A DNA stretch of 44,789 nucleotides, from sequence record OZ035822.1. The stretch is one strand, 5' to 3'. Source of the stretch: Vectrevirus PDP21P6. The notes beneath the pieces were generated by a model that was not told the origin of the DNA, did no database searches, and saw nothing but the letters and a program-made list of their open reading frames with translations. The stretch's first letter is position 1, and each line of letters opens with the position of its first letter. This document shows, one piece after another, positions 1 to 44,789 of the stretch. The position numbers were made by a program, and so were the translations under genes.

Positions 1-29
1 TGTAAAATACAAAGCTAGGAGAGATAAGC

Positions 30-329
30 GTGAGCGTACATAACAAACATGCAGCTACAGAAGACGAGGTTGGCATTCTGCATGGTGCTATTACCAAAAT
101 CTTCAATAAGAAAGCACAGGCAATACTGGACACTATAGAAGAAGACCCTGATGCAGCATTACATTTAGTGTCTGGTAAGGATATTGGTGCGATGTGTAAG
201 TGGGTTCTTGATAACGGCATTACCGCCACACCTGCTGCACAGCAGGAAGAGTCCAAGTTATCTAAGCGCCTCAAGGCTATCCGAGAGGCATCCAGTGGCA
301 AGATTATTCAGTTTACAAAAGAGGAGTGA
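30..329 (+). CDS. putative terminase small subunit (T7 gene 18 position)
   Basis: 99-aa ORF, GTG start with AGGAG RBS at 17-21; sits between holin and large terminase as in T7; no motif recognised, call is positional. Confidence 0.45.
   Translation: MSVHNKHAATEDEVGILHGAITKIFNKKAQAILDTIEEDPDAALHLVSGKDIGAMCKWVLDNGITATPAAQQEESKLSKRLKAIREASSGKIIQFTKEE
121..143 (+). promoter_or_regulatory. phage RNAP promoter embedded in terS coding sequence
   Basis: CAATACTGGACACTATAGAAGAA matches the genome-wide promoter core, predicted +1 G at 138. Confidence 0.55.
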
Positions 330-330
330 T

Positions 331-774
331 ATGCATAGATGGTGTGAATCTCAAGGTTATACCATCTTACCTTCTGGTGTCATCCTTTCAAAGGGTGGCA
401 CCCCTCTCAAACCATTCAAGGCGGGTAGGGGTTATTTAGCAGTTAAAATTAAAAATAAAGAAGGTAAATGGCGTAATGTCTATGTTCATCAATTAGTGGC
501 TTATAAGTATTTACCTAAAACTAATAATGAAGTAAACCACAAAGACGGCGATAAGCACAACAATGATGTTAGCAACTTGGAGTGGGTAACAAGAAGCGAG
601 AATAACTATTTAAAATGCAATGGAAATGATAGGAGTGCCTTAAATAGCTATTTAGCAAGATTAAAAGATTGCTTCTTGCAAGGTAAGGGTGTAGCAGAAA
701 CCGCTAGACTTACTGGTAAAAGTGAACCAAGAGTTTCTTCTCTCTTTAAGGAGTGGCGAAATGGCAAAGGCTAG
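331..774 (+). CDS. HNH homing endonuclease (HNH_3-like)
   Basis: ATG 331 after GAGGAG RBS; motif VNHKDGDKHNNDVSNLEWVTRSENN plus C-terminal HTH-like tail; inserted between terminase subunit genes, 3' end overlaps terL start. Confidence 0.75.
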   Translation: MHRWCESQGYTILPSGVILSKGGTPLKPFKAGRGYLAVKIKNKEGKWRNVYVHQLVAYKYLPKTNNEVNHKDGDKHNNDVSNLEWVTRSENNYLKCNGNDRSALNSYLARLKDCFLQGKGVAETARLTGKSEPRVSSLFKEWRNGKG

Positions 775-2659
775 AGAATCACAGGCAGAGGCATTAAAGC
801 GGTGGGAAAACCTTAAAGAACTACAAGACACTTTTAAATATACAGCGGAAGGTTTGCTTCTCTTTGCAGACACAGTTATTCATAACTTGATTGCAGGCAA
901 CCCTCATCTGATTCGTATGCAGGCTGATATCTTGAAGTTCCTATTCTACGGACACAAATATCGCCTCATCGAAGCGCCTCGTGGTATCGCTAAGACAACA
1001 CTATCAGCAATCTATACGGTATTCCGTATTATTCATGAACCGCATAAGCGTATCATGGTTGTGTCACAAAATGCTAAGCGAGCAGAGGAAATCGCAGGTT
1101 GGGTGGTGAAAATCTTTCGTGGCCTAGACTTCCTTGAGTTTATGCTGCCGGATATCTACGCAGGGGACCGTGCATCCGTTAAAGCATTTGAGATTCATTA
1201 CACCCTACGTGGTAGCGATAAGTCCCCCTCTGTATCCTGTTACTCAATCGAAGCAGGTATGCAGGGTGCTCGTGCTGATATTATTCTAGCGGATGACGTT
1301 GAATCGATGCAGAATGCTCGTACAGCAGCAGGCCGTGCATTGCTTGAGGAGTTGACCAAGGAATTTGAATCTATTAACCAATTTGGTGACATCATCTACC
1401 TTGGGACACCTCAGAACGTAAACTCTATCTACAATAACTTACCTGCTCGTGGTTACTCTGTTCGTATCTGGACTGCACGTTATCCTTCAGTGGAGCAGGA
1501 GCAATGCTATGGTGACTTCCTTGCACCTATGATTGTGCAGGATATGAAGGACAACCCCGCACTTCGCTCTGGTTATGGGTTGGACGGTAACAGTGGTGCA
1601 CCTTGCGCACCTGAAATGTACGATGATGAAGTGCTGATTGAGAAGGAAATCTCTCAGGGTGCGGCTAAGTTCCAGCTTCAGTTCATGCTTAACACTCGCA
1701 TGATGGATGCTGACAGATACCCACTTCGTCTAAACAATCTCATCTTCACTTCATTCGGTACTGAGGAAGTCCCTGTGATGCCTACGTGGAGCAACGACTC
1801 CATCAACATCATTGGAGATGCACCGAAGTATGGCAATAAACCTACAGACTTCATGTATCGACCTGTGGCTCGCCCCTATGAATGGGGTGCTGTTACCCGC
1901 AAGATTATGTATATCGACCCAGCGGGCGGCGGTAAGAATGGAGATGAAACGGGTGTAGCGATTGTCTTCCTGCACGGCACATTCATTTACGTGTATCAGT
2001 GCTTCGGCGTGCCAGGCGGATACCGCGAATCGTCCCTGAATCGCATTGTGCAGGCCGCAAAGCAGGCTGGTGTTAAAGAGGTATTCATTGAAAAGAACTT
2101 TGGTCATGGCGCGTTTGAGGCGGTAATTAAGCCTTACTTTGAACGAGAATGGCCTGTGACTCTGGAGGAGGATTACGCCACCGGACAGAAAGAGTTGCGT
2201 ATCATTGAGACGCTAGAGCCACTCATGGCGGCCCACAGGCTCATCTTTAACGCAGAGATGGTGAAATCGGACTTTGATTCGGTACAGAACTATCCGCTTG
2301 AGCTACGCATGTCCTACAGCCTTTTCAATCAAATGTCGAACATCACGATTGAGAAGAACAGCCTCCGGCACGATGACCGCTTAGACGCTCTGTATGGCGC
2401 TATACGGCAATTAACTTCTCAGATAGACTATGATGAGGTTACACGGATTAATCGCCTCAGAGCGCAGGAGATGCGCGATTACATCCATGCTATGAACACA
2501 CCTCACCTCCGTAGGGCGATGCTCTATGGAGATTATGGCACTGAGCGAAGAGTAACCAACACTTCCGTGGCTATGCAGCAAAGAGTGTACGGTCAGAATT
2601 ACAGGAGTAAATCGGCAAATCGAAATACACTTTCTGCAAGGATTTCAAGGACTTATTAA
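761..2659 (+). CDS. terminase large subunit (DNA maturase B)
   Basis: ATG 761 with AGGAG RBS 748-752; deviant Walker A PRGIAKTT and Walker B IILADDVE typical of T7 gp19-like terminases; 632 aa. Confidence 0.85.
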   Translation: MAKARESQAEALKRWENLKELQDTFKYTAEGLLLFADTVIHNLIAGNPHLIRMQADILKFLFYGHKYRLIEAPRGIAKTTLSAIYTVFRIIHEPHKRIMVVSQNAKRAEEIAGWVVKIFRGLDFLEFMLPDIYAGDRASVKAFEIHYTLRGSDKSPSVSCYSIEAGMQGARADIILADDVESMQNARTAAGRALLEELTKEFESINQFGDIIYLGTPQNVNSIYNNLPARGYSVRIWTARYPSVEQEQCYGDFLAPMIVQDMKDNPALRSGYGLDGNSGAPCAPEMYDDEVLIEKEISQGAAKFQLQFMLNTRMMDADRYPLRLNNLIFTSFGTEEVPVMPTWSNDSINIIGDAPKYGNKPTDFMYRPVARPYEWGAVTRKIMYIDPAGGGKNGDETGVAIVFLHGTFIYVYQCFGVPGGYRESSLNRIVQAAKQAGVKEVFIEKNFGHGAFEAVIKPYFEREWPVTLEEDYATGQKELRIIETLEPLMAAHRLIFNAEMVKSDFDSVQNYPLELRMSYSLFNQMSNITIEKNSLRHDDRLDALYGAIRQLTSQIDYDEVTRINRLRAQEMRDYIHAMNTPHLRRAMLYGDYGTERRVTNTSVAMQQRVYGQNYRSKSANRNTLSARISRTY

Positions 2660-2680
2660 TTACTGGACACTATAGAAGGA
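2658..2680 (+). promoter_or_regulatory. phage RNAP promoter
   Basis: AATTACTGGACACTATAGAAGGA, +1 G at 2675, directly after terL stop. Confidence 0.7.
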
Positions 2681-2751
2681 AGGCCCAGATAATAAGAGAA
2701 ATAACAAGGATAATATAGGTTAACCTAGGTTATATAGGTATGCCTTAGTAT

Positions 2752-2771
2752 GGGTGTACTCCTGTACACCC
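2752..2771 (+). promoter_or_regulatory. leader stem-loop (possible RNase III site or mRNA-stabilising hairpin)
   Basis: perfect inverted repeat GGGTGTAC-tcct-GTACACCC in the 5' UTR downstream of the 2658 promoter. Confidence 0.4.
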
Positions 2772-2813
2772 TATTCCTTACTTCCTTACTATACTTACAT
2801 AATAGGAGAGAGA

Positions 2814-3092
2814 ATGTCTAATAGTTATAGTACACAACCCCTTACCGGTAAGTCTGCTCGTAAGCAGATACAACCTGTGAGTGAAGCCCTGATGCTTCCT
2901 GTAGTTTACGAGGACACTGTTGAGAAGAAAGGTGATGTTATTAATGATGCCACCAAATCAGGTAAGCAGAAAGGAGCCATGGTGTGTCTTGATACACATG
3001 ATACACTGGTTATTGCTATCGCAGTTGATGGCAAAGAAGATTCCAATTGGCTGACCACGTTATTAGCGGTCACAACTATTACCCCAGCTTAA
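2814..3092 (+). CDS. hypothetical protein, tandem paralog A
   Basis: ATG 2814 with AGGAGAG RBS; 92 aa; shares LPVV..KK.D.IN..SGKQKG.MV...L.IAIA...W..T...TP.A pattern with next ORF. Confidence 0.6.
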   Translation: MSNSYSTQPLTGKSARKQIQPVSEALMLPVVYEDTVEKKGDVINDATKSGKQKGAMVCLDTHDTLVIAIAVDGKEDSNWLTTLLAVTTITPA

Positions 3093-3104
3093 GAGGAGAA
3101 TTAC

Positions 3105-3392
3105 ATGTCTAATTATGGAAACGCAGGTACTGTTACTGGTCAAGCTTTTCGAGTAAAAACTGTACAAACCACTGCAACGGCAATCCCTTTGCCTATTGTT
3201 GCTGAAGCAGACCTTAAGAAGAAAGATCACCCTATCAACATTAAACACCTATCTGGCAAACAGAAAGGCTCCATGGTTGCTGTAGAGAAAGCAGACAACT
3301 CCTTGTACATCGCTATTGCACGTGGTAGTGAACCAACTGACCCTTGGGATGCAACCACTATGGAGGAGACACCTGTAACCCCTGTAGCTTAA
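3105..3392 (+). CDS. hypothetical protein, tandem paralog B
   Basis: 95 aa, AGGAGA RBS, clear paralog of 2814-3092. Confidence 0.6.
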   Translation: MSNYGNAGTVTGQAFRVKTVQTTATAIPLPIVAEADLKKKDHPINIKHLSGKQKGSMVAVEKADNSLYIAIARGSEPTDPWDATTMEETPVTPVA

Positions 3393-3413
3393 TTGTAACA
3401 GATGAGGTCGGTG

Positions 3414-3758
3414 ATGCTTAATAAATACTTCAAGCGACGCGAGTTCGCTTGCCGTTGTGGGTGCGGTACATCCACTGTTGATGCTGAGTTATTACAGGTA
3501 ATCACAGATGTGCGTGAGTACTTCGGTGCTCCTGTGGTTATTACCTCTGGTCATCGCTGTGCAAAGCACAATGCTAAGGTAGGTGGAGCTAAGAACTCCA
3601 TGCATCTTACTGGTAAGGCTGCTGACATTAAGGTACAAGGAATTACACCTTACCGCGTATGGTCTTATCTAACAGCACGCTACCCCAATAAATATGGCAT
3701 TGGGTCTTATCCTAACTTCACCCATATTGATGTACGGAATGGGTGTGCACGATGGTAG
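3414..3758 (+). CDS. endolysin, peptidase M15 family (L-alanyl-D-glutamate peptidase-like)
   Basis: ATG 3414 with GAGGT RBS; motifs ITSGHRCAKHNAKVGGAKNSMHLTGKAADI and FTHID typical of zinc M15 peptidoglycan peptidases. Confidence 0.75.
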   Translation: MLNKYFKRREFACRCGCGTSTVDAELLQVITDVREYFGAPVVITSGHRCAKHNAKVGGAKNSMHLTGKAADIKVQGITPYRVWSYLTARYPNKYGIGSYPNFTHIDVRNGCARW

Positions 3759-3866
3759 GTTGTATTGCATGGTGTGAACGCATGGTTGCTAAGGCTTCAG
3801 AGGAAGGTAACTATGAAGATTGGCAGAACTACTCGACTTTATTGGCTCAATGGAAAGGGAGGTGCA

Positions 3867-4016
3867 ATGAAAAAGCTGTTTAAGTCTAAGAAGGTTGTAG
3901 GTGCATTAGTTGCATTGGCAATTGCTCTTGTTTCTGTAGGTCTTGGCGTAGACCTAGGTGAAGGTACGGAAGGTTCCGTCACTGACGTGGTATGCCAAGT
4001 AATCACCTGTGAATAA
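3867..4016 (+). CDS. small membrane protein (lysis-associated candidate)
   Basis: GGGAGG RBS then ATG 3867; 49 aa with one hydrophobic segment VVGALVALAIALVSVGL. Confidence 0.35.
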   Translation: MKKLFKSKKVVGALVALAIALVSVGLGVDLGEGTEGSVTDVVCQVITCE

Positions 4017-4230
4017 GGTACTTGAGGTGGTGGCAGGTCTTATTGGCCTGCTGCTTGCCGCTAAGAAAAAGAAGGAAGAGAAGGAGGCACAAAGTGAGGC
4101 GAATCATGCTAGCGACAATCCTGCTGATTGGTTCGCTGATCACTTCAGGGTGTCAGACGGCGTTACCAGAGAATCCAAAGGTAAAGCCCCTGAAGCCGAC
4201 GCTGACGGCAGTTTACGAGGTGGACGATAA
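4009..4230 (+). CDS. putative i-spanin (Rz-like)
   Basis: 73 aa, GTG start, N-terminal TM segment then charged region; overlaps a downstream out-of-frame lipoprotein ORF; short for an i-spanin. Confidence 0.4.
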   Translation: MNKVLEVVAGLIGLLLAAKKKKEEKEAQSEANHASDNPADWFADHFRVSDGVTRESKGKAPEADADGSLRGGR

Positions 4231-4303
4231 GGTCTGCTTCAGTAAGCCTGACGCTACACAATTAGGTCTGTACATTCTCTCGCTAGAACGCGGGTATAAT
4301 TAA
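4106..4303 (+). CDS. putative o-spanin (Rz1-like lipoprotein)
   Basis: ATG 4106 after AGGAGG; MLATILLIGSLITSGC signal with lipobox-like TSGC then proline-rich short mature region; overlapped architecture with 4009-4230. Confidence 0.5.
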   Translation: MLATILLIGSLITSGCQTALPENPKVKPLKPTLTAVYEVDDKVCFSKPDATQLGLYILSLERGYN

Positions 4304-4332
4304 TACATAGTTTTATGTATCAGTGTCTTACG

Positions 4333-4355
4333 ATTTACTGGACACTATAGAAGAG
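4333..4355 (+). promoter_or_regulatory. phage RNAP promoter
   Basis: ATTTACTGGACACTATAGAAGAG, +1 G at 4350, upstream of tailspike 1. Confidence 0.7.
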
Positions 4356-4434
4356 ATAAGATAGTGCCGTTCTTTTGAGCGGCCTATTACTAGCCAATCT
4401 TCATGGTGAGGGTTGGGAAGTAATAGGAGATAAA

Positions 4435-6342
4435 ATGGCTAAATTAACCAAACCTAATACTGAAGGAATCTTGCATAAGGAAGACTCTTTGTATGAGTAC
4501 CTTGATGCGAGAGAGAGTATAGTTTTAACATCAAAGCCGTTTGGTGCAGTAGGTGATGCTACTACTGATGATACGGAGGTTATAGCTGCTTCACTAAACT
4601 CTCAAAAAGCTGTCACAGTCTCAGACGGTGTATTCTCTAGCTCTGGTATTAATAGTAATTACTGTAACTTAGACGGTAGAGGTAGCGGGGTGCTAAGTCA
4701 CCGTTCCAGTACAGGTAACTACTTAGTATTTAACAATCTACGTGCAGGTCGCTTAAGTAATATTACGGTAGAGAGTAATAAGGCGACTGATGATACTCAG
4801 GGGCAGCAGGTATCTCTTGCTGGTGGCAGTGATGTTACTGTAAGTGACGTTAACTTCTCAAACGTTAAAGGTACTGGTTTCAGTTTAATAGCATACCCTA
4901 ATGGTGCGCAACCTAATGGGCTTATGATTAAAGGCATTCGAGGTAGCTACTCTGGCTATGCTACTAATAAGGCTGCTGGATGCGTACTTGCTGACTCCTC
5001 AGTTAACTCTCTCATAGATAACGTCATTGCTAAGAGCTATCCTCAGTTCGGAGCTGTAGAGCTGAAAGGTACAGCCAGTTATAACATAGTAAGTAATGTT
5101 ATAGGGGCAGATTGCCAGCATGTAACTTACAACGGCACTGAAGGGCCAATAGCTCCTTCTAATAACCTTATCAAGGGGGTGATGGCTAATAACCCTAAGT
5201 ATGCAGCGGTTGTTGCAGGAAAAGGAAGTACGAACTTAATCTCAGACGTGCTCGTAGATTACTCAACTTCTGATGCTAGGCAGGCTCATGGTGTTACCGT
5301 AGAAGGATCTGATAACGTCATAAATAATGTGCTTATGTCAGGATGTGATGGTACTAACTCTTTAGGACAAGGGCAGACTGCTACAATTGCACGCTTTATA
5401 GGTACAGCTAATAACAACTATGCGTCTGTATTTCCTAGCTACAGTGCTACAGGTGTTATTACCTTCGAACCCGGCTCTACCCGTAACTTCGTAGAGGTAA
5501 AGCACCCTGGCAGGAGAAACGACCTTCTCAGTTCTGCTAGTACTATTGACGGTGCAGCTACTATTGACGGCACTAGTAATAGTAACGTAGTGCACGCACC
5601 TGCATTAGGACAGTACATAGGTAGTATGTCAGGTAGGTTCGAATGGCGGATTAAGTCCATGTCACTCCCTTCAGGCGTTCTTACTTCTGCTGATAAGTAC
5701 AGAATGCTTGGAGATGGTGCTGTGTCATTAGCTGTAGGTGGGGGCACTTCTTCTCAAGTTCGCCTATTTACTTCTGATGGTACTTCTCGGACAGTGTCCC
5801 TCACCAACGGTAACGTGCGTCTTTCTACCAGTAGCACAGGCTTTTTGCAGTTAGGCGCTGATGCAATGACCCCAGACAGTACTGGTACATACGCATTAGG
5901 TTCCGCCAGCCGAGCATGGTCTGGCGGTTTTACTCAAGCAGCATTCACTGTTACCTCAGATGCTCGGTGTAAAACAGAACCTCTTACTATCTCAGATGCC
6001 TTACTGGATGCTTGGTCTGAAGTTGACTTTGTGCAGTTTCAGTATTTGGATCGTGTTGAGGAGAAGGGTGCAGACTCAGCTAGATGGCACTTCGGTATCA
6101 TCGCTCAGCGAGCTAAGGAGGCTTTCGAACGTCACGGTATAGATGCACATCGCTATGGCTTCTTGTGCTTCGACAGTTGGGATGATGTATACGAGGAAGA
6201 TGCCGATGGCTCTCGTAAACTGATTACACCAGCAGGTTCCCGCTACGGTATTCGTTACGAGGAAGTGCTGATATTAGAGGCTGCGTTGATGCGGAGGACT
6301 ATTAAGCGTATGCAGGAAGCACTAGCTTCCCTGCCTAAGTAA
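4435..6342 (+). CDS. tailspike 1 (beta-helix depolymerase-like) with C-terminal intramolecular chaperone domain
   Basis: ATG 4435 with AGGAGA RBS; N-terminal GAVGDATTDDT pectate-lyase-like signature; C-terminal SDARCK...HFGIIAQRAKEAF segment resembles peptidase S74 autocleaving chaperone. Confidence 0.8.
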   Translation: MAKLTKPNTEGILHKEDSLYEYLDARESIVLTSKPFGAVGDATTDDTEVIAASLNSQKAVTVSDGVFSSSGINSNYCNLDGRGSGVLSHRSSTGNYLVFNNLRAGRLSNITVESNKATDDTQGQQVSLAGGSDVTVSDVNFSNVKGTGFSLIAYPNGAQPNGLMIKGIRGSYSGYATNKAAGCVLADSSVNSLIDNVIAKSYPQFGAVELKGTASYNIVSNVIGADCQHVTYNGTEGPIAPSNNLIKGVMANNPKYAAVVAGKGSTNLISDVLVDYSTSDARQAHGVTVEGSDNVINNVLMSGCDGTNSLGQGQTATIARFIGTANNNYASVFPSYSATGVITFEPGSTRNFVEVKHPGRRNDLLSSASTIDGAATIDGTSNSNVVHAPALGQYIGSMSGRFEWRIKSMSLPSGVLTSADKYRMLGDGAVSLAVGGGTSSQVRLFTSDGTSRTVSLTNGNVRLSTSSTGFLQLGADAMTPDSTGTYALGSASRAWSGGFTQAAFTVTSDARCKTEPLTISDALLDAWSEVDFVQFQYLDRVEEKGADSARWHFGIIAQRAKEAFERHGIDAHRYGFLCFDSWDDVYEEDADGSRKLITPAGSRYGIRYEEVLILEAALMRRTIKRMQEALASLPK

Positions 6343-6349
6343 GCAACAG

Positions 6350-6372
6350 GCAGTGCGTAAGCACTGCTTTTC
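6350..6372 (+). terminator. intrinsic terminator-like hairpin
   Basis: GCAGTGC-gtaa-GCACTGC followed by TTTTCACGCAACTTTTCTT. Confidence 0.55.
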
Positions 6373-6427
6373 ACGCAACTTTTCTTAAAGGTTATCATGG
6401 TGGTAGCCTTTCAGAAAAGGAGGTTAC

Positions 6428-8224
6428 ATGCTTCAAAGATTAAGCACTGCCTTGGTGCGGTATAAAAGTAAAATGTCAGGTGCAATAGGTCGTATATTGC
6501 AAGAAAGACTAGAAGATACGTTAAATGCAAAAGACTTTGGTGCAAAATGTAATGGAGTGGATGATGATACAATCCCTCTCAACAATGCAGCAACAGCAGC
6601 ACGCCTTAAAGGAGTCAAACTCGTAATAACAGGGTCTTGCCTAACAACTGACACAGTTAACTTTAGAGAGGTACTGCTAGAGGCATCAAGTGCTACATTT
6701 ATTATTAAACACGAGGGTGTTGGTGTTATCTTGGGTGGTAATGCAAGTGTGCACAATAACCCCAAGCAAGAGTTTGGTATGACAGAAAGACTTGTTGGGT
6801 CTGCATCTCTAGACACCCCTGATGTACGTATAATGGGTGCCAAGTGCCAACACATTAGCATAGAGAAGTCTGATTACCTTCAGCTATATGCAGATTCAGA
6901 TGAATCAGTATATGAAAAGGACTACTCTATCGCGTATTCCACTTTTACCTTAAAGTATGTTAAAACAATCAACATACGCGGGATTAATCGTGGTTGGATT
7001 AATGAGAACCAGTTCTTCTTAAATAGAACACATTTTGTGACAATACAAGATGGCAATTACTCTCATAACCACAATAAATTCTTTGGTGGCACTATGGAAG
7101 AGAAAGGTGCTATAGATATACAGAGAGGTCATAATAATCACTTCTTTGGGCTTCGATTCGAAAGAGATGGCTCTAAGCCAGATAGAACACTAGACATCAA
7201 GTTTGGTTCTTATACATGGAATAATTCAATTGAAGCATCGTGGCTTAGCTCTGCTGCATATAGCAACGAACCATATAACCCAAATAATCTTGTCACTGTT
7301 ACAGATTTAGGTAGAGGTAATGCTGTACGCCATATACAAGAAGATTTAACAGATGAGATCCCTTTGCTTTCACTAAGTGGAAAGGCAGACTACATCTCTA
7401 GTACCAACCTAGGTACTGTAAGCCAACCTGTTGTTATAACTAACTTCCCTAATATATATAATATTAGACACCTAGTATCAAGCAAGTTTTCTGTTGTAAG
7501 AAATTTCTACCCTATATGGGAGTCTGGTAATTTAGAGGTAAGGAATGGAGACTTATTCACATTCTGCTCTGATGTACCTATCTTCCGTATGCGTCTATTT
7601 ATATTAGATGCGCAAGGTAATGTAATCACTGAGCAATTAGATGATGATGTATCATTCCCTGGTAGTTCTTGGAATGCACAATTAAGTATGTATACAAATA
7701 CTACCAATATTGATGTTGCTAAAATACGTGTCACTAATAGTTCTCGTATTAAATACATTCGTCTTGTCTTGATGTCTGGTGGTTCATCTCAAGATAGAGT
7801 CTTTGAATATGCAAGAGTGACTGCAAGATACTATAAGTATTCAAGCTCAACACCTCGTAAGAATATGGATGTTGCCTTAACCTCTTGCTCTGCTATTATG
7901 CCTTATAAGGGCGATGCAGAGATGCAATATATTGGTTACGGTCTGCCTGTTGTTAAGATGGAAGATACGACTAAGAAGGTTAATATAACACGTAATAGGT
8001 ATTCTGTTATTAATGTGTCTGGTTCTTCTATTAAGGTAAGGGTTTCAGGTAGTCTTATATCCGCAGACTCTAACGACTTACATCTTGTATATACAGAGGG
8101 TTCCGCTAATAAAATTATACCTATTCAGTCTTTATCGGATGATACTATTACTTTAACTTCTACTGCACCTACTACTATAGTAGCTAATAGCATGGTAGAT
8201 GTAGTTTGTACAAAGCAGGTGTGA
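6428..8224 (+). CDS. tailspike 2 (beta-helix depolymerase-like)
   Basis: ATG 6428 with AGGAGG RBS; N-terminal DFGAKCNGVDDDT pectate-lyase-like signature; 598 aa; no adaptor domain. Confidence 0.75.
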   Translation: MLQRLSTALVRYKSKMSGAIGRILQERLEDTLNAKDFGAKCNGVDDDTIPLNNAATAARLKGVKLVITGSCLTTDTVNFREVLLEASSATFIIKHEGVGVILGGNASVHNNPKQEFGMTERLVGSASLDTPDVRIMGAKCQHISIEKSDYLQLYADSDESVYEKDYSIAYSTFTLKYVKTINIRGINRGWINENQFFLNRTHFVTIQDGNYSHNHNKFFGGTMEEKGAIDIQRGHNNHFFGLRFERDGSKPDRTLDIKFGSYTWNNSIEASWLSSAAYSNEPYNPNNLVTVTDLGRGNAVRHIQEDLTDEIPLLSLSGKADYISSTNLGTVSQPVVITNFPNIYNIRHLVSSKFSVVRNFYPIWESGNLEVRNGDLFTFCSDVPIFRMRLFILDAQGNVITEQLDDDVSFPGSSWNAQLSMYTNTTNIDVAKIRVTNSSRIKYIRLVLMSGGSSQDRVFEYARVTARYYKYSSSTPRKNMDVALTSCSAIMPYKGDAEMQYIGYGLPVVKMEDTTKKVNITRNRYSVINVSGSSIKVRVSGSLISADSNDLHLVYTEGSANKIIPIQSLSDDTITLTSTAPTTIVANSMVDVVCTKQV

Positions 8225-8230
8225 GGTAAT

Positions 8231-8380
8231 ATGCCTTTAATTAAATCAGTTAAGCAAAGTGCTGTACGCCAGAACACAGAAGAACTTATTCAATCAGGAC
8301 GTGACCCTAAGCAAGCCTATGCGATTGCCAAGGATGTACAACGTCGTGCTATGAAGAAACCTTCTGCATCTTCTGCGTAA
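8231..8380 (+). CDS. hypothetical small protein
   Basis: 49-aa ORF, GAGGT RBS 4 nt before ATG 8231, starts 6 nt after tailspike 2 stop. Confidence 0.3.
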   Translation: MPLIKSVKQSAVRQNTEELIQSGRDPKQAYAIAKDVQRRAMKKPSASSA

Positions 8381-8450
8381 GCAGGTTAATATCTTAGTGT
8401 ACACAAGGGCAGACCTAGGTTTGCTCTTAGTGTATTTCAAAGGAGGTAAC

Positions 8451-8570
8451 ATGGGAGTGTTTAGCTTTATGTCAGGTACAACCAGTGATATGCCAAAGGA
8501 AGCATTCAGGAACTTCCTGATTATCGCAGGTGGAATCTTAGTGTTTTCACTAGTGCTGCTCACAAAGTAA
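8451..8570 (+). CDS. hypothetical small membrane protein
   Basis: 39-aa ORF with strong AGGAGGT RBS; C-terminal hydrophobic segment FLIIAGGILVFSLVLL. Confidence 0.3.
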   Translation: MGVFSFMSGTTSDMPKEAFRNFLIIAGGILVFSLVLLTK

Positions 8571-8984
8571 CCAAAGTCAAAATTTTGATATAGGCGTGTG
8601 TCAGCTCTCTCGCCCTCGCCCTCGCCGGGTTGTCCCCATAGGGTGGCCTGAGGGAATCCGTCGGAGACGGGTAGGGCTGATGTACTCCTTGTACTAGCTT
8701 AGTAGTACACAAGGGCAGGCCGTACTAGTTAGCTGGTACAGCCTAGTCTTTGCTCATGTACTAGCAAGGTGGAACGCCAGAGAGCGCCTAGGACGGCCTA
8801 GGGATGGCTTAGTGTTTGACAAGGTGAATGCCTTAGTGAAGCCTCTTAGTGCATTCCTGAGGCTATTCAGGGCCATTCCTGAGCGTTTGACAGGGTGGGC
8901 GTGGGTGGGCTATCTGTTCGTTTCGCTCCACTACGTTACGCTACACTCACCGCGCTCGTGTATCCTTGGTATAAACCTGATGGA

Positions 8985-9095
8985 TAGCTTAGGTTAACCT
9001 TAGTGGACTACCTTAATTAAAGCCTTAGTGCTTCACTTAGTATCAGCTTAGTAGTGTACCTTAGTTGGTCTTAGTGAATAGCCTTAGTGATTGCA
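8985..9095 (+). repeat. periodic array of CTTAGT(G) heptamer motifs
   Basis: about nine CTTAGT/CTTAGTG copies spaced 10-13 bp apart, with more copies scattered from 8393 to 10300; non-coding. Confidence 0.6.
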
Positions 9096-9316
9096 TAGCT
9101 AAAGCTATAAGATGCCAATAGGTCGCGGTCAGTAGACCGCTAAGAAAGAGAATAGTAATAAGATGCAGTAGGAGGGACACCAGAACACGGGACAACCTGG
9201 CCTCTCCTGTCTCTGTATCTATTACTTTCCTTAGTCTCACACGTTAGACAACCTAGGTTTCTCTTAGTAATTGTGACCTGTATCACATAAATAATCTATC
9301 TTAGTGAAACTTAGTG

Positions 9317-9345
9317 TTGACACAGGCAATCAACAGCTATACATT
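9317..9345 (+). promoter_or_regulatory. host sigma70-type early promoter
   Basis: TTGACA, 17-bp spacer, TACATT. Confidence 0.55.
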
Positions 9346-9493
9346 AGCAATCACTGAGGTGGACCTAGCAAGCTGCCTCAGGTTATAAGCAGGAGAATTG
9401 ATGCGTAAGCCATAGCTGGTGGATGTAGTCGCATGAAGGCTTGAGTAAGGGGCCGTTTAATACCTTCTTCCTCTGGAGACAACGCTTATAACA

Positions 9494-9508
9494 CCGCTCT
9501 TTAACAAT
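9494..9508 (+). promoter_or_regulatory. boxA-like antitermination element
   Basis: CCGCTCTTTAACAAT contains the rrn boxA core GCTCTTTAACAA; lies in the early leader. Confidence 0.5.
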
Positions 9509-9566
9509 CTGCTTAGTGTAACCTGTGTATGCCGTGGTTAATTACTTATTGAATGAGGAATTAACT

Positions 9567-9665
9567 ATGAATTACGAAAAACTGTATAAAGCCTATTACT
9601 ATAACGCATTAGTGAGAGGAGAAGAGCCTTTGTCTTTCGCTGAGTTTGTGGAGGCTTTATCATGA
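9567..9665 (+). CDS. hypothetical early protein
   Basis: 32-aa ORF, GAGGAA RBS, stop overlaps next start (ATGA). Confidence 0.3.
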   Translation: MNYEKLYKAYYYNALVRGEEPLSFAEFVEALS

Positions 9666-9847
9666 CACTGAATAGCCGTGAACTATCCGTTCTCTTCACC
9701 TTGTTATGCTATATGATATATAGAAATGAGTCACTCAGTGATGATGAGTTGTCTTTGTATCACCGCTTTCTTAACGATGGTTGGGTGGATACATTAAACC
9801 AGAAACGTGACTTGATGAAGGAGTTAATTAATGATTCAGTTAACTGA
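9662..9847 (+). CDS. hypothetical early protein
   Basis: 61-aa ORF, translationally coupled to the upstream ORF. Confidence 0.45.
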   Translation: MTLNSRELSVLFTLLCYMIYRNESLSDDELSLYHRFLNDGWVDTLNQKRDLMKELINDSVN

Positions 9848-9980
9848 AGACCAATTAAAGCAAATCTTAGTTGATGCGTGGTTTGCTGGTCATGAAACAT
9901 CTCAATACACACCTAACGCTTATGGCGATGCTAACAGATATGCACGTTCTGTATTAAAGGAGGTTAAAGAGGATGCATAA
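9831..9980 (+). CDS. hypothetical early protein
   Basis: 49-aa ORF, AGGAG RBS 7 nt upstream of ATG 9831. Confidence 0.35.
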   Translation: MIQLTEDQLKQILVDAWFAGHETSQYTPNAYGDANRYARSVLKEVKEDA

Positions 9981-10197
9981 ACACGAAATCTTTCTTAATT
10001 CAGGAAGTGAGGCACTCCGATTACTAGAAGATATGGAACAGGCTGGCGTAGCTGCTGACCTCACAACCTTTCTTCTGGACTATGACAGAGATTATTACCG
10101 CGTTACCTTAGTGACTGAGTATGATAACCAAGTCATCACTGAGTACTTAGGTAGTGAAGATTATGATTACGATGAAGTAATCACAACAAATCTCTAA
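9973..10197 (+). CDS. acidic early protein (DNA-mimic/anti-restriction candidate)
   Basis: 74 aa, AGGAGG RBS; strongly acidic, Asp/Glu/Tyr-rich C-terminal half; one of the first genes transcribed. Confidence 0.5.
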   Translation: MHKHEIFLNSGSEALRLLEDMEQAGVAADLTTFLLDYDRDYYRVTLVTEYDNQVITEYLGSEDYDYDEVITTNL

Positions 10198-10204
10198 ATA
10201 ACTG

Positions 10205-10233
10205 TTGACAGCCACGGCATACAAGGTTACATT
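10205..10233 (+). promoter_or_regulatory. host sigma70-type early promoter
   Basis: TTGACA, 17-bp spacer, TACATT; same architecture as 9317. Confidence 0.55.
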
Positions 10234-10264
10234 AAGCATCAAGACGGCGACGTCTTTAAACATC

Positions 10265-10279
10265 CCGCTCTTTAACAAT
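10265..10279 (+). promoter_or_regulatory. boxA-like antitermination element
   Basis: second exact copy of CCGCTCTTTAACAAT, about 30 nt downstream of the 10205 promoter and preceded by hairpin AAGACG-gcga-CGTCTT. Confidence 0.5.
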
Positions 10280-10373
10280 TTGGATAGAAGCTTCTTAGTC
10301 TGGATAGGTTAAACCTAGGAGATTCTCTTGAGTCTCCTAGAATGTAACCTAACTAACTAATGAGGACTAAATC

Positions 10374-10643
10374 ATGCAAACTATCGTTACTAAATACTTC
10401 GCTCCGACTAACACTCGCGGCTCTCGTATCAAGGTGACTAGCTGGCTCGGCTCTAAGACTTACGCTTGGGATTATGCCTTAGATGTGGAAGATAACCACA
10501 ATAAAGCATTCTACCAGTGGTTAGAGGAACAGAATAATGAGATGGCTCGTAAGTATCCTGATACAAAAGACAGTGAGCGGTTTAAGTTGGTGACTAAAGG
10601 TAATATGCCGGATGGCTCTGGCTATGCCTACATCATCAAGTGA
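10374..10643 (+). CDS. hypothetical early protein
   Basis: 89-aa ORF with GAGGA RBS. Confidence 0.55.
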   Translation: MQTIVTKYFAPTNTRGSRIKVTSWLGSKTYAWDYALDVEDNHNKAFYQWLEEQNNEMARKYPDTKDSERFKLVTKGNMPDGSGYAYIIK

Positions 10644-10651
10644 GGTGTAAC

Positions 10652-10765
10652 ATGGAAAAGCAATATAACTTTATCTTTTCAGACGGTGTAACCCTGAAGT
10701 GTTCCCTACGATTCGCACAGATTCGAGAGGAAGTGCTAGGCACTACATACAAACTATTTAGCTGA
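10652..10765 (+). CDS. hypothetical early protein
   Basis: 37-aa ORF with GAGGTG RBS. Confidence 0.3.
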   Translation: MEKQYNFIFSDGVTLKCSLRFAQIREEVLGTTYKLFS

Positions 10766-10841
10766 CACTATAAGAGAAGGCTTAACAAGGCGTTGCTACG
10801 GTAGCGCCTGATTAAACTTTCACTTACTAGGAGTTAAGACT

Positions 10842-11069
10842 ATGGATTTAGATAGCATCATTATGGCATTTGCTCTTATTGGCTTAAGCTGGTGCTCCTA
10901 TCACCTTTACCGTGAGTTCTTATTTGATAAAGCTAAACGCAAACTAAGAAAGGAAGGCGGTAATTACCTTTGTGTAAGAGGTGGGCTTGTAGAATACATT
11001 GCACCTAACGGCACGGAATGCGCCATTAGCAAAGATGCATTTATAGAAACGTGGCATTACATCAAGTAA
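10842..11069 (+). CDS. hypothetical early protein with N-terminal hydrophobic segment
   Basis: 75-aa ORF, AGGAG RBS. Confidence 0.5.
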   Translation: MDLDSIIMAFALIGLSWCSYHLYREFLFDKAKRKLRKEGGNYLCVRGGLVEYIAPNGTECAISKDAFIETWHYIK

Positions 11070-11133
11070 CTAGCCTATAGCCTGCCTGTGTGGGCTATGT
11101 GATATTTACTTATCACTATATAAGGTGACTATT

Positions 11134-12018
11134 ATGACTACTGAAAACATCCTCCTGTCTGTCCGTGAAGCTGCAACCGCTGAGATTAAGCAGCATTTGG
11201 ATAATATCGGCACTTCTTACATCAAAGTTGGCGCTTGTCTGAATGAATTACGCGGTGATTTCGAAGGTCAAAAAGACTTTTTAGCTTATGTAGAATCAGA
11301 GTTCGGCATCAAGAAAGCACAATGCTATAAGCTGATGAGTGTAGCCCGTGTCTTTGAGGGAGATGACCGCTTTAAAGGTGTGGCGATGCGTGTAATGCTG
11401 GCGCTTGTCCCTTTCGCTGATGAAAATATCATCATGGAGAAAGCCGCAGAACTCGCCGCAGAGGGCAAGCTGGACACTAACGCCGTAAACGCCTTGATTG
11501 AGCCTAAGAAAGAGCCAAAGTCTGAGACGGTACAACCCAAGGCTGAGCCTGTAAAACCGCAGGAGAACGCGACTGCGGCCGCAGAATCACAGGAAACGCA
11601 AGCGCCGCAGGAAGTGCCGCCAGCAAGTGAGTCAGATGACGACAAATCAGCACCGTGGGAAGAGGAAAGCAAGCCGGAAGCGCCAAAGGCCGCGCCACTG
11701 GACAACACGGCTAACACTGAAAACGCCGCTATGGCTGGCCTACTGGCACAAATTAAGGCACTGACTGAGCAATTACAGGCAGCTAACGACCGCATCGCCG
11801 CCCTAACCAGCGCACGCGAAAGCAAGAAGGCAGCCGCGCCTATGCTTCCACAGTTTAAATCCTCTTGCTTTTACGCTCGCTTAGGTTTGAGTGCTGAAGA
11901 GGCAACGAAGAAAACTGCTGTTAACAAAGCACGCCGCGAACTGGTTAAACTGGGTTACGGTGAAGGACACGAGGCATGGCCTTTAATCTCTGAGGCAGTA
12001 GAAGAATTGACCAAGTAA
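11134..12018 (+). CDS. hypothetical early protein with acidic/Pro-rich low-complexity linker
   Basis: ATG 11134 with AAGGTG RBS; 294 aa; helical N-domain, central linker, C-terminal predicted coiled coil; no kinase motifs. Confidence 0.6.
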   Translation: MTTENILLSVREAATAEIKQHLDNIGTSYIKVGACLNELRGDFEGQKDFLAYVESEFGIKKAQCYKLMSVARVFEGDDRFKGVAMRVMLALVPFADENIIMEKAAELAAEGKLDTNAVNALIEPKKEPKSETVQPKAEPVKPQENATAAAESQETQAPQEVPPASESDDDKSAPWEEESKPEAPKAAPLDNTANTENAAMAGLLAQIKALTEQLQAANDRIAALTSARESKKAAAPMLPQFKSSCFYARLGLSAEEATKKTAVNKARRELVKLGYGEGHEAWPLISEAVEELTK

Positions 12019-12080
12019 CCTTATCGGTGGCATCTTCTTAGGTGTCACCTATTAAGGTTTCTTTAACGGGAGTACACAAA

Positions 12081-14708
12081 ATGCAGGACTTATACGCTAT
12101 CCAGCTTCAGCTTGAAGAAGAGATGTTTAATGGTGGTATCCGTCGCTTTGAAGCAGACCAACAACGCCAGATTGCATCCGGTAATGAATCCGACACGGCA
12201 TGGAATCGCCGCTTATTGTCTGAGTTAATCGCACCGATGGCGGAAGGTATTCAGGCTTATAAGGAAGAGTATGAAGGCAAGCGCGGTCGTGCACCGCGTG
12301 CATTGGCTTTCATTAACTGCGTAGAAAATGAAGTGGCAGCGTATATCACGATGAAAATCGTAATGGATATGCTTAATAATGATGTGACTTTGCAGGCTAT
12401 AGCCATGAATGTAGCTGACCGCATAGAAGACCAAGTGCGCTTCAGCAAGCTGGAAGGACACGCCGCCAAATACTTTGAGAAAGTTAAGAAGTCACTTAAG
12501 GCAAGTAAGACTAAATCATATCGCCATGCGCACAACGTAGCGGTCGTGGCTGAGAAGTCAGTAGCTGACCGTGACGCTGATTTCTCTCGCTGGGAGGCGT
12601 GGCCTAAAGATACCTTGCTACAAATCGGTATGACCTTGCTAGAAATACTGGAGAATAGCGTATTCTTCAACGGGCAGCCTGTTTTCCTCCGCACCTTGCG
12701 CACTAACGGCGGCAAGCATGGCGTTTACTACTTACAGACTAGCGAACACGTGGGTGAATGGATAACTGCATTTAAAGAGCACGTAGCGCAATTAAGTCCT
12801 GCCTATGCGCCTTGCGTTATTCCTCCTCGTCCGTGGGTTTCTCCGTTTAATGGTGGCTTCCATACCGAGAAGGTGGCGAGTCGTATTCGTCTGGTTAAAG
12901 GAAACCGCGAGCACGTCCGCAAGCTGACCAAAAAGCAAATGCCAGCGGTTTACAAGGCTGTTAACGCTTTGCAGGCGACTAAGTGGCAGGTTAATAAAGA
13001 GGTTTTGCAGGTAGTAGAGGACGTTATCCGTCTCGACCTTGGTTATGGTGTGCCTTCCTTTAAACCACTCATCGACCGTGAGAACAAGCCAGCTAATCCA
13101 GTGCCGTTAGAGTTCCAGCACCTGCGAGGCCGTGAACTTAAAGAGATGCTAACGCCGGAACAATGGCAAGCCTTCATCAACTGGAAAGGCGAATGTACCA
13201 AGCTGTATACCGCTGAAACTAAGCGCGGCAGCAAGTCGGCGGCAACCGTTCGCATGGTCGGGCAGGCCCGTAAATACAGCCAGTTTGACGCAATATACTT
13301 CGTGTATGCACTGGATAGCCGTTCACGCGTTTATGCGCAATCTAGCACGCTCTCGCCGCAATCAAACGACCTAGGCAAGGCGTTACTGCGTTTCACCGAA
13401 GGGCAGCCTCTAAATAACTCTGAGGCGCTTAAGTGGTTTTTGGTGAACGGTGCTAATAACTGGGGTTGGGATAAGAAAACTTTCGACGTCCGCACCGCTA
13501 ACGTGTTAGATGGTGAATTCCAAGACATGTGCCGCGATATTGCAGCCGACCCGCTGACTTTTACTCAATGGGTGAATGCTGACTCCCCTTATGGCTTCCT
13601 TGCATGGTGCTTTGAATATGCGCGTTATCTGGATGCACTGGATGAAGGCACGCAAGACCAATTCATGACGCACCTACCCGTCCATCAAGACGGTAGTTGC
13701 TCTGGTATCCAGCACTATAGCGCGATGTTACGCGATGAAGTAGGTGCGAAAGCAGTAAACCTTAAGCCTTCTGACTCCCCTCAAGATATTTATGGCGCGG
13801 TTGCGCAGGTTGTTATCCAGAAGAATTACGCTTACATGAATGCAGATGATGCAGAGACGTTCACATCTGGAAGCGTCACACTTACAGGTGCAGAACTGCG
13901 TAGCATGGCTAGCGCATGGGATATGATAGGTATCACTCGCGGATTAACCAAAAAGCCGGTAATGACCTTGCCGTATGGCTCTACCCGCTTAACATGCCGT
14001 GAGTCAGTGATTGATTATATTGTTGATTTGGAAGAAAAAGAGGCACAAAGGGCTATTGCAGAAGGGCGGACGGCTAATCCGGTGCACCCTTTTGATAATG
14101 ACCGTAAAGATTATTTAACACCGGGCGCAGCTTATAACTACATGACCGCGTTAATTTGGCCTTCTATCTCTGAGGTTGTTAAAGCACCTATAGTGGCGAT
14201 GAAAATGATTCGCCAACTCGCACGATTCGCAGCTAAAAGAAACGAAGGGTTAGAATATCCCTTGCCTACTGGCTTTATCTTGCAACAAAAGATAATGGCT
14301 ACCGACATGCTACGCGTATCCACTTGCTTGATGGGTGAAATCAAGATGAGTCTACAGATTGAGACTGATGTAGTGGATGAAACGGCAATGATGGGCGCTG
14401 CCGCTCCCAACTTTGTTCACGGGCATGATGCTAGTCATCTCATCCTGACTGTATGTGACCTCGTTGATAAGGGCATTACATCCATCGCAGTCATCCATGA
14501 TTCCTTTGGTACTCATGCAGGCCGTACAGCAGACCTGCGGGATAGCTTAAGGGCAGAAATGGTGAAGATGTATCAAGGTCGTAATGCCCTGCAAAGCCTG
14601 TTAGATGAGCATGAAGAACGCTGGTTAGTAGACACCGGAATCCAAGTGCCAGAGCAAGGAGAATTTGACCTTAACGAAATCTTAGTATCTGACTATTGCT
14701 TCGCATAA
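12081..14708 (+). CDS. single-subunit DNA-directed RNA polymerase (T7/SP6 family)
   Basis: motifs [37 protein letters not shown] and C-terminal ...YCFA; ATG 12081; N-terminus [16 protein letters not shown] resembles SP6-type RNAPs from memory. Confidence 0.95.
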
Positions 14709-14716
14709 TATTAATA

Positions 14717-14747
14717 GGCCATTCCTTCGGGAGTGGCCTTTTCTTTT
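14717..14747 (+). terminator. intrinsic terminator after the RNAP gene (early terminator analog)
   Basis: GGCCATTCC-ttcg-GGAGTGGCC stem-loop followed by TTTTCTTTT. Confidence 0.7.
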
Positions 14748-14781
14748 ACCTACTACCGGTAACATTTCATTAACATAAAGT

Positions 14782-14797
14782 GTCTCACATGTGAGAC
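14782..14797 (+). repeat. 16-bp perfect palindrome GTCTCACATGTGAGAC (copy 1)
   Basis: exact palindrome, 3 bp upstream of promoter 14800. Confidence 0.8.
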
Positions 14798-14799
14798 TT

Positions 14800-14822
14800 A
14801 TTTACCGGACACTATAGGATAG
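14800..14822 (+). promoter_or_regulatory. phage RNAP promoter (variant)
   Basis: ATTTACCGGACACTATAGGATAG, +1 G at 14817. Confidence 0.6.
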
Positions 14823-14963
14823 CCGTCGGAGACGGGAAAGAAAGGGAAGATAAAGGATATAAAAGGAAGTAATAGGTATTAAAGGTTATATAGGTTATCT
14901 AGGAATACCTATTACCTCCTTCCTTCCTCTTATTACTACTTAGAGGAAGGGCAGATCTAGGTT

Positions 14964-14979
14964 GTCTCACATGTGAGAC
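14964..14979 (+). repeat. 16-bp perfect palindrome GTCTCACATGTGAGAC (copy 2)
   Basis: exact palindrome, 5 bp upstream of promoter 14985. Confidence 0.8.
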
Positions 14980-14984
14980 TTCGT

Positions 14985-15007
14985 ATTTACCGGACAGTAT
15001 AGATAAG
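14985..15007 (+). promoter_or_regulatory. phage RNAP promoter (variant)
   Basis: ATTTACCGGACAGTATAGATAAG, +1 G at 15002; upstream of gene 1.1 homolog. Confidence 0.5.
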
Positions 15008-15032
15008 ACTAACTTACTTTGGAGATTTAACC

Positions 15033-15161
15033 ATGCGTAACTTTGAGAAGATGACCCGTAAAGCTAACCGTTTTGACATGGAAGAAGGGCAGAAGAAAGG
15101 CAAGAAGCTGAATAAACCTGTCCGTGACCGTGCATCTAAACGCGCAGCGTGGGAGTTCTAA
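15033..15161 (+). CDS. gene 1.1-like small basic protein
   Basis: 42-aa ORF MRNFEKMTRKANRFDMEEGQKKGKKLNKPVRDRASKRAAWEF, GGAG RBS; same size and position after origin as T7 gp1.1. Confidence 0.55.
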   Translation: MRNFEKMTRKANRFDMEEGQKKGKKLNKPVRDRASKRAAWEF

Positions 15162-15164
15162 GTT

Positions 15165-15383
15165 ATGGCTAAATATAGAATTAAGACATGCTTAAACAGT
15201 CACGGGCACGAGTGCTATGTAGTACAGCGTAAAGTGTTATGTTTCTTATGGGTGACTTGCATGATACCTATTGGGTTCACTGATACTGAAGCAATCTTCG
15301 GTACAGAAGATGATGCATATAGGTTCATTGCCAAGCGCAGAAAAGGTGATTCTTATAGACACAGAATTATTAAGGTAAACTAA
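15165..15383 (+). CDS. hypothetical protein
   Basis: 72-aa ORF with GGAG RBS. Confidence 0.5.
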   Translation: MAKYRIKTCLNSHGHECYVVQRKVLCFLWVTCMIPIGFTDTEAIFGTEDDAYRFIAKRRKGDSYRHRIIKVN

Positions 15384-17371
15384 TGGCTATTATTAATAAC
15401 ATTCCGTGCCCTGCCTGCCAGAAGAATGGACACGATAAATCCGGCAATCATCTTATGATATTTGATGACGGTGCTGGCTACTGTAACCGTGGTCACTTCC
15501 ATGATAATGGCAAGCCTTACTACCATAAGCCCGAAGGTGGCATCGAGATAACAGAGTTACCTATCACTGGCAACATCAAATATACACCTTCTCAGTTTAA
15601 AGAGATGGAGAAGGAAGGGAAGATAAGCGACCCTAAGTTGCGCGCCATCGCACTTGGTGGTATGCGTATGAAAGACCGTTGGGAGGTCATGAATGAGCAA
15701 GAAAGGGCAGAGCAAGAAGCAGAGTGGAAACTTGATGTTGAATGGTTCCTCACGCTTAAGCGTAAGAATCTTGTTTCCCGACACATTCGCGGCGACATTT
15801 GCGCATTGTATGATGTACGTGTCGGACATGATGAAGAGGGTAGAGTCTCACGGCATTACTATCCACGCTTCGAGAAAGGTGAACTAGTAGGCGCTAAGTG
15901 TCGCACATTACCTAAAGACTTTAAGTTTGGTCATTTAGGTAAACTATTTGGTATGCAAGATCTTTTCGGTATGAATACTTTGTCTCACGTGTTAGACAAG
16001 GGAAGACGAAAGGATTGCTTGCTTATTGTGGGTGGGGAACTGGATGCACTAGCAGCGCAGCAGATGCTCCTTGATTCTGCCAAGGGTACTAAGTGGGAAG
16101 GGCAGCCTTACCATGTATGGTCTGTCAATAAGGGTGAATCTTGCCTTGAAGAAATTGTGCAGAACCGTGAGCACATAGCCCAATTCAAGAAGATTATTTG
16201 GGGCTTTGATGGGGATGAGGTAGGACAGAAGCAGAACCAACAAGCGGCTCGCCTGTTTCCCGGCAAATCCTACATCCTTGAATACCCTTCTGGTTGCAAA
16301 GATGCCAACAAGGCATTGATGGCTGGTAAGGCCAAAGAATTTGTGGATGCTTGGTTTAATGCAAAGTCATCTGATGAAGTCTTTGGTAGCCAGATTAAAT
16401 CTATCGCATCTCAAAGGGATAAGCTCAAGGCTGCACGTCCAGAACAAGGGCTGTCATGGCCTTGGCCTAAGCTAAACAAGGTAACGCTGGGTATCCGTAA
16501 GAATCAGCTTATCATTGTAGGTGCAGGCTCTGGTGTGGGTAAGACTGAGTTTCTCCGTGAAGTAGTTAAGCATCTCATTGAAGAACACGGTGAATCTGTA
16601 GGCATCATTTCTACAGAAGACCCGATGGTCAAAGTGTCCCGTGCTTTTATCGGCAAATGGATTGATAAGCGTATTGAGTTACCACCAACCAACGACCCGA
16701 AAGAAGATGGATACCGTGAGGTGTTCGACTATACCGAGGAAGAAGCTAACGCCGCCATTGATTATGTAGCCGATACAGGGAAGCTGTTTGTAGCTGACCT
16801 AGAAGGTGACTACTCGATGGAGAAGGTAGAGCAGACCTGCCTTGAGTTTGAGGCTATGGGTATTTCCAATATCATCATTGATAACTTAACGGGGATTAAA
16901 TTAGATGAGCGTGCTTTTGGTGGGAAGGTTGGTGCACTTGATGAATGCGTCAAGCGGATTGGTACTATCAAAGACCGACACCCAGTTACTATATTCCTTG
17001 TATCACACCTTACACGTCCTCCGGCAAACCGTACCCAACACGAAGAAGGTGGCGAGGTTATCCTTTCTGACTTCCGAGGCTCAGGGGCTATCGGATTCTG
17101 GGCATCTTACGCCTTGGGGATTGAGCGTAACACAAGAGCTGAAACGCTTGATGAAAGAACTACCACGTACATTTCATGTGTCAAAGACCGCGACCAAGGT
17201 ATCTACACCGGAACCAAGATCATGCTTAAGGGTGACATTCAGACCGGACGTTTGAGAGAACCTCAAGCCCGTACTAGGTCATTTGATACAGGCGAAGCAA
17301 GGCAACAAGAAGTGCCTGATTTACCGGACACTATAGAAGAGACTAACTTCGATGAAGAAAGTGAGTTCTGA
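15383..17371 (+). CDS. DNA primase/helicase (T7 gp4-like)
   Basis: N-terminal zinc ribbon CPACQKNGHDKSG...YCNRGHFH, Walker A GAGSGVGKT, acidic C-terminal tail ending ...NFDEESEF. Confidence 0.9.
   Translation: MAIINNIPCPACQKNGHDKSGNHLMIFDDGAGYCNRGHFHDNGKPYYHKPEGGIEITELPITGNIKYTPSQFKEMEKEGKISDPKLRAIALGGMRMKDRWEVMNEQERAEQEAEWKLDVEWFLTLKRKNLVSRHIRGDICALYDVRVGHDEEGRVSRHYYPRFEKGELVGAKCRTLPKDFKFGHLGKLFGMQDLFGMNTLSHVLDKGRRKDCLLIVGGELDALAAQQMLLDSAKGTKWEGQPYHVWSVNKGESCLEEIVQNREHIAQFKKIIWGFDGDEVGQKQNQQAARLFPGKSYILEYPSGCKDANKALMAGKAKEFVDAWFNAKSSDEVFGSQIKSIASQRDKLKAARPEQGLSWPWPKLNKVTLGIRKNQLIIVGAGSGVGKTEFLREVVKHLIEEHGESVGIISTEDPMVKVSRAFIGKWIDKRIELPPTNDPKEDGYREVFDYTEEEANAAIDYVADTGKLFVADLEGDYSMEKVEQTCLEFEAMGISNIIIDNLTGIKLDERAFGGKVGALDECVKRIGTIKDRHPVTIFLVSHLTRPPANRTQHEEGGEVILSDFRGSGAIGFWASYALGIERNTRAETLDERTTTYISCVKDRDQGIYTGTKIMLKGDIQTGRLREPQARTRSFDTGEARQQEVPDLPDTIEETNFDEESEF
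17319..17341 (+). promoter_or_regulatory. phage RNAP promoter embedded in 3' end of primase-helicase gene
   Basis: ATTTACCGGACACTATAGAAGAG, +1 G at 17336. Confidence 0.6.
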
Positions 17372-17388
17372 TTAGTGTATTTATCAGG

Positions 17389-17419
17389 GCTTGTCTCACA
17401 TGTGAGACAGGCTCTTATT
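17389..17419 (+). terminator. terminator-like hairpin containing palindrome copy 3
   Basis: GCTTGTCTCACATGTGAGACAGGC (core GTCTCACATGTGAGAC at 17393-17408) followed by TCTTATT. Confidence 0.55.
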
Positions 17420-17447
17420 AAGTACATTAAATAACTGGAGATTGATT

Positions 17448-18170
17448 ATGTATAAATTAGCATTGAATGTAGGTGATTATGTTCGTAACATCAATGAAGC
17501 CTCACGTCGTTATCGTTGCCGTGGTGTAGTGGATCATGTAAGTGAGAACATGTACCATGTAGAATATGATGATGGTATTAAGGCTTCTTATCACAAGAAA
17601 ACCGCACATAAATATCTTGAAAAGATTGTAGAGGTAAACAATCAATGTAAGTGCATACATGATGAGGTTTGCGATAAGTGTGCACGTCAGGTAGTTAAAG
17701 CCTTTACCTTTGCTCAACGTTATGGTTCTATGTATGGTGCTGGTCACAAGACCATTGCAGAAGCAGCTTGGAAGACATTGCAGTTTGAGCGTTCAAATGG
17801 ACGACGCACCACACTTAAGAAAGAGCGCCGCAATGTAATCACTGGTAAGACTCAAAGTGAGATGGTTAAGTTATGTGGTACTGCATTAGGCGTGTCACAG
17901 TTTAATACCCGTGCTCTAGGTAAATCTACAGGTCAAGCTATGGTGAAGATTGGCGAAGCTATGATGCACCCGAATGTACCTGTGCGAATCGTGGATGTTG
18001 ACCATGCAATCACAGAGCATGGTACACCACGCCGTGTAGCTAACAATCATTTTGCCGACACTATAGAAGACATTATCCGTAAGCAAGAGTTGAAAGGTCT
18101 TCACATCTTGAATGGTGAAGAATTATTGTACCTCCCTATCGTTACTGAAGAAACCTACGTGAATATCTAA
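17448..18170 (+). CDS. hypothetical protein
   Basis: ATG 17448 with GGAG RBS; 240 aa; Cys cluster CKCIHDEVCDKC. Confidence 0.55.
   Translation: MYKLALNVGDYVRNINEASRRYRCRGVVDHVSENMYHVEYDDGIKASYHKKTAHKYLEKIVEVNNQCKCIHDEVCDKCARQVVKAFTFAQRYGSMYGAGHKTIAEAAWKTLQFERSNGRRTTLKKERRNVITGKTQSEMVKLCGTALGVSQFNTRALGKSTGQAMVKIGEAMMHPNVPVRIVDVDHAITEHGTPRRVANNHFADTIEDIIRKQELKGLHILNGEELLYLPIVTEETYVNI
18059..18081 (+). promoter_or_regulatory. possible weak phage RNAP promoter inside coding sequence
   Basis: ATTTTGCCGACACTATAGAAGAC keeps the ACACTATAGAAG core but has 3 mismatches in the -9 to -13 region. Confidence 0.3.
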
Positions 18171-18180
18171 GGAGTTAATC

Positions 18181-18408
18181 ATGACTAAAGTATTAATCTA
18201 TAAAGCATACAATGAAAAGTGTAAACGCTATGCAGTTGTAGCGCCTAATGGGGTTAAACCTCTTGGTACAACAAAATGTACAGCACTTCAGCTTGCTAAA
18301 ATGAAAGCTGAAAACCAAATGCAGTATGCTGGCTCATGGACAGAGGCAGAGTTTCGTAAGGTAGTTGATGGTGTTGTTGGTAGTTTTATGGTGAAACATG
18401 CAGAATAA
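18181..18408 (+). CDS. hypothetical protein
   Basis: 75-aa ORF. Confidence 0.5.
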   Translation: MTKVLIYKAYNEKCKRYAVVAPNGVKPLGTTKCTALQLAKMKAENQMQYAGSWTEAEFRKVVDGVVGSFMVKHAE

Positions 18409-18583
18409 ACATAGCCTTAAAATGTTCAATGGTCATGAAGACCTGCAAGCACAAATTACTAACCAAGCCTTCCTGTTTGCACAGTTAACTATGGCTGAAG
18501 CAAAGAAGAATAGCCTGACGCGTGAACAGGTTATCAAGGAGGCAACTTGGGAGCCACACCAAGGTAAAATACATGGGCAATAA
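18398..18583 (+). CDS. hypothetical protein
   Basis: 61-aa ORF overlapping upstream stop by 11 nt. Confidence 0.4.
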   Translation: MQNKHSLKMFNGHEDLQAQITNQAFLFAQLTMAEAKKNSLTREQVIKEATWEPHQGKIHGQ

Positions 18584-18614
18584 ATTAACTGTAACACGCA
18601 GTCGATAAGTCAAG

Positions 18615-18645
18615 GGTTGTCTCACGTGTGAGACAGCCTTTTCAT
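18615..18645 (+). terminator. terminator-like hairpin containing palindrome copy 4
   Basis: GGTTGTCTCACGTGTGAGACAGCC (core GTCTCACGTGTGAGAC at 18619-18634) followed by CTTTTC. Confidence 0.55.
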
Positions 18646-18666
18646 CATATTGATTGGAGGTGCATT

Positions 18667-18774
18667 ATGCCACGTGATTATGATTCTGATTGGGACTACT
18701 ATGACTCAATGAATCCAAAACCCGAACGTTCAGATGATTACTACGAAACAGAGGCAATGTATGAAAACTATTGA
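18667..18774 (+). CDS. hypothetical acidic Tyr-rich peptide
   Basis: 35-aa ORF MPRDYDSDWDYYDSMNPKPERSDDYYETEAMYENY with GGAGGT RBS; overlaps DNAP start out of frame. Confidence 0.25.
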   Translation: MPRDYDSDWDYYDSMNPKPERSDDYYETEAMYENY

Positions 18775-21271
18775 TTGGAAGAAGGAAGCAGAAGGGCGCA
18801 TCCTAGTGATGGACGCCGAAGCTAAAGGTTTGCTTGATGCTATCCGCTATGGCCATCGTGAAGATGTACACATCATTTGCTGCATGGATTTGCTTACTAC
18901 AGAGGAGTTCTTATTCTTTGACCCATATGAGATGCGTGACCCTGAAGCAAGAGAACACCTGAAGGAATGGGAAGGACATCAAGATGGAACCTTGGTTGAC
19001 GGTGTTAACTTCCTGAAGCATTGTGAAGCTATTGTGTCACAGAACTTCCTAGGGTATGACGGCCTTCTCTTTGAGAAAGCATTCCCTGATATTTGGAAAG
19101 GCTTTAACTATACCGAGAAGCGCGGCAAGGGCAGACTCCGTGCTGACCTGTGTCCTATCCGTGTTGTCGACACACTGGTAATGAGTCGCCTGTTAAACCC
19201 CGACAGACGTCTTCCTCCGCAAGCTTATGCCAAGGGCATGGGTAACGTTGCCCCTCACTCAATTGAGGCGCACGGCATTCGTATAGGCCGCTATAAGCCG
19301 GAGAACGAAGACTGGTCTAAACTAACCGACCACATGGTTCATCGTGTACGTGAGGACGTGGCAATCGGGCGTGACCTGTTCCTCTGGCTATACAACGGAG
19401 AATGGACGGAGCACAAACGCCGTGGCGTGAACAAACGCACTGGCCTAGGGATTGAGACAGCCTTCCACATGGAGTCCATTGTGGCGCTGGAGATGAGCCG
19501 TCAGGCAGAGCGTGGATTCCGTCTGGATATAGACAAGGCGTTAGCGCGATGCAAAGAACTGGACGCTAAGATTGATGAGACAGTCGCAGCGTTCCGCCCT
19601 CACATGCCTATGCGTATCAAGTCTAAACCTTTTAAACCGGAAGAAAAGAATGAAGTATGCCAACGCGCAAATGAGTATGGAGCTAGCAACAATATACCTA
19701 CTGTCCTTGACCCCTCTCTCTTTCTTCACACAGAGAGACGAGGAGATCGCAAGACAATATGGAGTGTCACTACTAAGTCTGGTGATTGGTCAGCTAGTGT
19801 CAAGAAAGACTTTCCTCACCTTAGAGGAAACCGTAATGACACGCCAAGCATCAAGTGGATTGGCGCTTACTCGCCTGTTACTTTCGAAGAGATTCCCTTG
19901 GGTAACAGGGATACAGTTAAGCAAGTGCTCTATGATTATGGATGGAAAGGTGTTGAATTTAACGATACCGAGCAAGCGCATCTGGATGAGCACGGAGTAT
20001 TACCCAAACCTTGGAGTGGAAAGATAAATGAGAAGTCCCTTACTTTATGGCAGGAAAGAGCCGCACGTGAAGGTAAAACAGTCCCTGATTGGTGCTTGGG
20101 TATCGCTGAATGGTACATTCTCGTTAGCCGTCGCGGACAGATACTCAACCGTGGTGACGTTGAAGCCTTCGATCAAAAAGGGGCGTGGCCCTCGCAGGCT
20201 GGTGTACGAAAGTGTCGTGGCCTTGTACCTGTAGCATTTAACAAGGAGCTAGGAATCAATGCGCAGCAATACTACGAAAGGTATGGATGTTGGCCTACGT
20301 CTGACAAAGATGATGGAGAGTGGCGTGTGCCAGGCAATGCTGTTACTATTGGTACTAATACGTTTCGTATGCGTCATCGTAACATTGTTAATATTCCTTC
20401 CCGTGGGTTGTATCCTCTACGTGATTTATTCATAGCTAGCAAAGGTAAAATGATACTCGGATGTGATGGCGCGGGTCTTGAGCTTCGCATCTTAGCCCAT
20501 TTCATGGGTGATCCTGAGTATATTGATATTGTCTTGAATGGCGATATTCACTCACACAACCAAGCGAAGGCTGGATTGCCCTTACGTGACACTGCGAAAA
20601 CATTTATCTACGCTTTTCTCTACGGGTCTGGCATACCAAACCTTGCCGCTGTATGTGGCATGACTGAAGCACAGATGAAAGAGTGTGTCGCTCGCTTTGA
20701 AGTAGAGCTACCTCACTTAGCTAAGCTTAAGGAGGGAGTGGAATCTGCTGCTTCACAATTTGGGTACATGCACGCTGTAGATGGGCGCTGGGGTCGTGTA
20801 CGTGTTAGTAATGGTGAGATTAAGATTCACACCTGTCTTAATGTACTCCTCCAGATGACCGGTTCTCTCACTATGAAGTACTCAAAAGTGAAAGCACTAG
20901 CTACCATGCGTAAAGAGGGCGTGGCTCTTGATGCTAATGGTAATCCTGCTATGCTTGTCGACTATCACGATGAGTGGCAGATGGAGGTGCCTGAAGACGA
21001 AGTGTTAGAAATTCGCTACTCTATTCCTTCCTCTGAATGGAAAGAAGAAGAGAAAAGGCAGTATCGTGATAGCGAAGGACGCATGTGGTCTGCTCCTAAG
21101 GTGGTTGAAGGTAATCCAAAAGAAGATGAAGAGGTCACTGTACGTCGTCGTTATCATCGTGCTGGTGAAATCCTAGCTGAGTCTATTACTTGGGCAGGTG
21201 AATATCTTAAGCTTCGTATCCGTATGGATGGCGAATATATGCTTGGATATTCATGGGCTGAGACACACTGA
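18761..21271 (+). CDS. DNA polymerase (family A, T7 gp5-like)
   Basis: ATG 18761 with GAGG RBS; motifs DGAGLELRILAHFM, RDTAKTFIYAFLYGSG, YHDEWQMEV. Confidence 0.95.
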   Translation: MKTIDWKKEAEGRILVMDAEAKGLLDAIRYGHREDVHIICCMDLLTTEEFLFFDPYEMRDPEAREHLKEWEGHQDGTLVDGVNFLKHCEAIVSQNFLGYDGLLFEKAFPDIWKGFNYTEKRGKGRLRADLCPIRVVDTLVMSRLLNPDRRLPPQAYAKGMGNVAPHSIEAHGIRIGRYKPENEDWSKLTDHMVHRVREDVAIGRDLFLWLYNGEWTEHKRRGVNKRTGLGIETAFHMESIVALEMSRQAERGFRLDIDKALARCKELDAKIDETVAAFRPHMPMRIKSKPFKPEEKNEVCQRANEYGASNNIPTVLDPSLFLHTERRGDRKTIWSVTTKSGDWSASVKKDFPHLRGNRNDTPSIKWIGAYSPVTFEEIPLGNRDTVKQVLYDYGWKGVEFNDTEQAHLDEHGVLPKPWSGKINEKSLTLWQERAAREGKTVPDWCLGIAEWYILVSRRGQILNRGDVEAFDQKGAWPSQAGVRKCRGLVPVAFNKELGINAQQYYERYGCWPTSDKDDGEWRVPGNAVTIGTNTFRMRHRNIVNIPSRGLYPLRDLFIASKGKMILGCDGAGLELRILAHFMGDPEYIDIVLNGDIHSHNQAKAGLPLRDTAKTFIYAFLYGSGIPNLAAVCGMTEAQMKECVARFEVELPHLAKLKEGVESAASQFGYMHAVDGRWGRVRVSNGEIKIHTCLNVLLQMTGSLTMKYSKVKALATMRKEGVALDANGNPAMLVDYHDEWQMEVPEDEVLEIRYSIPSSEWKEEEKRQYRDSEGRMWSAPKVVEGNPKEDEEVTVRRRYHRAGEILAESITWAGEYLKLRIRMDGEYMLGYSWAETH

Positions 21272-21281
21272 GTTATACTCA

Positions 21282-21305
21282 AGGTCACTTACGAGTGGCC
21301 TTTAT
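21282..21305 (+). terminator. terminator-like hairpin after DNAP
   Basis: AGGTCACT-tacg-AGTGGCCT (one G-U pair) followed by TTTAT. Confidence 0.4.
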
Positions 21306-21329
21306 GGATAACTTAACTAAGGAAATATT

Positions 21330-21590
21330 ATGATTAAATACACTGCTTATCAGTTAACTAAAGATCGTAAGATAGGTGTTGAGGTTAAAGCTTGGAATGA
21401 AGGACACATCACTGTAGTCATAGAGTGTCGCCAAGATAATGGTATGATATTAAGAAGCTACCGTTGCTTCACCAAATTACGCTGCAAAGATTTAACTGAA
21501 GAATTATTCTTACGTTGTATTGTTGAATCTATTAAGCTTATTAGACCTTACGCTAAGAAAGTTGTAGGCAATGTCACAGTAGTACATTGA
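21330..21590 (+). CDS. hypothetical protein
   Basis: 86-aa ORF. Confidence 0.5.
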   Translation: MIKYTAYQLTKDRKIGVEVKAWNEGHITVVIECRQDNGMILRSYRCFTKLRCKDLTEELFLRCIVESIKLIRPYAKKVVGNVTVVH

Positions 21591-21612
21591 TTTACTGGAC
21601 ACTATAGAAGGA
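21590..21612 (+). promoter_or_regulatory. phage RNAP promoter
   Basis: ATTTACTGGACACTATAGAAGGA, +1 G at 21607, followed by AT-rich CCTAGG-containing leader. Confidence 0.7.
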
Positions 21613-21676
21613 AAGCCTAGGTAACCTAGGTTTATAAGGTAGTATAGGTAATTAAGTAAATATAGGAGATATAAAT

Positions 21677-22054
21677 ATGTCTATGGTAACTACTCTGGTA
21701 TTCGTGGCTCAATACTTTCGTGGCTTGGCGACTAAGTTCAAGAACAAAGCTATTAAGCATATTGAAAACCGCATCTCTGCAATAGAAGACGAGCAAGTCC
21801 AAGTAGAGGAACATCGTAGTTCTCAGATGATTGACCTGCATAACCGTCTGTACAAAGATCGTGATGAGATGCGTCACCGTCATGCGAAGGAAGTTGAAGA
21901 CATGCTTAACCGCCATGCGGAAGAACAAGCTAAGTTGGAAACTACTTTCCATGAGAATAAACGCAGCATTGCATTAGTGCATCAAGCTGCATCTGACAGT
22001 CTGAAGAAAGAGATTGTTATGCTGGAGATTGAACTGGACAACCTGACTAAGTAA
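21677..22054 (+). CDS. hypothetical predicted coiled-coil protein
   Basis: 125-aa ORF with AGGAG RBS. Confidence 0.5.
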   Translation: MSMVTTLVFVAQYFRGLATKFKNKAIKHIENRISAIEDEQVQVEEHRSSQMIDLHNRLYKDRDEMRHRHAKEVEDMLNRHAEEQAKLETTFHENKRSIALVHQAASDSLKKEIVMLEIELDNLTK

Positions 22055-22063
22055 GGAGTTATA

Positions 22064-22360
22064 ATGGAAGAAGTAATTCAAGCTAAACATGTAGGTATCA
22101 TCTTTCGCGATTTAGAGCAGCGTAAAGTTGCAGGTCACACTCGTCTGGCTAAAGAGGAAGACACAGCAATCACTACTGTGGAGCAAGCAGATGCCTATCG
22201 TGGTCCAGAGTTCACTGAAGGTGAAACTTGTCACCAATTGAGCCTGTCACTTTGTGACACTATGGCTAGTGTAAATGTGCAAGAAGTTGAAGACGGTGAA
22301 TGTGTTAGTTACATTTACCCTATCGATACTATTGCACGTATTAAGGTAGTTCATAAGTAA
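22064..22360 (+). CDS. hypothetical protein
   Basis: 98-aa ORF with AAGGAG RBS. Confidence 0.5.
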   Translation: MEEVIQAKHVGIIFRDLEQRKVAGHTRLAKEEDTAITTVEQADAYRGPEFTEGETCHQLSLSLCDTMASVNVQEVEDGECVSYIYPIDTIARIKVVHK

Positions 22361-22381
22361 TTACTGGACACTATAGAACAA
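22359..22381 (+). promoter_or_regulatory. phage RNAP promoter
   Basis: AATTACTGGACACTATAGAACAA, +1 G at 22376; followed by leader hairpin 22383-22402 and TGATTGTGTAGTG box. Confidence 0.65.
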
Positions 22382-22437
22382 TAGGTCGGCTTAGTTCGGC
22401 CTATGATTGTGTAGTGTAACAATAGGAGACTAAATAA

Positions 22438-23244
22438 ATGGCACGTGGTGATTTTGATTTTGGTGCTCAGGTTACTAAAGCTGAAGGTAAAGTATTTAAG
22501 AACCCTGAAGTGGGTGATCATGAAGCAGTAATCTCTGGCATCATTCATGTGGGTTCCTTCCAAGATATCTTTAAGAAAGGCAATACCACTGAAGTTAAGA
22601 AGCCAGCAAACTTTGTTCTTGTTAAGATTGTCCTGATGGGTGACGATGACAAGAATGAAGATGATTCTCGCATGGAACAATGGATGGCTGTGCCTCTGAA
22701 ATCTGGTGACAAGGCAACCTTGACTAAGTTCCTAAATGCAGTTGACCCTAAAGAATTGCTTGGTGGTTTCGATGACTTCATCGGTGAGTGCCTGACTGCA
22801 ACGATGGTTGGATCTGGTGACAAGAATGACGATGGCTCATTCAAGTATGTTAACTGGAAAGGCTTTGGTGGTATGCCGGAAAAGCTGAAGAAACTTGTTA
22901 TTGCTCAGGTTGAAGAAGAAGGTCTGTCTATGACAGGTCATATTACTTTCGACAAGCTGACCAAAGAAATCCTTGATGATATTCCTGCTAACTTGGTGCG
23001 TCAATACTTCCTTAATGAGACACCTCGTGGTAAGAACCTGTCTGTTGCTGGTTCTCACGTAGAAGAAATCATTAAAGCTGCTCGTGAAGAAGACCCTGAG
23101 TGGAAGAAGGCTAAGAAGAAAGATGACGAGGATGCTACTCCAGCTAATCGTAAGTCTCTGGATACTGGCGAGTCTATTCCACAGGAAGTGCCGGAGGCAG
23201 AGGACACTCCTGCACCGGAAATGGATGAAGACGCGGAATACTAA
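22438..23244 (+). CDS. hypothetical protein with acidic C-terminal tail (ssDNA-binding protein candidate)
   Basis: 268 aa, AGGAG RBS; C-terminus ...PAPEMDEDAEY resembles the acidic aromatic-terminated tail of T7 gp2.5. Confidence 0.4.
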   Translation: MARGDFDFGAQVTKAEGKVFKNPEVGDHEAVISGIIHVGSFQDIFKKGNTTEVKKPANFVLVKIVLMGDDDKNEDDSRMEQWMAVPLKSGDKATLTKFLNAVDPKELLGGFDDFIGECLTATMVGSGDKNDDGSFKYVNWKGFGGMPEKLKKLVIAQVEEEGLSMTGHITFDKLTKEILDDIPANLVRQYFLNETPRGKNLSVAGSHVEEIIKAAREEDPEWKKAKKKDDEDATPANRKSLDTGESIPQEVPEAEDTPAPEMDEDAEY

Positions 23245-23250
23245 GGAGGG

Positions 23251-23472
23251 ATGATGAAGGTACAAATCGTAACCCTGCACTGCAAGAAGGGCATTACCAC
23301 CCTTGGCGGAAACACTTTTCACTCCTTCTCTGAAGGGGAGACATACGCCGATCTGCACTACATCTGGCGCGATGGACAGCACGTGGTGAACTATAGCGAC
23401 CCAGCTACGGGGAAACGCCACGGCGTATCACTTCCGGCGCATGACATTGCTCAGGTGAACACAGTTTTATAA
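23251..23472 (+). CDS. hypothetical protein
   Basis: 73-aa ORF with AAGGAGGG RBS. Confidence 0.5.
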   Translation: MMKVQIVTLHCKKGITTLGGNTFHSFSEGETYADLHYIWRDGQHVVNYSDPATGKRHGVSLPAHDIAQVNTVL

Positions 23473-23473
23473 A

Positions 23474-23489
23474 GTCTCACGTGTGAGAC
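23474..23489 (+). repeat. 16-bp perfect palindrome GTCTCACGTGTGAGAC (copy 5)
   Basis: exact palindrome (CACGTG centre variant), 15 bp upstream of promoter 23505. Confidence 0.8.
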
Positions 23490-23504
23490 AACTCGGTGTC
23501 CTGT

Positions 23505-23527
23505 ATTTACTGGACACTATAGAAGAG
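23505..23527 (+). promoter_or_regulatory. phage RNAP promoter
   Basis: ATTTACTGGACACTATAGAAGAG, +1 G at 23522. Confidence 0.7.
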
Positions 23528-23577
23528 AAGAATTTTAATAGGCGATAATGCCACAACCAACAAAAGGAGAATTTAAT

Positions 23578-23949
23578 ATGTTCAAGATTGAAACTATCGT
23601 AAACCGTGTTGTTAAAGGTGCTGCTCTGGTATCCGTTGAGTCTTTCATTATCGTCGATGAAGCTGATCAACTGGTAGCTGGTACTAAGGCTTACGATACC
23701 CGTGAAGAAGCTCAGGCTAAGATTGACAGCATGGGTAACTTCGCTGCTGGTCTGGAGTTCGCTCGTGCTTGCTTCCCTGAGCAGGCTGACAAAGCTCAGA
23801 TTGGTAAGGCTAATATCGTAGCTGAATATCTGGATTGGGTTGCTGCTGGTAAACCAGTGAAAGAAGTTAAGGCTGCTGAAGAAGCTGAAGCTCCAGCAGA
23901 AGAAGTAGCTGCGCCGGAAACTCCGGTAAGCGAAGAGGAAGAGTTTTGA
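23578..23949 (+). CDS. hypothetical protein with acidic C-terminal tail
   Basis: ATG 23578 with AAGGAG RBS; 123 aa ending ...ETPVSEEEEF; own promoter and own terminator. Confidence 0.55.
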   Translation: MFKIETIVNRVVKGAALVSVESFIIVDEADQLVAGTKAYDTREEAQAKIDSMGNFAAGLEFARACFPEQADKAQIGKANIVAEYLDWVAAGKPVKEVKAAEEAEAPAEEVAAPETPVSEEEEF

Positions 23950-24007
23950 TAATAGCAGGTGTTGCCTCTGTTAGTCCTAGCTGACTATCACGCTCACCTC
24001 ATCTAAT

Positions 24008-24041
24008 GCCCTGTCTGCCTTAGTGTAGGCAGGGTCTTTTG
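24008..24041 (+). terminator. T-phi-like intrinsic terminator
   Basis: CCCTGTCTGCC-ttagtg-TAGGCAGGG 10-bp stem with two G-U pairs, then TCTTTT. Confidence 0.65.
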
Positions 24042-24066
24042 CGTAATAGTTATTGGAGAGTGAATT

Positions 24067-24357
24067 ATGCCGACTATTGAAGAACGTTTCCTGATTCACG
24101 TAAGCTTCTCGCCCATACATCTTGGTTATCTTATCACTATTCTATTAGGTGAAGAGATTTATCTGCATAACTACTTAATACCAGAGTATGTATGCCTTCG
24201 AGATAAGATACACCCTGCTAATTGGGCGAAAGAGTGGTTGCGTGAACATGTGCTGAAGGAGTGGCCTACATGCGACCAAACTTCGACTTCGGAGCTACAG
24301 TATCGGAAGACAATAATCTCATCCTGTGGCCAACTGAAGGTAATCGAATCGCTTTAA
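24067..24357 (+). CDS. hypothetical ORF overlapping exonuclease start
   Basis: 96-aa ORF with GGAGAG RBS; overlaps exonuclease by about 88 nt in another frame. Confidence 0.25.
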   Translation: MPTIEERFLIHVSFSPIHLGYLITILLGEEIYLHNYLIPEYVCLRDKIHPANWAKEWLREHVLKEWPTCDQTSTSELQYRKTIISSCGQLKVIESL

Positions 24358-25295
24358 TAGACGCTGATATGTTACCTTACATCGTCGGGTATACAATCAG
24401 TGACATGACTTATGTACGAGCTACAACTCGTGTTAAGTCAGGACAAGTCCCATCAATCAAAGATACCCCTGAGTGTAAGCAAGCGTGTGACCGTGTGAAC
24501 TCCTTGCTTAACTCTTGGGTGTATGCAGCAGAGTGTGATGCTGCTAAGTTATTCATGACGAAGTCAGAAGCTAACTTCCGTGTCCGCCTAGCATTCACCA
24601 AACCTTATAAAGGTCAACGTAAGACCGAGAAGCCTCCATTCTTCTATGAAATGCGAGAGCATCTCTTAGAGGTTCACGGTGCAATCTTGGCAGATGGTGA
24701 GGAAGCTGATGACCTCATGAGTATTGCACAATGGGACAGCCATCGCCGCTTCCAGCAAGATACAGGTAACGAGTTCCCTATCGGTAGTCCAGAGCATAGA
24801 GCATTCTCTGACACTTGCATCGTTTCCTTGGATAAGGATTTGATGATTGTTCCCGGTTGGCATCTACAGCCGGGAGGTGAGAAGAAATGGGTAGAGCCTA
24901 TGGGTTGGCTTGAGCTACGCCGCAAGGCTAATGGTCAAGTGAAAGACCTTAAAGGCGCTGGCCTCATGTTCCATTATGCACAGATGATTATCGGTGATGA
25001 TATTGATAATTACGCTGGCATACCCGGACGTGGTGCTAAATACGCCTATGATCTTCTCAAAGATTGTAAGACAGAGAAAGAGTTGTACATGGCAGTGCTT
25101 GGTGCATACAAGGCTAAGTTCGGACATGGACAAGTTAAGATTAAGAATTACCGAGGTGGTTATCGTATCGGCAAGGCTTTTGACCTGATGCTTGAATGTG
25201 GTCGCCTAGCACACATGGCAAGATTCAAGGGTGATATATGGCGAGCCGATAAGAACCCAATCTTGTGGGGAGATGAAGGATGGCTACAAAGCTAA
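24270..25295 (+). CDS. 5'-3' exonuclease (T7 gp6-like)
   Basis: ATG 24270 with AAGGAG RBS; acidic metal-binding motifs ALIDADMLPYIVGY and ILADGEEADDLMSIA. Confidence 0.85.
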   Translation: MRPNFDFGATVSEDNNLILWPTEGNRIALIDADMLPYIVGYTISDMTYVRATTRVKSGQVPSIKDTPECKQACDRVNSLLNSWVYAAECDAAKLFMTKSEANFRVRLAFTKPYKGQRKTEKPPFFYEMREHLLEVHGAILADGEEADDLMSIAQWDSHRRFQQDTGNEFPIGSPEHRAFSDTCIVSLDKDLMIVPGWHLQPGGEKKWVEPMGWLELRRKANGQVKDLKGAGLMFHYAQMIIGDDIDNYAGIPGRGAKYAYDLLKDCKTEKELYMAVLGAYKAKFGHGQVKIKNYRGGYRIGKAFDLMLECGRLAHMARFKGDIWRADKNPILWGDEGWLQS

Positions 25296-25684
25296 AATCT
25301 TCTGAAGTTGCTGCCTATAAGAAAGAATTGCTAGAGAAGCAGGGTTGGAAGTGCCCTATTTGTGGAGCACCGCTTAAGGCAGTAGCTGAGATTAACCGAG
25401 TGTTAGACCATTGTCATCGCAGAGGTTATTGCAGGGCAGTACTCTGTCGTGGATGCAATGGTGGTATCGGGAAGATAGAAAACTTAGTAAAGACTTATTG
25501 TAAGGCTGGAGATAATGAGTACTTCATTATCAAGACACTGCGGAATATCGCAGATTATCTAGACTTACATAGTAAGCCTCAGACTGATAAGATTTATCAC
25601 AAACATCAAACGGAGGCAGAGAAGCGCGAGGCTAAGAACCGTAAGGCACGCCTTGCTTATGCAAGAAAGAAAACAGGAGGTTAA
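25280..25684 (+). CDS. endonuclease VII-like Holliday junction resolvase
   Basis: CPICG...LDHCH...CRGCNG Cys/His arrangement as in the T4 endonuclease VII family; 134 aa. Confidence 0.55.
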   Translation: MATKLKSSEVAAYKKELLEKQGWKCPICGAPLKAVAEINRVLDHCHRRGYCRAVLCRGCNGGIGKIENLVKTYCKAGDNEYFIIKTLRNIADYLDLHSKPQTDKIYHKHQTEAEKREAKNRKARLAYARKKTGG

Positions 25685-25685
25685 C

Positions 25686-26126
25686 GTGGCTTGCATAGAT
25701 CACGGACATTATAAATGTCTGAATAAACTAGGATATTACCGCTCATGGCACAAGCCTAGTAAGAAGTTACAACTGCTTCATAGAGTGGTCTATGCTGAGC
25801 ATCATGGGTTATCTCTTGAAGCAATAGAAGGTCTAGTGGTCAGACATACTTGTGACAATGCAAGATGTATTAATCCACAGCATCTTATAATTGGTACGCA
25901 GCAGGATAACATACAGGATATGGTAAAAAGAAACCGTCATGCACGTATGATAGGAGATACTAATCCTAGGGCTGTACTTACGTGGGATGTAGTGCGAGAT
26001 ATTCGTGCCAATTATATTAAGGGTGCAAAATCTGGCCCATATTCACGTACAGTCTTGGCAGAGAAGTATGGTGTCTCTGCTGCCACTATTAGTGATATTA
26101 TAGCTGGAAGGAGTTGGAAAGAATAA
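25686..26126 (+). CDS. HNH homing endonuclease (second copy, different subfamily)
   Basis: GTG 25686 with AGGAGG RBS; motif HRVVYAEHHG...VRHTCDNARCINPQHLIIGTQQDN plus C-terminal HTH-like segment. Confidence 0.75.
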   Translation: MACIDHGHYKCLNKLGYYRSWHKPSKKLQLLHRVVYAEHHGLSLEAIEGLVVRHTCDNARCINPQHLIIGTQQDNIQDMVKRNRHARMIGDTNPRAVLTWDVVRDIRANYIKGAKSGPYSRTVLAEKYGVSAATISDIIAGRSWKE

Positions 26127-27133
26127 TGGGTAAGATTCGAAACTTGTTTACTAATAAGGAGGTAGAAGAAGCAGTTGAAAGTGCAAAGCGGGACAACGGC
26201 ACTATCAACTATCGCCTAATGGCGTCTATTCTCTCAGATAACACGCATGGAACTACAGTTACAAGACAACTTGCAAAGTATTGGGCCAAACAGTTTGAAA
26301 AGCGGAAGAAGAATGGCGAGGCTTATGAAACCTTGGCTATTGCGAACCGCGCTATCAAAGAAGAACGTAAGCTCAGGACTCCTGACCGCTACGAGGATTT
26401 GGCTATTGTACCATTGCCTGACTCGCCTCATCGAAGTGTACTGGTAATACCTGACACCCATGCACCTTATGAGCATCCAGATACATTAGAGTTTCTGGCA
26501 GCGGTGGCAGCACGTTACCGTCCAGACACTGTAGTTCATCTTGGTGATGAGGCGGACAAGCACGCACTTTCATTCCATACGTCAGATCCTAATCTGGATT
26601 CTGCTGGTATGGAGTTAGAGAAGGCTCGTATCTTCATGCGTAAATTACATAAGATGTTCCCTGTAATGCGCATCTGCCACTCTAATCATGGCTCCTTACA
26701 TTTCCGTAAGGCCAGTGCTCATGGCATCCCTGTGCAATACTTGCGCACCTACCGTGAAGTCTTCTTCCCGCAGGGAGGTGGCGACCAGTGGGACTGGCAG
26801 CATACGCATGTCCTTGAGTTACCTAATGGAGAACAGGTGGCATTCAAGCATCAACCTGCTGGTTCTGTCCTAGCAGATGCAGCACACGAGCGTATGAACC
26901 TTGTGTGTGGTCATTTGCATGGTAAGATGTCTGTTGAGTATGCACGTAATACACATGAACAGTATTGGGCTGTGCAAGGTGGCTGTCTGATTGATGAGTC
27001 ATCTCGTGCATTTGCCTATGGTCGTGAGTCTAAATACAAGCCAGCATTAGGTTGTGTGGTCATTCTGGAAGGTGTGCCTCATATTGTCCCGATGCAAACC
27101 AATAGCAACAATCGCTGGATTGGTAAGATTTAG
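26126..27133 (+). CDS. calcineurin-like metallophosphoesterase
   Basis: motifs VIPDTHAPY, GDEADKH, SNHG, GHLHG; ATG overlaps upstream stop. Confidence 0.75.
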   Translation: MGKIRNLFTNKEVEEAVESAKRDNGTINYRLMASILSDNTHGTTVTRQLAKYWAKQFEKRKKNGEAYETLAIANRAIKEERKLRTPDRYEDLAIVPLPDSPHRSVLVIPDTHAPYEHPDTLEFLAAVAARYRPDTVVHLGDEADKHALSFHTSDPNLDSAGMELEKARIFMRKLHKMFPVMRICHSNHGSLHFRKASAHGIPVQYLRTYREVFFPQGGGDQWDWQHTHVLELPNGEQVAFKHQPAGSVLADAAHERMNLVCGHLHGKMSVEYARNTHEQYWAVQGGCLIDESSRAFAYGRESKYKPALGCVVILEGVPHIVPMQTNSNNRWIGKI

Positions 27134-27150
27134 TTGACACTATAGAACAA
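27128..27150 (+). promoter_or_regulatory. phage RNAP promoter (variant, closer to SP6 consensus)
   Basis: ATTTAGTTGACACTATAGAACAA, +1 G at 27145; followed by hairpin 27151-27172 and TGATTGTGTAGTG box. Confidence 0.5.
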
Positions 27151-27201
27151 AGGGCAGGTACTAGCTTGCCCTTGATTGTGTAGTGAATGGAGGAATTAAT
27201 T

Positions 27202-27672
27202 ATGTCAAAGATTGATATTGGCGAATACGTCGTACGCCGTGCAGCTTACCGAGATGCCAACTGGAATAAACTGTGTGAAAGCTTAAACAAGAAACCAGAT
27301 GAGGTATTCAAAGTATCCCGTGCAGAACCTAATTATAACTCTATCATGTTAGAAGGTGTGGAGAAGCGCGAATGGTATGCACCTTACTTCAAGGTTGTTG
27401 ACTCATTGCAAGGTGAAGATCCTGACACGTTGGACAACAATATGGTTACTAAACCCAAACACTACGAGTTCTTCGATGGCGTAGAAGCAATCACTATCAT
27501 TGCCCGCAGCATGACTGAGAAGCAATTCGCTGGGTACTGCATGGGTAATGCTTTGAAGTATCGTCTGCGTGCAGGTAAGAAGTTCAATACTGAAGAAGAC
27601 CTGAAGAAAGCAGACTACTACAAAGAATTATTCCATAAGCATCGTCACGAATGTATTGATGAGGATATTTAA
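27202..27672 (+). CDS. hypothetical protein
   Basis: ATG 27202 with GGAGGA RBS; 156 aa; conserved-looking segment GYCMGNALKYRLRAGKK. Confidence 0.5.
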   Translation: MSKIDIGEYVVRRAAYRDANWNKLCESLNKKPDEVFKVSRAEPNYNSIMLEGVEKREWYAPYFKVVDSLQGEDPDTLDNNMVTKPKHYEFFDGVEAITIIARSMTEKQFAGYCMGNALKYRLRAGKKFNTEEDLKKADYYKELFHKHRHECIDEDI

Positions 27673-27673
27673 T

Positions 27674-27847
27674 ATGGAAGGTAAGTTGTATAGAGGTTAC
27701 TTTGGTAACTTATATAAGATAAGTGCTCGCGGTTTTGTATTAGTATCTTATGATGAAGGTGCAATGTGGCACTTAAGTTCCTATGGTTCTGACTTAGCAT
27801 TCTTTAAAGATGCAATATACTCTGGTGCTGTGAGGGTAGTGGAATGA
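27674..27847 (+). CDS. hypothetical protein
   Basis: 57-aa ORF with GAGGAT RBS, stop overlaps ligase start. Confidence 0.4.
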   Translation: MEGKLYRGYFGNLYKISARGFVLVSYDEGAMWHLSSYGSDLAFFKDAIYSGAVRVVE

Positions 27848-28791
27848 ACATCTTCCAATTTCTAGGTCTTCCAGAAGAACACCGCAATCACCCGTTCATG
27901 CTGGTGAAACATCGCGGTGAAGTTCCTGAGAAGAAATTAACCTTTCCATGTTATGCACAGGTGAAACGAGATGGAATATTCAGTGCTGTTGTGGTGCGTA
28001 ATGATGGTGTTGTTGCCATCTTTGGTCGTACTGGTAAGAAGCTCGCAAATGTTGAAGCCTTGGAAAAGACATTTAGTGTATTTCCTGTCGGGTTGTATCT
28101 TGGTGAGTTGCAATCTATGGCTGTTGATGTTTATCTTGAAGCTCTGTCAGGAGTGGTAAACCCTAATCGTACAGAGCCACTTGACTTCATAGGCCAGCAG
28201 ATTAAAGACAACCTGTATATCGACTTCTTCGATATGTTAACTATTAAGGCATTCCATGATGGATTCACTGATGTTTCTTATCTCAAACGTTACGATGCTT
28301 TACATCGTCGCATCGGCGCTCATCTTAGCGGGTACAACGCTATCCTTCCTATTACTCCTTGCCATAATGAGCGAGAAGTTGAAGCGTTTGCGCAAGAGCA
28401 GATAGACGCAGGCCGAGAGGGTGCTGTATTCAAACTGGACTGCGATTATGAAGCAGGCCACAAAGGTTATCGTCAGACTAAAGAAGTCCGTAAGGTAACT
28501 TATGACCTTACTTGTATTGGCTTTGAAGAAGGTAAAGGTAAGTACAAAGGTAAGGTAGCTAACCTCATTTTCAAATGGAAAGGAGGCAAGACAATCAAAG
28601 CTATGTTAGGTAAAGGGTGGACTCATGCAGATGCAGAACAGATGTTCCACGACATTAAACATGGTGGACGATTGAATGTCATTGGTAAAATCTTTGAAGT
28701 CAAAGGTCTTCAGGATTCAAGCAAGGGCAACATTCGTCTGCCCAAAGCGGGAGAATTAAGACATGACAAAGATGAACCAGATTTCTTTTGA
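27844..28791 (+). CDS. ATP-dependent DNA ligase
   Basis: adenylation motif I KRDG in CYAQVKRDGIFSAVV; 315 aa. Confidence 0.85.
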   Translation: MNIFQFLGLPEEHRNHPFMLVKHRGEVPEKKLTFPCYAQVKRDGIFSAVVVRNDGVVAIFGRTGKKLANVEALEKTFSVFPVGLYLGELQSMAVDVYLEALSGVVNPNRTEPLDFIGQQIKDNLYIDFFDMLTIKAFHDGFTDVSYLKRYDALHRRIGAHLSGYNAILPITPCHNEREVEAFAQEQIDAGREGAVFKLDCDYEAGHKGYRQTKEVRKVTYDLTCIGFEEGKGKYKGKVANLIFKWKGGKTIKAMLGKGWTHADAEQMFHDIKHGGRLNVIGKIFEVKGLQDSSKGNIRLPKAGELRHDKDEPDFF

Positions 28792-28978
28792 TAGCATGAA
28801 GGCAACTCGTGCAGTTGAGGTAGCAGAAGCTATCTTTGAAACTTTATCCTGTGGCATGGAAGTGCCATATACTTTACTTGCTGATGCAGAAGAACTTGGT
28901 CTTTCTGTAGAAGCTATCCAAGAGAAGGTTGACGAATTATATGGTACAGACGAAGAAGAAACCGACGATTTCATTTGA
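28763..28978 (+). CDS. hypothetical acidic protein
   Basis: 71-aa acidic ORF with GGGAG RBS; overlaps ligase 3' end. Confidence 0.35.
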   Translation: MTKMNQISFDSMKATRAVEVAEAIFETLSCGMEVPYTLLADAEELGLSVEAIQEKVDELYGTDEEETDDFI

Positions 28979-28988
28979 AGGAATGGAG

Positions 28989-29111
28989 ATGCTTGAGATG
29001 ATTCTCAAGCCTTCTTCTCCGAAGGTGACTAAGACTCATGAAGAGTTAATCGTTGATGAAGTGAAGCGTTACATCATGGATTGTGTCAGAGCACAACTGG
29101 TGGTCCAATGA
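28989..29111 (+). CDS. hypothetical small protein
   Basis: 40-aa ORF with AAGGA RBS; stop overlaps GNAT start. Confidence 0.25.
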   Translation: MLEMILKPSSPKVTKTHEELIVDEVKRYIMDCVRAQLVVQ

Positions 29112-29569
29112 TACGTCCAGCTTCCTTCCTAGATATTCCTGAGATTATAAACCTTGGGAATAAATATGTGGAAGAGGAAGTCAAGGTTGTAGCCCACCAC
29201 TCAGCCTCATGGAATGCAGAACAAAGTGCACATAACCTTTGTGCATCTCTTAGTAGAGAAGATTTATTCCTATGGGTTGCTGTAGATGAAGGGCAGATTG
29301 TAGGGTTCCTGTGGGCTGGCTATCACGAGTTGGCCCCTTGGACACCTGTAAGAGTTGCCTCTGACATTCTCTTTTATATTATACCAGAGAGGCGAGGAAC
29401 ACTTCTTGGTATGCGTCTCATCAAAGCCCTAAAGCAATGGGCTAGTGATAATGAATGCTCTGAGGTTCGCCTGTCTATCGCCTCTGGTATTAATGAAGAA
29501 CGTGTCGGACGTATGTATAAGCGACTTGGCTTTGAACCGTTTGGCACTGTGTATAACATGAAGTTCTAA
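29108..29569 (+). CDS. GNAT-family N-acetyltransferase
   Basis: acetyl-CoA binding motifs RRGTLLGMRLIKAL and ERVGRMYKRLGFEP; 153 aa. Confidence 0.7.
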   Translation: MIRPASFLDIPEIINLGNKYVEEEVKVVAHHSASWNAEQSAHNLCASLSREDLFLWVAVDEGQIVGFLWAGYHELAPWTPVRVASDILFYIIPERRGTLLGMRLIKALKQWASDNECSEVRLSIASGINEERVGRMYKRLGFEPFGTVYNMKF

Positions 29570-29578
29570 GGAGATAAC

Positions 29579-29788
29579 ATGGGTGTTGTAAAGAAAGCAT
29601 TTAAGGCTATCGGTCTTGCTCAAGATGCACCACGTATTGAAGCCAAAGTACCAGCACAGCAGCTTGAGCGTAAGCCCGAGACTGAAGCTGAAGATATTCA
29701 GATTGGTGCAGGAGATGATGATGCGACTGCATCTGCAAAAGGTAAGCGCGGCCTTGTCCGTCCGGTAGCTTCTAGCTTGAAGGTGTAA
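29579..29788 (+). CDS. hypothetical protein upstream of portal
   Basis: 69-aa ORF with AAGGAG RBS. Confidence 0.45.
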   Translation: MGVVKKAFKAIGLAQDAPRIEAKVPAQQLERKPETEAEDIQIGAGDDDATASAKGKRGLVRPVASSLKV

Positions 29789-29789
29789 T

Positions 29790-31340
29790 ATGAAACAGAG
29801 CACAGATTTGGAGTACGGAGGTAAGCGGTCTAAGATACCTAAGCTATGGGAGAAGTTCTCCACTAAACGTAGCTCTTTCCTTGATAGGGCGAAGCATTAC
29901 TCCAAATTAACCTTGCCCTATCTGATGAATGACAAAGGTGATAACGAGACTTCGCAGAATGGATGGCAAGGTGTAGGTGCTCAGGCAACTAATCATCTAG
30001 CCAACAAGCTAGCGCAAGTACTATTCCCTGCACAGCGTTCCTTCTTCCGTGTAGACTTAACTGCACAAGGTGAGAAGGTTCTTAATCAGCGTGGCCTGAA
30101 GAAGACAGAGCTAGCTACCATCTTCGCTCAAGTGGAAACACGGGCAATGAAAGAGTTAGAGCAACGTCAATTCCGGCCTGCTGTAGTGGAAGCATTCAAG
30201 CATCTTATTGTTGCTGGTAGCTGTATGCTATACAAGCCGAGCAAAGGTGCAATCAGTGCTATCCCAATGCATCACTATGTAGTTAACCGTGATACCAATG
30301 GCGACCTGTTAGACATTATCTTACTGCAAGAGAAAGCCTTACGCACCTTTGACCCAGCTACACGTGCTGTAGTAGAGGTTGGCCTGAAAGGTAAGAAGTG
30401 CAAGGAAGATGACAGCGTTAAGCTGTACACACATGCTAAGTATCTTGGTGATGGATTTTGGGAACTCAAGCAATCTGCTGATGATATCCCTGTGGGTAAG
30501 GTGAGTAAAATCAAATCAGAAAAGCTACCTTTCATCCCATTAACTTGGAAGCGAAGCTATGGTGAGGATTGGGGTCGCCCTCTTGCAGAGGATTACTCCG
30601 GTGATTTATTCGTTATCCAATTCTTATCTGAAGCGGTTGCCCGTGGTGCTGCGCTGATGGCAGATATCAAGTACCTGATTCGTCCGGGTGCTCAAACTGA
30701 TGTTGACCACTTTGTTAACTCTGGCACTGGTGAGGTTGTCACTGGTGTAGAAGAAGACATCCATATTGTACAGTTAGGTAAGTATGCAGACCTCACACCT
30801 ATTAGCGCGGTTCTAGAGGTATACACTCGCCGTATCGGTGTTGTCTTCATGATGGAGACAATGACACGCCGTGACGCCGAACGTGTTACTGCTGTAGAAA
30901 TCCAGCGAGATGCGTTAGAGATTGAGCAGAACATGGGTGGTGTATACTCCCTCTTTGCTACTACTATGCAATCGCCAGTAGCGATGTGGGGTCTGCTGGA
31001 GGCAGGGGAGTCCTTCACTAGTGACTTAGTGGACCCTGTGATTATCACAGGTATTGAAGCTTTAGGGCGCATGGCTGAGTTGGATAAACTGGCTAACTTT
31101 GCTCAGTATATGTCACTGCCATTACAATGGCCTGAGCCTGTCCTAGCTGCTGTGAAATGGCCTGACTATATGGATTGGGTGCGTGGTCAAATCTCTGCTG
31201 AACTGCCGTTCCTTAAATCGGCTAAAGAGATGGCACAAGAACAGGAGGCACAGGTGCAAGCACAGCAAGCACAGATGCTTGAAGAAGGTGTGGCTAAGGC
31301 CGTGCCGGGTGTAATTCAACAAGAACTTAAGGAGGCGTAA
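29790..31340 (+). CDS. head-to-tail connector (portal) protein
   Basis: 516 aa; N-terminal region NGWQGVGAQATNHLANKLAQVLFP resembles T7 gp8; precedes scaffold and capsid. Confidence 0.9.
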   Translation: MKQSTDLEYGGKRSKIPKLWEKFSTKRSSFLDRAKHYSKLTLPYLMNDKGDNETSQNGWQGVGAQATNHLANKLAQVLFPAQRSFFRVDLTAQGEKVLNQRGLKKTELATIFAQVETRAMKELEQRQFRPAVVEAFKHLIVAGSCMLYKPSKGAISAIPMHHYVVNRDTNGDLLDIILLQEKALRTFDPATRAVVEVGLKGKKCKEDDSVKLYTHAKYLGDGFWELKQSADDIPVGKVSKIKSEKLPFIPLTWKRSYGEDWGRPLAEDYSGDLFVIQFLSEAVARGAALMADIKYLIRPGAQTDVDHFVNSGTGEVVTGVEEDIHIVQLGKYADLTPISAVLEVYTRRIGVVFMMETMTRRDAERVTAVEIQRDALEIEQNMGGVYSLFATTMQSPVAMWGLLEAGESFTSDLVDPVIITGIEALGRMAELDKLANFAQYMSLPLQWPEPVLAAVKWPDYMDWVRGQISAELPFLKSAKEMAQEQEAQVQAQQAQMLEEGVAKAVPGVIQQELKEA

Positions 31341-32260
31341 TGTCTTTCTCATTTACTGAACCGTCAACCACTCACCCTACTGCTGAAGAGGGTCCGGTAG
31401 AAACCAAGGAGGTAACAACTGATGCTGCTACTACTGATGCTCCTGCTGACGCTGGCACTGCTGTACAAGATGACAATGCTGGTGCACAACCTACTGAAGA
31501 CACCGGAGGAGAAGCTTCTGGACAGCCTTCAGAAAAAGGAGACAATGGCGGAGAGAATGGTGAACCTAAGCCAGATGATACCGCGACCGACACTGAGGAA
31601 GTGCAATACTTCTTCGGAGAACATGAAGTAACAGTAGACATCCCACAGGATGTAACTGACAGCCTTAAAGAGAAAGGCATTGATGCCAAGCAGGTTGCCA
31701 AGGAACTCTATTCCAAAGGTGGCAAGTTTGAACTGTCAGATGCAACCAAGCAGAAATTGTATGATGCTTTTGGCAAGTTTGCGGTAGATGCTTACCTGTC
31801 AGGTCTTAAGGCTCAAAATGAAGCCTTCTTCCTGAAAGAAGCCAACGCAGCTAAAGAGTTGGAAGCAGCTAACACCCAACGCTTCTCTGATGTTTCTAAG
31901 GAAATTGGTGGCGAAGAAGGTTGGTCCCGTCTTGAGGAGTGGGCGCTTGAAACTCTATCCGATGACGAACTCACGGCATTCAATGCGGTGATGGAGTCTG
32001 GCAACCAGTACCTCCAGCAGTACGCTGTGCGTGAACTGGAGAGCCGCCGTAAGGCTGCACAGGGTGATGACAAACCAAACCTGATTGAACCCTCTGCACC
32101 TGCTGCTGCATCTGAAGATAATGGCCCACTCTCTCGTGAGCAGTACCTGCGTGAGATGATGACTCTTAGCTCTCGCTTCGGTACAGACAAGAAAGCTGCT
32201 GCTGAGTATCAGGCTAAACTGGATGCTCGCCGTCGTGCTGGTATGGCTCGCGGTCTGTAA
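31340..32260 (+). CDS. capsid assembly scaffolding protein
   Basis: 306-aa acidic protein between portal and capsid genes (T7 gp9 position). Confidence 0.75.
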   Translation: MSFSFTEPSTTHPTAEEGPVETKEVTTDAATTDAPADAGTAVQDDNAGAQPTEDTGGEASGQPSEKGDNGGENGEPKPDDTATDTEEVQYFFGEHEVTVDIPQDVTDSLKEKGIDAKQVAKELYSKGGKFELSDATKQKLYDAFGKFAVDAYLSGLKAQNEAFFLKEANAAKELEAANTQRFSDVSKEIGGEEGWSRLEEWALETLSDDELTAFNAVMESGNQYLQQYAVRELESRRKAAQGDDKPNLIEPSAPAAASEDNGPLSREQYLREMMTLSSRFGTDKKAAAEYQAKLDARRRAGMARGL

Positions 32261-32266
32261 TCAGTA

Positions 32267-32289
32267 TTTACTGGACACTATAGAAGGGA
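32267..32289 (+). promoter_or_regulatory. phage RNAP promoter for capsid gene
   Basis: ATTTACTGGACACTATAGAAGGG, +1 G at 32283. Confidence 0.75.
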
Positions 32290-32301
32290 GAAATGTCTCC
32301 C
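32286..32301 (+). promoter_or_regulatory. 5'-terminal leader stem-loop of capsid mRNA
   Basis: GGGAGA-aatg-TCTCCC at +4 to +19 of the predicted transcript. Confidence 0.45.
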
Positions 32302-32336
32302 TGAATTATCAATTTGATTTATAAGGAGGTTTATTA

Positions 32337-33542
32337 ATGAGCACCCCGAATAACCTGACCAACGTTGCAGTCTCCTCTTCCGGCGAGGTAGACAGCCTTC
32401 TCATTGAGAAATTCAATGGCAAGGTAAATGAGCAGTACCTGAAGGGTGAGAACATCATGTCCTACTTTGATGTTCAGACTGTTACTGGTACTAACACTGT
32501 AAGCAACAAATATTTGGGTGAAACCGAGTTGCAGGTTCTGGCACCGGGACAGTCTCCGGCTGCAACTTCTACTCAGGCCGATAAAAACCAACTGGTAATC
32601 GATGCCACTGTTATTGCTCGTAACACGGTTGCTCACCTGCATGATGTACAGGGTGACATTGATAGCCTGAAGCCGAAGCTGGCTACTAACCAAGCTAAGC
32701 AGCTTAAGAAGATGGAAGATGAAATGCTGATTCAGCAGATGCTGCTGGGCGGTATTGCTAACACTCAGGCTAAGCGTACTAATCCGCGTGTTAAAGGCCA
32801 TGGCTTCTCTGTCAACGTAGAAGTTGCAGAAAGTGAAGCGCTGGTCAACCCGCAGTATGTAATGGCGGCTGTAGAGTTTGCTCTTGAGCAGCAGCTTGAG
32901 CAGGAAGTAGACATCTCTGATGTAGCTATCCTGATGCCGTGGCGCTACTTCAACGTACTGCGTGATGCAGACCGTATCGTTGACAAGAGCTACACCATTA
33001 GCCAGTCTGGTGCAACCATTCAGGGTTTTGTTCTGTCTTCTTACAACTGCCCTGTTATCCCGTCTAACCGCTTCCCTAAATTCTCTGCTGGTCAGAAACA
33101 TCACCTGCTGTCAAATGAAGACAACGGTTATCGTTATGACCCGACTGCAGAAATGAATGGCGCTATCGCTGTACTGTTCACCGCTGATGCGCTGCTGGTT
33201 GGTCGTTCTATTGATGTTACTGGCGATATCTTCTATGAGAAGAAAGAGAAGACCTACTACATTGATACTTTCATGTCTGAAGGTGCAATCCCTGATCGTT
33301 GGGAAGCAGTGTCTGTTGTGACAACTAAGCGTAACTCATCTACTGGTGATGCTGAGGGTACTGATGGAGCACAGCACACTCAAGTTCTTAACCGTGCACA
33401 GCGCAAAGCTGTATACGTCAAGAATGCTGCTCCGGCAGGTGCTGCCGCTGCTGCTAGTCTGTCTGCTGAAGACTTAGTTGCTGCTGTCCGTGCTGTCATG
33501 GCAAATGACATTAAGCCGACTGCAATGAAACCTGCTGAGTAA
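32337..33542 (+). CDS. major capsid protein
   Basis: 401 aa, AAGGAGG RBS, strong promoter upstream and T-phi-like terminator downstream. Confidence 0.9.
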   Translation: MSTPNNLTNVAVSSSGEVDSLLIEKFNGKVNEQYLKGENIMSYFDVQTVTGTNTVSNKYLGETELQVLAPGQSPAATSTQADKNQLVIDATVIARNTVAHLHDVQGDIDSLKPKLATNQAKQLKKMEDEMLIQQMLLGGIANTQAKRTNPRVKGHGFSVNVEVAESEALVNPQYVMAAVEFALEQQLEQEVDISDVAILMPWRYFNVLRDADRIVDKSYTISQSGATIQGFVLSSYNCPVIPSNRFPKFSAGQKHHLLSNEDNGYRYDPTAEMNGAIAVLFTADALLVGRSIDVTGDIFYEKKEKTYYIDTFMSEGAIPDRWEAVSVVTTKRNSSTGDAEGTDGAQHTQVLNRAQRKAVYVKNAAPAGAAAAASLSAEDLVAAVRAVMANDIKPTAMKPAE

Positions 33543-33549
33543 TACCTAT

Positions 33550-33583
33550 GCCCTATCTACCTTGCGTAGGTAGGGTTCTTTTT
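33550..33583 (+). terminator. T-phi-like intrinsic terminator after capsid gene
   Basis: CCCTATCTACC-ttgcg-TAGGTAGGG then TTCTTTTT; near-identical design to 24008-24041. Confidence 0.7.
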
Positions 33584-33596
33584 GTTAGGAGGATTC

Positions 33597-34334
33597 ATGC
33601 CTGTAATTAAACAAACCAGTAAAGTAGGACACATGATGGAAGATGTGGCCTTCCAGATTATTGATAGCAAGCTTGAAGCGGTCAACTTGTGTATGCGAGC
33701 TATTGGTCGTGAGGGTGTGGATTCTCTCGACTCAGGCGATCTTGATGCAGAAGATGCAAGTAAGATGATTGATATTGTATCCCAGCGCTTCCAGTATAAT
33801 AAAGGCGGTGGCTGGTGGTTCAATCGTGAACCTAACTGGCAGCTTGCACCAGACACGAACGGTGAGATTAACTTGCCTAATAACTGCCTAGCTGTATTGC
33901 AGTGCTACGCATTGGGTGAGAAGAAAGTGCCTATGACTATGCGTGCAGGTAAGCTTTACTCCACATGGAGTCACACCTTTGATATGCGCAAGCATGTTAA
34001 TGCTAATGGCATGATTCGTCTTACCTTACTCACCTTACTACCCTACGAGCATCTACCTACAAGTGTAATGCAGGCTATTGCCTATCAATCTGCTGTAGAG
34101 TTTATTGTGTCTAAGGATGCAGATCAGACTAAGCTAGCCACTGCGCAGCAGATAGCCACTCAGCTTCTTATGGATGTACAATCTGAGCAAATGTCACAGA
34201 AGCGATTAAACATGCTGGTACATAACCCCACTCAGCGTCAGTTTGGTATCATGGCTGGTGGCTCTCAGAATGTACCTGCTTACTCTCATTCACCTTATGA
34301 AAGTTGGGCGCTCCGTCCGTGGGAGGATCGTTAA
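33597..34334 (+). CDS. tail tubular protein A (gp11-like)
   Basis: ATG 33597 with AGGAGG RBS; 245 aa; conserved position after capsid. Confidence 0.8.
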   Translation: MPVIKQTSKVGHMMEDVAFQIIDSKLEAVNLCMRAIGREGVDSLDSGDLDAEDASKMIDIVSQRFQYNKGGGWWFNREPNWQLAPDTNGEINLPNNCLAVLQCYALGEKKVPMTMRAGKLYSTWSHTFDMRKHVNANGMIRLTLLTLLPYEHLPTSVMQAIAYQSAVEFIVSKDADQTKLATAQQIATQLLMDVQSEQMSQKRLNMLVHNPTQRQFGIMAGGSQNVPAYSHSPYESWALRPWEDR

Positions 34335-36736
34335 TGGAAGTACAAGGTTCATTAGGTAGACAAATCCAAGGGATTAGCCAGCAGCCGCCAGCGGTACGCT
34401 TGGATGGTCAGTGCACAGCTATGATTAATATGATACCTGATGTAGTGAATGGTACTCAATCACGCATGGGTACAACTCATATTGCAAAGATACTTGATGC
34501 GGGGGCTGATGACATGGCTACTCATCATTATCGCAGAGGTGATGGTGATGAAGAGTATTTCTTCACGTTGAAGAAAGGACAAGTTCCTGAGATATTTGAT
34601 AAGTATGGGCGCAAATGTAATGTGACTTCACAAGATGCACCTATGACTTACTTAACTGAAGTAGTCAACCCAAGGGAAGATGTGCAATTTATGACTATTG
34701 CAGATGTAACCTTTATGCTTAATCGAAGAAAGGTAGTTAAAGCTCGTACTGATAAATCACCAAAGGTTGGAAATAAGGCGATTGTCTTCTGCGCCTATGG
34801 CCAATATGGGACTACTTATAAAATTATAATTGATGGCAATGTAGCAGCTACACGTACCACCCCTGACGGTGGTGAAGCGGGTCAAGTTGTAAATATAAGA
34901 ACAGAAGACATTACAAACCACCTTTATGATAGTTTACAGCAATGGAGTGGTATTAATGCCTACAACATCCAGAAAGATGGAACAAGTATCTTTATTGAAA
35001 AGAAAGATGGTAGCTCTTTTAATATTACTACAGAAGATGGTGCAAAAGGTAAGGACTTAGTAGCCATAAAGAACCGTGTAGCCTCTACCGACCTTCTACC
35101 CTCCCGTGCACCTGAAGGTTACAAAGTGCAAGTATGGCCTACTGGAAGTAAACCGGAGTCACGTTATTGGCTGGAAGCAGAGCCAAAAGAGGGGAATTTA
35201 GTATCATGGCAAGAGACAGTAGCGGCGGATGTTTTACTTGGCTTTGATAAAGGGACCATGCCGTATATTATTGAGCGTACAGGTATCATTGATGGTATTG
35301 CTCAATTTAAGATTAGGCAGGGTGATTGGGAAGACCGCAAGGTGGGGGATGACCTCACTAACCCTATGCCGTCTTTCATTGATGAAGAAGTTCCTCAGAC
35401 AATTGGCGGAATGTTCATGGTGCAGAACCGTTTATGCTTTACAGCAGGTGAAGCTGTCATTGCATCACGCACTTCCTACTTCTTTGATTTCTTTCGTTAT
35501 ACGGTTATCTCTGCATTGGCAACTGACCCATTTGATATTTTCTCAGATGCTAGTGAAGTCTACCAGCTAAAACATGCAGTGACCTTAGATGGCGCTACCG
35601 TGTTGTTCTCTGATAAGTCACAATTCATACTGCCAGGCGATAAGCCTTTAGAGAAGTCAAATGCACTGCTTAAGCCTGTTACAACATTTGAAGTGAACAA
35701 TAAAGTGAAGCCAGTAGTAACTGGTGAATCGGTAATGTTTGCCACTAATGATGGTTCTTACTCTGGTGTACGAGAGTTCTATACAGACTCTTATAGTGAC
35801 ACTAAGAAGGCACAAGCAATCACAAGTCATGTGAATAAACTCATCGAAGGTAACATTACCAACATGGCAGCAAGCACCAATGTCAACAGGTTACTTGTCA
35901 CTACCGATAAGTATCGTAACATAATCTACTGCTACGATTGGTTATGGCAAGGCACAGATCGTGTACAATCAGCATGGCATGTATGGGAGTGGCCTATGGG
36001 TACAAAGGTGCGCGGTATGTTTTACTCTGGTGAATTACTTTATCTACTCCTTGAGCGAGGTGGTGGCGTCTATCTGGAGAAGATGGACATGGGGGATGCA
36101 CTGACCTATGGTTTGAATGACCGCATCCGAATGGATAGGCAAGCAGAGTTGATCTTCAAGCATTTTAAAGCAGAAGATGAGTGGAGATCTGAACCACTTC
36201 CTTGGACTCCTACTAACCCAGAACTTTTGGATTGCATCTTAATAGAAGGGTGGGATTCATATATTGGAGGTTCTTTCCTATTCAAATATAACCCTAGTGA
36301 TAATACCTTGTCTACAACCTTTGATATGTATGATGATGACCGCGTAAAAGCGAAGGTTATTGTTGGGCAGATTTACCCTCAAGAGTTTGAACCTACACCT
36401 GTAGTCATTAGAGACAGGCAAGACCGTGTATCCTATATTGATGTACCTGTTGTGGGATTAGTTCACCTTAATCTTGATATGTATCCTGATTTCTCCGTGG
36501 AGGTTAAGAATGTGAAGAGTGGTAAAGTACGCAAGGTGCTAGCGTCAAACCGTATAGGTGGTGCTCTCAACAATACAGTAGGTTATGTTGAACCAAGAGA
36601 GGGTGTCTTCAGATTCCCACTGAGGGCTAAGAGTACGGATGCTGTTTATCGTATTATTGTAGAATCACCTCACACATTCCAGCTCCGCGATATTGAGTGG
36701 GAAGGGAGCTACAATCCAACCAAAAGGAGGGTCTAA
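34334..36736 (+). CDS. tail tubular protein B (gp12-like)
   Basis: 800 aa, start overlaps gp11 stop (TAATG). Confidence 0.85.
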   Translation: MEVQGSLGRQIQGISQQPPAVRLDGQCTAMINMIPDVVNGTQSRMGTTHIAKILDAGADDMATHHYRRGDGDEEYFFTLKKGQVPEIFDKYGRKCNVTSQDAPMTYLTEVVNPREDVQFMTIADVTFMLNRRKVVKARTDKSPKVGNKAIVFCAYGQYGTTYKIIIDGNVAATRTTPDGGEAGQVVNIRTEDITNHLYDSLQQWSGINAYNIQKDGTSIFIEKKDGSSFNITTEDGAKGKDLVAIKNRVASTDLLPSRAPEGYKVQVWPTGSKPESRYWLEAEPKEGNLVSWQETVAADVLLGFDKGTMPYIIERTGIIDGIAQFKIRQGDWEDRKVGDDLTNPMPSFIDEEVPQTIGGMFMVQNRLCFTAGEAVIASRTSYFFDFFRYTVISALATDPFDIFSDASEVYQLKHAVTLDGATVLFSDKSQFILPGDKPLEKSNALLKPVTTFEVNNKVKPVVTGESVMFATNDGSYSGVREFYTDSYSDTKKAQAITSHVNKLIEGNITNMAASTNVNRLLVTTDKYRNIIYCYDWLWQGTDRVQSAWHVWEWPMGTKVRGMFYSGELLYLLLERGGGVYLEKMDMGDALTYGLNDRIRMDRQAELIFKHFKAEDEWRSEPLPWTPTNPELLDCILIEGWDSYIGGSFLFKYNPSDNTLSTTFDMYDDDRVKAKVIVGQIYPQEFEPTPVVIRDRQDRVSYIDVPVVGLVHLNLDMYPDFSVEVKNVKSGKVRKVLASNRIGGALNNTVGYVEPREGVFRFPLRAKSTDAVYRIIVESPHTFQLRDIEWEGSYNPTKRRV

Positions 36737-37458
36737 TGGCTATAGGTTCAGCCGTTATGGCTGGTATGTCTTCTATTGGTAGTATGTTTGCAGGTAGCGG
36801 TACAGCAGCCGCTGCTGGAGGTGCTGCCGCAGGTGGCGGAGGTTTGCTAGGTTCATTAGGTGGCTTCCTAAGCGGTTCCACTGCTGGCTTCTCTAATGCG
36901 GGTCTTCTTGGTGCTGGCCTTCAAGGGTTAGGATTGATTGGTGATCTCTTTGGTGGAAGTGATGAAGCCAAGGCCATGAAGAAAGCACAAGAAGAGCAAT
37001 GGCGGCAGCAGCTTATTGCTACACAAGAGGCGTACAAGACAGTGGCAGACGCAGAGCGTTCTGCTGCTAAACAATATCATGCAGATGCAATAAGCAATCA
37101 GGCTTCACTACTACAGCAGCGAGCACAGGTTGCATTACTAGCAGGTGCTACTGGTACTGGTGGTAACTCTGTATCTTCTATGCTGAATGACTTAGCAGCA
37201 GAGGGCGGGAGGAACCAGAGTACAATTATTGATAACTATGAGAATCAGAAGATTAACTTCACTAATCAGCTTAAGTCCATCCAGCGAGGTGGGCAGATGC
37301 AGATGCGTGAGTTTAAGAAACCTTCTGCTGTGAGCACCTTGGTTCAAGGTATCCCAAGTCTGGCTTCTGCTTATGTAACTGGTAGCAAGTCGGGTATGGC
37401 TTTAGGTAAAGCTCTAACGGATTCTCGTACATACTCATCTGGAACAAGAGGTATTTAA
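36736..37458 (+). CDS. internal virion protein (gp14-like)
   Basis: 240 aa, Gly/Ala-rich N-terminal region; start overlaps upstream stop. Confidence 0.6.
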   Translation: MAIGSAVMAGMSSIGSMFAGSGTAAAAGGAAAGGGGLLGSLGGFLSGSTAGFSNAGLLGAGLQGLGLIGDLFGGSDEAKAMKKAQEEQWRQQLIATQEAYKTVADAERSAAKQYHADAISNQASLLQQRAQVALLAGATGTGGNSVSSMLNDLAAEGGRNQSTIIDNYENQKINFTNQLKSIQRGGQMQMREFKKPSAVSTLVQGIPSLASAYVTGSKSGMALGKALTDSRTYSSGTRGI

Positions 37459-40406
37459 TGGCAATTGAGCGACAAGCAGTACAAGGTCTGCCACAAGTGC
37501 AGGCCACTTCTCCTAATGTCATGACCTTTGCACCTCAACAAGTGGGAGGTGTGGAGGCGGGCGTAGCTTCTACCTCCGGTAGTCGATTTATCGAAGACCT
37601 TATTCGAGCAGCCAGCAGTGTAGCTGATGTTACCACTGGTATCCTTAATCAGAAGATTGAGGAGGATAAGGTTGTTCAAATGGAACGGGCATATAATGGA
37701 TTAATGCCTTCTGAGGATGCAACTCGTGGTGGCGCTCGTGCTAACATGCTTGTCAAAGCTCAACTGCTAGCTAATGATGAAGCAGCACGAATGAAAGACA
37801 TGGCTACTCGTTTCCAAGGAACAGATGACGAGTGGACACAACTCATGGTTGACTCTCGTAATGAGATGCAGAATAAGCTGTTCCAGCAATACCCTGAGTT
37901 GCAAGGTGACAAAGATACTATGCGTATGGTCACTAATGTCTTCCAAGAACAGCAGCCTCAGATTTGGGCTACACGAACCCAGCATAAACTTGACCGTGAA
38001 CAAGCAGACCGTGAGGACACCTTTGACGGGCGAGTGGCTTCTACTTGGGATTCTAGTATTGACCCAGAGGCTTCTGGTTATGCCCTACAGGAGCGAATCC
38101 GCGAGGGGTTTACTCAAGGGCTATTACCTGAGCAGATGCATAAGAAGCTGGTAGAGCGAGCTATTTCACTTGCTCAGGGTGGTGATATTAGCATGGCTGA
38201 AGCCTTGAAGTACGTGAAGGACGATAAGGGTGTTTCTGTCTATGCTAAGAATCCGCAGCTTATCACAGCTATCACTAATGGTAATGCAGTTTGGGCTAGG
38301 AATAATGTTGCTGATGTGACTCGCATGTCTTTTGAAGTCAAAGAGTCCTATCTTGCAGGTGACTTGACGGATGAAGAATTACTGGAGCGAGCACAGCACA
38401 TTAATAGCCTGACAGGGAACTCTGTCTTCTCTAATCCAGAACTAGAAGCACTGATGCGACAACGAGCTAAGCAGAATGCAGAGCTAGGTGCAATGCAGGA
38501 TATGCGACGTGAACTTTACTCTGATCGCATGACTGGCTTCCAAGGTAAGACAGATAAAGAGAAGAAAGCTTACGTTGACGTTATCAAACAAGATAGCCAA
38601 CTTTATGCAGACCAGCAAATCAAACAACGTGGCTTGGACCCTTACAGTCAAGAGGCTGAAGCTATTCGTGGTGCAGTGGAAGTGCAGCGCCTGCAATTCA
38701 TGAACTCCAAAGGCTTAGTGGATGATACCTTTGAGTCTCGTATCAAAGCCATGGAGTCTATGCTATCGCCTGAGCACTTTGCCAGTGGCGAACCACAGGA
38801 GTTAATGACTATTCGTCAGTTGTGGGAACAGTTACCAGAAGAAAGCCGAGGTGTCTTTGGTGATACGGTGAATGGCTATATGGATAACTACAACACTGCA
38901 TTACAAATGGGAGAGACGCCTTTGCAGGCTGCAAGGTTTGCCCGTGAAGCACAGCAGAAATTCTCTCGTACTGAGAAAGAAACCAAGAAGTTCAACTCAG
39001 CTATTGGAGATGCACTGGATGAGGTATCGGGTGCTGGCTGGTTTGATGGTAAAACCGAAGTGTCTGACTTAGGTAAAGCTATTGCAGAAGAAGAGTTACG
39101 AGCTAAGGCCAATATGCTGTGGTCTAGCGGTATGCGTAACATGGATTCCATCAAGAAGGCTTTAATTACTTGGGGCAATAAACGCTACACTCAATCAGAG
39201 GATGCAAAGACTTCCGGTGGTTATTTCATTAAAGGTGATTACACTTCTGCATCTGACATGCTTATGTCTGTTGGGAAAGGTGTAAACCCTACCGATGTAC
39301 CTCTGGCGCTTGGTAGGTATGTAGAAACACAAATGCCAGAATTGAAGAAGGAACTTCAAGAGTGGGAAACTAAGGATGATGTATACATTGATTACAATGA
39401 ACAGAAAGGTACTTTCGTGATTCGTGCTGGTGCAGCAGGTCGCCCTCTTTCTGGAGTAATCCCTGTCACCTCTTTAGATACCACTTCACTGCTAGACTCT
39501 GCCTATCAGAAGAAAGTAGAAGAACGAGATAAAGGTGAATATGTTCACCCATATCGTACAGATATCGGTACACAAGAACCTATGCCAGCTAAGCCAACTG
39601 CCAAGGATATTGGTAAATTTGGACTAGCTAATTTCCTCATGTCTTCTGCCTTTGCTTCTGGTGAGAATCTACCTTCTAACTTCGAGATTAACTATAGAGG
39701 CAATATGCAACAATTCTATGACAAGCTAGCTATGGATGAGAATAAAGATAAAGTTGGCTTTAATAAGGCAACTGGAACCTTTACTCCATATAAAGACGCT
39801 CGCGGTGAGTCTATCGGTTACGGTCATTTCTTAACGGAAGAAGAGAAGCGAAACGGGTATATTAAGATTGGTGATGAACTAGTTCCCTATCGAGGGTCTA
39901 TGTCTCAGCTTACAGAGAGCAAGGCTCGCGCTCTTATGGAGCAAGATGCTAAGAAGCATGTGCCTCCTACTCGTGACTGGAAGATTCCGTTTGACCAGAT
40001 GCATCCTGCACAGCAACGTGGCTTGATGGATTTAACCTACAATTTAGGTAAAGGTGGAATCCAGAACTCACCGCGTGCTCTTGCTGCATTCAAAGCTGGT
40101 AAGCTTACGGAAGGCTTTATCGAAATGCTGGGCACTGCATCAAGTGAAGGTAAGCGTATTCCTGGCCTACTGAAGCGACGCGCTGAGGCATACAATATGG
40201 CATCTGCTGGTGGTGTGCCTAAGATTACCGAAGTGGAGACTCGTGAAGATGGCTCCATGTGGGTTAGGTTTGGTGGACCTATGCCAGCAGGTTCTGTCTC
40301 GGCATGGACTCATAAACGTATTGGCGAGGATGGTTGGTATCAGGTTTATGAGTCTGCACCTACCAAGTTAGCTAAAGGTTCTAAGGTAGGTAAAGTTAAG
40401 TTGTAG
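37458..40406 (+). CDS. internal virion protein (gp15-like) with C-terminal GH24-like lysozyme domain
   Basis: 982 aa; C-terminal segment YKDARGESIGYGHFLT ... LMDLTYNLGKGG ... GLLKRRAEAYN resembles T4-type lysozyme. Confidence 0.8.
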   Translation: MAIERQAVQGLPQVQATSPNVMTFAPQQVGGVEAGVASTSGSRFIEDLIRAASSVADVTTGILNQKIEEDKVVQMERAYNGLMPSEDATRGGARANMLVKAQLLANDEAARMKDMATRFQGTDDEWTQLMVDSRNEMQNKLFQQYPELQGDKDTMRMVTNVFQEQQPQIWATRTQHKLDREQADREDTFDGRVASTWDSSIDPEASGYALQERIREGFTQGLLPEQMHKKLVERAISLAQGGDISMAEALKYVKDDKGVSVYAKNPQLITAITNGNAVWARNNVADVTRMSFEVKESYLAGDLTDEELLERAQHINSLTGNSVFSNPELEALMRQRAKQNAELGAMQDMRRELYSDRMTGFQGKTDKEKKAYVDVIKQDSQLYADQQIKQRGLDPYSQEAEAIRGAVEVQRLQFMNSKGLVDDTFESRIKAMESMLSPEHFASGEPQELMTIRQLWEQLPEESRGVFGDTVNGYMDNYNTALQMGETPLQAARFAREAQQKFSRTEKETKKFNSAIGDALDEVSGAGWFDGKTEVSDLGKAIAEEELRAKANMLWSSGMRNMDSIKKALITWGNKRYTQSEDAKTSGGYFIKGDYTSASDMLMSVGKGVNPTDVPLALGRYVETQMPELKKELQEWETKDDVYIDYNEQKGTFVIRAGAAGRPLSGVIPVTSLDTTSLLDSAYQKKVEERDKGEYVHPYRTDIGTQEPMPAKPTAKDIGKFGLANFLMSSAFASGENLPSNFEINYRGNMQQFYDKLAMDENKDKVGFNKATGTFTPYKDARGESIGYGHFLTEEEKRNGYIKIGDELVPYRGSMSQLTESKARALMEQDAKKHVPPTRDWKIPFDQMHPAQQRGLMDLTYNLGKGGIQNSPRALAAFKAGKLTEGFIEMLGTASSEGKRIPGLLKRRAEAYNMASAGGVPKITEVETREDGSMWVRFGGPMPAGSVSAWTHKRIGEDGWYQVYESAPTKLAKGSKVGKVKL

Positions 40407-40417
40407 TACCTAACTCA

Positions 40418-40446
40418 AGGCTTGTCTCACATGTGAGACAGGTCTT
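40418..40446 (+). terminator. terminator-like hairpin containing palindrome copy 6
   Basis: AAGGCTTGTCTCACATGTGAGACAGGTCTTT (core GTCTCACATGTGAGAC at 40424-40439). Confidence 0.5.
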
Positions 40447-40471
40447 TATGATAGGCACTATGGAGGGAATT

Positions 40472-43400
40472 ATGGAACAAGACATTAAGACTAATTGGGC
40501 TGGATATGTCCAGTCTACTCCTGAGCCGTTTTCTATTGAGGCGGCTCCGGTATCGGCTCCTACGATACGCCAGCGTAATGAGTTACAAGAGCAAGTTCTT
40601 GAAGCTAAAGCTGACGCTGATATCTTAGGTGCTGTAGGTGCTGCCTTCCAGAATGAGTGGTTGGCATTCGGAGGCAAGCGGTGGTATGACCGTGCCACTG
40701 CTGATTTCACACCTCAACCAGACTTTGAGATACAACCTGAGCAACGTGAAGCACTACGTTTCAAATATGGTACGGATATGATGCAGACAATCACTGAGGG
40801 TGTTCGTTCTGAGGATGAATTGAACTTCCGTATTCAGAATGCTGATGAAGACCTTGAGCGCAATAAGCGCATTGCTCAGGCTGGCTGGGTTGGCTCTGTG
40901 GCGACGATTGGCGCTGCTGTGCTTGACCCTGTGGGATGGGTTGCCTCTATTCCAACCGGTGGTGCCGCTAAAGTTGGACTCGTAGGCCGTGCTGTGCGTG
41001 GCGCTATCGCCGCTGGCGTAAGTAATGCCGCTATTGAATCCGTATTGGTCCAAGGTGACATGACTCGTGATTTAGATGACATTATGGTAGCACTAGGTTC
41101 CGGTATGGCTATGGGTGGCGTTATTGGCGCTGTAGCGCGTGGTAGGGCCGCTAAGCTCAGTGAGCAAGGTGATGACAGGGCTGCGAACGTTGTGCGCAGT
41201 GCAGACGCAGGGGACCGCTATGTGCGTGCTGTTGCTGATGATAGTATCGGTGCGATGCGTGTTAAGGGTGAAGAGGTACTCACTGAGGGTGCATTTGATA
41301 TCTCTAGCAAAGGTGAAGATTTGCTGAAAACCCTACAGCGGGAAGGTAATGCAATTGATATGACCCCTCGCCGCTGGGCCGGAACTCTGTCTGCCCTTGG
41401 TACTGTCGTACATTCCTCTCAGGATGCAAGTGTACGCGGCCTTGGTGCTCGCCTGTTTGAGTCTCCGCAAGGCTTAGGTATGCAGAAGGCCTCTGCTAGT
41501 CTCATGCAGAATACTAATTTGAACCGTCTGAAATCTGCTGATATGAACCGCTTCAATGATGGGTTTGATTTGTGGCTTAAAGAGAATAATATCAATCCAG
41601 TAGCAGGACATACCAACTCTCACTATGTGCAGCAATATAATGAGAAGGTATGGGAAGCTGTACGCATCGGTATGGATGAGTCTACGCCTAAGTCTATCCG
41701 TATGGCAGCAGAGGGTCAGCAAGCTATGTATCGTGAAGCATTAGCATTACGGAAGCGCTCTGGTGAAGCTGGTTTTGAAAACATTAAAGCGGATGATAAG
41801 TATATGCCTGATATCTTTGACACTATGAAAGCTCGCCGTCAATTTGATAGGATAGGAAAGGATATAGATAAAGAAGACATCATCGAACTTTTCTCTCGTG
41901 CCTACCAGAATGGCGCTCGTAAGATTCCAAAGGAAGCAGCAGATGAGATTGCACGAGCACAGGTAAATCGCGTTGCTGATGCTACCTTAACTGGAAATCT
42001 TAGTTTTGAAAAGGCAATGTCAGGTCAGACTAAGGCAGAGTATGAAGCTATCATGCGTAAGGCAGGCTTCAGTGATGAAGAAATTGAAAAGATGGTAGAA
42101 GCTCTGGATAACAAAGAAACCAGAGATAACATCTCTAACCGAGCTAAAATGAGTTTAGGATTAGATGTTACTCAAGAGTACAATGGCATTCGTATGCGTG
42201 ACTTCATGAATACCAACGTGGAAGAGCTAACAGATAACTATATGAAGGAAGCAGCAGGTGGCGCTGCATTGGCTCGCCAAGGCTTCTCTACCTATCAGGC
42301 TGCACTTAATGCAATTGACCTTGTAGAGCGAAATGCACGAAACGCGGCTAATGGTAGCAAGGCTAGTTTGGCATTAGATGAAGAGATTCGTCAGATGCGA
42401 GAAGGTCTTCGCCTGATTATGGGCAAGTCGATTGATGCAGACCCACAAGCTATATCTACTAAGATGATGCGTCGTGGTCGTGATATCACAGGTGTGCTTC
42501 GCTTAGGTCAGATGGGCTTCGCACAGCTAGGTGAACTTGCTAACTTCATGGGTGAGTTTGGTATTGCTGCCACCACTATGGCTTTAGGTAAGCAATTCCG
42601 CTTCACCTCTAAGGCGTTGCGTAATGGCGATGGCTTCTTTCGAGATAAGAATTTAGCTGAGGTTGAGCGAATGGTAGGTTACATCGGTGAGGATAACTGG
42701 CTAACAACTAAGGGTGCACGTCCTGATGAATTTGGTGATGTAACCACAGTAAGAGGGATGATGGCTCACTTCGACCAATCCATGAACTCAATACGTCGTG
42801 CTCAAACCAACCTATCACTCTTCCGCATGGCACAGGGTTCTCTGGAGCGAATGACCAATAGGCAAATAGCTTTGTCTTTCATTGACCACCTTGAAGGCAA
42901 GAAGATTATTCCTCAGAAGAAACTGGAGGAACTTGGTCTTACTCAGGAGTTCATGACTAATCTACAGAAGCACTATGATGCTAACTCTAAAGGTTCTGGC
43001 TTGCTTGGCTTTGATACAATGCCTTATGCCATGGGTGAAACTTTAGCTAATGCTATTCGTCGTAAGTCAGGTCTAATTATCCAACGTAACTTCATTGGTG
43101 ATGAAGGTGTCTGGATGAACAAAGCACTAGGTAAGACATTTGCACAGCTTAAGTCATTCTCTCTTGTATCTGGTGAGAAGCAATTTGGTCGAGGGATTCG
43201 CCACGATAAAATTGGTCTTGCTAAGAAGACAGCTTACGGGTTTGCTTTGGGTTCAATAGTGTATGCGGCAAAAGCCTATGTGAACTCTATTGGGCGAGAA
43301 GACCAAGATGAATATCTGGAAGAGAAACTATCCCCTAAAGGGTTGGCTTTTGGCGCTATGGGTATGATGAGTACAACTGCTGTGTTTAGCTTAGGTGGAG

Positions 43401-43669
43401 ACTTCTTAGGCGGCCTAGGTGTTCTCCCTTCTGAGTTAGTACAATCCCGTTATGAGGCTGGCTTTCAGACTAAGGGTTTGATAGACCAAATACCACTAGT
43501 AGGTGTTGGTCAAGATGCATATCGTTTAGCAGATTCTATAACTAAATATGCAGAGGGTGATACAGAAGGTGTAGATGTGGCACGTAGGGCTTTACGCTTA
43601 GTGCCTCTAACTAATGTAATAGGAATCCAGAACGCACTGCGTTATGGCTTAGATGAACTGGAGGATTGA
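40472..43669 (+). CDS. internal virion protein (gp16-like)
   Basis: ATG 40472 with GGAGGG RBS; 1065 aa with Gly/Ala-rich segments; T7 gene 16 position. Confidence 0.75.
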   Translation: MEQDIKTNWAGYVQSTPEPFSIEAAPVSAPTIRQRNELQEQVLEAKADADILGAVGAAFQNEWLAFGGKRWYDRATADFTPQPDFEIQPEQREALRFKYGTDMMQTITEGVRSEDELNFRIQNADEDLERNKRIAQAGWVGSVATIGAAVLDPVGWVASIPTGGAAKVGLVGRAVRGAIAAGVSNAAIESVLVQGDMTRDLDDIMVALGSGMAMGGVIGAVARGRAAKLSEQGDDRAANVVRSADAGDRYVRAVADDSIGAMRVKGEEVLTEGAFDISSKGEDLLKTLQREGNAIDMTPRRWAGTLSALGTVVHSSQDASVRGLGARLFESPQGLGMQKASASLMQNTNLNRLKSADMNRFNDGFDLWLKENNINPVAGHTNSHYVQQYNEKVWEAVRIGMDESTPKSIRMAAEGQQAMYREALALRKRSGEAGFENIKADDKYMPDIFDTMKARRQFDRIGKDIDKEDIIELFSRAYQNGARKIPKEAADEIARAQVNRVADATLTGNLSFEKAMSGQTKAEYEAIMRKAGFSDEEIEKMVEALDNKETRDNISNRAKMSLGLDVTQEYNGIRMRDFMNTNVEELTDNYMKEAAGGAALARQGFSTYQAALNAIDLVERNARNAANGSKASLALDEEIRQMREGLRLIMGKSIDADPQAISTKMMRRGRDITGVLRLGQMGFAQLGELANFMGEFGIAATTMALGKQFRFTSKALRNGDGFFRDKNLAEVERMVGYIGEDNWLTTKGARPDEFGDVTTVRGMMAHFDQSMNSIRRAQTNLSLFRMAQGSLERMTNRQIALSFIDHLEGKKIIPQKKLEELGLTQEFMTNLQKHYDANSKGSGLLGFDTMPYAMGETLANAIRRKSGLIIQRNFIGDEGVWMNKALGKTFAQLKSFSLVSGEKQFGRGIRHDKIGLAKKTAYGFALGSIVYAAKAYVNSIGREDQDEYLEEKLSPKGLAFGAMGMMSTTAVFSLGGDFLGGLGVLPSELVQSRYEAGFQTKGLIDQIPLVGVGQDAYRLADSITKYAEGDTEGVDVARRALRLVPLTNVIGIQNALRYGLDELED

Positions 43670-44631
43670 TGAGTTATACTTTCACAGAACATATAGCCAA
43701 CGGTACGCAAGTAACCTATCCCTTTAGATTTGCTGGCAGGGATAAAGGCTATCTTCGTGCCTCAGATGTGATAGTGGAATCTCTTCAAGGTAACACTTGG
43801 ATTGAGGTTACATCTGGCTGGCAATTAACTGGTACGCATCAAATCACTTTTGATGTAGCACCTGTTGCAGGTTTGAAGTTCCGTATTCGAAGGGAAGTAC
43901 AAAAGGAATATCCATACGCTGAGTTTGACCGTGGTGTTACCTTGGATATGAAGTCTTTAAATGGCTCTTTCATTCATATACTGGAGATTACACAGGAGTT
44001 ACTTGACGGGTTTTATCCAGAAGGATACTTCATTAAACAGAATGTAAGCTGGGGCGGCAATAAGATTACTGATTTGGCTGATGGCACAAATCCGGGAGAT
44101 GCAGTAAATAAAGGGCAGCTTGATGCCATTGACAAGAAGCATACAGATTGGAACACCAAACAGGATATTGAGATTGCTGGCCTTAAAGCAGGTATGACTT
44201 CTGGTATTGCGCACAGAACTATCCCTTGGTACACGATCGCCCAAGGAGGTGAGGTTTCCGTAAAACCTCCTTATGAATTTCAAGATGCACTAGTTTTCCT
44301 TAATGGGGTCTTGCAACACCAAATCGTAGGCGCATACTCTATAAGCAGCAACACTATCACTTTCGCAGAGCCACTTGTGGCTGGCACAGAGGTGTATGTG
44401 CTGATTGGCAGTCGTGTGGCTACATCTGAACCTAATATTCAGTTAGAGTTGAACTTTGACTTAGTAGAAGGCCAACAAGTAGTACAGATTGGCTCTGCAT
44501 TTAAGTACATTGAGGTCTACCTTGATGGATTATTACAACCTAAACTTGCTTATCAGGTAGACGGTGACATTGTTACTTTCTCAGAAAGAGTACCAGAATG
44601 CCGGATGACTGCTAAGATTATCACAGCATAA
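43669..44631 (+). CDS. tail fiber adaptor protein (T7 gp17 N-terminal domain-like)
   Basis: 320 aa; N-terminal region matches the pattern of the T7 gp17 tail-attachment domain; no receptor-binding domain. Confidence 0.7.
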   Translation: MSYTFTEHIANGTQVTYPFRFAGRDKGYLRASDVIVESLQGNTWIEVTSGWQLTGTHQITFDVAPVAGLKFRIRREVQKEYPYAEFDRGVTLDMKSLNGSFIHILEITQELLDGFYPEGYFIKQNVSWGGNKITDLADGTNPGDAVNKGQLDAIDKKHTDWNTKQDIEIAGLKAGMTSGIAHRTIPWYTIAQGGEVSVKPPYEFQDALVFLNGVLQHQIVGAYSISSNTITFAEPLVAGTEVYVLIGSRVATSEPNIQLELNFDLVEGQQVVQIGSAFKYIEVYLDGLLQPKLAYQVDGDIVTFSERVPECRMTAKIITA

Positions 44632-44640
44632 GGAGGTGGG

Positions 44641-44789
44641 ATGATTAACTCAGAACTGGTAGATAGTGGTGTGAAGCTTGCGCCACCTGCATTAGTCTCA
44701 GGTGGGTACTTCCTCGGTATCAGTTGGAATGATTGGGTTCTTATAGCTACATTCATTTATACTGTATTACAAATTGGCGATTGGTTTTA
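44641..44789 (+). CDS. class II holin (T7 gp17.5-like), 3'-truncated at window end
   Basis: AGGAGG RBS then ATG 44641; MINSELVDSGVKLAPPALVSGGYFLGISWNDWVLIATFIYTVLQIGDWF resembles T7 holin; frame continues into bases 1-43 if the ends are joined. Confidence 0.6.
   Translation, partial: MINSELVDSGVKLAPPALVSGGYFLGISWNDWVLIATFIYTVLQIGDWF

Follow-up and report, generated by a model that had tools for sequence, protein, structure and literature searches.

The ends of a Vectrevirus sequence record fall within a holin gene and away from the predicted virion termini

Introduction

The sequence record OZ035822.1 of the phage PDP21_P6, analysed here over its full length of 44,789 nt (the window), breaks off inside an open reading frame, raising the question of whether its two ends are those of a DNA molecule or merely those of the record. 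A preliminary description, made from the sequence letters, had read the window as a circular permutation of a complete SP6-like genome whose holin gene spans the junction. The evidence presented below makes it nearly certain that the window contains the whole unique sequence of a Vectrevirus phage, with the copies of its terminal repeat collapsed into one and the record opened arbitrarily inside the holin gene. Coordinates are those of the window, and the features described lie on its + strand.

The holin gene is continuous across the record join

The interrupted reading frame begins with an ATG at 44641-44643 and reaches base 44789 after 49 codons and two bases of codon 50, so that the 5′ part of this gp38-type class II holin gene occupies 44641..44789. 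When the window is joined end to start, the split codon (TA|T) receives its last base from position 1 and is followed by 13 codons and a TAA stop at 41-43, the 3′ part thus occupying 1..43. The joined product, MINSELVDSGVKLAPPALVSGGYFLGISWNDWVLIATFIYTVLQIGDWFYVKYKARRDKRERT, is 63 aa long and ends in a basic C-terminal tail, VKYKARRDKRERT, in which 7 of 13 residues are basic. Because 14 open codons arise by chance past such a join about half the time, continuity of the reading frame alone proves nothing, and the proof of the join comes from homology and from an independent assembly.

Over residues 4-55 the joined protein scores 87.5 bits (cutoff 25.4) with the profile of PF10746, the T7-type holin family, and its alignment to phrog_920 spans residues 1-62, across the join. 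At the split codon, the holins of K1-5, K1E and SP6 all have the same residue, Y50. At the nucleotide level, a joined sequence of 740 nt gives one gap-free alignment to each of 27 phage records, including K1-5 (34978-35697), and the annotated gene series over this position in related records is tail fibre, holin and terminase small subunit. In addition, the 19,346-bp Logan contig ERR12949588_0, of which two fetched stretches cover 40669-44789 and 1-14979, is contained letter for letter in the window once this is circularised (100% identical and gap-free, join included), and gene calls on this contig include a 63-aa PF10746 protein. The earlier proposals that the holin gene crosses the window junction, and that it encodes a protein of about 63 aa with a basic tail and a stop at 41-43, are therefore both correct.

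A reading frame cut by the window end, and window ends that carry no terminal repeat (an exact overlap or repeat between them was looked for and none was found), would also accord with ends that are the true physical termini of a linear genome, the holin gene then being cut short by the genome end or a pseudogene there. We regard this as extremely improbable: the independent assembly crosses 44789|1 with 0 mismatches, the 27 homologous genomes are contiguous at the join, the terminal-repeat sequence of the group sits at 8609-8912, away from the window ends, and the cut base shared by sibling records indicates a convention in how they were processed. The split holin gene is a product of how the record was written and is no biological feature.

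The reconstituted protein is a holin of the T7 type (gp17.5 family, class II) and may time lysis. On Kyte-Doolittle hydropathy, residues ~32-49 are clearly hydrophobic and ~13-27 only moderately so. The T7 gp17.5 holin, also of PF10746, is likewise small, with a hydrophobic core and a basic C-terminus, and we take it to be the equivalent by position, between the tail-fibre or adaptor gene and the gene for the terminase small subunit. The window differs in additionally possessing a separate endolysin, gp44 and spanin-like cassette downstream of the terminase large subunit gene, so that lysis may be timed by this holin or by another small membrane protein. For the SP6-like phage KBNP1315, the positional counterpart of the holin has been reported to cause moderate growth inhibition and to improve lysis by endolysin (PMC4640515).

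A genome of the K1-5/K1E group

The phage is a lytic E. coli podophage of the genus Vectrevirus (the K1-5/K1E group) in the subfamily Molineuxvirinae, a sister genus to the Zindervirus of SP6, and the window represents an ordinary genome of this kind. Rotated to ~8609, it is collinear with K1-5, K1E and SP6; blastn alignments, all collinear, give 88% coverage at 90.7% identity for K1-5, 86% at 90.3% for K1E and 68% at 75.9% for SP6. Proteins of K1-5 were found in the window in 46 of 52 cases, in unbroken order, in agreement with the earlier claim that a full T7-supergroup set lies in canonical order once the window is rotated. As throughout the SP6/K1-5 group, a single-subunit RNA polymerase is encoded in the early region and all genes are on one strand, the rotated order being RNA polymerase, replication genes, structural genes, adaptor, holin, terminase small and large subunits, lysis genes and tailspikes. 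The 875-aa RNA polymerase (12081..14708) is 98.3%, 97.8% and 85.2% identical to those of K1-5, K1E and SP6, and the major capsid protein (32337..33542) is 95.5% identical to that of K1E, 93.8% to that of SP6 and 84.6% to that of K1-5. The previous assignment to the SP6/K1-5 group and not to T7 proper is upheld.

Intergenomic similarity was calculated with a re-implementation of the VIRIDIC formula and is to be read as VIRIDIC-like, against ICTV lines of ~70% for genus and 95% for species. The values are 87.6 for PDP21P3, 82.9 for LI10P5, 82.0 for VEc3, 80.8 for K1-5, 77.6 for K1E and 53.6 for SP6. Similarity to K1-5 (80.8%), K1E (77.6%) and VEc3 (82.0%) thus lies above the genus line (>=70%) for Vectrevirus, while that to SP6 (53.6%) falls below the same line for Zindervirus. 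The 82.0% to VEc3 is also below the species line (>=95%) for Vectrevirus VEc3, as is the best value for any record (87.6%, PDP21P3); a table of the source paper nevertheless places PDP21_P6 in the species Vectrevirus VEc3.

K1-5 (AY370674; Vectrevirus K15) has the same gene order and the same overlap of holin and terminase small subunit genes, but its gp3 (Ocr-like), gp5, gp12, gp13.5, gp14 and gp49 are without counterpart in the window. The closest genome, PDP21P3 (OZ035804/OZ035769), comes from the same isolation host, PDP21, and has an identical record start, but is ~800 bp longer, lies below the 95% species line and differs in the holin C-terminus and several accessory regions. VEc3 (NC_047899) likewise has an HNH gene between the terminase genes and a tailspike at the K5-lyase-type position, whereas it retains the Ocr-like gene and its second tail protein differs. 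SP6 (NC_004831; Zindervirus SP6) has the same architecture, promoter core, holin family and conserved repeat boundaries, as well as an adaptor and two tailspikes after the terminase, but identity is only 85% for its RNA polymerase and 39-42% for its internal virion proteins, and its tailspikes are unrelated.

A single copy of the terminal repeat marks the predicted virion ends

Relatives of the phage carry direct terminal repeats of 234 bp (K1-5), 288 bp (K1E), 174 bp (SP6) and 304 bp (VEc3), and the repeats of all four map to one place in the window, 8606/8610-8912, with both boundaries conserved (left, TCTCGCCCTCGCC...; right, ...GTGGGCTA). The ends of the VEc3 repeat map to window positions 8609 and 8912. 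We therefore assign a single collapsed direct terminal repeat of ~304 bp, compared with 234 bp in K1-5, to 8609..8912, with a predicted left end at 8606-8610 and a predicted right end at 8912; in a self-BLAST of the window, the 8560-8960 region matched nowhere else. Directly to the left of the repeat is a 36-nt element, ACCAAAGTCAAAATTTTGATATAGGCGTGTGTCAGC (8570..8605), which is conserved in SP6, K1-5 and K1E and is a candidate concatemer-processing signal.

The virion DNA is expected, from this similarity of sequence, to be linear with fixed ends and without circular permutation. It would begin at ~8609 (TCGCCCTCGCC...), pass through 44789 into position 1 and finish at 8912 (...GTGGGCTA), with 8609-8912 standing at both ends to give a genome of ~45.09 kb, and terminase would cut concatemers at the repeat. 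These predicted ends, and the presence of 8609-8912 at both of them, are derived from homology to K1-5, K1E, SP6 and VEc3. The genome is complete, as the preliminary description stated, in its unique sequence; the record lacks one of the two predicted repeat copies.

Virion DNA that is truly circularly permuted, packaged by a headful mechanism and devoid of a fixed terminal repeat, would be expected to look alike in short-read assemblies, and the assembly does act as a circle in which every sequence is single-copy. However, the terminase is of the T7 type and shares 98% identity with its K1-5 counterpart, the records of K1-5, K1E, SP6 and VEc3 have exact direct terminal repeats, and both repeat boundaries and the 36-nt upstream element are conserved in the window, leaving headful packaging a very small probability. 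Circular permutation, as originally claimed, holds for the record, but very probably not for the virion, given that the relatives carry fixed ends with direct terminal repeats.

How the record may have acquired its start

With fixed ends and a collapsed repeat as the preferred reading, the position of base 1 would be explained by assembly: short reads would merge the two ~304-bp direct terminal repeat copies into a circular-looking contig, which would then have been opened at an arbitrary point lying 29 nt ahead of the terminase small subunit start. Base 1 is in frame with neither the holin nor the terminase small subunit gene and is a codon boundary of neither. The methods of the source paper name SPAdes on Illumina reads, Bandage and Prokka; neither an analysis of termini nor a step to re-orient the genomes is described. 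The sibling ENA records PDP21P3 and LI10P5, which like this phage belong to the Guelin collection, both open at exactly this position in the holin gene, and in alignments the majority of the remaining OZ0358xx Vectrevirus records run in register with the window from its first bases (position 18 to 18, or 1 to 1).

Since the same host yielded several closely related phages, the window might alternatively be a chimera or a false joining of assemblies, such as one built from the co-isolated Vectreviruses PDP21_P3 and P6, in which the join or some other joint is artificial; its mosaicism relative to every reference could be taken in the same sense. Such an origin has almost no likelihood, as a contig assembled by Logan from one run agrees exactly with the window over 19.3 kb, join and repeat region included, and the gene order is unbroken with core genes neither duplicated nor missing. 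Mosaic accessory genes and tailspikes are reported in the literature to be normal in the genus Vectrevirus.

If the record is annotated as linear, the holin gene is lost, the termini are misplaced and the length is short by one repeat (~304 bp), whereas re-orienting the start to ~8609 and adding the second repeat bring it into agreement with K1-5, K1E, SP6 and VEc3. The split gene itself brings no new biology and is mainly a bookkeeping matter.

Gene content and transcription

The 99-aa terminase small subunit (30..329; GTG start) overlaps the 3′ end of the holin gene and is 98% identical to K1-5 gp39, and the 632-aa large subunit (761..2659) is 98.4% identical to K1-5 gp40. Inserted between them is a gene for an HNH homing endonuclease (331..774) that is present in VEc3 and AAPEc6 and missing at this site in K1-5, K1E and SP6; a second one (25653..26126), inserted where the genes for endonuclease VII and a phosphoesterase flank it, has no counterpart in those three phages. 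Downstream of the terminase are genes for an endolysin (Peptidase_M15_3; 3414..3758), in which no signal or SAR sequence is visible, and for a gp44-like 49-aa protein with a single transmembrane domain (3867..4016; phrog_4712), called 'holin' in relatives. An overlapping pair at 4009..4303 has the features of spanins, one member (4009-4230) being Rz-like with an N-terminal transmembrane domain and the other (4106-4303), a homologue of K1-5 gp45, Rz1-like with the lipobox LITSGC; we infer from these features that the pair probably encodes the spanins.

The remaining genes include those for a DNA primase/helicase (15383..17371), a family A DNA polymerase (18734..21271), the portal or head-tail connector (29790..31340; 99.2% identical to K1-5), and tail tubular proteins A and B with three internal virion (ejectosome) proteins (33597..43669). 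Two small open reading frames lie at 8231-8380 and 8451-8570. An 89-aa open reading frame (10374-10643) stands in place of the Ocr-like gene and could encode a different anti-defence protein. No RNA families or tRNAs were found by Rfam (gathering thresholds) or ARAGORN.

Ten sites, every one of them on the + strand, match the promoter core motif ACACTATAGAAG, shared with SP6, with no more than one mismatch, where 0.22 would be expected. In its extended form the consensus, ATTTACTGGACACTATAGAAG, is of the K1-5/K1E type, with an upstream half of ATTTACTGG as opposed to ATTTAGGTG in SP6, and the sites correspond in position to the promoters of K1-5. One phage promoter, AATACTGGACACTATAGAAG (121..141), lies inside the terminase small subunit gene, and other promoter cores start at 2667, 4342, 10765, 11113, 14809, 17328, 18058, 21599, 22368, 23514, 27137 and 32275. 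Two tandem promoters within 14780..15005 (14800-14820 and 14985-15005), each following the palindrome GTCTCACATGTGAGAC, flank an AT/purine-rich stretch, and by analogy with T7 this region is a candidate primary replication origin. A non-coding left-end or early control region (8913..9566) contains clustered CTTAGTG motifs and a host-type promoter, TTGACA-17-TACATT (9317-9345). Host RNA polymerase would transcribe the early region from such sigma-70-type promoters, after which the phage RNA polymerase would transcribe the remaining genes, on one strand, from ~13 promoters of the K1-5 type.

Two tailspikes and the possible host range

The tail adaptor (gp37-type; 43669..44631) is 97.8% identical to K1-5 gp37 and matches PDB 7y22, 'tail adaptor protein'. 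Adsorption would use this adaptor, bearing both a K5 lyase tailspike and a second, beta-helix tailspike. Tailspike 1 (4435..6342), which ends in a C-terminal Peptidase_S74 chaperone, is 97.3% identical to K1-5 gp46 and matches PDB 2x3h, 'K5 lyase', at 1038.7 bits over residues 1-508. On the strength of these matches it is assigned as a K5 (heparosan) lyase of the KflA, K1-5 gp46 type. Supplementary Table 2 of the source paper lists PDP21_P6 as a Vectrevirus and PDP21, which has a K5 capsule, as its host; the main text of that paper contains no statements on a K5 lyase or on PDP21 host range.

Tailspike 2 (6428..8224), which replaces the K1 endosialidase of K1-5, is the only distinctive part of the genome. 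It consists of an adaptor-binding N-terminus like that of K1-5 gp47, to which the alignment extends no further than the first ~11% of the protein (44% identity), followed by what is predicted to be a beta-helix depolymerase. A Pfam search gave no match, and a PDB sequence search gave a match limited to the N-terminal 60 residues. The AlphaFold model is a beta-helix matching K2 depolymerases and the Det7 tailspike, and Foldseek returned generic beta-helix tailspikes with TM-scores of ~0.2, which support the fold class and not a specificity. Assignment as a K1 endosialidase was considered and rejected, given the ~11% alignment to gp47, the lack of a Pfam match and a model that is a beta-helix, where an endosialidase would have a beta-propeller catalytic domain. 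Among phage records, the protein is found only in the present phage and PDP21_P3 (99% identity); its catalytic body is shared with tailspikes of E. coli P22-like prophages and has ~29% identity with Pasteurella multocida phage tail proteins. Strains of the Picard collection exist that PDP21_P3, P5 and P6 lyse and that other Vectreviruses with a K5 lyase do not.

We tentatively propose, with less than even confidence, that tailspike 2 is a depolymerase of uncharacterised specificity and that the open reading frame at 10374-10643 possibly encodes an anti-defence protein. The tailspike might act on the O-antigen of its host, which belongs to the ST69 O17/O77 group, or else on capsule of a second type. 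If this is true, the phage would present a new two-receptor combination (K5 capsule and a second receptor, X), analogous to that of K1-5 (K1 and K5). The pairing of tailspike 2 with a K5 lyase is the one element of some practical interest for phage host-range work.

The holin gene across the record ends

The final 149 bases of the window (44641-44789) form an ATG-initiated reading frame that is preceded by a GGAGG ribosome-binding site and remains open through base 44789. When base 44789 is linked to base 1, codon 50 is completed as TA|T (Tyr) and a further 13 codons lead to a TAA stop at 41-43, yielding a 63-aa protein, gp38 in K1-5 numbering, with the basic tail VKYKARRDKRERT. Because 14 open codons past an arbitrary join are expected by chance about half the time, continuity of the frame was given no evidential weight. 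The joined protein matches the T7 holin family, Pfam PF10746, at 87.5 bits (cutoff 25.4), and the PHROG 920 (holin) alignment covers residues 1-62, crossing the join. Identity to the holins of K1-5, K1E and SP6 is 87%, 86% and 73%, respectively, and Y50, the residue split by the join, is invariant among all three. A 740-nt query spanning the join gives a single ungapped alignment to 27 phage records, all of which start elsewhere; its match in K1-5 (34978-35697) lies beneath genes 37, 38, 39 and 40.

Most decisively, the join is present in ERR12949588_0, a 19,346-bp Logan contig assembled independently from a public run and located by exact look-up of the gp37 and tailspike 2 proteins. The two stretches retrieved from it (6,963 and 18,552 bp) agree exactly with the circularised window, jointly spanning 40669-44789 and then 1-14979 with 0 mismatches, and among the contig's own gene calls is a PF10746 protein of 63 aa that lies at the join. 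Since homology, related records and an independent assembly all support the join, a different continuation beyond base 44789 is excluded, and the holin gene spans the record ends as the preliminary description had proposed.

Terminal repeat and record start

In the records of K1-5, K1E, SP6 and VEc3, both ends bear an exact direct repeat, of 234, 288, 174 and 304 bp, respectively, and the repeat boundaries were placed by aligning the circularised reference ends with the window. The left edge, ...GTCAGC|TCTCTCGCCCTCGCCCTCGCCGGG, is conserved at 8606-8610, as is the right edge, ...GTGGGCTA|TCTGTTCG, at 8912; the VEc3 ends fall at window positions 8609 and 8912. No second copy of the terminal-repeat sequence was found in the window, which holds a single one, and the window ends do not overlap. 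Because the reference boundaries are conserved and the sequence is single-copy, the virion genome is predicted to run from 8609 to 44789 and then from 1 to 8912 (about 45,093 bp), both ends carrying 8609-8912. On this reading, the window is a circular-looking assembly with a collapsed repeat, written out from an arbitrary base. The circular permutation first proposed is thus almost certainly a property of the record but not of the virion DNA, for which the conserved repeat boundaries predict fixed ends; the record is complete in its core genes but lacks one copy of the predicted terminal repeat.

The sibling records PDP21P3 and LI10P5 end in ...GGTTTTA and begin at the homologous holin-gene base, and most other OZ0358xx Vectrevirus records align base for base with the window from its start. 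This shared start base shows a common processing convention behind the OZ0358xx record starts. The genomes of this collection were assembled as single contigs with SPAdes from Illumina reads, and determination of termini is not reported (Gaborieau et al., bioRxiv 10.1101/2023.11.22.567924).

Abutting the repeat upstream is a 36-nt element, ACCAAAGTCAAAATTTTGATATAGGCGTGTGTCAGC (8570-8605), nearly invariant in SP6, K1-5, K1E and the present phage. It stays conserved while the repeat interior diverges, and is a candidate signal for terminase or for the concatemer junction. The window contains 20 copies of the heptamer CTTAGTG versus 7.6 expected, and 13 of the 20 cluster within 1.1 kb around the repeat (8393-9518), all on the + strand, recalling the arrays of short repeats on either side of the terminal repeat in T7.

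Genome affiliation and mosaicism

Both halves of the window matched solely SP6/K1-5-group phages by megablast, the top matches being ENA records named Vectrevirus, such as PDP21P3 (96% identity across 90% of the first 25 kb). By local blastn, the rotated window is collinear with K1-5 (coverage 88%, identity 90.7%), K1E (86%, 90.3%) and SP6 (68%, 75.9%). With rotation to 8606, the window contains 46 of the 52 proteins annotated in K1-5, in unbroken order; those not found in the window, gp3, 5, 12, 13.5, 14 and 49, are small accessory ORFs. RNAP identity is 98.3% to K1-5, 97.8% to K1E and 85.2% to SP6, and the portal and terL are 99% and 98% identical to those of K1-5.

These results uphold the suggested SP6/K1-5-group placement, which whole-genome similarity refines. 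With a re-implemented VIRIDIC measure, similarity is 87.6 to PDP21P3, 82.9 to LI10P5, 82.0 to VEc3, 80.8 to K1-5, 77.6 to K1E and only 53.6 to SP6 proper; these values place the phage in the K1-5/K1E genus, Vectrevirus, and not in Zindervirus (SP6). PDP21_P6 has been placed in the species Vectrevirus VEc3 (Gaborieau et al., bioRxiv 10.1101/2023.11.22.567924). It may constitute a species separate from Vectrevirus VEc3 (NC_047899), because its similarity to VEc3 and its best value, to PDP21P3, like all others compared, fall below the 95% species line.

Mosaicism crosses genus lines. The capsid (32337-33542) shares 95.5% identity with K1E and 93.8% with SP6 but only 84.6% with K1-5, the nucleotide kinase (27187-27672) is 89% identical to that of SP6 and 65-70% to those of K1-5 and K1E, and the sole match of ORF 21330-21590 is in SP6 (92%).

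Gene content and promoters

RNAP, primase/helicase, DNAP, exonuclease, endonuclease VII, ligase, portal, scaffold, capsid, tail tubes A and B, three internal virion proteins, adaptor, holin, terS and terL are all present; a lysis cassette and two tailspikes come after these core genes. The full T7-supergroup set is therefore recovered in canonical order after rotation, as anticipated, unbroken relative to K1-5. No tRNAs or Rfam families were found in the window. One HNH homing endonuclease gene (331-774) lies between terS and terL, overlapping the terL start by 14 nt, and occurs also in VEc3, AAPEc6 and KMB47; a second (25653-26126) separates the endonuclease VII and phosphoesterase genes. Both sites are empty in K1-5, K1E and SP6. 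In region 10287-10649 the window lacks any counterpart of the Ocr-like anti-restriction gene known from K1E, SP6, VEc3 and K1-5 (gp3); its position holds an 89-aa ORF (10374-10643; phrog_3199, no Pfam match), a possible alternative anti-defence gene.

Allowing up to 1 mismatch, the promoter core ACACTATAGAAG has 10 sites, compared with 0.22 expected, and every one lies on the + strand. Approximately 13 sites, taken with their context, have in common ATTTACTGGACACTATAGAAG, the consensus found at equivalent K1-5 and K1E positions, unlike the ATTTAGGTGACACTATAGAAG of SP6 promoters. A terminator (hairpin and T-run) lies 3′ of the RNAP gene at about 14718-14750. In the RNAP-primase gene interval, two tandem phage promoters (14780-15005) flank an AT/purine-rich stretch, and a copy of the perfect palindrome GTCTCACATGTGAGAC stands before each promoter; the arrangement resembles the primary replication origin of T7. 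At this promoter/palindrome repeat (14979) the Logan contig breaks off, and its start (about 40423) adjoins one copy (40415-40446) of a 33-nt direct repeat of 94% identity. This copy lies shortly before internal virion protein C, and the other (17384-17416) is in the primase/helicase 3′ region.

Lysis genes

By position and sequence, gp38 is the T7 gp17.5 homologue. Separate from it is the lysis cassette (3402-4303) after terL, comprising an M15 peptidase endolysin that looks cytoplasmic (3414-3758), a protein of 49 aa with a single TMD that is named holin in relatives (3867-4016), and an overlapping pair, an N-terminal-TMD protein (4009-4230) and a lipobox (LITSGC) protein (4106-4303), that looks like a putative Rz/Rz1. 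The genome therefore has two holin candidates. In KBNP1315, a distant SP6-like phage, the positional counterpart of gp38 was mildly toxic and enhanced lysis by endolysin (PMC4640515).

Tailspikes and proposed life cycle

For the gp37 adaptor (43669-44631), the match among solved structures is 7y22, a tail adaptor protein. Tailspike 1 (4435-6342) matches PDB 2x3h at 1038.7 bits and is 97% identical to K1-5 gp46; by this homology it is a K5 heparosan lyase, in keeping with the K5 capsule carried by the phage's presumed host, the isolation strain E. coli PDP21 (phylogroup D, ST69; supplementary tables including Supplementary Table 2, Gaborieau et al., bioRxiv 10.1101/2023.11.22.567924). The adaptor-binding N-terminus (the first ~11%, 44% identity) is all that tailspike 2 (6428-8224) shares with K1-5/K1E gp47, and, unlike that protein, tailspike 2 is not a K1 endosialidase. 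Among 50,697 phage records it occurs elsewhere only in PDP21P3 (99%), the next-best matches being Pasteurella multocida phage tail proteins at ~29% identity. In a large protein collection, its body is shared at 40-57% identity with E. coli prophage tailspikes, proteins whose N-terminal domains are of the P22 head-binding or TSP1/Gp66 type. Its AlphaFold model is a right-handed beta-helix (pLDDT 87.6), for which Foldseek returned Klebsiella K2 depolymerases and the Det7 tailspike with probability 1.0 and low TM-scores; tailspike 2 is a predicted depolymerase-type tailspike.

Established knowledge of T7/SP6-type phages supplies the steps of the proposed life cycle. Host RNA polymerase would begin at the left end, where TTGACA-17-TACATT sites occur at 9317 and 10205, and the phage RNAP would next transcribe the remaining genome from K1-5-type promoters. 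Replication would generate concatemers, to be resolved at the repeat by the T7-type terminase, and the gp37 adaptor would bear both tailspikes. The kind of phage and the kind of record artefact are both already known, and tailspike 2 is a modular swap of a sort that is routine in the genus Vectrevirus.

What the first reader, a model, noticed from the sequence alone, without database searches (positions are those of the whole stretch)
121..143. Phage promoters embedded inside coding sequences
One promoter lies within the putative terS coding region (121-143) and another in the last codons of the primase-helicase gene (17319-17341); a weaker candidate is inside ORF 17448-18170 (18059-18081). 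The terS-internal one could drive the HNH and terL genes independently of terS. The coding sequence is constrained to keep the promoter (reads as ...DTIEE...).
Basis: seen in the sequence. Interest (0 to 1): 0.4.

Follow-up and report, generated by a model that had tools for sequence, protein, structure and literature searches.

The report
Phage RNA-polymerase promoters inside genes
Copies of this K1-5/SP6-type phage's own RNA-polymerase promoter lie inside three protein-coding genes; two are very probably working promoters, but this is an ordinary, already documented feature of T7/SP6-type phages.

Summary
The window is a Vectrevirus (K1-5/K1E-like, SP6 supergroup) genome. The motif is real. 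The core GACACTATAGAAG occurs 14 times at ≤2 mismatches, all on the + strand, against 1.4 expected.

The full 23-bp sites inside genes are:
- 121-143, +1 G138, in terS.
- 17319-17341, +1 G17336, 35 nt before the primase/helicase stop.
- 18049-18071, +1 G18066, in gp10.

The helicase-tail site is as good as the intergenic promoters (37.8 bits). It sits at the same place in five genera. In each genus it carries that phage's own promoter specificity bases, with matching amino-acid changes (LPDTIEE / LGDTIEE / LETTIEE / IGATIEQ / LPPSIEE). A Proteus phage record already annotates it as a promoter.

The terS site matches 19/19 from -14 to +5 in most Vectrevirus examined (three loci carry one or two changes). 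It is absent from every other genus. It arose by about four synonymous changes plus one Ala→Thr change. It should give the HNH and terL genes their own transcript after about 11 kb without a promoter.

The gp10 site is weak (18.9 bits, mismatches at -13, -12 and -10), so its function is doubtful.

No transcript data exist. T7 φ4c, inside gene 4, is the textbook precedent. Verdict: interpretation supported, already known, low interest.

The parts
121..143 (+). terS-internal phage-RNAP promoter, -17..+6, +1 = G138. Sequence CAATACTGGACACTATA|GAAGAA, read as A-I-L-D-T-I-E-E.
   Evidence: (25.4 bits). It matches 19/19 from -14 to +5 in most Vectrevirus and 12-14/19 in other genera.
17319..17341 (+). 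Promoter in the last codons of the primase/helicase gene, +1 = G17336, 35 nt before the stop. Sequence ATTTACCGGACACTATA|GAAGAG, read as D-L-P-D-T-I-E-E.
   Evidence: 37.8 bits; co-variation across five genera; annotated as a promoter in Proteus phage Pm5460.
18049..18071 (+). Weak promoter-like site inside gp10, +1 = G18066.
   Evidence: (18.9 bits).
30..329 (+). terS (small terminase subunit), host gene of the first site.
   Evidence: PHROG 891, E 9.5e-26; annotations of relatives.
331..774 (+). HNH homing endonuclease inserted between terS and terL. It is the first gene downstream of the terS-internal promoter.
   Evidence: PHROG 59/959. It is absent at this place in K1-5.
761..2659 (+). 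terL (large terminase subunit). The real start is ATG 761 behind AAGGAG. It is the main presumed target of the terS-internal promoter.
15383..17371 (+). Primase/helicase. Its acidic C-terminal tail (...DLPDTIEETNFDEESEF*) hosts the second site.
   Evidence: The T7 gp4 tail is shown for comparison.
17372..17430 (+). Long interrupted hairpin directly after the helicase stop, between the promoter and the gp10 start. Its apex is the palindrome GTCTCACATGTGAGAC. It is a likely RNA processing site (RNase III-type) or a weak terminator.
   Evidence: -35.5 kcal/mol for the 125-nt segment 17336-17460 that contains the hairpin, z = -3.6.
17448..18170 (+). gp10 (unknown function, PHROG 6703). It hosts the third site and is the first gene downstream of the helicase-tail promoter.
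18734..21271 (+). DNA polymerase, the largest gene of the unit served by the 17336 and 18066 sites. The next promoter is at 21607.
12042..14708 (+). Phage single-subunit RNA polymerase, the enzyme that would use these promoters.
   Evidence: aligns with T7 RNAP; 98% identical to the K1-5 'putative RNA polymerase'. Its specificity loop differs between promoter classes.
2658..2680 (+). Reference intergenic promoter (+1 at 2675). It overlaps the terL stop codon by 2 nt. The other reference promoters have +1 at 4350, 10773, 14817, 21607, 22376, 23522, 27145 and 32283.
33550..33576 (+). Terminator-like hairpin followed by a T-run, after the capsid gene. From here there is no phage promoter for about 11.3 kb (around the circular permutation) until the terS site.

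Best explanation
The sites at 121-143 and 17319-17341 are genuine promoters for the phage's own single-subunit RNA polymerase (gene 12042-14708), written into coding sequence.

Mechanism (inferred). The polymerase binds the duplex at -17..-5. The AT-rich loop reads -17..-13 and the specificity loop reads -12..-8. The enzyme melts TATA and starts at the G of TATA|G (G138, G17336), regardless of the ORF that runs through the site.

Helicase-tail promoter. It starts the gp10 - small ORFs - DNA polymerase unit. Its transcript runs through a long hairpin at 17372-17430, as in the T7 pairs of a promoter followed by an RNase III site. The promoter sits in the ORF because in the ancestral (K1E-type) arrangement the next gene starts on the helicase stop codon, which leaves no intergenic space. 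The helicase C-terminal acidic tail is also a sequence-tolerant linker.

terS promoter. It is a Vectrevirus-specific gain. It restarts transcription for terL (and here for the inserted HNH gene) after about 11 kb of promoterless late genes downstream of the capsid terminator.

Reading frame. Only one reading frame of the SP6-type promoter is free of stop codons, and two frames of the K1-5-type promoter are. All embedded copies use the frame that reads (L)-x-D-T-I-E.

gp10 site. The site at 18049-18071 is at best a weak promoter.

What is shown and what is inferred. Shown: the sequence matches, the conservation and the co-variation. Inferred: initiation, promoter strength and physiological role.
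For: 1. Motif excess and strand bias: 14 hits, all on the + strand, against 1.38 expected. PWM scores are 37.8 bits (helicase) and 25.4 bits (terS), against 29.5-39.2 for the nine intergenic sites and 6.1 for the best site outside the family.

2. Co-variation in the helicase tail. The site lies at the same place in five genera and carries each phage's own specificity bases:
- Vectrevirus: ATTTACCGGACACTATAG
- SP6, Kenya-K11 and Klebsiella M186: AATTAGGTGACACTATAG
- Proteus Pm5460: AATTAGAGACCACTATAG
- Lelliottia phD2B: AAATAGGGGCTACTATAG
- Erwinia Era103: AATTACCACCCAGCATAG
Each site matches its own intergenic consensus at 9-10 of 10 positions (-12..-3), against 3-7 for the other classes. The encoded residues change accordingly (LPD / LGD / LET / IGA / LPPS). 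The RNAP specificity loops also differ between classes; for example, the residue aligned with T7 N748 is S in Vectrevirus and R in the others.

3. A public record (NC_028916) annotates this site (8915-8937) as a promoter inside the primase/helicase CDS.

4. terS. The 19/19 match from -14 to +5 is present in 10 genomes, 9 of 12 IMG/VR loci, 7 further GenBank Vectrevirus down to 86% identity, and 5 metagenome contigs. Other genera encode AIL(D/A/E)(A/V)(I/V)EE with other codons and match only 12-14/19. The gain therefore took about four synonymous changes plus A->T, all towards the consensus.

5. Codon choice. The three sites use GAC-ACT-ATA; the other three DTI tripeptides in the proteome do not.

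6. Transcription-unit logic. There is no other promoter between the capsid terminator (33550-33576) and terS, and none between 17336 and 21607 apart from the weak site at 18066.

7. Uncoupling. In Vectrevirus PDP21P3 an HNH insertion separated the promoter from the helicase ORF, and the promoter is kept intact.
Against: - No transcript 5'-end data for any Vectrevirus were found.
- The terS site departs from the consensus at -17, -16 and -15 (CAA instead of ATT or AAT) and scores below every intergenic site.
- Within the genus, synonymous variation over the terS core is low (0.027 against 0.205). However, 4 of 70 other six-codon windows are as low, so this is suggestive only. For gp10 the invariant run is no longer than others in the gene.
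- Natural variants touch positions expected to matter. K1-5 (helicase site) and L004 (terS site) have T at -7. L012 (terS site) has G at -8. L052 and L053 (helicase site) have A at -10. Selection is therefore not absolute.
- The Era103 helicase site keeps a mismatch at -3 that a synonymous change could repair.
- The gp10 site has mismatches at -13, -12 and -10 in the specificity region. Its 18.9 bits equals the best score seen in 30 random genomes.
Confidence: 0.8

Rival explanations
1. The sites are look-alikes without promoter activity. They would be kept because the proteins need the D-T-I-E peptide, or simply because the genus is young and little has changed.
For: - Within Vectrevirus the synonymous-site test is not decisive.
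- Outgroups already encode a related peptide at the same place in terS (AILDAIEE), and Proteus phage gp10 has DNIM. Part of the match therefore comes free with the protein.
- The gp10 site scores only 18.9 bits.
Against: - In the helicase tail the peptide is not conserved. It changes exactly as the promoter class changes in five genera.
- The terS core differs from all outgroups by several synonymous changes, all towards the consensus.
- The other DTI tripeptides use other codons. The same decapeptide KAQAILDTIE in an unrelated metagenome protein uses CTT GAC ACA ATT.
- T7-type polymerases need only the promoter sequence to start transcription (established knowledge).
Confidence: 0.08
2. The sites are real polymerase entry points, but their main role is not mRNA supply. 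They could prime DNA replication, as the T7 origins built on promoters plus an AT-rich stretch do. Alternatively they could serve as shared 23-bp crossover points between genome modules.
For: - The helicase-tail promoter is followed by a hairpin and an AT-rich stretch.
- The same palindrome flanks the two promoters after the RNAP gene, the place of the T7 primary origin (T7 origin from established knowledge).
- Sequence downstream of +6 in the helicase tail falls into two haplotypes, with or without gp9.5, so the promoter lies on a mosaic boundary.
Against: - GC skew shows no switch at 17.3 kb or at terS.
- Each site lies 112-193 nt upstream of a gene start with a ribosome-binding site, and at a point where the transcription map otherwise has a long gap.
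- These roles do not exclude mRNA synthesis.
Confidence: 0.1
3. Only the helicase-tail site works. The terS and gp10 sites are too far from the consensus to be used in vivo.
For: - The terS site has three mismatches in the AT-rich upstream part, and the gp10 site has three in the specificity region. Both score below all intergenic sites.
- Neither is conserved outside its lineage at the same codons.
Against: - terS keeps every base from -14 to +5, the part that carries specificity and melting in T7-type promoters (established knowledge).
- Its replacements at +5 and +6 (E->G, GAAGGG or GAAGGA) fall on start-region variants used by strong intergenic promoters.
- SP6-type phages carry their own-type site (TTACGTGACACTATAGG) in the same part of gp10, 4-7 codons away. 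This suggests repeated selection for a start there.
Confidence: 0.15

Closest known systems
T7 promoter φ4c, inside gene 4 (primase/helicase) of phage T7
   Same: It is a promoter for the phage's own single-subunit RNA polymerase, located inside the primase/helicase ORF and in the gene's orientation. The RefSeq T7 record annotates it at 12671, within CDS 11565-13265.
   Different: - φ4c lies 594 nt before the stop, whereas the site here lies 35 nt before it, so the two are not positionally homologous.
- φ4c is a diverged copy (CAATCCGACTCACTAAA|GAGAGA, read as QSDSLKRE) in another frame, with TATAG changed to TAAAG.
- The Vectrevirus helicase site is a full-consensus copy.
Annotated promoter 8915-8937 inside the primase/helicase gene of Proteus phage vB_PmiP_Pm5460 (NC_028916, Acadevirus, Molineuxvirinae)
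   Same: It occupies the same position (35 nt before the helicase stop) in the same frame and the same gene (87% identical protein). The depositors predicted it as a phage promoter with PHIRE.
   Different: It belongs to a different specificity class (AGAGACCACTATA instead of ACCGGACACTATA), so the peptide is ELETTIEE instead of DLPDTIEE. It is a prediction only, with no experiment.
SP6 / K1-5 / K1E RNA-polymerase promoters (SP6 consensus ATTTAGGTGACACTATAGAAG)
   Same: They share the 23-bp architecture, the CACTATA|G core and start point, and the AT-rich -17..-13 part. K1-5 and K1E carry all three embedded sites at the same codons. K1E RNAP with a K1E promoter is used as an expression system (PMC6412113).
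   Different: SP6 itself lacks the terS site (AILAAVEE). Instead it has an embedded site in an internal virion protein gene (+1 at 29410). The published promoter lists for SP6 and K1-5 (Dobbins 2004; Scholl 2004) could not be read here, so I cannot say which embedded sites they list.
T7 arrangement of a promoter followed by an RNase III processing hairpin (for example φ3.8/R3.8, φ4.7/R4.7, φ6.5/R6.5)
   Same: The helicase-tail promoter is followed within 36 nt by a long interrupted hairpin (17372-17430) just before the next ribosome-binding site. The T7 layout is from established knowledge.
   Different: Cleavage by RNase III was not tested. The hairpin apex is a perfect 16-bp palindrome repeated three times in the window, which could instead be a protein-binding site or a weak terminator.

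Membership tests
T7-supergroup single-subunit RNAP promoter, SP6/K1-5 subclass | A roughly 23-bp site (-17..+6) with an AT-rich -17..-13 part, the conserved core CACTATA and a start at the following G. | tested here: met
   Identity to the window consensus is 20/23 at site 138, 21/23 at 17336 and 18/23 at 18066. The core GACACTATAGAAG is exact in all three.
T7-supergroup single-subunit RNAP promoter, SP6/K1-5 subclass | The specificity region -12..-8 matches the phage's own promoter class. | tested here: met
   Met for site 138 (CTGGA, the majority form) and for 17336 (CCGGA, the same as intergenic site 14817). For 18066 (GCCGA, with T at -13) it is not clearly met. The PWM gives 25.4, 37.8 and 18.9 bits respectively.
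T7-supergroup single-subunit RNAP promoter, SP6/K1-5 subclass | The cognate RNA polymerase is encoded by the same genome, and the sites are co-oriented with the genes. | tested here: met
   The RNAP gene is at 12042-14708. All family sites and all genes are on the + strand.
T7-supergroup single-subunit RNAP promoter, SP6/K1-5 subclass | The site is conserved in relatives and follows changes in polymerase specificity. | tested here: met
   - Helicase tail: five genera, 9-10 of 10 matches to the phage's own class against 3-7 to the other classes.
- terS: genus-wide but genus-specific.
- gp10: genus-wide in Vectrevirus, at a displaced position in SP6-type phages, and absent in L059, Proteus and Lelliottia phages.
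T7-supergroup single-subunit RNAP promoter, SP6/K1-5 subclass | Transcription actually starts at +1 with the phage polymerase. | not testable with these tools
   No transcriptome or in vitro data for Vectrevirus were found in the paper library.
Sequence under dual (protein plus promoter) constraint | Synonymous variation across relatives is lower over the element than in the rest of the gene. | tested here: inconclusive
   In terS, synonymous heterozygosity is 0.027 inside the core against 0.205 outside, but 4 of 70 control windows are as low. The run in gp10 is not exceptional. Between genera, the helicase tail shows the constraint through forced amino-acid changes.
Host sigma-70 promoter | -35 and -10 hexamers with 16-18 bp spacing. 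| tested here: not met
   The scan found no sigma-70-like site at 121-143, 17319-17341 or 18049-18071, and the region as a whole has fewer such sites than shuffles (24 against 36.6).

The most novel reading that the evidence does not exclude
The embedded promoters would be a clean natural example of two codes evolving together.

- Each time the polymerase's promoter specificity changed in the Molineuxvirinae, the helicase's C-terminal (polymerase-contacting) tail was forced to change residues: P/G/E/G/P at one position and D/D/T/A/P at the next.
- Vectrevirus built a new promoter de novo inside terS, almost entirely from synonymous changes, to give terL its own transcript.
- A third start site was gained independently in gp10 in two lineages.

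If so, such promoters would be dated, lineage-specific regulatory innovations rather than passive overlaps.
Probability: 0.5. Interest if true: 0.3.

Novelty: already known. Interest (0 to 1): 0.18.

Why it matters
The practical value is for annotation and engineering.

- Transcription maps of K1-5-like therapeutic phages should include the start sites at G138 and G17336.
- Codon-optimising or recoding terS or the helicase tail would destroy promoters that serve terL and the DNA polymerase unit.
- Homing-endonuclease insertions (HNH at 331-774 here; at the helicase 3' end in PDP21P3) land just downstream of, or onto, these promoters and can use them.

Conceptually the finding adds only a tidy example of promoter and protein co-variation to a phenomenon known since the T7 sequence.

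Tried and rejected
- **Published promoter lists.** The SP6 and K1-5 genome papers (Dobbins 2004; Scholl 2004), the SP6 promoter mutagenesis paper (Shin 2000) and the T7 refactoring paper are not held. The GenBank records of K1-5, K1E and SP6 carry no promoter features. I therefore could not check whether the terS site was listed before.
- **Transcriptome data.** Paper searches for Vectrevirus or SP6-like transcriptomes found nothing usable.
- **Synonymous conservation within the genus.** The test has too little divergence: it is suggestive for terS and uninformative for gp10.
- **Metagenome scan.** A scan for any codon spelling of KAQAILDTIE gave only five more Vectrevirus, all with the promoter spelling, plus one unrelated protein.
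- **Replication origin.** GC skew shows no switch at the sites.
- **Rfam.** No family matched in the window.
- **Sigma-70 promoter reading.** Rejected.
- **Chance.** Rejected.

Full report
**What the window is.** The first 6 kb match unannotated and annotated Vectrevirus genomes at 90-98% identity, including K1-5, K1E, VEc3 and LI10P5. All genes lie on the + strand. The assembly is circularly permuted and starts in the 3' end of the holin gene, just before terS. Gene identities were confirmed against PHROGs:
- 30-329: small terminase (terS).
- 331-774: HNH endonuclease.
- 761-2659: large terminase (terL). The real start, ATG 761, was found by comparison with K1-5.
- 15383-17371: primase/helicase.
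- 17448-18170: a protein of unknown function, K1-5 gene 10.
- 18734-21271: DNA polymerase.

The phage's single-subunit RNA polymerase gene is at 12042-14708.

**The observation.** The core GACACTATAGAAG occurs 14 times with up to two mismatches, always on the + strand, against 1.38 expected; none of 100 shuffles reached 14. With flanks, twelve sites form one family with the consensus ATTTACTGGACACTATA|GAAGRR. This is the K1-5/K1E version of the SP6 promoter.

Three family members lie inside ORFs:
- 121-143, +1 G138, in terS.
- 17319-17341, +1 G17336, 35 nt before the helicase stop.
- 18049-18071, +1 G18066, in gp10.

The third (18059-18081) is 10 nt too high. All three sites are read as GAC ACT ATA GAA G.. 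= DTIE(E/D).

I built a weight matrix from the nine intergenic sites only. The scores are:

| Site | Score (bits) |
|---|---|
| Helicase tail (17336) | 37.8 |
| terS (138) | 25.4 |
| gp10 (18066) | 18.9 |
| Nine intergenic training sites | 29.5-39.2 |
| Best site in the window outside the family | 6.1 |
| Highest maximum in 30 random genomes | 18.4 |

So the first two sites are far beyond chance, and the third is marginal on this measure despite its exact 13-nt core.

**Why always DTIE.** One frame of the promoter contains TAG. In the SP6-type sequence a second frame contains TGA. The remaining frame reads (L)-x-D-T-I-E. Of the six DTI tripeptides in the proteome, only the three promoter sites use GAC-ACT-ATA, which has a probability of 0.027 each from the genome's codon usage (ATA makes up 17% of Ile codons). 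The other three use GAT-AC(A/T)-AT(C/T).

**Helicase-tail site: strong comparative evidence.** I fetched whole or partial genomes from five genera of Molineuxvirinae and derived each phage's own promoter consensus from its intergenic sites. In every one, a site of that phage's own class lies 35-45 nt before the helicase stop (14 nt in SP6):

| Phage group | Helicase-tail site | Peptide |
|---|---|---|
| Vectrevirus | ATTTACCGGACACTATAG | DLPDTIEE |
| SP6, Kenya-K11, Klebsiella M186 | AATTAGGTGACACTATAG | ELGDTIEE |
| Proteus Pm5460 | AATTAGAGACCACTATAG | ELETTIEE |
| Lelliottia phD2B | AAATAGGGGCTACTATAG | EIGATIEQ |
| Erwinia Era103 | AATTACCACCCAGCATAG | ELPPSIEE |

At -12..-3, each tail site matches its own consensus at 9-10 of 10 positions and the other classes at 3-7. 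The protein therefore changes residues to follow the promoter, which is the reverse of what protein constraint alone would give.

The polymerases differ in the specificity loop in step with the classes. The residue aligned with T7 N748 is S in Vectrevirus and R in the others, with further class-specific changes. The role of that loop is established knowledge for T7.

The RefSeq record of Proteus phage Pm5460 already annotates this site (8915-8937) as a phage promoter inside the primase/helicase CDS.

The tail that hosts the site is acidic and ends in F, like the T7 gp4 tail. In T7 that tail is a flexible polymerase-contacting segment (established knowledge), so it is a tolerant place for a second code.

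In K1E-type genomes a small gene (gp9.5) starts on the helicase stop codon. That leaves no intergenic room and explains why the promoter had to be inside the ORF. In the window gp9.5 is missing. Instead the promoter is followed by a long interrupted hairpin (17372-17430; z = -3.6) and then by the gp10 ribosome-binding site. This resembles the T7 pairs of a promoter followed by an RNase III site.

In Vectrevirus PDP21P3 an HNH gene has been inserted at the helicase 3' end. The helicase has a new tail, the promoter survives 465 nt downstream, and the HNH ORF ends on the TAG inside the promoter.

**terS site: a lineage-specific gain.** The 19 bases from -14 to +5 are identical to the consensus in the following:
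- all ten Vectrevirus genomes;
- nine of twelve IMG/VR loci (L004 and L012 carry one change in the core and L010 carries two);
- seven further GenBank Vectrevirus, down to 86% terS identity;
- five metagenome contigs.

All other genera encode a similar peptide, AIL(D/A/E)(A/V)(I/V)EE, with other codons and match only 12-14 of 19. Relative to the nearest outgroup state (ATC CTT GAC GCT ATC GAG), Vectrevirus has ATA CTG GAC ACT ATA GAA. That is four synonymous changes and one Ala->Thr change, all towards the promoter.

Just after the core, the protein is free to vary. E38 is G or A in about 40% of sequences, giving GAAGGG or GAAGGA, which are start regions used by strong intergenic promoters.

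Within the genus, synonymous heterozygosity over the six core codons is 0.027, against 0.205 elsewhere in terS. Four of 70 control windows are equally low, so this test alone is only suggestive.

The site departs from the consensus only at -17..-15 (CAA). I infer that it is active but weaker than the intergenic promoters.

Context supports a role. A strong terminator-like hairpin follows the capsid gene (33550-33576). After it no family site occurs for about 11.3 kb, through the tail, internal virion, adaptor and holin genes, until terS. No terminator is predicted between G138 and terL. The promoter would thus give terL its own transcript. The HNH gene, absent at this position in K1-5, was inserted later downstream of an existing promoter.

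SP6-type phages lack the terS site. They have another embedded site in an internal virion protein gene (SP6 +1 29410, read as LGDTIGA).

**gp10 site: doubtful.**
- The core and ATTT at -17..-14 are kept in all Vectrevirus-type relatives.
- However, -13 (T/C), -12 (G) and -10 (C; A in one contig) differ from the main class.
- The run of invariant codons is not unusual for the gene.
- SP6-type phages have a site of their own type (TTACGTGACACTATAGG) in the same part of the gene. It is displaced by 4-7 codons relative to both flanking anchors.
- A phage with SP6-type promoters and a Vectrevirus-like gp10 (L059) has none, and neither do the Proteus and Lelliottia phages.
- This pattern fits two independent gains of a weak start upstream of the small ORFs and the DNA polymerase. 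It does not prove activity.

**Continuum of overlap.** Four of the 'intergenic' promoters already overlap the preceding stop codon by 1-6 nt: +1 at 2675, 21607, 22376 and 27145. Embedding is the far end of ordinary genome compaction.

**Comparison with what is known.** Promoters for the phage polymerase inside coding sequence are a documented property of T7. The RefSeq record places φ4c at 12671, within gene 4 (11565-13265). φ4c sits 594 nt from the stop, in another frame, and is a diverged copy. It is therefore an analogue, not the same element. The helicase-tail promoter itself is annotated in a relative. K1-5 and K1E, sequenced in 2004-2006, carry the three sites unchanged. I could not read their genome papers, so I cannot say whether the terS site was listed. 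The finding is therefore correct but not new. What may be new is only the explicit co-variation of the helicase tail peptide with promoter class, and the reconstruction of the terS gain.

**Limits.** Nothing here shows initiation. The decisive data are primary 5'-end mapping in infected cells, run-off transcription with K1-5/K1E polymerase, and synonymous knock-outs.

Noticed in passing
window 14782-14797, 14964-14979, 17397-17412: A perfect 16-bp palindrome, GTCTCACATGTGAGAC, occurs three times, each next to an ATTTACCGGACA-type promoter. Two copies lie 3-5 nt upstream of the two promoters that follow the RNAP gene, which is the place of the T7 primary origin. The third lies 60 nt downstream of the helicase-tail promoter, at the apex of the long hairpin 17372-17430. 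It could be an RNase III-type site, a weak terminator or a protein-binding site; this is unresolved.
   Followed up: partly
window 14985-15015 and 17319-17349: A 31-nt direct repeat (90% identical) covers a weak promoter variant (ATTTACCGGACAGTATA|GATAAG, +1 at 15002, conserved in all Vectrevirus) and the helicase-tail promoter. The similarity continues past the promoter to +14 (GACTAACTT), which suggests a duplication.
   Followed up: no
window 331-774; L002 (K1E) 38777-39310; L029 (PDP21P3) about 16840-17300: HNH homing endonuclease genes sit at different places in close relatives: between terS and terL here, inside terL in K1E, and at the helicase 3' end in PDP21P3. In PDP21P3 the HNH ORF ends on the TAG of the promoter and the helicase has a replacement tail.
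   Followed up: partly
window 17342-17371, compared with L002 9365-9394: Directly after +6 of the helicase-tail promoter, relatives fall into two haplotypes: ...ETNFDEESEF* and ...ETTFDDEQEF*. The second comes with an extra small membrane-protein ORF (gp9.5) that starts on the helicase stop codon. The promoter thus coincides with a mosaic (recombination) boundary.
   Followed up: partly
L003 (SP6) +1 at 29410; L031 (Kenya-K11) +1 at 29640: SP6-type phages carry an embedded promoter-like site, CGCTAGGTGACACTATA|GGTGCC (read as LGDTIGA), inside an internal virion protein gene. Vectrevirus has none there but has the terS site instead. This may be an alternative solution for restarting late transcription.
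   Followed up: no
window 33550-33576: A strong terminator-like hairpin (11 pairs) followed by TCTTTTTGTT lies directly after the major capsid gene, as in T7 and SP6. No phage promoter follows for about 11.3 kb.
   Followed up: partly
window 11104-11126: A further weak family member, ATTTACTTATCACTATA|TAAGGT (13.3 bits), overlaps the start of ORF 11125-12018. K1-5 and K1E have similar sites at the same place. Its start base would be T, not G.
   Followed up: no
window about 8225-9660: This stretch has no + strand ORF of 60 aa or more except 8812-8997. By offset from K1-5 it should contain the physical genome ends and terminal repeat, so the window is a circularly permuted assembly that begins inside the holin gene.
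   Followed up: no
L042 (Era103) 1862-1884: The Era103 helicase-tail site, AATTACCACCCAGCATA|GAAGAA, differs from its own consensus at -3 (C instead of T), although AGC->AGT would be synonymous. It may be a weakened copy.
   Followed up: no
window 17961-18170: A separate PHROG of 69-aa proteins (phrog_29871) matches only residues 172-240 of gp10. In some phages the C-terminal part therefore seems to be called as a separate ORF. An ATGATG lies at 17961.
   Followed up: no

Follow-up and report, generated by a model that had tools for sequence, protein, structure and literature searches.

A putative homing endonuclease gene between the terminase genes of a Vectrevirus genome, linked to a recoded terL start

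An HNH endonuclease gene lodged between the small and large terminase genes of a phage might be a mobile element that homes into this junction, or it might serve in packaging alongside its neighbors. We examined this question for the gene at positions 331-774 of the complete genome OZ035822.1, from a K1E/K1-5-like coliphage of the genus Vectrevirus (Autographiviridae, Molineuxvirinae); its entire 44,789 nt are the window analyzed here. The genome is re-oriented, such that position 1 lies about 30 nt 5′ of terS, inside the holin gene. Its first 3 kb match 113 phage records, with Mt1B1_P10 at the top (98.8%) and several assemblies named 'Vectrevirus' among the matches. As argued below, the gene is best explained as a free-standing gene for a homing endonuclease of the I-HmuI-like HNH_3 type, with a putative target that is probably located within the first ~90 bp of terL in insert-free phages, and we put the probability of this explanation at roughly 0.8.

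The terS-terL junction and its carriers

A sequence-only reading of this genome had described a 147-aa ORF of the HNH_3 type located between terS and terL and overlapping the terL start. This description is borne out in every detail by matches to the Pfam families HNH_3, DNA_Packaging_2 and Terminase-T7_RNaseH-like. The features of the locus and of the encoded protein are as follows.

30..329, + strand: terS, small terminase, 99 aa (Pfam DNA_Packaging_2, E 3.6e-16)
321-326, + strand: Shine-Dalgarno sequence GAGGAG in the 3′ end of terS, which serves terL in insert-free relatives and the HNH ORF here
330..761, + strand: insert segment of 432 bp, absent in insert-free relatives (length of 2671 versus 2239 bp, and junction alignment; boundaries ambiguous by 1-2 nt)
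331..774, + strand: free-standing HNH endonuclease gene, 147 aa plus TAG, ATG start (Pfam HNH_3, PF13392, E 2.6e-11)
748..753, + strand: AAGGAG, putative replacement ribosome-binding site for terL, read from the sequence 7 nt 5′ of the terL ATG
761..2659, + strand: terL, large terminase, 632 aa (Pfam Terminase-T7_RNaseH-like, E 1.5e-35), with the start ATG at 761 taken from the annotated relatives VEc3 and Mt1B1_P10
761..848, + strand: recoded 5′ patch of terL (fixed differences, bimodal identity, codon counts, and the same patch in a Klebsiella phage lineage)
Protein residues 1-50: N-terminal beta-sheet region
Protein residues 50-92: HNH motif
Protein residues 101-143: three-helix, HTH-like C-terminus

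The gene order is therefore holin-terS-HNH-terL, and in VEc3 the portal gene is about 15 kb away. The HNH stop codon (TAG, 772-774) falls inside terL, giving an overlap of 14 nt between the two genes. To define the empty site we used a global iterative alignment of 17 junction sequences, 9 from carriers and 8 from non-carriers. In the insert-free junction the TGA of terS overlaps the ATG of terL as TGATG, an arrangement that is also evident from the annotated junctions of ULINTec6 and K1E and is found in all of ULINTec6, K1E, ACG-C91, LL11, vB_EcoP_K, ULINTec4, 6949 and PDP21P3. No group I intron is detected in the genome by an Rfam scan at the gathering threshold, and the same scan does detect RF00028 in the terL genes of K1E and PhiNW-E1. 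Hence, the HNH gene is free-standing, with its own Shine-Dalgarno sequence and ATG, between two complete genes.

Signals for separate transcription of the gene were also sought. A consensus scan of the genome found no SP6-type promoter near either of its two HNH genes (the second is described below), and sigma-70-like and terminator-like signals for the gene at 331-774 match only at chance level. Elsewhere on the + strand the SP6-type consensus has eight matches (at 4333, 10756, 17319, 18049, 21590, 23505, 27128 and 32266), each with 2-3 mismatches where 0.01 would be expected by chance, and most of these contain the core GACACTATAGAAG.

The genome also differs from its relatives at some distance from this locus. 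Three stretches (6445-8230, 9836-11065 and 21006-21588) are without a blastn alignment of at least 200 nt to VEc3, and largely the same gaps are seen with ULINTec6 and AAPEc6. The first of these falls within the tail-spike region and likely represents replacement of a host-range module.

Among 77 related phage records, 17 have the HNH gene and 60 lack it; with duplicate RefSeq/GenBank entries counted once, the 17 represent about 14-15 distinct genomes. The sequence-only reading had proposed exactly this comparison of the terS-terL junction in relatives and had set the presence of an orthologue in all of them against a homing insert; instead, the gene is missing from most records, which display a clean TGATG empty site. 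Within the 17 Vectrevirus carriers, the DNA of the gene is at least 99.5% identical in 14, with AAPEc6 (96.5%) and PhiNW-E1 (91.2%) being more distant. Outside these records, HNH gene DNA was not found in the phage collection, and the next protein relatives there share less than 60% identity and reside in unrelated phages. A protein scan of IMG/VR likewise returned only AAPEc6 and distant relatives.

The similarity among the carriers' copies extends slightly beyond the gene, into terL. Over the 510 nt that comprise the HNH gene together with terL nt 1-80, VEc3, DIJ06P1, EC120, KMB47 and 101101UKE1 have 0-2 differences from OZ035822.1, whereas over the 1459 nt of terL at 1201-2659 the same phages have 126-134. 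Most carriers thus share a cassette, composed of the gene plus about 80 nt of terL, that is 99.5-100% identical, while the remaining terL is only ~91% identical. Indeed, the 3′ part of terL in OZ035822.1 is closer to that of the non-carrier ULINTec6 (94.7%) than to that of the carrier VEc3 (90.8%), and neighbor-joining trees of this part distribute the carriers over at least three clades, each beside non-carriers. Such near-identical copies in backbones that are ~9% apart point to recent spread rather than to old vertical descent, and the comparison indicates that the cassette has probably moved horizontally among diverged backbones.

Two further sequences deserve mention, neither of which adds to the count of carriers. 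A weak DNA match in Klebsiella phage cp4 was considered as a gene at the same site and rejected, as the match is to a paralogue that lies in another gene context, in the early region, and the cp4 junction has no insert. In addition, a contig from Logan accession ERR4564195 (L026, 4271-4760) holds a copy of the cassette with two 1-nt deletions in A-runs, which fuse terS to the N-terminus of HNH (P0004) and leave a 92-aa remainder; otherwise a single aligned position differs from OZ035822.1. This apparent fusion more likely reflects homopolymer assembly errors than a decaying copy, and it was left out of the evidence.

The encoded HNH protein and the question of packaging

The match to HNH_3 spans residues 50-92 of the 147-aa protein and scores 43.4 bits against a cut-off of 24.8, and PHROG HNH families are matched as well (phrog_59 at E 1.3e-29). 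Of the solved structures, the homing nickase I-HmuI (1U3E) alone is significantly similar in sequence (E 5.4e-6, residues 11-92). An AlphaFold (AF2) model built from 25 homologues has a mean pLDDT of 92.8, and when this model is compared with the PDB by Foldseek, again only I-HmuI is significant (E 9.5e-7, probability 1.0, 30% identity). Residues H53, N69, H70, D72, N77, N78, N82 and N91 are invariant across the 25 homologues, so the predicted catalytic motif (H70, N78, N82 and N91) is intact. N69 aligns with the metal-binding Asp of I-HmuI, and an Asn is invariant at this position among the homologues. Three helices are predicted for residues 101-143 with pLDDT values of 84-96, and these have weak matches to HTH domains, both by sequence (ECF sigma region 4, E 0.5) and by fold (HetR, ArdK and recombinase HTHs, E ~1-3). 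Judging from the model, these C-terminal helices are the putative DNA-binding part of the enzyme.

The gene also appears to be maintained. Its ORF is intact in all nine carriers examined, and pN/pS is 0.13 in comparison with AAPEc6 and 0.18 in comparison with PhiNW-E1. The GC content of the gene is 37.7%, compared with 44.9% for the genome.

The sequence-only reading had offered, as an alternative to homing, an HNH protein that is associated with packaging and that would work together with terminase in cutting concatemers, as is the case for HK97 gp74 and for the cos-adjacent HNH genes of siphophages. The sole observation in favor of such a role is the position of the gene between terS and terL, and a family of HNH proteins encoded adjoining terminase genes has indeed been described, for which a zinc site composed of CxxC plus CxxC/CxxH is characteristic (PMC3592412). 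However, the protein studied here has only three cysteines (C5, C96 and C114), and no CxxC or CxxH zinc motif is present in its 147 residues. Its Pfam match is to HNH_3 and not to HNH (PF01844), and its only solved relative is a homing enzyme. The gene order also differs, since members of the packaging family are arranged as HNH-terS-terL-portal at cos.

Moreover, the ends of the genome appear to be located elsewhere. The genomes of K1E-like phages terminate in short direct repeats (PMC5582158). In the linear VEc3 record, the two ends correspond to 8557-9346 of our window (8557-8912 for the right end and 8609-9346 for the left), which would place the ends of the physical genome, together with a terminal repeat of about 300 bp, at ~8609-8912, present once in the re-oriented assembly and about 8 kb from the HNH gene. 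Finally, a packaging function is difficult to reconcile with the absence of the gene from 60 of 77 close relatives, all of which were isolated as viable phages, and an orthologue is likewise missing from all eight close Klebsiella relatives in the phage collection that span the junction. The packaging alternative therefore fails on every feature that can be checked, namely conservation, zinc motif, HNH type and distance from the genome ends, and we consider it very improbable.

The recoded start of terL and other endonuclease insertions

In the 17-genome alignment, 22 differences in 2.6 kb are fixed between carriers and non-carriers. One is at position 326 and the other 21 are at 766-837, with none elsewhere in the aligned 2.6 kb. 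All 21 differences of the patch are located downstream of the insertion, within the first 26 codons of terL, and one consequence of the patch is the stop codon of the HNH gene itself, which is created by a change from GCA AGA to GCT AGA. A search with nt 1-120 of terL gives a strictly bimodal outcome, wherein 17 records match at 95% or more and 60 records match at 60-80%. The first set is made up of exactly the 17 HNH carriers, and none of the 60 records in the second set carries the gene.

The divergence of the patch is both abrupt and mostly silent. Between carriers and non-carriers it is 65-67% identical, compared with 91-95% for the remaining terL, and among the first 30 terL codons 14-15 differ synonymously and 5-6 non-synonymously. 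Over the first 90 nt, non-carriers belonging to different genera agree at 67-70 positions, whereas carriers and non-carriers within one genus agree at only 60-62. The other flank of the insert behaves differently. In the carrier PhiNW-E1, the 3′ end of terS is of the non-carrier type to within ~6 nt of the insert, and therefore the locked segment is one-sided, extending 77-90 nt downstream of the insert. We infer that the patch at 761-848 is a cleavage-resistant version of the endonuclease target. Exact-pattern scans for the recoded patch gave no match in the metagenome collection and returned only AAPEc6 from IMG/VR; a resistant allele without the gene was not seen, although sampling is thin outside the phage collection.

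A similar arrangement exists in a second group of phages. Two contigs, L024 (45.4 kb) and L025, encode a 144-aa homologue with 59% amino acid identity (P0002) at the junction of terS and terL, and both are related to Klebsiella Molineuxvirinae such as IME184, K1-ULIP33 and 'Ulipvirus' Koku. The two contigs are 99.8% identical in the HNH gene, 100% identical in the first 80 nt of terL and ~95% identical in the remaining terL. In comparison with non-carriers, identity is 66-72% over terL nt 1-80 and 94-96% over the rest, with the switch at about terL +90. The recoding in this lineage is even more strongly silent in character, with 20-22 synonymous versus 2-3 non-synonymous codons. AAGAGG is the counterpart of AAGGAG before terL, and insert-free Klebsiella junctions have the same precise TGATG overlap as in Vectrevirus. 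As judged from these alignments, the whole pattern of a sporadic gene with a recoded patch is replicated around a diverged orthologue in a second genus.

That phages of two genera have related genes at this site could also be taken to mean that the HNH gene was ancestral at this junction and was deleted in most lineages. Deletion would be expected to leave the recoded terL patch behind, and yet the patch is found in none of the 60 insert-free records. The empty junction is the identical, precise TGATG in both genera, and the closer agreement of non-carrier alleles across genera than of carrier and non-carrier alleles within a genus also speaks against ancestry with loss. The near-identity of carrier copies in backbones that are ~9% apart is a further difficulty, and we regard ancestral presence followed by loss as highly unlikely.

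The genome contains one other HNH gene, and further sites are occupied in its relatives.

25686..26126, + strand: second HNH_3 gene, 146 aa, GTG start (HNH_3 E 5.1e-9, plus zf-His_Me_endon), between the endonuclease VII and phosphoesterase genes

This second gene is present in just 9 of 94 related records and is absent in VEc3, ULINTec6 and AAPEc6, which agrees with the earlier suggestion that the genome has acquired endonuclease genes more than once. The same reading called the two genes unrelated. This holds for the pairwise comparison, where the two proteins have no significant similarity (BLASTP E 0.13), but not at the family level, since both belong to HNH_3 and to phrog_59. The phosphoesterase gene 3′ of the second HNH gene is only 48-67% identical to that of ULINTec6 over its first ~240 nt (about 26126-26365) and then abruptly becomes 100% identical. 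The second HNH gene is an independent insertion with the same pattern, gene plus rewritten downstream flank, as that at the terS/terL site.

These observations bear on the possibility that the gene at 331-774 is simply a passenger, or a gene for competition, that ordinary recombination has moved, and that it is either inactive in homing or kept for some other benefit, such as harming co-infecting rivals or host DNA. Mosaicism is general in these genomes, with sharp identity switches across the region and other blocks of 99-100% identity nearby, and purifying selection would fit any useful function. Furthermore, one report describes an intron endonuclease that acts in phage-phage competition (PMC11620839). 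However, ordinary recombination does not account for the contrast between a left flank in which exchange is free up to ~6 nt from the insert and a right flank that is locked for 77-90 nt, nor for a locked patch that is saturated with synonymous changes. It also leaves unexplained the same asymmetric patch around a 59%-identical orthologue in another genus and the comparable diverged downstream flank of the HNH gene at 25686-26126. We therefore consider this explanation unlikely, though less so than ancestral loss or a packaging function. A role in competition is in any case compatible with homing and is not an alternative to it.

Related phages carry additional insertions near the terminase genes. 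In K1E (L003, 2954-3739) and PhiNW-E1 (L011, 1826-2652), terL is split by a group I intron (RF00028, 61-64 bits). The intron is followed by a 177-aa ORF, gp40.5, with weak matches to GIY-YIG and to the NUMOD-like domain of I-HmuI. The gp40.5 ORF is 99% identical between K1E and PhiNW-E1 and 96% identical in the Klebsiella-phage contig L025 (2918-3451), whose backbone is only ~71-77% identical to OZ035822.1. This distribution suggests that the gp40.5 element may have moved between genera; the element is absent from OZ035822.1.

An HNH_3 gene between holin and terS is annotated as gp43 in ACG-C91 (L013, 2073-2459) and is present but unannotated in EC120 (L010, 2083-2454) and ULINTec4 (L016, 2083-2454), at 74-76% amino acid identity. 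The encoded protein matches the N-terminal portion of the terS/terL HNH protein at ~41% identity, and EC120 has both genes; the holin/terS gene is absent in OZ035822.1. Across these phages there are consequently three endonuclease sites in the packaging module: holin/terS, terS/terL, and the intron in terL. Outside this module, the annotation of the non-carrier ULINTec6 (L005, 6404-9639) shows a primase/helicase gene interrupted by an 'HNH homing endonuclease # Phage intron', with another putative HNH gene after it. Vectrevirus genomes thus differ in their sets of endonuclease insertions.

A homing model and its relation to known systems

Homing, the first of the two possibilities raised by the sequence-only reading, is favored by the combined evidence that carriers are few (17 of 77) and polyphyletic, that the gene is more conserved than its flanks, and that it is perfectly linked to a recoded 5′ end of terL. 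The mechanism that we propose is as follows. Because there is no phage-type promoter near the gene and no intron, the HNH protein would be made from transcripts of the late operon, with translation starting from the ribosome-binding site once used by terL. In a mixed infection, the enzyme would nick or cut the DNA of an insert-free relative within the first ~90 bp of terL, and the break would be repaired by copying the carrier genome. The HNH gene and the adjoining 5′ segment of terL would in this way be copied into the recipient, amounting to intronless homing in which flanking markers are co-converted. Owing to its recoded terL start, the carrier itself would be spared from self-cleavage. 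The cost to the phage would be small, as the insert appears to limit it by bringing a new ribosome-binding site for terL and by ending inside the recoded patch.

Several elements of this model, including nuclease activity, the choice between a nick and a double-strand break, and the immunity of the recoded allele, are deduced from sequence comparisons, and the target position is read only from the location of the linked differences. The cut may fall at the far end of the locked patch (terL +77 to +90), since each round of homing has to co-convert the whole stretch from the cut to the gene. Alternatively, the patch may in part be hitch-hiked donor DNA rather than selected immunity, because its ~77-90 nt exceed the footprint of a single I-HmuI-type enzyme, which in the I-HmuI structure is reportedly ~25 bp.

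A bolder possibility, which we offer tentatively, is that the cassette functions as a 'weapon plus immunity' unit directed against a packaging motor gene. During co-infection it would cut the terL of a rival near the patch edge at +77 to +90, and would thereby both spread itself and retard or prevent the rival's supply of terminase, a form of interference competition, with its target in the 5′ end of terL having been kept across at least two genera. Under this speculative extension of homing, the +77 to +90 edge might represent the minimal segment that has to be co-converted.

If the homing explanation is correct, then an HNH gene beside the terminase genes of SP6/K1E-like phages should not be annotated as a packaging factor. 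The model also makes a concrete prediction for an I-HmuI-like enzyme, which is that its target resides within ~90 bp of the terL start, and natural sensitive and resistant alleles are available from two genera. More broadly, the packaging module would be a hot spot of selfish nucleases, and this would affect mixed infections and the use of phage cocktails through localized marker exclusion around terS and terL. The general picture of homing endonuclease biology is unchanged by these findings.

The GenBank records of KMB47, EC120, AAPEc6 and VEc3 already label the gene as 'HNH homing endonuclease' or 'HNH endonuclease', while our literature searches for this Vectrevirus element or its recoded patch found no analysis of either. 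As far as we found, neither the recoded terL start that accompanies the gene nor its reappearance in Klebsiella phages has been described before, and both are as the homing model predicts.

Among characterized enzymes, the closest are I-HmuI and I-HmuII, the nicking HNH homing endonucleases of the Bacillus phages SPO1 and SP82. Like I-HmuI, the 331-774 protein has an N-terminal beta region, then the HNH motif, and then a C-terminal helical part that binds DNA in I-HmuI and putatively does so here. These enzymes cut both intron-plus and intron-less alleles and nick the downstream exon; what they rely on is a difference in the flanking sequence and not a site that the insertion interrupts (PMC3428280). 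Their action downstream matches the recoded patch of the 331-774 cassette, which is likewise found downstream only. There are also clear differences, as I-HmuI is encoded by a group I intron that interrupts a DNA polymerase gene and the gene described here is free-standing. I-HmuI is 174 aa long rather than 147 aa, its NUMOD-like Pfam match is missing in the 331-774 protein, and it has an Asp before the catalytic His where our protein has an Asn.

The Seg and Mob enzymes of T-even phages provide the precedent for mobility without an intron. One of them, MobE, is an HNH enzyme with a distinct C-terminal region. Free-standing T-even endonucleases carry out intronless homing with co-conversion of flanks and cause localized marker exclusion (PMC2988022). 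Similar to the gene at 331-774, those for MobE, SegF and SegG lie between essential genes, are sporadic, and spread together with flanking sequence (PMC2988022, PMC2790892). They belong to another phage family, however, and their cuts are often hundreds of base pairs away (PMC2988022), in contrast to the target that we place within ~90 bp.

HK97 gp74 and the HNHE of the phage gamma type share with the 331-774 protein membership in the HNH superfamily and a location adjacent to terminase genes. They differ in having the zinc-binding CxxC/CxxH motif, in their Pfam family, and in belonging to cos phages, whereas the genome studied here is probably that of a terminal-repeat phage. A further parallel is given by Barth, Dunham & Seed (2023), who report that homing endonuclease genes are often located beside or within essential phage genes and have flanks of high identity (PMC10448857). 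That work concerns ICP1 and a broad survey, in contrast to the locus examined here, but the clustering of three such sites in the packaging module of these phages follows the same tendency.

Follow-up and report, generated by a model that had tools for sequence, protein, structure and literature searches.

Does the single-subunit RNA polymerase (RNAP) of a K1E-like phage read promoters of a specificity other than that of SP6, and is that specificity exclusive? The question is raised by a repeated element in Vectrevirus PDP21P6 (OZ035822.1), which combines an SP6-like core with a different upstream segment. The window, i.e. the whole stretch of 44,789 nt that was analysed and to which all coordinates refer, is a circularly permuted genome of a K1E/K1-5-like coliphage of the genus Vectrevirus: its identity reaches 96% with Vectrevirus PDP21P3 and about 90% with K1E, and tblastn recovers the K1E gene order. 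Promoter positions are numbered with the G of TATAG as +1.

Thirteen co-oriented sites and their polymerase

A preliminary description made from the sequence of the window had listed twelve sites between 2658 and 32289 that share the consensus ATTTAC(T/C)GG upstream of the core. Twelve sites do start between 2658 and 32266, but the consensus fits only nine of them, the exceptions being sites 10756 (ATTTAGCTG, with A at +1), 18049 (ATTTTGCCG) and 27128 (ATTTAGTTG), and a thirteenth site (CAATACTGGACACTATAGAAGAA) lies outside this range, at position 121. In total, a looser core scan and a position weight matrix (PWM) scan yielded 13 promoter-like 23-mers, all on the + strand (Table 1). Their PWM scores range from 27.9 to 38.2 bits, whereas the next best site on either strand, at 11104 (ATTTACTTATCACTATATAAGGT), scores 12.5 bits and was left out of the promoter count. 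With up to 3 mismatches, the preliminary consensus has 11 matches, all on the + strand, against 0.00 expected from 100 shuffles; the core GACACTATAGAA, with at most 1 mismatch, has 11 matches against 0.42 expected. The core GACACTATAG belongs to a longer conserved element (−17 to +6, about 23 bp) that is repeated many times per genome, here at 13 sites. Two further core-like matches, at 22248 and 26517, lack the upstream ATTTA and score poorly; they were taken as coding-sequence matches and not as promoters. All 13 sites are co-oriented with the genes. Two of them, sites 121 and 18049, lie inside coding sequence; the others are intergenic or overlap the 3' end of the gene before them.

Table 1. 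Promoter sites and associated features of the window (all on the + strand; homologues are given by position in the phage named)
Feature	Sequence	Position	+1	Score (bits)	Context	Homologues
Promoter-like site	CAATACTGGACACTATAGAAGAA	121–143	138	30.1	Inside small-terminase gene; upstream of HNH endonuclease ORF and large-terminase gene	K1E 37182, K1-5 35488
Promoter	AATTACTGGACACTATAGAAGGA	2658–2680	2675	34.8	Over large-terminase stop, upstream of gp41	K1E 40033, SP6 37773
Consensus promoter	ATTTACTGGACACTATAGAAGAG	4333–4355	4350	38.2	Intergenic, upstream of first tailspike gene	K1E 41717, SP6 39910
Variant site	ATTTAGCTGACACTATAAGAGAA	10756–10778	10773 (A)	27.9 (leave-one-out 23.2)	Early region, end of gp4; upstream of gp5, gp6 and RNAP gene	K1E 2779, K1-5 2014
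Single-subunit RNAP gene (875 aa)		12081–14708			Enzyme expected to read these promoters
RNAP specificity loop (31 aa)		14292–14384
Terminator-like hairpin and T-run	10-bp stem, 6 GC pairs, TTTCTTTT tail	14716–14747			Directly after RNAP gene
Promoter	ATTTACCGGACACTATAGGATAG	14800–14822	14817	32.9	First of tandem pair downstream of RNAP gene	K1E 6824, SP6 6118
Promoter variant (G for C at −5)	ATTTACCGGACAGTATAGATAAG	14985–15007	15002	28.1	Second of tandem pair, upstream of gp8	K1E 7008, K1-5 6204, SP6 6287
Consensus promoter	ATTTACCGGACACTATAGAAGAG	17319–17341	17336	38.0	Within 3' end of primase/helicase gene, upstream of gp10	K1E 9342, SP6 8411
Variant promoter	ATTTTGCCGACACTATAGAAGAC	18049–18071	18066	28.1	Within gp10, upstream of gp10.5	Kept as ATTT(T/C)GCCG in K1E, in K1-5 and in seven further Ser-type loci
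Promoter	ATTTACTGGACACTATAGAAGGA	21590–21612	21607	36.6	Upstream of gp15	K1E 13925, SP6 12542 (flanks strongly conserved)
Promoter	AATTACTGGACACTATAGAACAA	22359–22381	22376	34.6	Upstream of gp16	K1E 14694, SP6 13005
Consensus promoter	ATTTACTGGACACTATAGAAGAG	23505–23527	23522	38.2	Upstream of gp18	K1E 15932, SP6 14286
Variant promoter	ATTTAGTTGACACTATAGAACAA	27128–27150	27145	32.1	Over end of gp22, upstream of gp23	K1E 19097, K1-5 17755 (both identical)
Promoter	ATTTACTGGACACTATAGAAGGG	32266–32288	32283	36.8	Intergenic, upstream of major capsid gene	K1E 24431, SP6 22413

The RNAP of the window is 98% identical to the K1E and K1-5 enzymes and 86% identical to SP6 RNAP, and it aligns end to end with T7 RNAP structures (E = 4e-113). 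Its gene is directly followed by a terminator-like hairpin that precedes the first strong phage promoters and is likely the end of the early, host-transcribed unit. Matches to TTGACA-N17-TACATT occur at 9317 and 10205, the whole sigma-70 scan of the window being not above chance (5 matches vs 10.5 expected). In the early region upstream of the RNAP gene lies one member of the family, the variant site 10756, which is probably weak; it is kept in K1E and K1-5, and its counterpart is among the candidate promoters given for the phage that encodes RNAP No. 2049 (PMC13029058).

These features suggest the following scheme, in which the host RNA polymerase would transcribe the early region and the RNAP gene and stop at hairpin 14716, while the phage enzyme would bind each 23-bp site, start RNA at the G of TATAG and transcribe rightward through the replication, structural and packaging genes. 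Recognition would follow the T7/SP6 plan, the N-terminal AT-rich loop reading ATTTA (−17 to −13) and the specificity loop reading the major groove from about −12 to −7, with the TATA segment melted. The start sites in PDP21P6 and the relative promoter strengths are inferred. C stands at −11 in the three promoters that come first after the RNAP gene and T in the later ones, a split that is conserved across the loci whose RNAP carries Ser at position 747 (Ser-type loci, see below) and that fits graded promoter strength.

Divergence from SP6 promoters at −12 to −10

The preliminary description had also stated that the −7 to +4 core matches the SP6 promoter and that ACYGG replaces the SP6 AGGTG from −12 to −8. 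The first point is borne out: the core is identical to that of SP6's own genomic promoters, from −9 to +1 as well as over the −7 to +4 stretch originally given, and conservation covers both −17 to −13 and −9 to +6. As to the second, the upstream segment does differ, but the numbering was off by one, ACYGG occupying −13 to −9. The bases that distinguish the window from SP6 (ATTTAGGTGACACTATAGAAGAG, Zindervirus) are C instead of G at −12, T or C instead of G at −11 and G instead of T (or G/A) at −10, whereas G at −9 and A at −8 are common to both. SP6 has homologous promoters before homologous genes, and in the 12 homologous window/SP6 pairs positions −12 to −10 are 17% identical, against 91% for the rest of the promoter and 51% and 41% for the two flanks (ungapped comparison). 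Relative to SP6, the whole promoter set has moved together in this triplet, from GGT to C(T/C)G.

Within the window, CTG or CCG is found at −12 to −10 in 10 of the 13 sites, and these positions are the least conserved upstream of +1 (about 1.0–1.2 bits vs 2 bits in the core). The same triplet was compared across relatives grouped by the residue at RNAP position 747, Ser or, as in SP6, Arg. Among 12 Ser-type loci, 66 of 68 sites have a pyrimidine at −11, whereas all 47 sites of 7 Arg-type loci have G there (hence a pyrimidine in 0/47 of the Arg-type sites sampled); since the two groups are two clades, these counts do not represent independent events. The full triplet, too, is strongly kept in each genus, with CTG/CCG in 52/68 Ser-type sites and GGT/GGG in 33/47 Arg-type sites. 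Positions −12 and −10 vary inside both groups, SP6 itself having ACGTG, AGGGG and AAGGG, from which natural variation alone the tolerance of SP6 at −12 to −10 is read. Position −11 is the sharpest discriminator between the two promoter groups.

An alignment of the specificity loops, proposed in the preliminary description, points to a single candidate within the loop. The window RNAP has a K1E/K1-5-type loop with Ser747 (codon 14319–14321) at the position of T7 N748; R745, K755 and S757 align with T7 R746, R756 and Q758, and at these three positions SP6 RNAP has the same residues as the window enzyme, but it has Arg and not Ser at the N748 position. S747 vs R is the sole non-conservative fixed difference from SP6-type enzymes in the loop, while 57 other residues also differ consistently between Ser-type and Arg-type enzymes. 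T7 N748 and T3 D749 read −11/−10, and the replacement of Arg by Ser747 would probably remove a contact to the G at −11. By this correlation, Ser747 is the likeliest cause of the −11 shift within the SP6/K1E pair. A simple code pairing Arg747 with G(−11) was nevertheless rejected, as it is broken by relatives whose polymerases are 69–77% identical: the Arg-bearing L021 and L028 have T at −11 (TAATA(G/C)TGGCGAGTATAG) and the Arg-bearing L017 has A. The K1E and SP6 enzymes have likewise been reported not to follow the residue–base recognition rules derived from T7 (PMC11880802).

Promoter 27128 had been singled out as closer to the SP6 form, and rightly so: its AGTTG differs from AGGTG at one base and from ACYGG at two, and at −12 and −10 it has the SP6-like bases G and T, although it retains the K1E-type T at −11. 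The SP6 homologue reads AAGTG. In the RNAP No. 2049 phage, AGGTG stands at the likely equivalent of this site, before a nucleotide kinase gene, the homology being deduced from position and from an identical GAACAA start region.

Shifted or exclusive specificity

The 13 sites are, very probably, promoters of the K1E/K1-5-like phage RNAP whose preferred sequence is shifted relative to SP6 without being fully exclusive. What is shown is that the sites exist, that they are conserved and that they covary with residue 747; in vitro activity has moreover been published for a 98%-identical enzyme, RNAP No. 2049 (859/874 residues identical to the window RNAP), which transcribes from TATTTACTGGACACTATAG (PMC13029058, 2026), and the 13 sites listed for its phage are nearly the same (PMC13029058). 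It is hardly credible that the repeats mainly serve replication initiation, recombination or packaging. In T7, the corresponding pair of promoters also serves as the primary replication origin, and the tandem pair 14800/14985 after the RNAP gene, with its purine/AT-rich spacer and flanking palindromes, does recall such a role; yet an origin function at one pair would add to promoter function and not replace it, the core is fully identical to the experimentally defined SP6 promoter, and the sites all point in the direction of the genes and stand at gene starts.

The preliminary reading of a related but non-identical specificity stands insofar as this SP6-like RNAP has promoters of its own with a different upstream consensus; what does not stand is exclusivity, because a difference in consensus alone is no proof of a different, exclusive specificity. 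A T7/T3-like situation, in which the window RNAP would reject AGGTG and SP6 RNAP would reject ACYGG, is unlikely in our view, despite several observations that speak for it: position −11 separates the two groups almost completely, all 12 homologous promoters switched together, the residue equivalent to T7 N748 has changed non-conservatively, K1E and SP6 fall into separate polymerase/promoter clusters in a 2025 paper (PMC11880802), and the lack of Y at −11 in the Arg-type genomes sampled makes its exclusion by SP6-type enzymes possible. Against it, RNAP No. 2049 is no less active on the SP6 consensus than on its own, with in vitro activities of 3.5% and about 2% of T7, respectively (PMC13029058), in one assay with low yields, with an enzyme that differs from the window RNAP by S757G in the loop and with promoters that also differed at +6. 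Equal use of SP6 and native promoters, which the preliminary description had regarded as incompatible with its proposal, is nearly reached by this enzyme. The variability of −12 and −10 inside both groups, SP6 included, points in the same direction, as does the occurrence of SP6-type promoters in Ser-type genomes: AGGTG is found in locus L008 and at two sites of the No. 2049 phage, the Ser-type genomes with either AGGTG or ACGGG being these two and L023. Ser-type enzymes still appear to use SP6-type promoters.

The near-equal use of both forms by RNAP No. 2049 and the low conservation of −12 to −10 could also be taken to mean that the triplet is functionless, the RNAP being indifferent to it and the two forms representing drift fixed by descent in each genus. 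We consider this improbable: drift is not expected to produce the same triplet at 12 separate sites, nor to keep it within a genus (52/68 and 33/47 sites) while the flanks fall to 41–51%, nor to leave an invariant G at −11 in 47/47 Arg-type sites.

If the shifted but non-exclusive preference is accepted, its origin may tentatively be sought in relaxation: the Ser747 RNAP could descend from an Arg-bearing ancestor that required G at −11, and it would prefer Y(−11) while still reading SP6-type promoters, whereas SP6-type enzymes would reject Y(−11). We hold this to be possible, but less likely than not. True SP6-type promoters in some Vectrevirus genomes were imported by recombination; one of them, L008:2709, lies at a recombination junction with SP6-like DNA and came with an essential tailspike module. 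If the relaxation model is true, such one-way compatibility would let Vectrevirus take promoter-bearing modules from SP6-like phages, as for L008:2709, and not the reverse. Note that read-through from upstream promoters, if sufficient, might make the imported AGGTG promoters unnecessary.

Relation to known systems

The site family is the already described K1E/K1-5 promoter set, and the feature is not new. K1E (AM084415) and K1-5 (AY370674), whose RNAPs are 98% identical to that of the window, have the same consensus, ATTTAC(T/C)GGACACTATAGAAG, at the same positions at homologous genes, and share the variants AGTTG, AGCTG with A at +1, T/CGCCG and CAATA...; PDP21P6 shows no substantive difference from them in its promoters, but its tailspike genes are not the same, and an HNH endonuclease ORF lies between its terminase genes. 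The GenBank records of K1E, K1-5 and SP6 carry no promoter annotations. The 13 sites listed for the No. 2049 phage have the same consensus and variant types (PMC13029058); the differences are the Gly at the position of the window Ser757 (T7 Q758) and the two true AGGTG sites, one of which is probably equivalent to promoter 27128 of the window, where the sequence is AGTTG.

The T7/T3 pair is alike in that close polymerases read promoters differing mainly at −12 to −10, with the same loop position changed; T7 and T3 are largely mutually exclusive, whereas the available data indicate cross-use for the Ser-type enzyme. As a discovery, the significance of the present set is small, the K1E/K1-5 promoter type having been published, used in the C3P3 system and catalogued apart from SP6. 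Its value is corrective: the difference from SP6 is confined to −12 to −10 and not −12 to −8, −11 separates the groups, and Ser vs Arg matches this separation. When polymerase/promoter pairs free of cross-reaction are designed, orthogonality of SP6 and K1E should not be taken for granted.

The K1E homologue of promoter 32266 is 'the K1E promoter' of expression systems: the major-capsid promoter of each phage has been used for expression, and the C3P3 system relies for expression on K1E polymerase combined with the K1E capsid promoter (PMC6412113). Finally, SP6 has no site in its small-terminase gene, where site 121 lies in the window; it has one inside gene 35 instead.

Promoter sites of the phage polymerase

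With up to three mismatches, the consensus of the preliminary description matched the window 11 times, always on the + strand (shuffles predict 0.00), and a 12-base core also gave 11 matches (0.42 expected); a looser core scan added sites 10756 and 18049 (sites are named by their start coordinates). With a weight matrix made from the sites themselves, the resulting 13 sites score 27.9–38.2 bits (20.5–37.6 bits when each is left out in turn), against 12.5 bits for the runner-up elsewhere on either strand. This top sub-threshold match (ATTTACTTATCACTATATAAGGT) immediately precedes gp6 in the early region and could be the remnant of a promoter or have arisen by chance. The scans confirmed the twelve sites initially counted, which start within 2658–32289, site 121 being the thirteenth and lying outside this range; the motif ATTTAC(T/C)GG, proposed for all twelve, describes nine and fails for 10756, 18049 and 27128.

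Every site lies just upstream of some gene start. A strong, terminator-like hairpin followed by a T-run is found 3' of the polymerase gene, at 14716, and the first consensus-type sites, the tandem pair 14800/14985, come directly after it. This arrangement of sites, hairpin and polymerase gene is the layout expected for a T7/SP6-type transcription programme.

The Vectrevirus coliphages K1E and K1-5 carry identical promoter sequences, variants included, at positions homologous to those of the window. The K1E polymerase and capsid-gene promoter have served for expression in mammalian cells (PMC6412113, 2019), and RNAP No. 2049, identical to the window enzyme at 859/874 residues, was characterised and shown to transcribe in vitro from TATTTACTGGACACTATAG... 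(PMC13029058, 2026); the 13 candidate promoters listed there for its phage match those of the window in type. The window sites are real promoters of the phage's own polymerase, of the already known K1E/K1-5 type.

Coordinates of features in the window (genes located by tblastn with K1E proteins)
Feature	Coordinates	Strand	Remarks
Promoter sites, intergenic or over last codons of preceding gene	2658, 4333, 10756, 14800, 14985, 17319, 21590, 22359, 23505, 27128, 32266	+	
Promoter sites within coding sequence	121, 18049	+	small-terminase gene (121), gp10 (18049)
Variant site	10756	+	ATTTAGCTG; A at +1
Variant site	18049	+	ATTTTGCCG
Variant site	27128	+	ATTTAGTTG
Site with G at −5	14985	+	
Sub-threshold match	11104–11126		
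Palindrome copies	9234, 14782, 14964, 15982, 17393, 18619, 23474, 40424		16 bp each
Small terminase	30–329		
HNH endonuclease ORF	within 330–760		
Large terminase	761–2659		
Tailspike genes	4375–8224		
Early region	starts ~8.7 kb		
RNA polymerase	12081–14708		
Primase/helicase	15383–17371		
DNA polymerase	18761–21271		
Major capsid gene	32337–33542		

Promoter position −11 and polymerase residue 747

K1-5 and SP6 promoters were reportedly set side by side by Scholl et al. in 2004. With +1 set at the G of TATAG, ATTTA occupies −17 to −13 and the window consensus continues with C(−12), Y(−11), G(−10), G(−9) and A(−8); the upstream segment does differ from SP6 as first described, but the numbering given there (ACYGG at −12 to −8) was shifted by one. 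SP6 genomic promoters are the same as the window's at −17 to −13 and −9 to +6, their difference from the window consensus being confined to −12, −11 and −10. When 12 homologous window/SP6 promoter pairs were compared ungapped, identity was 17% (6/36) at −12 to −10 and 91% (218/240) over the rest of the promoter, with 51% and 41% in the 30-bp flanks; therefore, the entire promoter set changed jointly at three bases while the remainder stayed fixed. The variant at 27128, the same in K1E and K1-5, is closer to the SP6 form, as had been noticed, in its bases at −12 (G) and −10 (T), whereas −11 remains T.

The window polymerase (875 residues; 98% identity to the K1E/K1-5 enzymes, 86% to SP6) aligns over its full length to the solved T7 RNAP, so that T7 R746, N748, R756 and Q758 correspond to R745, S747, K755 and S757. 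The SP6 polymerase differs at one of these four positions, with Arg instead of Ser opposite N748, and matches the window enzyme in R, K and S at the others. A scan of viral contigs yielded 26 loci with related polymerases, each including at most 10 kb of DNA on either side. Between 12 enzymes with Ser at this position (Ser-type) and seven with Arg (Arg-type), 57 columns differ consistently, and only D742E, S747R and E753D fall in the specificity loop. Ser looks like the derived state in Vectrevirus, since Arg (or Lys) persists at the residue-747 position in more distant relatives.

In counts that represent two clades rather than independent events, −11 is T or C in 66/68 sites of the 12 Ser-type loci (C at −12 in 55, G at −10 in 53) and G in all 47 sites of the seven Arg-type loci (G at −12 in 39; T, G, A and C at −10 in 27, 13, 6 and 1). 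The groups overlap at −12 and −10, SP6 itself having ACGTG, AGGGG and AAGGG; the clean discriminator is −11. In a grouping of polymerases based on T7 residue positions 748, 756 and 758, K1E and SP6 form separate polymerase/promoter clusters, and their enzymes are reported to depart from the residue–base rules derived for T7-like enzymes (PMC11880802, 2025). For the promoter shift between the close relatives SP6 and K1E, the obvious candidate cause is S747R.

Relatives with 69–77% identical polymerases have promoters that differ from the window's, and L021/L028 and L017 have Arg at the 747 position, yet T and A, respectively, at −11. Each of these viral-contig loci (polymerases 69–85% identical) has its own consensus: ATTTGTGTTGCACTATAG in L014 (IMGVR_UViG_3300045988_000861), with Phe at the K755 (T7 R756) position, AATTAGAGACCACTATAG in L017, AATAAGGGGCTACTATAG in L018, AATTAGGGCGGACTATAG in L019 and TAATA(G/C)TGGCGAGTATAG in L021/L028. 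They form a compact natural series for polymerase–promoter co-evolution in the SP6 group.

Cross-use of SP6-type promoters

The upstream recognition segment differs from that of SP6, but the strong form of the distinct specificity initially proposed is unsupported by the data on RNAP No. 2049. In these low-yield assays, with an enzyme carrying Gly at residue 757 (Ser in the window enzyme) and two test promoters also unlike at +6, the SP6 consensus promoter yielded 3.5% of the signal of T7 and the enzyme's own consensus ~2%, and changes at +2 and +5 shifted the signal (up to 10.6%) more than the −12 to −10 difference; the genome of the No. 2049 phage has two AGGTG sites (PMC13029058). One site in L023 reads ACGGG, and the Ser-type locus L008 has ATTTAGGTGACACTATAGAAGAG ahead of its tailspike module. 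Since the DNA upstream of this L008 promoter is Vectrevirus-like (86–90% identity) and the promoter with the following 118 bp is 94–95% identical to the SP6-like loci L015 and L016, it arrived together with the tailspike module by recombination. No T or C at −11 was found among the 47 Arg-type sites (7 loci). The No. 2049 data, the AGGTG and ACGGG sites in Ser-type genomes and this Arg-type pattern point to a Ser-type enzyme whose preference has shifted with cross-use of SP6-type promoters retained, SP6-type enzymes possibly being stricter.

Genome layout and a second repeat family

The first 25 kb of the window match Vectrevirus genomes (PDP21P3, 96% identity over 90% of the length; K1E and many K1-capsule coliphages, ~90%), and the K1E gene order is present, circularly permuted. 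Relative to K1-5, ~430 bp are extra between the terminase genes and code for a free-standing HNH endonuclease ORF (motif ...NHKDGDKHNNDVSNLEW...); 17 phage records contain it unchanged or nearly so, and its annotation in phage VEc3 is HNH endonuclease. In K1E, by contrast, an endonuclease gene interrupts the large-terminase gene. The tailspike genes (4375–6342 and 6428–8224) resemble the K1E endosialidase weakly (33–41% identity, short terminal segments) and lack a counterpart of its catalytic region; the target of the phage is probably a capsule or O-antigen other than K1.

The −11 base is C (ACCGG) in the three promoters right after the polymerase gene (14800, 14985 and 17319) and T (ACTGG) in the other consensus-type promoters compared (121, 2658, 4333 and 21590–32266). 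Ser-type loci for the most part keep this split, although the K1E homologue of 2658 reads ACCGG; such conservation suggests promoter classes differing in timing or strength. Region 14716–15032, with its terminator-like hairpin and two promoters 185 bp apart, each with a palindrome upstream, and a purine- and AT-rich spacer between them, resembles by position the T7 phi1.1A/1.1B region, the primary replication origin of T7.

The palindrome, perfect and of sequence GTCTCAC(A/G)TGTGAGAC, occurs in eight mostly intergenic copies (up to two mismatches; 0.01 expected), three of them 2–15 bp upstream of the promoters at 14800, 14985 and 23505. Exact copies are limited to Ser-type (Vectrevirus) loci; at the equivalent places, a different, GTCCAAC..GTTGGAC-like palindrome occurs in SP6 and in relatives further removed, so this element has likewise changed from one genus to another. 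Its candidate roles are an RNA hairpin (acting in processing, pausing or 3'-end stabilisation) and a site bound by a dimeric protein.

Follow-up and report, generated by a model that had tools for sequence, protein, structure and literature searches.

Which two proteins open the outer membrane at the end of infection by K1E-like phages, and is the partner of the lipoprotein gp45 the small membrane protein gp44 or the overlapped reading frame ORF73? The published spanin census gives both answers. For K1-5, K1E, and SP6, gp44 was curated as the i-spanin and the pair was called 'separated', while UAB_Phi78 was assigned an overlapped pair of a 69-aa 'i-spanin' and a 61-aa 'o-spanin' and was treated as an i-spanin singleton with an architecture unlike that of K1E (Kongari 2018, PMC6139136). 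We found that the two UAB_Phi78 proteins are orthologues of ORF73 and gp45 (71% and 88% identical, respectively), that UAB_Phi78 also has a gp44 homologue, and that K1E also has ORF73. Judged at the level of sequence, the difference between the two phages is one of annotation, not biology. This resolves an inconsistency of the census, in which the same locus was called 'separated' (gp44 plus gp45) in three phages and 'overlapped' (ORF73 plus gp45) in a fourth. On balance we consider it probable, if only just, that the outer membrane is breached from this late lysis block by a module of ORF73 and gp45, that ORF73 and not gp44 is the partner of the lipoprotein, that ORF73 is non-canonical, and that gp44 is a separate protein.

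A late lysis block in a K1E-like genome

The window, i.e. the whole stretch of 44,789 nt analysed here (OZ035822.1), is a Vectrevirus (K1E-like) genome. It is circularly permuted, since the holin gene crosses the window junction. In the region 3414-4303 we found, in this order, genes for an M15 endolysin, orf46, gp44, ORF73, and gp45, with successive genes overlapping. All reading frames that an earlier note had listed here were recovered, and its observation as a whole was confirmed. Its gene content is usual for the late lysis block of a coliphage of the K1E/SP6 type. It has 92% DNA identity to the corresponding region of K1E, with the same gene order and products (gp43 endolysin, gp44, and gp45, with gp38 as the holin). 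The window is therefore another K1E-like phage, and its cassette is already catalogued for K1E, K1-5, SP6, and UAB_Phi78. On its own it matters little; the wider value lies in the spanin census, the invariance of the gene pair, and the question of the membrane anchor. Phages of the SP6/K1E-like type are in wide use, both for therapy and as carriers of depolymerases.

A promoter for the phage (SP6/K1E-type) RNA polymerase is located just 3' of terL (2660..2680, + strand; two mismatches to the consensus TTACTGGACACTATAGAAGAG), and the next one, with the exact consensus, at 4335..4355 (+ strand). This consensus has nine matches in the window compared to zero expected by chance. Transcription of gp41, gp42, and the lysis block as a single unit probably starts from the first promoter. 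The second marks the predicted 3' boundary of this unit, and the tailspike genes are under its control.

The distance between holin and endolysin genes had been regarded as a peculiarity. But this split layout, with a T7-type holin before terS and the endolysin after terL, is conserved across SP6/K1E-like phages, for which it is standard and previously published. An HNH homing endonuclease occupies the slot between terS (30-329) and terL, whereas terL itself is split by an endonuclease in the K1E/K1-5/SP6 relatives. The spanin pair of T7 lies between terS and terL, unlike the pair considered here, which lies 3' of the endolysin gene. We looked for a conventional spanin pair at other places, for instance in the terS-terL slot as in T7, and found none: by a PS51257-type rule, no ORF other than gp45 is plausible as a lipoprotein gene on the coding strand of the entire window, there is no second lipobox ORF, and no further small protein with an N-terminal transmembrane domain (TMD) was found in the window. 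Pfam and NCBIfam contain no family for orf46, gp44, ORF73, or gp45. The set used for evolutionary comparisons consisted of 26 non-identical relatives with a DNA divergence of up to 39%.

Endolysin, holin, and orf46

The endolysin (3414..3758, + strand; 114 aa) is a homologue of K1E gp43. It matches the Pfam family Peptidase_M15_3 (PF08291) at 1.8e-32 and 112 bits (cut-off 23.2) and PHROG 894 ('endolysin') at 1e-44. Residues 34-73 align with the zinc-ligand region of the Streptomyces albus D-Ala-D-Ala carboxypeptidase 1LBU, and H64 and D71 match its H-x6-D zinc-ligand motif; the later zinc-ligand histidine is presumably H104. With a profile score above threshold and zinc-ligand residues present, the initial assignment as a zinc M15 peptidase proved correct. 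The gene evolves like a coding sequence, with 1.45/1.03/5.05 substitutions per site at codon positions 1/2/3. It has the M15_3 domain and the H-x6-D motif in common with 1LBU and M15 phage endolysins; compared to these, it is a lone catalytic domain of 114 aa without a cell-wall-binding domain. Because this cytoplasmic protein has neither a signal nor a signal-anchor-release (SAR) sequence, it needs a holin.

Such a holin is encoded across the window junction (+ strand): the first 149 nt of the gene occupy 44641..44789, and the last 46 nt including the stop codon occupy 1..46, overlapping the start of terS. The joined product of 63 aa, a homologue of K1E gp38, is a T7-type (class II) holin, matching PF10746 (Phage_holin_2_2) at 4.6e-25 and 87.5 bits (cut-off 25.4) as well as PHROG 920 ('holin'). 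Its position immediately before terS is syntenic with K1E gp38 and T7 gp17.5. The gene lies 3562 nt 5' of the endolysin gene, and its place before terS had been noted correctly.

The endolysin gene is followed by orf46 (3752..3883, + strand), which overlaps both of its neighbours, the endolysin gene on its 5' side and gp44 on its 3' side, and encodes a soluble, Cys-rich protein of 43 aa with a C..WC motif (PHROG 1312 at 3.8e-18). Substitutions per site at codon positions 1/2/3 (2.47/1.56/4.08) reveal coding periodicity. orf46 is kept even in clades with another endolysin, and in Proteus phage Pm5460 it is fused in frame to gp44.

gp45 is a predicted outer-membrane lipoprotein

The last gene of the block, gp45 (4094..4303, + strand), encodes a prolipoprotein of 69 aa belonging to PHROG 8971 ('Rz-like spanin'). 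It was originally delimited as 4106-4303; frame and lipobox were correct, but the GTG at 4094 is a likelier start than the ATG at 4106, because the Shine-Dalgarno sequence AGGAGG (4082..4087, + strand, inside ORF73) is located 6 nt upstream of it. In SP6, the position equivalent to 4094 is ATG and the 4106 codon is TGG. The same ribosome binding site has been quoted for K1E (Kongari 2018 supplement, PMC6139136).

The signal peptide MRRIMLATILLIGSLITSG ends before the cysteine of the lipobox LITSG/C, which passes the PROSITE PS51257-type rule, so that the lipobox noted earlier withstood this check. The mature protein of 50 aa carries the C-terminal motif LGLYILSLERGY. Cys20 and Cys48 are invariant in the 26 relatives, and the C-terminal domain accumulated just 0.25 substitutions per site at codon position 2. 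The residue at +2 is Gln; in homologues it is G, S, A, V, or T, but never Asp. By the +2 rule, gp45 is predicted to be sorted to the outer membrane. The AF2 monomer model is of low confidence (pLDDT 56). Homologues occur in 166 phage records, and gp45 has been curated as an o-spanin (Kongari 2018, PMC6139136). Our results agree with this assignment: gp45 has a lipobox with an invariant Cys, lacks Asp at +2, and occupies a lysis-cassette position beside or overlapping a presumed partner.

ORF73 is a gene and is overlapped by gp45

ORF73 (4009..4230, + strand; PHROG 9219 family) encodes 73 aa from a GTG start. It is not annotated in the K1E, K1-5, and LL11 records; in the SP6 record AY288927.2, an N-terminally truncated homologue is labelled 'o-spanin' and the real lipoprotein ORF is unannotated. 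We found the frame open and the GTG start invariant in 26/26 relatives, and the gp44 Cys codon that overlaps this start is TGT in all 26. Between 4017 and 4093, where ORF73 is the sole coding frame, 41/16/76 substitutions fall on codon positions 1/2/3 (chi-square p=3.4e-9). Over the gp45 signal peptide, the ORF73 frame again behaves like a coding sequence: position 2 accumulated 0.80 substitutions per site and position 3 accumulated 1.60. No other stretch of the cassette evolves as slowly as this one. Homologues in distant clades start with ATG. This pattern exceeds chance, and by the comparative evidence ORF73 is a real gene. A chance frame over gp45 was rejected as an explanation: the periodicity is seen outside the overlap, the GTG start does not vary, and distant clades have homologues with an ATG start.

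The GTG start overlaps the stop codon of gp44 (GTGAATAA), which implies translational coupling. A frameshift or read-through fusing gp44 to ORF73 was rejected, since the relative frame varies among clades, being +1 for K1E types and -1 for PP99, with the two genes in frame in Nufs112, and there is no conserved slippery site. At its other end, ORF73 shares 137 nt with gp45, which lies in its +1 frame ((4094-4009) mod 3 = 1). The overlap of the lipoprotein gene with a frame for a TM-plus-charged protein (4009-4230), as reported before, was thus confirmed, and the arrangement is the one expected of an overlapped i-spanin gene.

ORF73 and gp45 form an invariant pair

To define how far this pairing extends, we surveyed autographiviruses (K1E-, SP6-, and ECBP5/PP99-type phages and those infecting Klebsiella, Proteus, Pantoea, Aeromonas, Erwinia, and Vibrio), Salicola phage CGphi29, and 14 metagenomic contigs. 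Every gp45-family lipoprotein examined was accompanied by an ORF73-family gene. The pair was overlapped in the +1 frame everywhere except in the Vibrio phages X29 and PVP-XSN, where an inserted reverse-strand gene separates the ORF73-like and gp45-like genes. In a motif scan of viral contigs, an overlapped lipoprotein gene was present beside 12/12 true matches, and the same type of scan in bacterial genomes gave 37 matches, all of them due to chance and none with the family architecture. A tblastn search with divergent ORF73 relatives against annotated phage records returned no useful curated names.

The neighbourhood of the pair is variable. The accompanying endolysin is an M15 peptidase, a transglycosylase, a PF00959 or GH108-like enzyme, or an amidase, and the membrane protein upstream is either of the PHROG 4712 type (N-in/C-out), as is gp44, or of the unrelated PHROG 9685 type (N-out/C-in). 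ORF73 and gp45 are thus an invariant pair over deep phage lineages, and their constancy while endolysin type and upstream membrane protein change favours ORF73, not gp44, as the partner of gp45. The pairing proposed in the earlier note is therefore supported by the comparative data, and the curation of the UAB_Phi78 homologue as an overlapped i-spanin is a precedent for it (Kongari 2018, PMC6139136). The conserved overlap could, however, reflect expression coupling rather than physical partnership.

The Vibrio phages also bear on the idea that gp45, with or without ORF73, is a lipoprotein not involved in lysis, e.g. one blocking a receptor or superinfection like T5 Llp or phi80 Cor. X29 and PVP-XSN are temperate, and their lipoprotein gene stands alone by the integrase gene, moron-like. 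But in all other contexts this gene ends the lysis cassette, and even in X29 it is located about 1 kb from an amidase gene and a small membrane-protein gene, with the ORF73 homologue present. Moreover, masking a receptor would be of little use to strictly virulent, capsule-specific phages. We regard this idea as extremely improbable.

The pair resembles lambda Rz/Rz1 and T7 gp18.5/gp18.7 in several respects: the lipoprotein gene begins inside the gene of its presumed partner in the +1 frame, the pair closes the lysis cassette, and the lipoprotein, small in its mature form, combines a Pro-rich linker with a conserved Cys. The likeness does not extend to the partner itself. Rz and gp18.5 comprise 143-153 aa, their N-terminal TMD is strongly hydrophobic, and their periplasmic domains are long and helical, whereas ORF73 has 73 aa, its helix is marginal, its charge bias is reversed, and its tail is disordered. 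That it is short for a periplasm-spanning protein, as remarked earlier, is correct.

gp44 as an i-spanin or as part of a holin

gp44 (3867..4016, + strand; PHROG 4712 at 3.4e-27) is a single-pass membrane protein of 49 aa. Its N-terminus (MKKLFKSKK) is followed by an apolar stretch of 19 residues and an acidic tail of 21 aa. The TMD has an Eisenberg <H> of 0.82, like lambda Rz, and together with the Lys-rich N-terminus this predicts an N-in/C-out topology, as expected of an i-spanin. The predicted periplasmic tail contains a conserved C-x4-C, of which Cys43 and Cys48 are invariant. Database labels are either 'holin' (PHROG) or 'i-spanin'.

According to the published curation, gp44 would be a minimal i-spanin, gp45 its separated o-spanin, and ORF73 accessory or unrelated. 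The topology and the strength of the TMD agree with this assignment, and so do the invariant cysteines of the gp44 tail together with the invariant second Cys of gp45. Lambda spanins form disulfide-linked homodimers, which these cysteines recall. In Lelliottia phage phD2B, holin, M15 endolysin, and a gp44-like gene are kept, while ORF73 and gp45 are absent genome-wide; the gp44-like protein of this phage, which thus lacks a gp45, is devoid of both cysteines. Besides K1-5, K1E, and SP6 (Kongari 2018), phage LL11 and the SP6 record AY288927.2 also have the gp44-type gene annotated as i-spanin. But about 21 periplasmic residues do not provide a bridging domain, and the curators themselves remarked 'Too small?' and 'Too short' (Kongari 2018, PMC6139136). 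gp44 is also not inherited together with the o-spanin: it survives in phD2B without gp45 and is replaced elsewhere, in phages with ORF73 and gp45, by the unrelated PHROG 9685 protein of opposite predicted topology. The homologue on contig L055 has two TMDs and directly follows the endolysin gene, like a class II holin. Finally, UAB_Phi78 has the same gene content as K1E and was curated with the other ORF as the i-spanin. Hence, the published assignment appears very unlikely to us.

According to a different proposal, ORF73 and the upstream membrane protein (here gp44) constitute a split or two-component holin or a holin/antiholin pair, with gp45 acting alone and the overlap being mere compaction. 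ORF73 would then supply a second, short hydrophobic helix together with the kind of charged cytoplasmic tail that holins typically have; in L055, the second TMD of the gp44 homologue lies where the ORF73 helix would be. In every context, translation of the ORF73-like gene is coupled, via ATGA, TAATG, or GTGAATAA, to that of an upstream gene for a single-pass membrane protein, and the database protein P0115 is a natural gp44-like/ORF73-like fusion. This coupling and the fusion may indicate a functional connection at the inner membrane. The PHROG label of gp44 and a Lys/Arg bias predicting a cytoplasmic C-terminal part in 64/65 ORF73 members point in the same direction. Yet ORF73 occurs with two unrelated upstream families of opposite topology and always with one lipoprotein family. 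Moreover, no mode of action is known for a lone o-spanin-like lipoprotein, the genome already has a T7-type holin, and the deeply conserved out-of-frame overlap of 100-190 nt parallels Rz/Rz1. We therefore judge the holin proposal unlikely. As part of our favoured explanation, gp44 would be a separate, translationally coupled inner-membrane protein with a holin-like or accessory role.

ORF73 is probably not a canonical i-spanin

The ORF73 family comprises 68 representative clusters, every one of them of small proteins. ORF73 begins with a hydrophobic/amphipathic helix, which is followed by a charged, KKKK-rich helix, the conserved motif DNPADWFADHFRV, and a tail that shows no evolutionary constraint and is missing in X29. 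The overall charge is roughly neutral, and the tail is acidic. For the N-terminal helix, Hessa and Kyte-Doolittle window sums were dropped as a TMD test, because the T7 gp18.5 control scored as poorly as ORF73; the Eisenberg <H> and moment separate the controls and were used instead. With an <H> of 0.58 and a muH of 0.33, the helix in the window is borderline TM-like, so that a weak membrane anchor is possible, and K1E- and SP6-type N-termini in general (0.51-0.58) are just within the TM zone of the Eisenberg plot. For the family as a whole, the median <H> is 0.47 and no member exceeds 0.65, compared to 0.75-0.84 for the control TMDs of T7 gp18.5, lambda Rz, and gp44. In many members the helix is plainly amphipathic or charged; homologues such as those of ECBP5, PM93, L058, L062, and L063 have several charges within it and cannot span a bilayer. 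In 64/65 members, there is more Lys/Arg on the C-terminal than on the N-terminal flank of the helix, the opposite of N-in/C-out; in ORF73 the KKKK follows the helix directly, and the charge bias is thus reversed. At the family level, these data do not indicate an N-terminal TMD with type II topology. The initial description of 'three small membrane-protein ORFs' holds only in part: gp44 has a strong TMD, but the hydrophobic segment of ORF73 is marginal.

The AF2 model of ORF73 consists of a long helix over residues 2-36 that includes the hydrophobic part, a second, short helix in the motif (38-46), and a disordered tail. No coiled-coil hairpin was obtained in this single-chain model, nor a helical or coiled-coil periplasmic domain long enough to reach an o-spanin. 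For the UAB_Phi78 orthologue, 0 coiled coils and 17% helix were tabulated (Kongari 2018 tables, PMC6139136).

These results allow us to weigh the view that ORF73 is a canonical, very short type-II i-spanin, pre-anchored with its C-terminal 50 residues in the periplasm and bound to gp45 across the murein, as held in the earlier note and in the UAB_Phi78 curation. The overlapped +1 architecture and the spanin slot fit it, as do the borderline K1E- and SP6-type N-termini and the continuous helix over residues 2-36, and pairs whose periplasmic parts add up to just 62 residues have been accepted as spanins (Kongari 2018, PMC6139136). The low family-wide <H>, the charged helices of such homologues as that of ECBP5, the KKKK after the helix with its reversed bias, the lack of a predicted coiled coil, and the unconstrained tail, absent in X29, argue against it. 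Of the earlier assignment of ORF73 as an i-spanin, the overlapped +1 pairing with the lipoprotein thus holds, but weak helix, reversed charges, and missing coiled-coil hairpin do not fit. We consider a canonical i-spanin distinctly unlikely; from sequence and model, ORF73 does not look like a canonical i-spanin, and its family is widespread. Hence, this is a family without the clear membrane anchor that the spanin model requires, as far as sequences compared at the family level indicate.

Breaching the outer membrane

The explanation that we favour runs as follows. The holin would permeabilise the inner membrane and thereby give the endolysin access to the murein. The outer membrane, as the last barrier, would then be breached by the two-gene module of ORF73 and the lipoprotein gp45, which would correspond in function to an overlapped spanin pair of the Rz/Rz1 type and which fills the spanin slot in the lysis cassettes of many unrelated phages. 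ORF73 would most likely associate with the cytoplasmic membrane via its short N-terminal hydrophobic/amphipathic helix and would meet gp45 through the conserved DNPADWFxxHF motif only after opening of the envelope by the holin. A cytoplasmic ORF73 could make contact with a periplasmic lipoprotein only once the membrane is breached, and this step is purely an inference.

A more radical, tentative reading, which may be correct but which we rather doubt, takes the ORF73 family (PHROG 9219) as leaderless and non-spanning. The proteins would be made in the cytoplasm and enter the periplasm only through the holin lesion. There, the DPxxWFxxHF motif would dock onto the outer-membrane-anchored LERGY-motif lipoprotein (PHROG 8971, the gp45 type), and the melittin-like N-terminal helix, hydrophobic and then followed by a Lys/Arg cluster, would rupture the outer membrane. 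Safety would be provided by compartment separation, not by the murein mesh. The phiKT gp28 'disruptin' is described as a small protein with an amphipathic helix and no leader, which gains access to the outer membrane only when holin and endolysin have done their work (bioRxiv 10.1101/515445). It sets a precedent for disrupting the outer membrane with no anchor in the inner one; gp28 is strongly cationic and acts alone, whereas ORF73 is approximately neutral and always occurs with a lipoprotein. If true, this reading would add a third outer-membrane disruption device, a hybrid of spanin and phiKT disruptin, and the ORF73 family would so far have been misfiled as i-spanin, o-spanin, or 'hypothetical'.

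Two minor observations concern the pair in other phages. There may be covariation within it, although the two lineages concerned (X29 and CGphi29) are too small a sample: the Trp of the ORF73 motif is lost exactly where gp45 has 'RY' instead of 'LY'. In addition, at four metagenomic loci, on contigs L058, L060, L062, and L063, a gene for a TMD-plus-coiled-coil protein is located just 3' of the lipoprotein gene and could be the true i-spanin there.

The lysis genes of Vectrevirus PDP21P6

The lysis cassette of this phage is of a standard type that is already catalogued for K1E/SP6-like phages, and the earlier note had located it and its ORFs correctly. New here are the evidence pointing to the expression of ORF73 and its pairing with gp45, a conflict among published annotations, and the likely position of the ORF73 family outside the spanin definition. 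For region 3300-4400, the identity is 99.5% with Vectrevirus LI10P5 and 92% with coliphage K1E, and there are 120 matches in Molineuxvirinae phages of Escherichia, Klebsiella, Salmonella, Citrobacter, and Proteus.

The first gene, gp43 (3414-3758), encodes the endolysin of 114 aa. Its match to PF08291 (M15_3, 112 bits) and an H64-x6-D71 motif aligned with carboxypeptidase 1LBU bear out its initial assignment as an M15 zinc peptidase. Its N-terminus is hydrophilic, and the enzyme is therefore expected to be cytoplasmic and holin-dependent. It is followed by orf46 (3752-3883; 43 aa, PHROG 1312; soluble and Cys-rich), gp44 (3867-4016; 49 aa, PHROG 4712, labelled 'holin'), ORF73 (4009-4230; 73 aa, PHROG 9219), and the lipoprotein gene gp45 (4094-4303; 69 aa, PHROG 8971, labelled 'Rz-like spanin'), every gene of this chain overlapping the next. 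In Proteus phage Pm5460, orf46 and gp44 form a single continuous reading frame (2760-3104 of locus L026), which would place the Cys-rich soluble part at the cytoplasmic face of the transmembrane segment (TMD) of gp44. This joining reflects either a genuine gene fusion or a frameshift introduced in sequencing; both genes are separate in the sister phage PM93.

The most likely start codon of gp45 is GTG 4094, not ATG 4106, because AGGAGG is found 6 nt before the former and because SP6 has ATG there and TGG at the equivalent of 4106. The lipobox noted earlier in the frame 4106-4303 follows the PS51257-type rule, and a lipobox-rule scan of the coding strand of the whole genome returned no further lipoprotein candidate.

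Evidence for ORF73 as a gene

We aligned 26 non-identical loci with a DNA divergence of up to 39% and counted substitutions by parsimony. At 4017-4093, where only ORF73 can be coding, 41, 16, and 76 substitutions fell on codon positions 1, 2, and 3, respectively (per-site rates 1.58, 0.64, and 2.92; chi-square p=3.4e-9). No locus of the 26 interrupts the ORF73 frame, the GTG start is invariant, and the gp44 Cys codon lying over this start is TGT in 26/26. Where ORF73 overlaps the gp45 signal peptide, its frame, which encodes the motif DNPADWFADHFRV, is dominant, and no other stretch of the cassette evolves as slowly. Over the mature linker of gp45 the balance is reversed, with gp45 as the dominant frame and essentially no constraint on the ORF73 tail. 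The homologues in ECBP5/PP99, Pantoea Nufs112, Erwinia VL73, and Vibrio JSF38 have an ATG start that touches or overlaps the upstream stop, and that of Aeromonas Aer_P220 has an apparently valine-coded (GTG-type) start, as in the K1E types. The open frame, the codon periodicity, the invariant start, and the start positions of distant homologues together show that ORF73 is a real gene, translationally coupled to gp44.

Conservation of the ORF73-gp45 pair

Lipoproteins resembling gp45 were detected by tblastn in 166 phage records, reaching phages of Aeromonas, Edwardsiella, Pectobacterium, Pantoea, Erwinia, Vibrio, and Salicola, and an ORF73-family gene was present at each such locus inspected. 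The two genes overlap in the +1 frame in all autographiviruses inspected, in Salicola CGphi29, and in four metagenomic contigs, in which the lipoprotein gene had been overlooked by gene callers. Two temperate Vibrio phages, X29 and PVP-XSN, have the pair split by an inserted reverse-strand gene; the 58-aa ORF73-family protein there still matches PHROG 9219 (8e-23). Of 14 matches from a motif scan of viral contigs, 12 are true ORF73-family members, and each of these 12 comes with an overlapped lipoprotein gene. Lineages bearing the pair differ in endolysin type and in the membrane protein encoded upstream, some having a gp44-like one (N-in/C-out) and others an unrelated member of PHROG 9685 (predicted N-out/C-in). 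Since both vary around the pair, the comparison points to ORF73 plus gp45 as the invariant unit. That gp45 has a role outside lysis seems very improbable to us. In Lelliottia phage phD2B, a T7-type holin and an M15 endolysin are present together with a gp44-like gene that encodes no cysteine; neither ORF73, gp45, nor another credible lipoprotein ORF was found in its whole genome, which thus appears to be spanin-less.

In four metagenomic phage contigs, a 100-138-aa protein is encoded directly after the pair (L058, 7777-8193; L062, 7870-8184; L063, 3458-3760; L060, 9701-10048). It combines an N-terminal TMD with a long helical domain, weakly matches PHROG 462 and 'Rz-like spanin' families, and is a possible conventional i-spanin of those phages. 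No counterpart exists in the window.

The ORF73 family and the spanin definition

Among 1.84 billion representative proteins, a profile search identified 68 ORF73 clusters; except for two longer sequences, which resemble fusion artefacts, all are small proteins (49-95 aa). In the family consensus, a helix of ~15 residues (LLxxLxxLLxL type) is followed by a charged helix, by the motif (D/N)PxxWFxxHFxGV, and by a polar tail; conserved cysteines are absent from the family. An AlphaFold2 model built with the family alignment has a confident helix at residues 2-36, a short one at 38-46, and a disordered tail. The Eisenberg mean hydrophobicity is 0.75-0.84 with a low moment for lambda Rz, T7 gp18.5, and gp44, 0.58 with a moment of 0.33 for ORF73 of the window, and 0.47 (median; maximum 0.65) for its family. 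Several charges lie within the helix in members such as ECBP5, PM93, L058, L062, and L063, and Lys/Arg occurs on its C-terminal flank in 64/65 members. The earlier note had proposed ORF73 as the i-spanin. Its gene architecture agrees with this, but topology and periplasmic domain do not at family level and are borderline in this phage. The family therefore does not appear to fit the spanin definition, judged by sequence and model, and a canonical, merely very short i-spanin is an unlikely reading.

Somewhat less unlikely, though still doubtful, is that ORF73 and gp44 act together as a split holin or antiholin. The coupling of the two genes speaks for this, as does the 95-aa database protein P0115, in which a gp44-like N-terminus (TMD, acidic loop) is combined with a C-terminal part resembling ORF73 (charged helix, NPAGWFNQHF), linking both families. 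So does the 64-aa gp44 homologue of locus L055 (795-989), which has two TMDs; its second hydrophobic segment and basic C-terminus give a class II holin-like topology, and its gene sits between a GH108-like endolysin gene and an ORF73-like/lipoprotein pair.

We favour ORF73 as a non-canonical partner of gp45, peripheral or weakly anchored, which would contact gp45 only once the holin has acted. The T7-type holin would open the inner membrane, the leaderless M15 peptidase would degrade the murein, and ORF73 with gp45 would target the outer membrane. The leaderless disruptin of phiKT (bioRxiv 10.1101/515445) is the precedent for such a late-acting partner.

Conflicting annotations of the locus

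Kongari et al. (2018) classed the spanins of K1-5, K1E, and SP6 as 'separated', with gp44 (49 aa, 21 periplasmic residues; 'Too small?') as i-spanin and gp45 ('Too short') as o-spanin, and those of UAB_Phi78 as 'overlapped', with a 69-aa i-spanin (PMC6139136). The latter is the ORF73 orthologue. UAB_Phi78 also has a gp44 homologue and K1E also has ORF73; therefore, one locus was curated in two ways. The LL11 record adopted the gp44 call, and RefSeq names gp44 'holin'. We regard gp44 as a minimal i-spanin as improbable. In the SP6 record AY288927.2 (locus L003), the 'o-spanin' gene 48 (1226-1423) is an N-terminally truncated ORF73 homologue without Cys or lipobox, and the actual lipoprotein ORF, which lies in the +1 frame at 1290-1499, was left unannotated.

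Holin, promoters, and neighbouring genes

The holin gene was placed upstream, before terS, in the earlier note, and the PF10746 match (4.6e-25) of its 63-aa, T7-type product agrees (44641-44789 joined to 1-46, + strand). terS (30-329) follows directly, an arrangement common to K1E and T7. The separation of holin and endolysin genes, also pointed out before, is present but not unusual, being the recognised norm in SP6-like phages (PMC4640515). Because the gene beginning at 44641 crosses the window end and stops at 46, the window must represent the genome in circularly permuted form, with its first base inside the holin gene, and ORF lists without wrap-around miss this ORF. Related OZ0358xx Vectrevirus assemblies have identical coordinates.

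Nine K1E/SP6-type phage promoters (consensus TTACTGGACACTATAGAAGAG; none expected by chance) lie in the window, all on the + strand, at 123 (within terS), 2660, 4335, 14802, 17321, 21592, 22361, 23507, and 32268. Those at 2660 and 4335 flank gp41 to gp45. The gp41/gp42 homologues of K1E (2814-3092 and 3105-3392) are paralogous, encode 92 and 95 aa, and are named 'acetyl-CoA acetyltransferase' in RefSeq and PHROG 2725. This looks like a propagated annotation error, since neither has a Pfam match and their size is far below that of this enzyme. Between terS and terL lies an HNH-type homing-endonuclease ORF (~330-774), which runs past the listed start of terL (722); K1E and phD2B differ in that a homing endonuclease there divides terL into 40A and 40B. 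Finally, near the genome end, the second tailspike gene is followed by an ORF of 57 aa (8397-8570) whose C-terminal segment is strongly hydrophobic.

Follow-up and report, generated by a model that had tools for sequence, protein, structure and literature searches.

The genes described here very probably form the module by which a K1-5-type podovirus (Vectrevirus) recognises its receptors, and which consists of an adaptor, a K5 capsule lyase and a second, beta-helix tailspike directed at another polysaccharide. The window, that is, the whole stretch of DNA analysed, holds the 44,789-bp genome of phage PDP21_P6, a Vectrevirus (K1-5-like), in circularly permuted form, and Vectrevirus genomes match it over 91-94% of a 24.8-kb query with 92-94% identity. 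The host strain used for the isolation of PDP21_P6 was E. coli PDP21, a K5 strain (bioRxiv 10.1101/2023.11.22.567924). An earlier note on this DNA had claimed two consecutive large tailspike genes that are combined with one adaptor as in K1-5 or SP6. The two genes were found at 4435-6342 and 6428-8224, essentially as claimed, and the arrangement is supported by the 98% amino acid identity of both the adaptor and tailspike 1 (over 635 residues for the latter) to their K1-5 counterparts, and by the nearly identical spacer between the tailspike genes. The architecture of one adaptor and two tailspikes is already described. Escherichia phage K1-5 (gp37 adaptor, gp46 K5 lyase and gp47 K1 endosialidase; Scholl et al. 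2001 and Leiman et al. 2007, cited in PMC5380687) belongs to the same genus and has the same gene order, the same spacer, an N-terminal peptide of the same kind on spike 2 and the same small ORF after the cassette.

Tailspike 1 (4435..6342, plus strand, 635 residues) is by orthology the K5 capsule (heparosan) lyase KflA, corresponding to gp46 ('K5 lyase') of K1-5. The mechanical ORF of this gene extends from 4375 to 6342 with a TTG start. This start was set aside, since the ATG at 4435 aligns with residue 1 of K1-5 gp46 and has AGGAGATAAA just before it. Two PDB entries match tailspike 1 with E=0, namely 2x3h ('K5 lyase') over residues 1-508 and 9vvr over residues 34-634. In addition, phrog_14895 matches the protein from end to end, and the gene is 96.5% identical in nucleotides to Y10025, the 'K5 lyase' record of phage K5. 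Nothing of substance distinguishes tailspike 1 from KflA of coliphage K5A (PDB 2X3H) beyond a few substitutions and a three-residue insertion (ESI), and the crystal structure of that near-identical protein shows the beta-helix fold expected here. The segment GAVELKGT, which contains E209 and K211, is the same in K1-5 gp46, the numbering being shifted by +3 through the insertion. The catalytic residues of the K5A lyase are reportedly Glu206 and Lys208 (K5A numbering), as described by Thompson and co-workers in 2010, and we take E209 and K211 of tailspike 1 to be these positions. Judged from its sequence, tailspike 1 would bind the K5 capsule (heparosan) and cleave it by beta-elimination.

Upstream of tailspike 1, at 4333..4355 on the plus strand, ATTTACTGGACACTATAGAAGAG is an exact match to the SP6/K1-5-type phage RNA polymerase promoter. 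Eight promoter matches with at most three mismatches were found in the window, all of them on the plus strand, and 0 were expected in shuffles. The agreement with the consensus suggests that the element at 4333..4355 may function as a promoter.

The N-terminal ~36 residues of tailspike 1 (4435..4542, plus strand) precede the beta-helix start motif GAVGDATTDDT (residues 37-47, from nt 4543) and are presumed to be an adaptor-binding peptide. This peptide is conserved with respect to K1-5 gp46 except for two substitutions and the ESI insertion, which lies in the N-terminal linker. That such N-terminal peptides bind the adaptor was described by Leiman and co-workers in 2007 (summarised in PMC5380687), and by analogy the peptide of tailspike 1 would bind the adaptor of PDP21_P6.

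The adaptor, a 320-aa orthologue of K1-5 gp37, is encoded at 43669..44631 on the plus strand, starting from the ATG at 43669. As had been claimed, it is a separate protein that carries the tail-attachment domain: Pfam Phage_T7_tail (PF03906) matches residues 4-154, and PDB 7y22_e ('tail adaptor protein') matches the protein with an E-value of 6e-81. In the Pfam search, neither a Phage_T7_tail nor a head-binding domain was found in the two tailspikes. The role of the adaptor and the docking of the spikes through N-terminal peptides have been described (PMC5380687, PMC6966330). In PDP21_P6, the T7-gp17-like N-terminal domain of the adaptor would hold it on the tail. If the attachment geometry follows that of K1-5, two different trimeric tailspikes would each dock, by their short N-terminal peptides, at one of two sites on the adaptor. 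One adaptor (7Y22 chain e) with two different fibres, the type I fibre gp51 (7Y5S) and the type II fibre gp52 (7XYC), is found in the solved tail of Klebsiella phage Kp7, although the host genus (Klebsiella) differs from that of PDP21_P6.

The C-terminal part of tailspike 1 (residues 508-635; 5956..6339, plus strand) is a Peptidase_S74 domain, a self-cleaving intramolecular chaperone. Residues 508-568 are matched by Pfam PF13884 with an E-value of 1.5e-14 and 54.4 bits (the gathering cut-off is 22 bits), and the chaperone-domain structures 3gud and 3gw6 in the PDB match with E-values of 1e-22 and 9e-20, respectively. The profile alignment begins at S508, the first residue of S508-D-A-R-C-K513. 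From work on endosialidases, Ser-x4-Lys at the start of the S74 domain is the catalytic dyad. The computed masses of the full protein (67.1 kDa) and of residues 1-507 (52.4 kDa) agree with the processing of K1-5 ORF46, for which masses of 67 and 52 kDa were published (PMC5380687). By analogy with this protein, the S74 domain would help tailspike 1 to fold and would then cut itself off at Ser508, converting the 67-kDa form to the 52-kDa form. The expectation that a chaperone-like domain, from about 5955, is present only on tailspike 1 was borne out: the domain starts at nt 5956, and no S74 match was obtained for tailspike 2 in the Pfam search. In K1-5, by contrast, both spikes carry S74. Since tailspike 2 lacks the domain, it most likely needs no proteolysis to form its trimer and mature, like P22-type tailspikes.

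Tailspike 2 (6428..8224, plus strand) is a beta-helix tailspike of 598 residues without the chaperone domain. Its N-terminal ~45 residues (6428..6562, plus strand) are a K1-5 gp47-type peptide that is presumed to bind the adaptor, and DFGAKCNGVDDDT begins at residue 36 (nt 6533). The identity to the K1-5 endosialidase gp47 is 41% over residues 1-73, and no significant similarity to gp47 was found beyond residue ~73. The N-terminus also matches that of the Kp7 fibre gp51 (7y5s, E 0.0014), and PF12218 (End_N_terminal) was matched in 5/32 relatives of tailspike 2. The possibility that tailspike 2 is an endosialidase, the usual occupant of slot 2, was considered and rejected. The alignment with gp47 is limited to the N-terminal residues given above, and there are no beta-propeller or stalk domains; the endosialidase domains PF12217, PF12219 and PF12195 are all present in gp47, whereas none of them was matched in tailspike 2. 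K1-5 gp47 is a beta-propeller endosialidase with S74, in contrast to the beta-helix of tailspike 2.

In the structure prediction, the body of tailspike 2 was confidently predicted to be a right-handed beta-helix with C-terminal beta-sandwich domains, in agreement with the expected fold. The N-terminal docking-peptide region is the lowest-confidence stretch of the model (pLDDT 30-51). The Kp7 fibres gp51 and gp52 are beta-helix structural neighbours of tailspike 2, being fold-level relatives with 11-12% identity, and the fold comparison fits a lyase and a hydrolase alike. Searches of Pfam and NCBIfam gave zero matches for tailspike 2. Of the pectate-lyase-like N-terminal signatures that the earlier note had ascribed to both spikes, the two motifs are indeed present, but neither protein reaches PF12708 (pectate-lyase-like) at E<=0.01. 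For tailspike 2 this miss is an issue of sensitivity and is compatible with the beta-helix fold; PF12708 was matched in 9/32 of its relatives. The GAKGDG...D motif alone is no proof of a beta-helix, because K1-5 gp47, a beta-propeller endosialidase with this motif, also gives a weak PF12708 match. The beta-helix assignment of tailspike 2 comes from its predicted structure, and the protein fills the slot of the cassette that in K1-5 belongs to the K1 endosialidase, keeping the docking peptide and having an unrelated beta-helix body.

Both boundaries of this cassette are seen in the sequence comparisons. The conserved 85-nt spacer between the tailspike genes (6343..6427, plus strand), which is nearly identical in PDP21_P3 as well as in K1-5, forms the left boundary of the exchangeable cassette. 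It contains the RBS AAGGAGG and, at 6350-6367, the hairpin GCAGTGC-GTAA-GCACTGC with TTTT directly after it; the hairpin was reported by the scan on the minus strand only, and the T-run on the plus strand was read from the sequence. The right boundary is a small conserved, K1-5 gp48-like ORF (8231..8380, plus strand), and nucleotide homology to K1-5 starts again at its ATG at 8231, directly after the stop codon of tailspike 2. In the Vectreviruses T205_P4/P5, which belong to the same phage collection, slot 1 is occupied by the K5 lyase and slot 2 by a variable spike. The protein in their slot 2 differs from tailspike 2, and the nucleotide match to the window stops after the spacer and the N-terminal peptide.

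Near-identical relatives of tailspike 2 were found only in PDP21_P3 (OZ035804/OZ035769) and in one metagenomic phage contig (L010, from SRR14654593), in each case paired with a K5 lyase. The identity of PDP21_P3 is 98.5% at the nucleotide level in the tailspike region and 99% at the amino acid level; the amino acid identities of the contig are 95% for the K5 lyase and 92% for tailspike 2. The block at ~2250-8250 is 97-100% identical to PDP21_P3 in all 250-nt bins except one, whereas elsewhere the genome of PDP21_P3, which is 799 bp longer, shares only 84-96% identity with the window. The other relatives of tailspike 2 show 35-57% identity (46-57% for those in E. coli prophages) and carry different N-terminal attachment domains. 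The closest of them, located in prophages of E. coli and E. marmotae, are 35-52% identical over 87-99% of the protein (46-52% for the nearest). Shuffling has joined the body of tailspike 2 to N-termini of the P22 head-binding (PF09008), CBA120-type TSP_N and tail-collar kinds, and to a further one that we take to be epsilon15-like.

The closest experimentally active relative of the tailspike 2 body is Dep-ORF8 of Pasteurella phage PHB02 (tail fibre gp17, 968 aa), with 29% identity over residues 129-522 (66% of the protein). It has its own T7-type N-terminal domain, and its host and substrate differ from those of tailspike 2. The recombinant Dep-ORF8 protein clears the Pasteurella multocida type A capsule (PMC6090149). 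Tailspike 2 would most likely depolymerise a second surface polysaccharide, neither K5 nor K1, and thereby open an alternative host type to the phage.

The published host range (bioRxiv 10.1101/2023.11.22.567924, supplements) covers a panel of 403 strains, the K types of which were assigned by a custom in-silico typing scheme. PDP21_P6 is associated with K5 hosts in these data: 15/17 of its hosts are typed K5, and 15/22 of the K5 strains are infected. The only clear non-K5 host is NILS01 (ST69, O25:H18, typed K4), for which the scores of PDP21_P3/P5/P6 are 2, 2, 2. According to the same source, NILS01 is uninfected by PDP21_P1 and by T205_P4/P5, K5-lyase Vectreviruses with another second spike. 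T205_P4/P5, for which the isolation host was a K7 strain, infect strains of the K5 as well as the K7 type, and therefore the second slot does confer specificity for a second capsule within this group of phages. In PDP21_P6 dual specificity is barely visible, because among the 403 strains the clear hosts gained through tailspike 2 number one at most (NILS01). The dual receptor specificity suggested by the earlier note is thus half shown, with K5 covering most hosts and a second receptor class suggested by one strain only, and it is plausible for the module.

Several readings of tailspike 2 should be weighed here. It is possible, though doubtful, that tailspike 2 is an O-antigen-specific endoglycosidase, as are SP6 gp46 and P22-type spikes, and that its O type is rare or absent in the panel. 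The closest prophage relatives have P22 head-binding, CBA120-type or, presumably, epsilon15-like N-termini, which belong to phage types classically using O-antigen. SP6, of the same subfamily, carries O-antigen spikes (PMC6966330). However, DIJ07, LM40, BDX03 and LM02 (O77/O17/O44/O106, K96) and ECOR-44, ECOR-47 and H442 (O17), all of which combine the O type of the isolation host with another capsule, are uninfected, as are the O25 strains without K5 (ECOR-15, -52, -54 and LM08). Moreover, P22-like prophages can carry capsule enzymes, for example the CUS-3 endosialidase, so that the N-terminal module does not fix the substrate class. The two spikes might instead act in sequence on the same K5 host, spike 1 stripping the capsule and spike 2 attacking the underlying O-antigen or core, in which case the host range would not be broadened. 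This seems very unlikely to us. The pairing of the K5 lyase with tailspike 2, found independently in the window, in PDP21_P3 and in contig L010, and the predominance of K5 among the hosts would fit such a sequence, but the K5 hosts span O2, O10, O17, O18, O25, O75 and O-negative strains with three LPS core types or waaL-negative, so that infection cannot depend on one specific second substrate. Furthermore, the slot provides an alternative specificity in K1-5 (PMC5380687) and in T205_P4/P5, and NILS01 is infected despite having no K5. It is scarcely credible that tailspike 2 is an inactive structural remnant like the truncated gp46 of K1E. While its lack of family-level annotation and the almost invisible gain in host range would agree with a remnant, the protein is full length with a confident fold. 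In addition, 18 columns are invariant across its 32 relatives and many more nearly so, the conserved charged residues include E193, E224, E245 and R243, and dN/dS, at 0.11 overall and 0.046 within the core of the beta-helix, indicates purifying selection.

It is also conceivable, if rather unlikely, that the group 2 capsule of NILS01, typed K4 (fructosylated chondroitin), is what tailspike 2 depolymerises. NILS01 is infected by the three PDP21 phages named above and spared by PDP21_P1 and T205_P4/P5, and LM08, which shares the ST, O type, H type and LPS core of NILS01 and has another capsule type, is uninfected. The activity of Dep-ORF8, the closest characterised relative of the body, on the type A capsule of Pasteurella multocida points in the same direction, as does the fact that Pasteurella phage F108 is the top viral structural match of tailspike 2. 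The type A capsule is hyaluronan, which has the GlcA-beta1,3-HexNAc backbone type as in K4. On the other hand, only 1/11 K4-typed strains is infected (B1147, B49, ECOR-14, IAI27 and IAI30 are among the negative ones), by a K typing that is a custom in-silico scheme, and a single host could stem from something besides adsorption. The identity to Dep-ORF8 over two-thirds of the protein is also too low for a transfer of substrate.

In the favoured reading of the module, one adaptor carries the K5 lyase and a second, beta-helix spike that would act on another polysaccharide. No K4 phage depolymerase was found in our literature search, and tailspike 2 could be the first such enzyme from a phage, active on the chondroitin-like K4-type capsule of E. 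coli and distantly related to the Pasteurella type A depolymerase, but this is unlikely. If it were true, the phage would attack two capsules that mimic glycosaminoglycans, with spike 1 acting on heparosan and spike 2 on a chondroitin-like polymer.

An exact match to the SP6/K1-5-type promoter was found at 4333-4355, upstream of gene 1; the genome contains eight such promoters, whereas none is expected by chance. Gene 1 (tailspike 1) extends from an ATG at 4435, preceded by a ribosome-binding site, to 6342, and gene 2 (tailspike 2) occupies 6428-8224. The earlier note had proposed that the two tailspikes share one adaptor as in K1-5 and SP6, and the gene layout supported this known architecture. 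The tail-attachment domain does reside on a separate adaptor of 320 aa, the orthologue of K1-5 gp37, whose gene starts with the ATG at 43669 and in which the T7 tail-fibre N-terminal domain was detected. The two pectate-lyase-like N-terminal motifs that had been quoted are also present, at residue 37 of the gene 1 product and residue 36 of the gene 2 product. The motif GAKGDG...DDT, however, occurs in K1-5 gp47 as well, with a weak pectate-lyase Pfam match, and gp47 is a beta-propeller enzyme. The motif therefore hints at a beta-helix but does not prove it. Directly upstream of the tailspike promoter, two ORFs (4009-4230 and 4022-4303) overlap in different frames, one of them with a lipoprotein-like N-terminus; relatives are annotated in this region with an Rz-like spanin or o-spanin.

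By sequence comparison, tailspike 1 is the K5 lyase, a known enzyme. It is 98% identical to K1-5 gp46, its gene shows 96.5% nucleotide identity to a phage K5 record annotated as "K5 lyase", and the protein aligns end to end with the near-identical crystallised K5A lyase (2X3H). Relative to K1-5 gp46 it has three extra residues in its N-terminal linker, besides a few substitutions. This insertion, ESI (residues 27-29, 4510-4518), lies within or adjoining the presumed adaptor-binding peptide, and residues 16-17 are ED; both K1-5 gp46 and the metagenomic copy lack the insertion and have GQ at the latter position.

The chaperone-like domain, which had been placed in tailspike 1 only and from about 5955, was found to be a Peptidase_S74 domain at residues 508-568 of gene 1 (from nucleotide 5956), absent from gene 2. 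This domain opens with S508-DARC-K513. The computed masses are 67.1 kDa for the precursor and 52.4 kDa for a protein cut before Ser508; the published masses of K1-5 ORF46 are 67 and 52 kDa (PMC5380687). We infer that tailspike 1 of PDP21_P6 is processed at Ser508. The suggestion that the two spikes likely mature differently was likewise upheld, tailspike 2 being devoid of the S74 domain that K1-5 gp47 possesses.

Tailspike 2 shares 41% identity with K1-5 gp47 over the first ~73 residues, and the remainder is unrelated. Searches of Pfam and NCBIfam gave no family match, and in a PDB sequence search only the N-terminal peptide was matched. For tailspike 2, the structure check called for in the earlier note was made with AlphaFold2 on a 32-sequence alignment. 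In the resulting model, which was confident (pLDDT 87.8), residues ~40-300 form a right-handed beta-helix, and the rest of the chain up to the C-terminus consists of beta-rich domains. Its structural neighbours include lyases (RbmB, K5 lyase, chondroitinase B and PL6 enzymes) and, with similar scores, hydrolases (GH28, GH55, GH87, GH110 and hydrolytic tailspikes). As modelled, tailspike 2 joins the class of beta-helix tailspikes as a new and uncharacterised member. The family has 18 invariant columns, including E193, E224, E245, R243, H213 and Y211. Compared with the relative of 92% identity, the overall dN/dS is 0.11, and that of the helix core 0.046. Together with the confident fold, the invariant residues and the low dN/dS indicate that tailspike 2 is functional and probably enzymatic.

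Near-identical copies of tailspike 2 were found only in PDP21_P3 (99% amino acid identity) and in one metagenomic contig (92%), in both of which the copy comes after the K5 lyase gene. An exhaustive search returned 561 clusters at E<=0.001, of which only ~12 are full-length matches. Relatives at 35-57% identity align with nearly all of tailspike 2 and differ in their N-termini, which are of the P22 head-binding, CBA120-type TSP_N and tail-collar types, with one further N-terminus that we take to be epsilon15-like. Judging from these alignments, receptor-binding bodies are shuffled here in the usual modular way, the same body occurring on varied N-termini. The 57% relative, at 8001-9803 of another metagenomic contig (L007, from SRR25644130), occupies slot 1 rather than slot 2 of a Vectrevirus-like phage, and a different second spike comes next. 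Its N-terminus looks chimeric, with a slot-1-like MAKLT followed by a slot-2-like LVKVKSK...AIERLL. A tailspike 2 relative is carried by 17 of 5,426 E. coli genomes, one record of which states a serotype (O166:H15). The chromosome of E. coli strain 20AR0300 (NZ_CP195498.1) has four separate matches to a prophage relative of the P0003 type.

The 85-nt spacer between the spike genes contains a strong ribosome-binding site as well as a hairpin with a T-run, and its sequence is near-identical in K1-5 and PDP21_P3. On the other side, homology to K1-5 restarts at the ATG of a small ORF directly after the tailspike 2 stop codon. These boundaries place the variable segment at ~6560-8230, a cassette that, as far as the alignments go, has conserved sequence on either side.

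Genomes of Vectrevirus (K1-5-like Autographiviridae) cover 91-94% of a 24.8-kb query from the window at 92-94% identity, and the 4-kb tailspike region is 98.5% identical to PDP21_P3 over its full length. The lysis and tailspike block at ~2250-8250 shows 97-100% identity to PDP21_P3 except for one 250-nt bin (3500-3749, 91%), whereas its flanks show 84-92% and much of the structural region ~92%. This mosaic pattern suggests that the block was exchanged between the co-isolated phages or was co-selected on a common host. Beyond the block, 13 of the 20 genome copies of CTTAGTG lie on the plus strand inside 8393-9518 (1.1 kb), where the longest ORF is at most 89 aa. The expectation for the genome as a whole is ~7.6 copies, and 20 were reached in no shuffle. 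The cluster presumably marks a genome end or a terminal repeat in the assembly, which we take to be circularly permuted.

The isolation host of PDP21_P6 is E. coli PDP21, a phylogroup D, ST69, O77/O17/O44/O106:H18 strain with a K5 capsule (Gaborieau et al., bioRxiv 10.1101/2023.11.22.567924). From the same study, our analysis covered the interaction matrix of PDP21_P3, P5 and P6 over all strains, and the greater part of the table of strain traits. PDP21_P6 infects 17 strains, 15 of which are K5-typed; these represent 15 of the ~22 K5 strains of the panel. NRG807C gave a weak interaction (score 1). Two Vectreviruses of the same collection, T205_P4 and T205_P5 (OZ035727, OZ035792), carry the K5 lyase with a different slot-2 spike; their isolation host is a K7 strain. 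They infect K5 strains and the K7 strains IAI72, IAI54 and IAI33 and thus serve as a positive control: slot 2 does provide phages of this group with a second capsule specificity, and the second spike of T205_P4/P5 is probably K7-specific. The ST73 K5 strains ECOR-51, AN17 and T147 resist PDP21_P3, P5 and P6 but are sensitive to T205_P4/P5. The K5 lyase is present in all five phages, and a factor outside capsule recognition limits the infection of these strains.

What tailspike 2 recognises was considered in the light of one strain, NILS01 (ST69, O25:H18, typed K4), which scored 2 with each of PDP21_P3, P5 and P6. It scored 0 with the K5 Kayfunavirus PDP21_P1 and also with T205_P4/P5, which have the K5 lyase in common and another slot-2 spike. 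The O25 antigen as the target is not supported, because non-K5 O25 strains are uninfected; these include LM08, which shares its ST, its O and H types and its core with NILS01 and differs in capsule type. The O77/O17/O44/O106 antigen of the isolation host was rejected as a sufficient receptor, because four other ST69 strains sharing this O type but bearing a K96 capsule are uninfected, as are several O17 or O73 strains.

A K4-type capsule is another candidate substrate. The nearest characterised relative of the tailspike 2 body is Dep-ORF8 of Pasteurella phage PHB02 (29% identity, residues 129-522). The type A capsule of P. multocida is hyaluronan and K4 is fructosylated chondroitin; the common type of backbone makes a K4 substrate attractive. 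Recombinant Dep-ORF8 cleared the capsule in each of 31 type A strains of P. multocida and was inactive on capsule-negative mutants (PMC6090149). A phage depolymerase specific for K4 did not turn up in our literature search. The remaining 10 K4-typed strains of the panel, however, are uninfected by PDP21_P6. Given the low identity to Dep-ORF8 and the thin host data, we consider it rather unlikely that tailspike 2 acts on a K4-type capsule.

One adaptor with two exchangeable spikes is textbook knowledge, as is spike 1, and nothing conceptual is added here. What modest value there is comes from spike 2, a beta-helix module, well conserved and uncharacterised, that moves between Vectreviruses and prophages; the attachment domains of the latter are of the P22 head-binding type, the CBA120 type and probably an epsilon15-like type. 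If its substrate were a K4-like capsule, the spike would be useful in capsule typing, in anti-virulence approaches to extra-intestinal E. coli and as a tool for cutting chondroitin-type polymers, and it would help to account for host range in the published phage-host data set.
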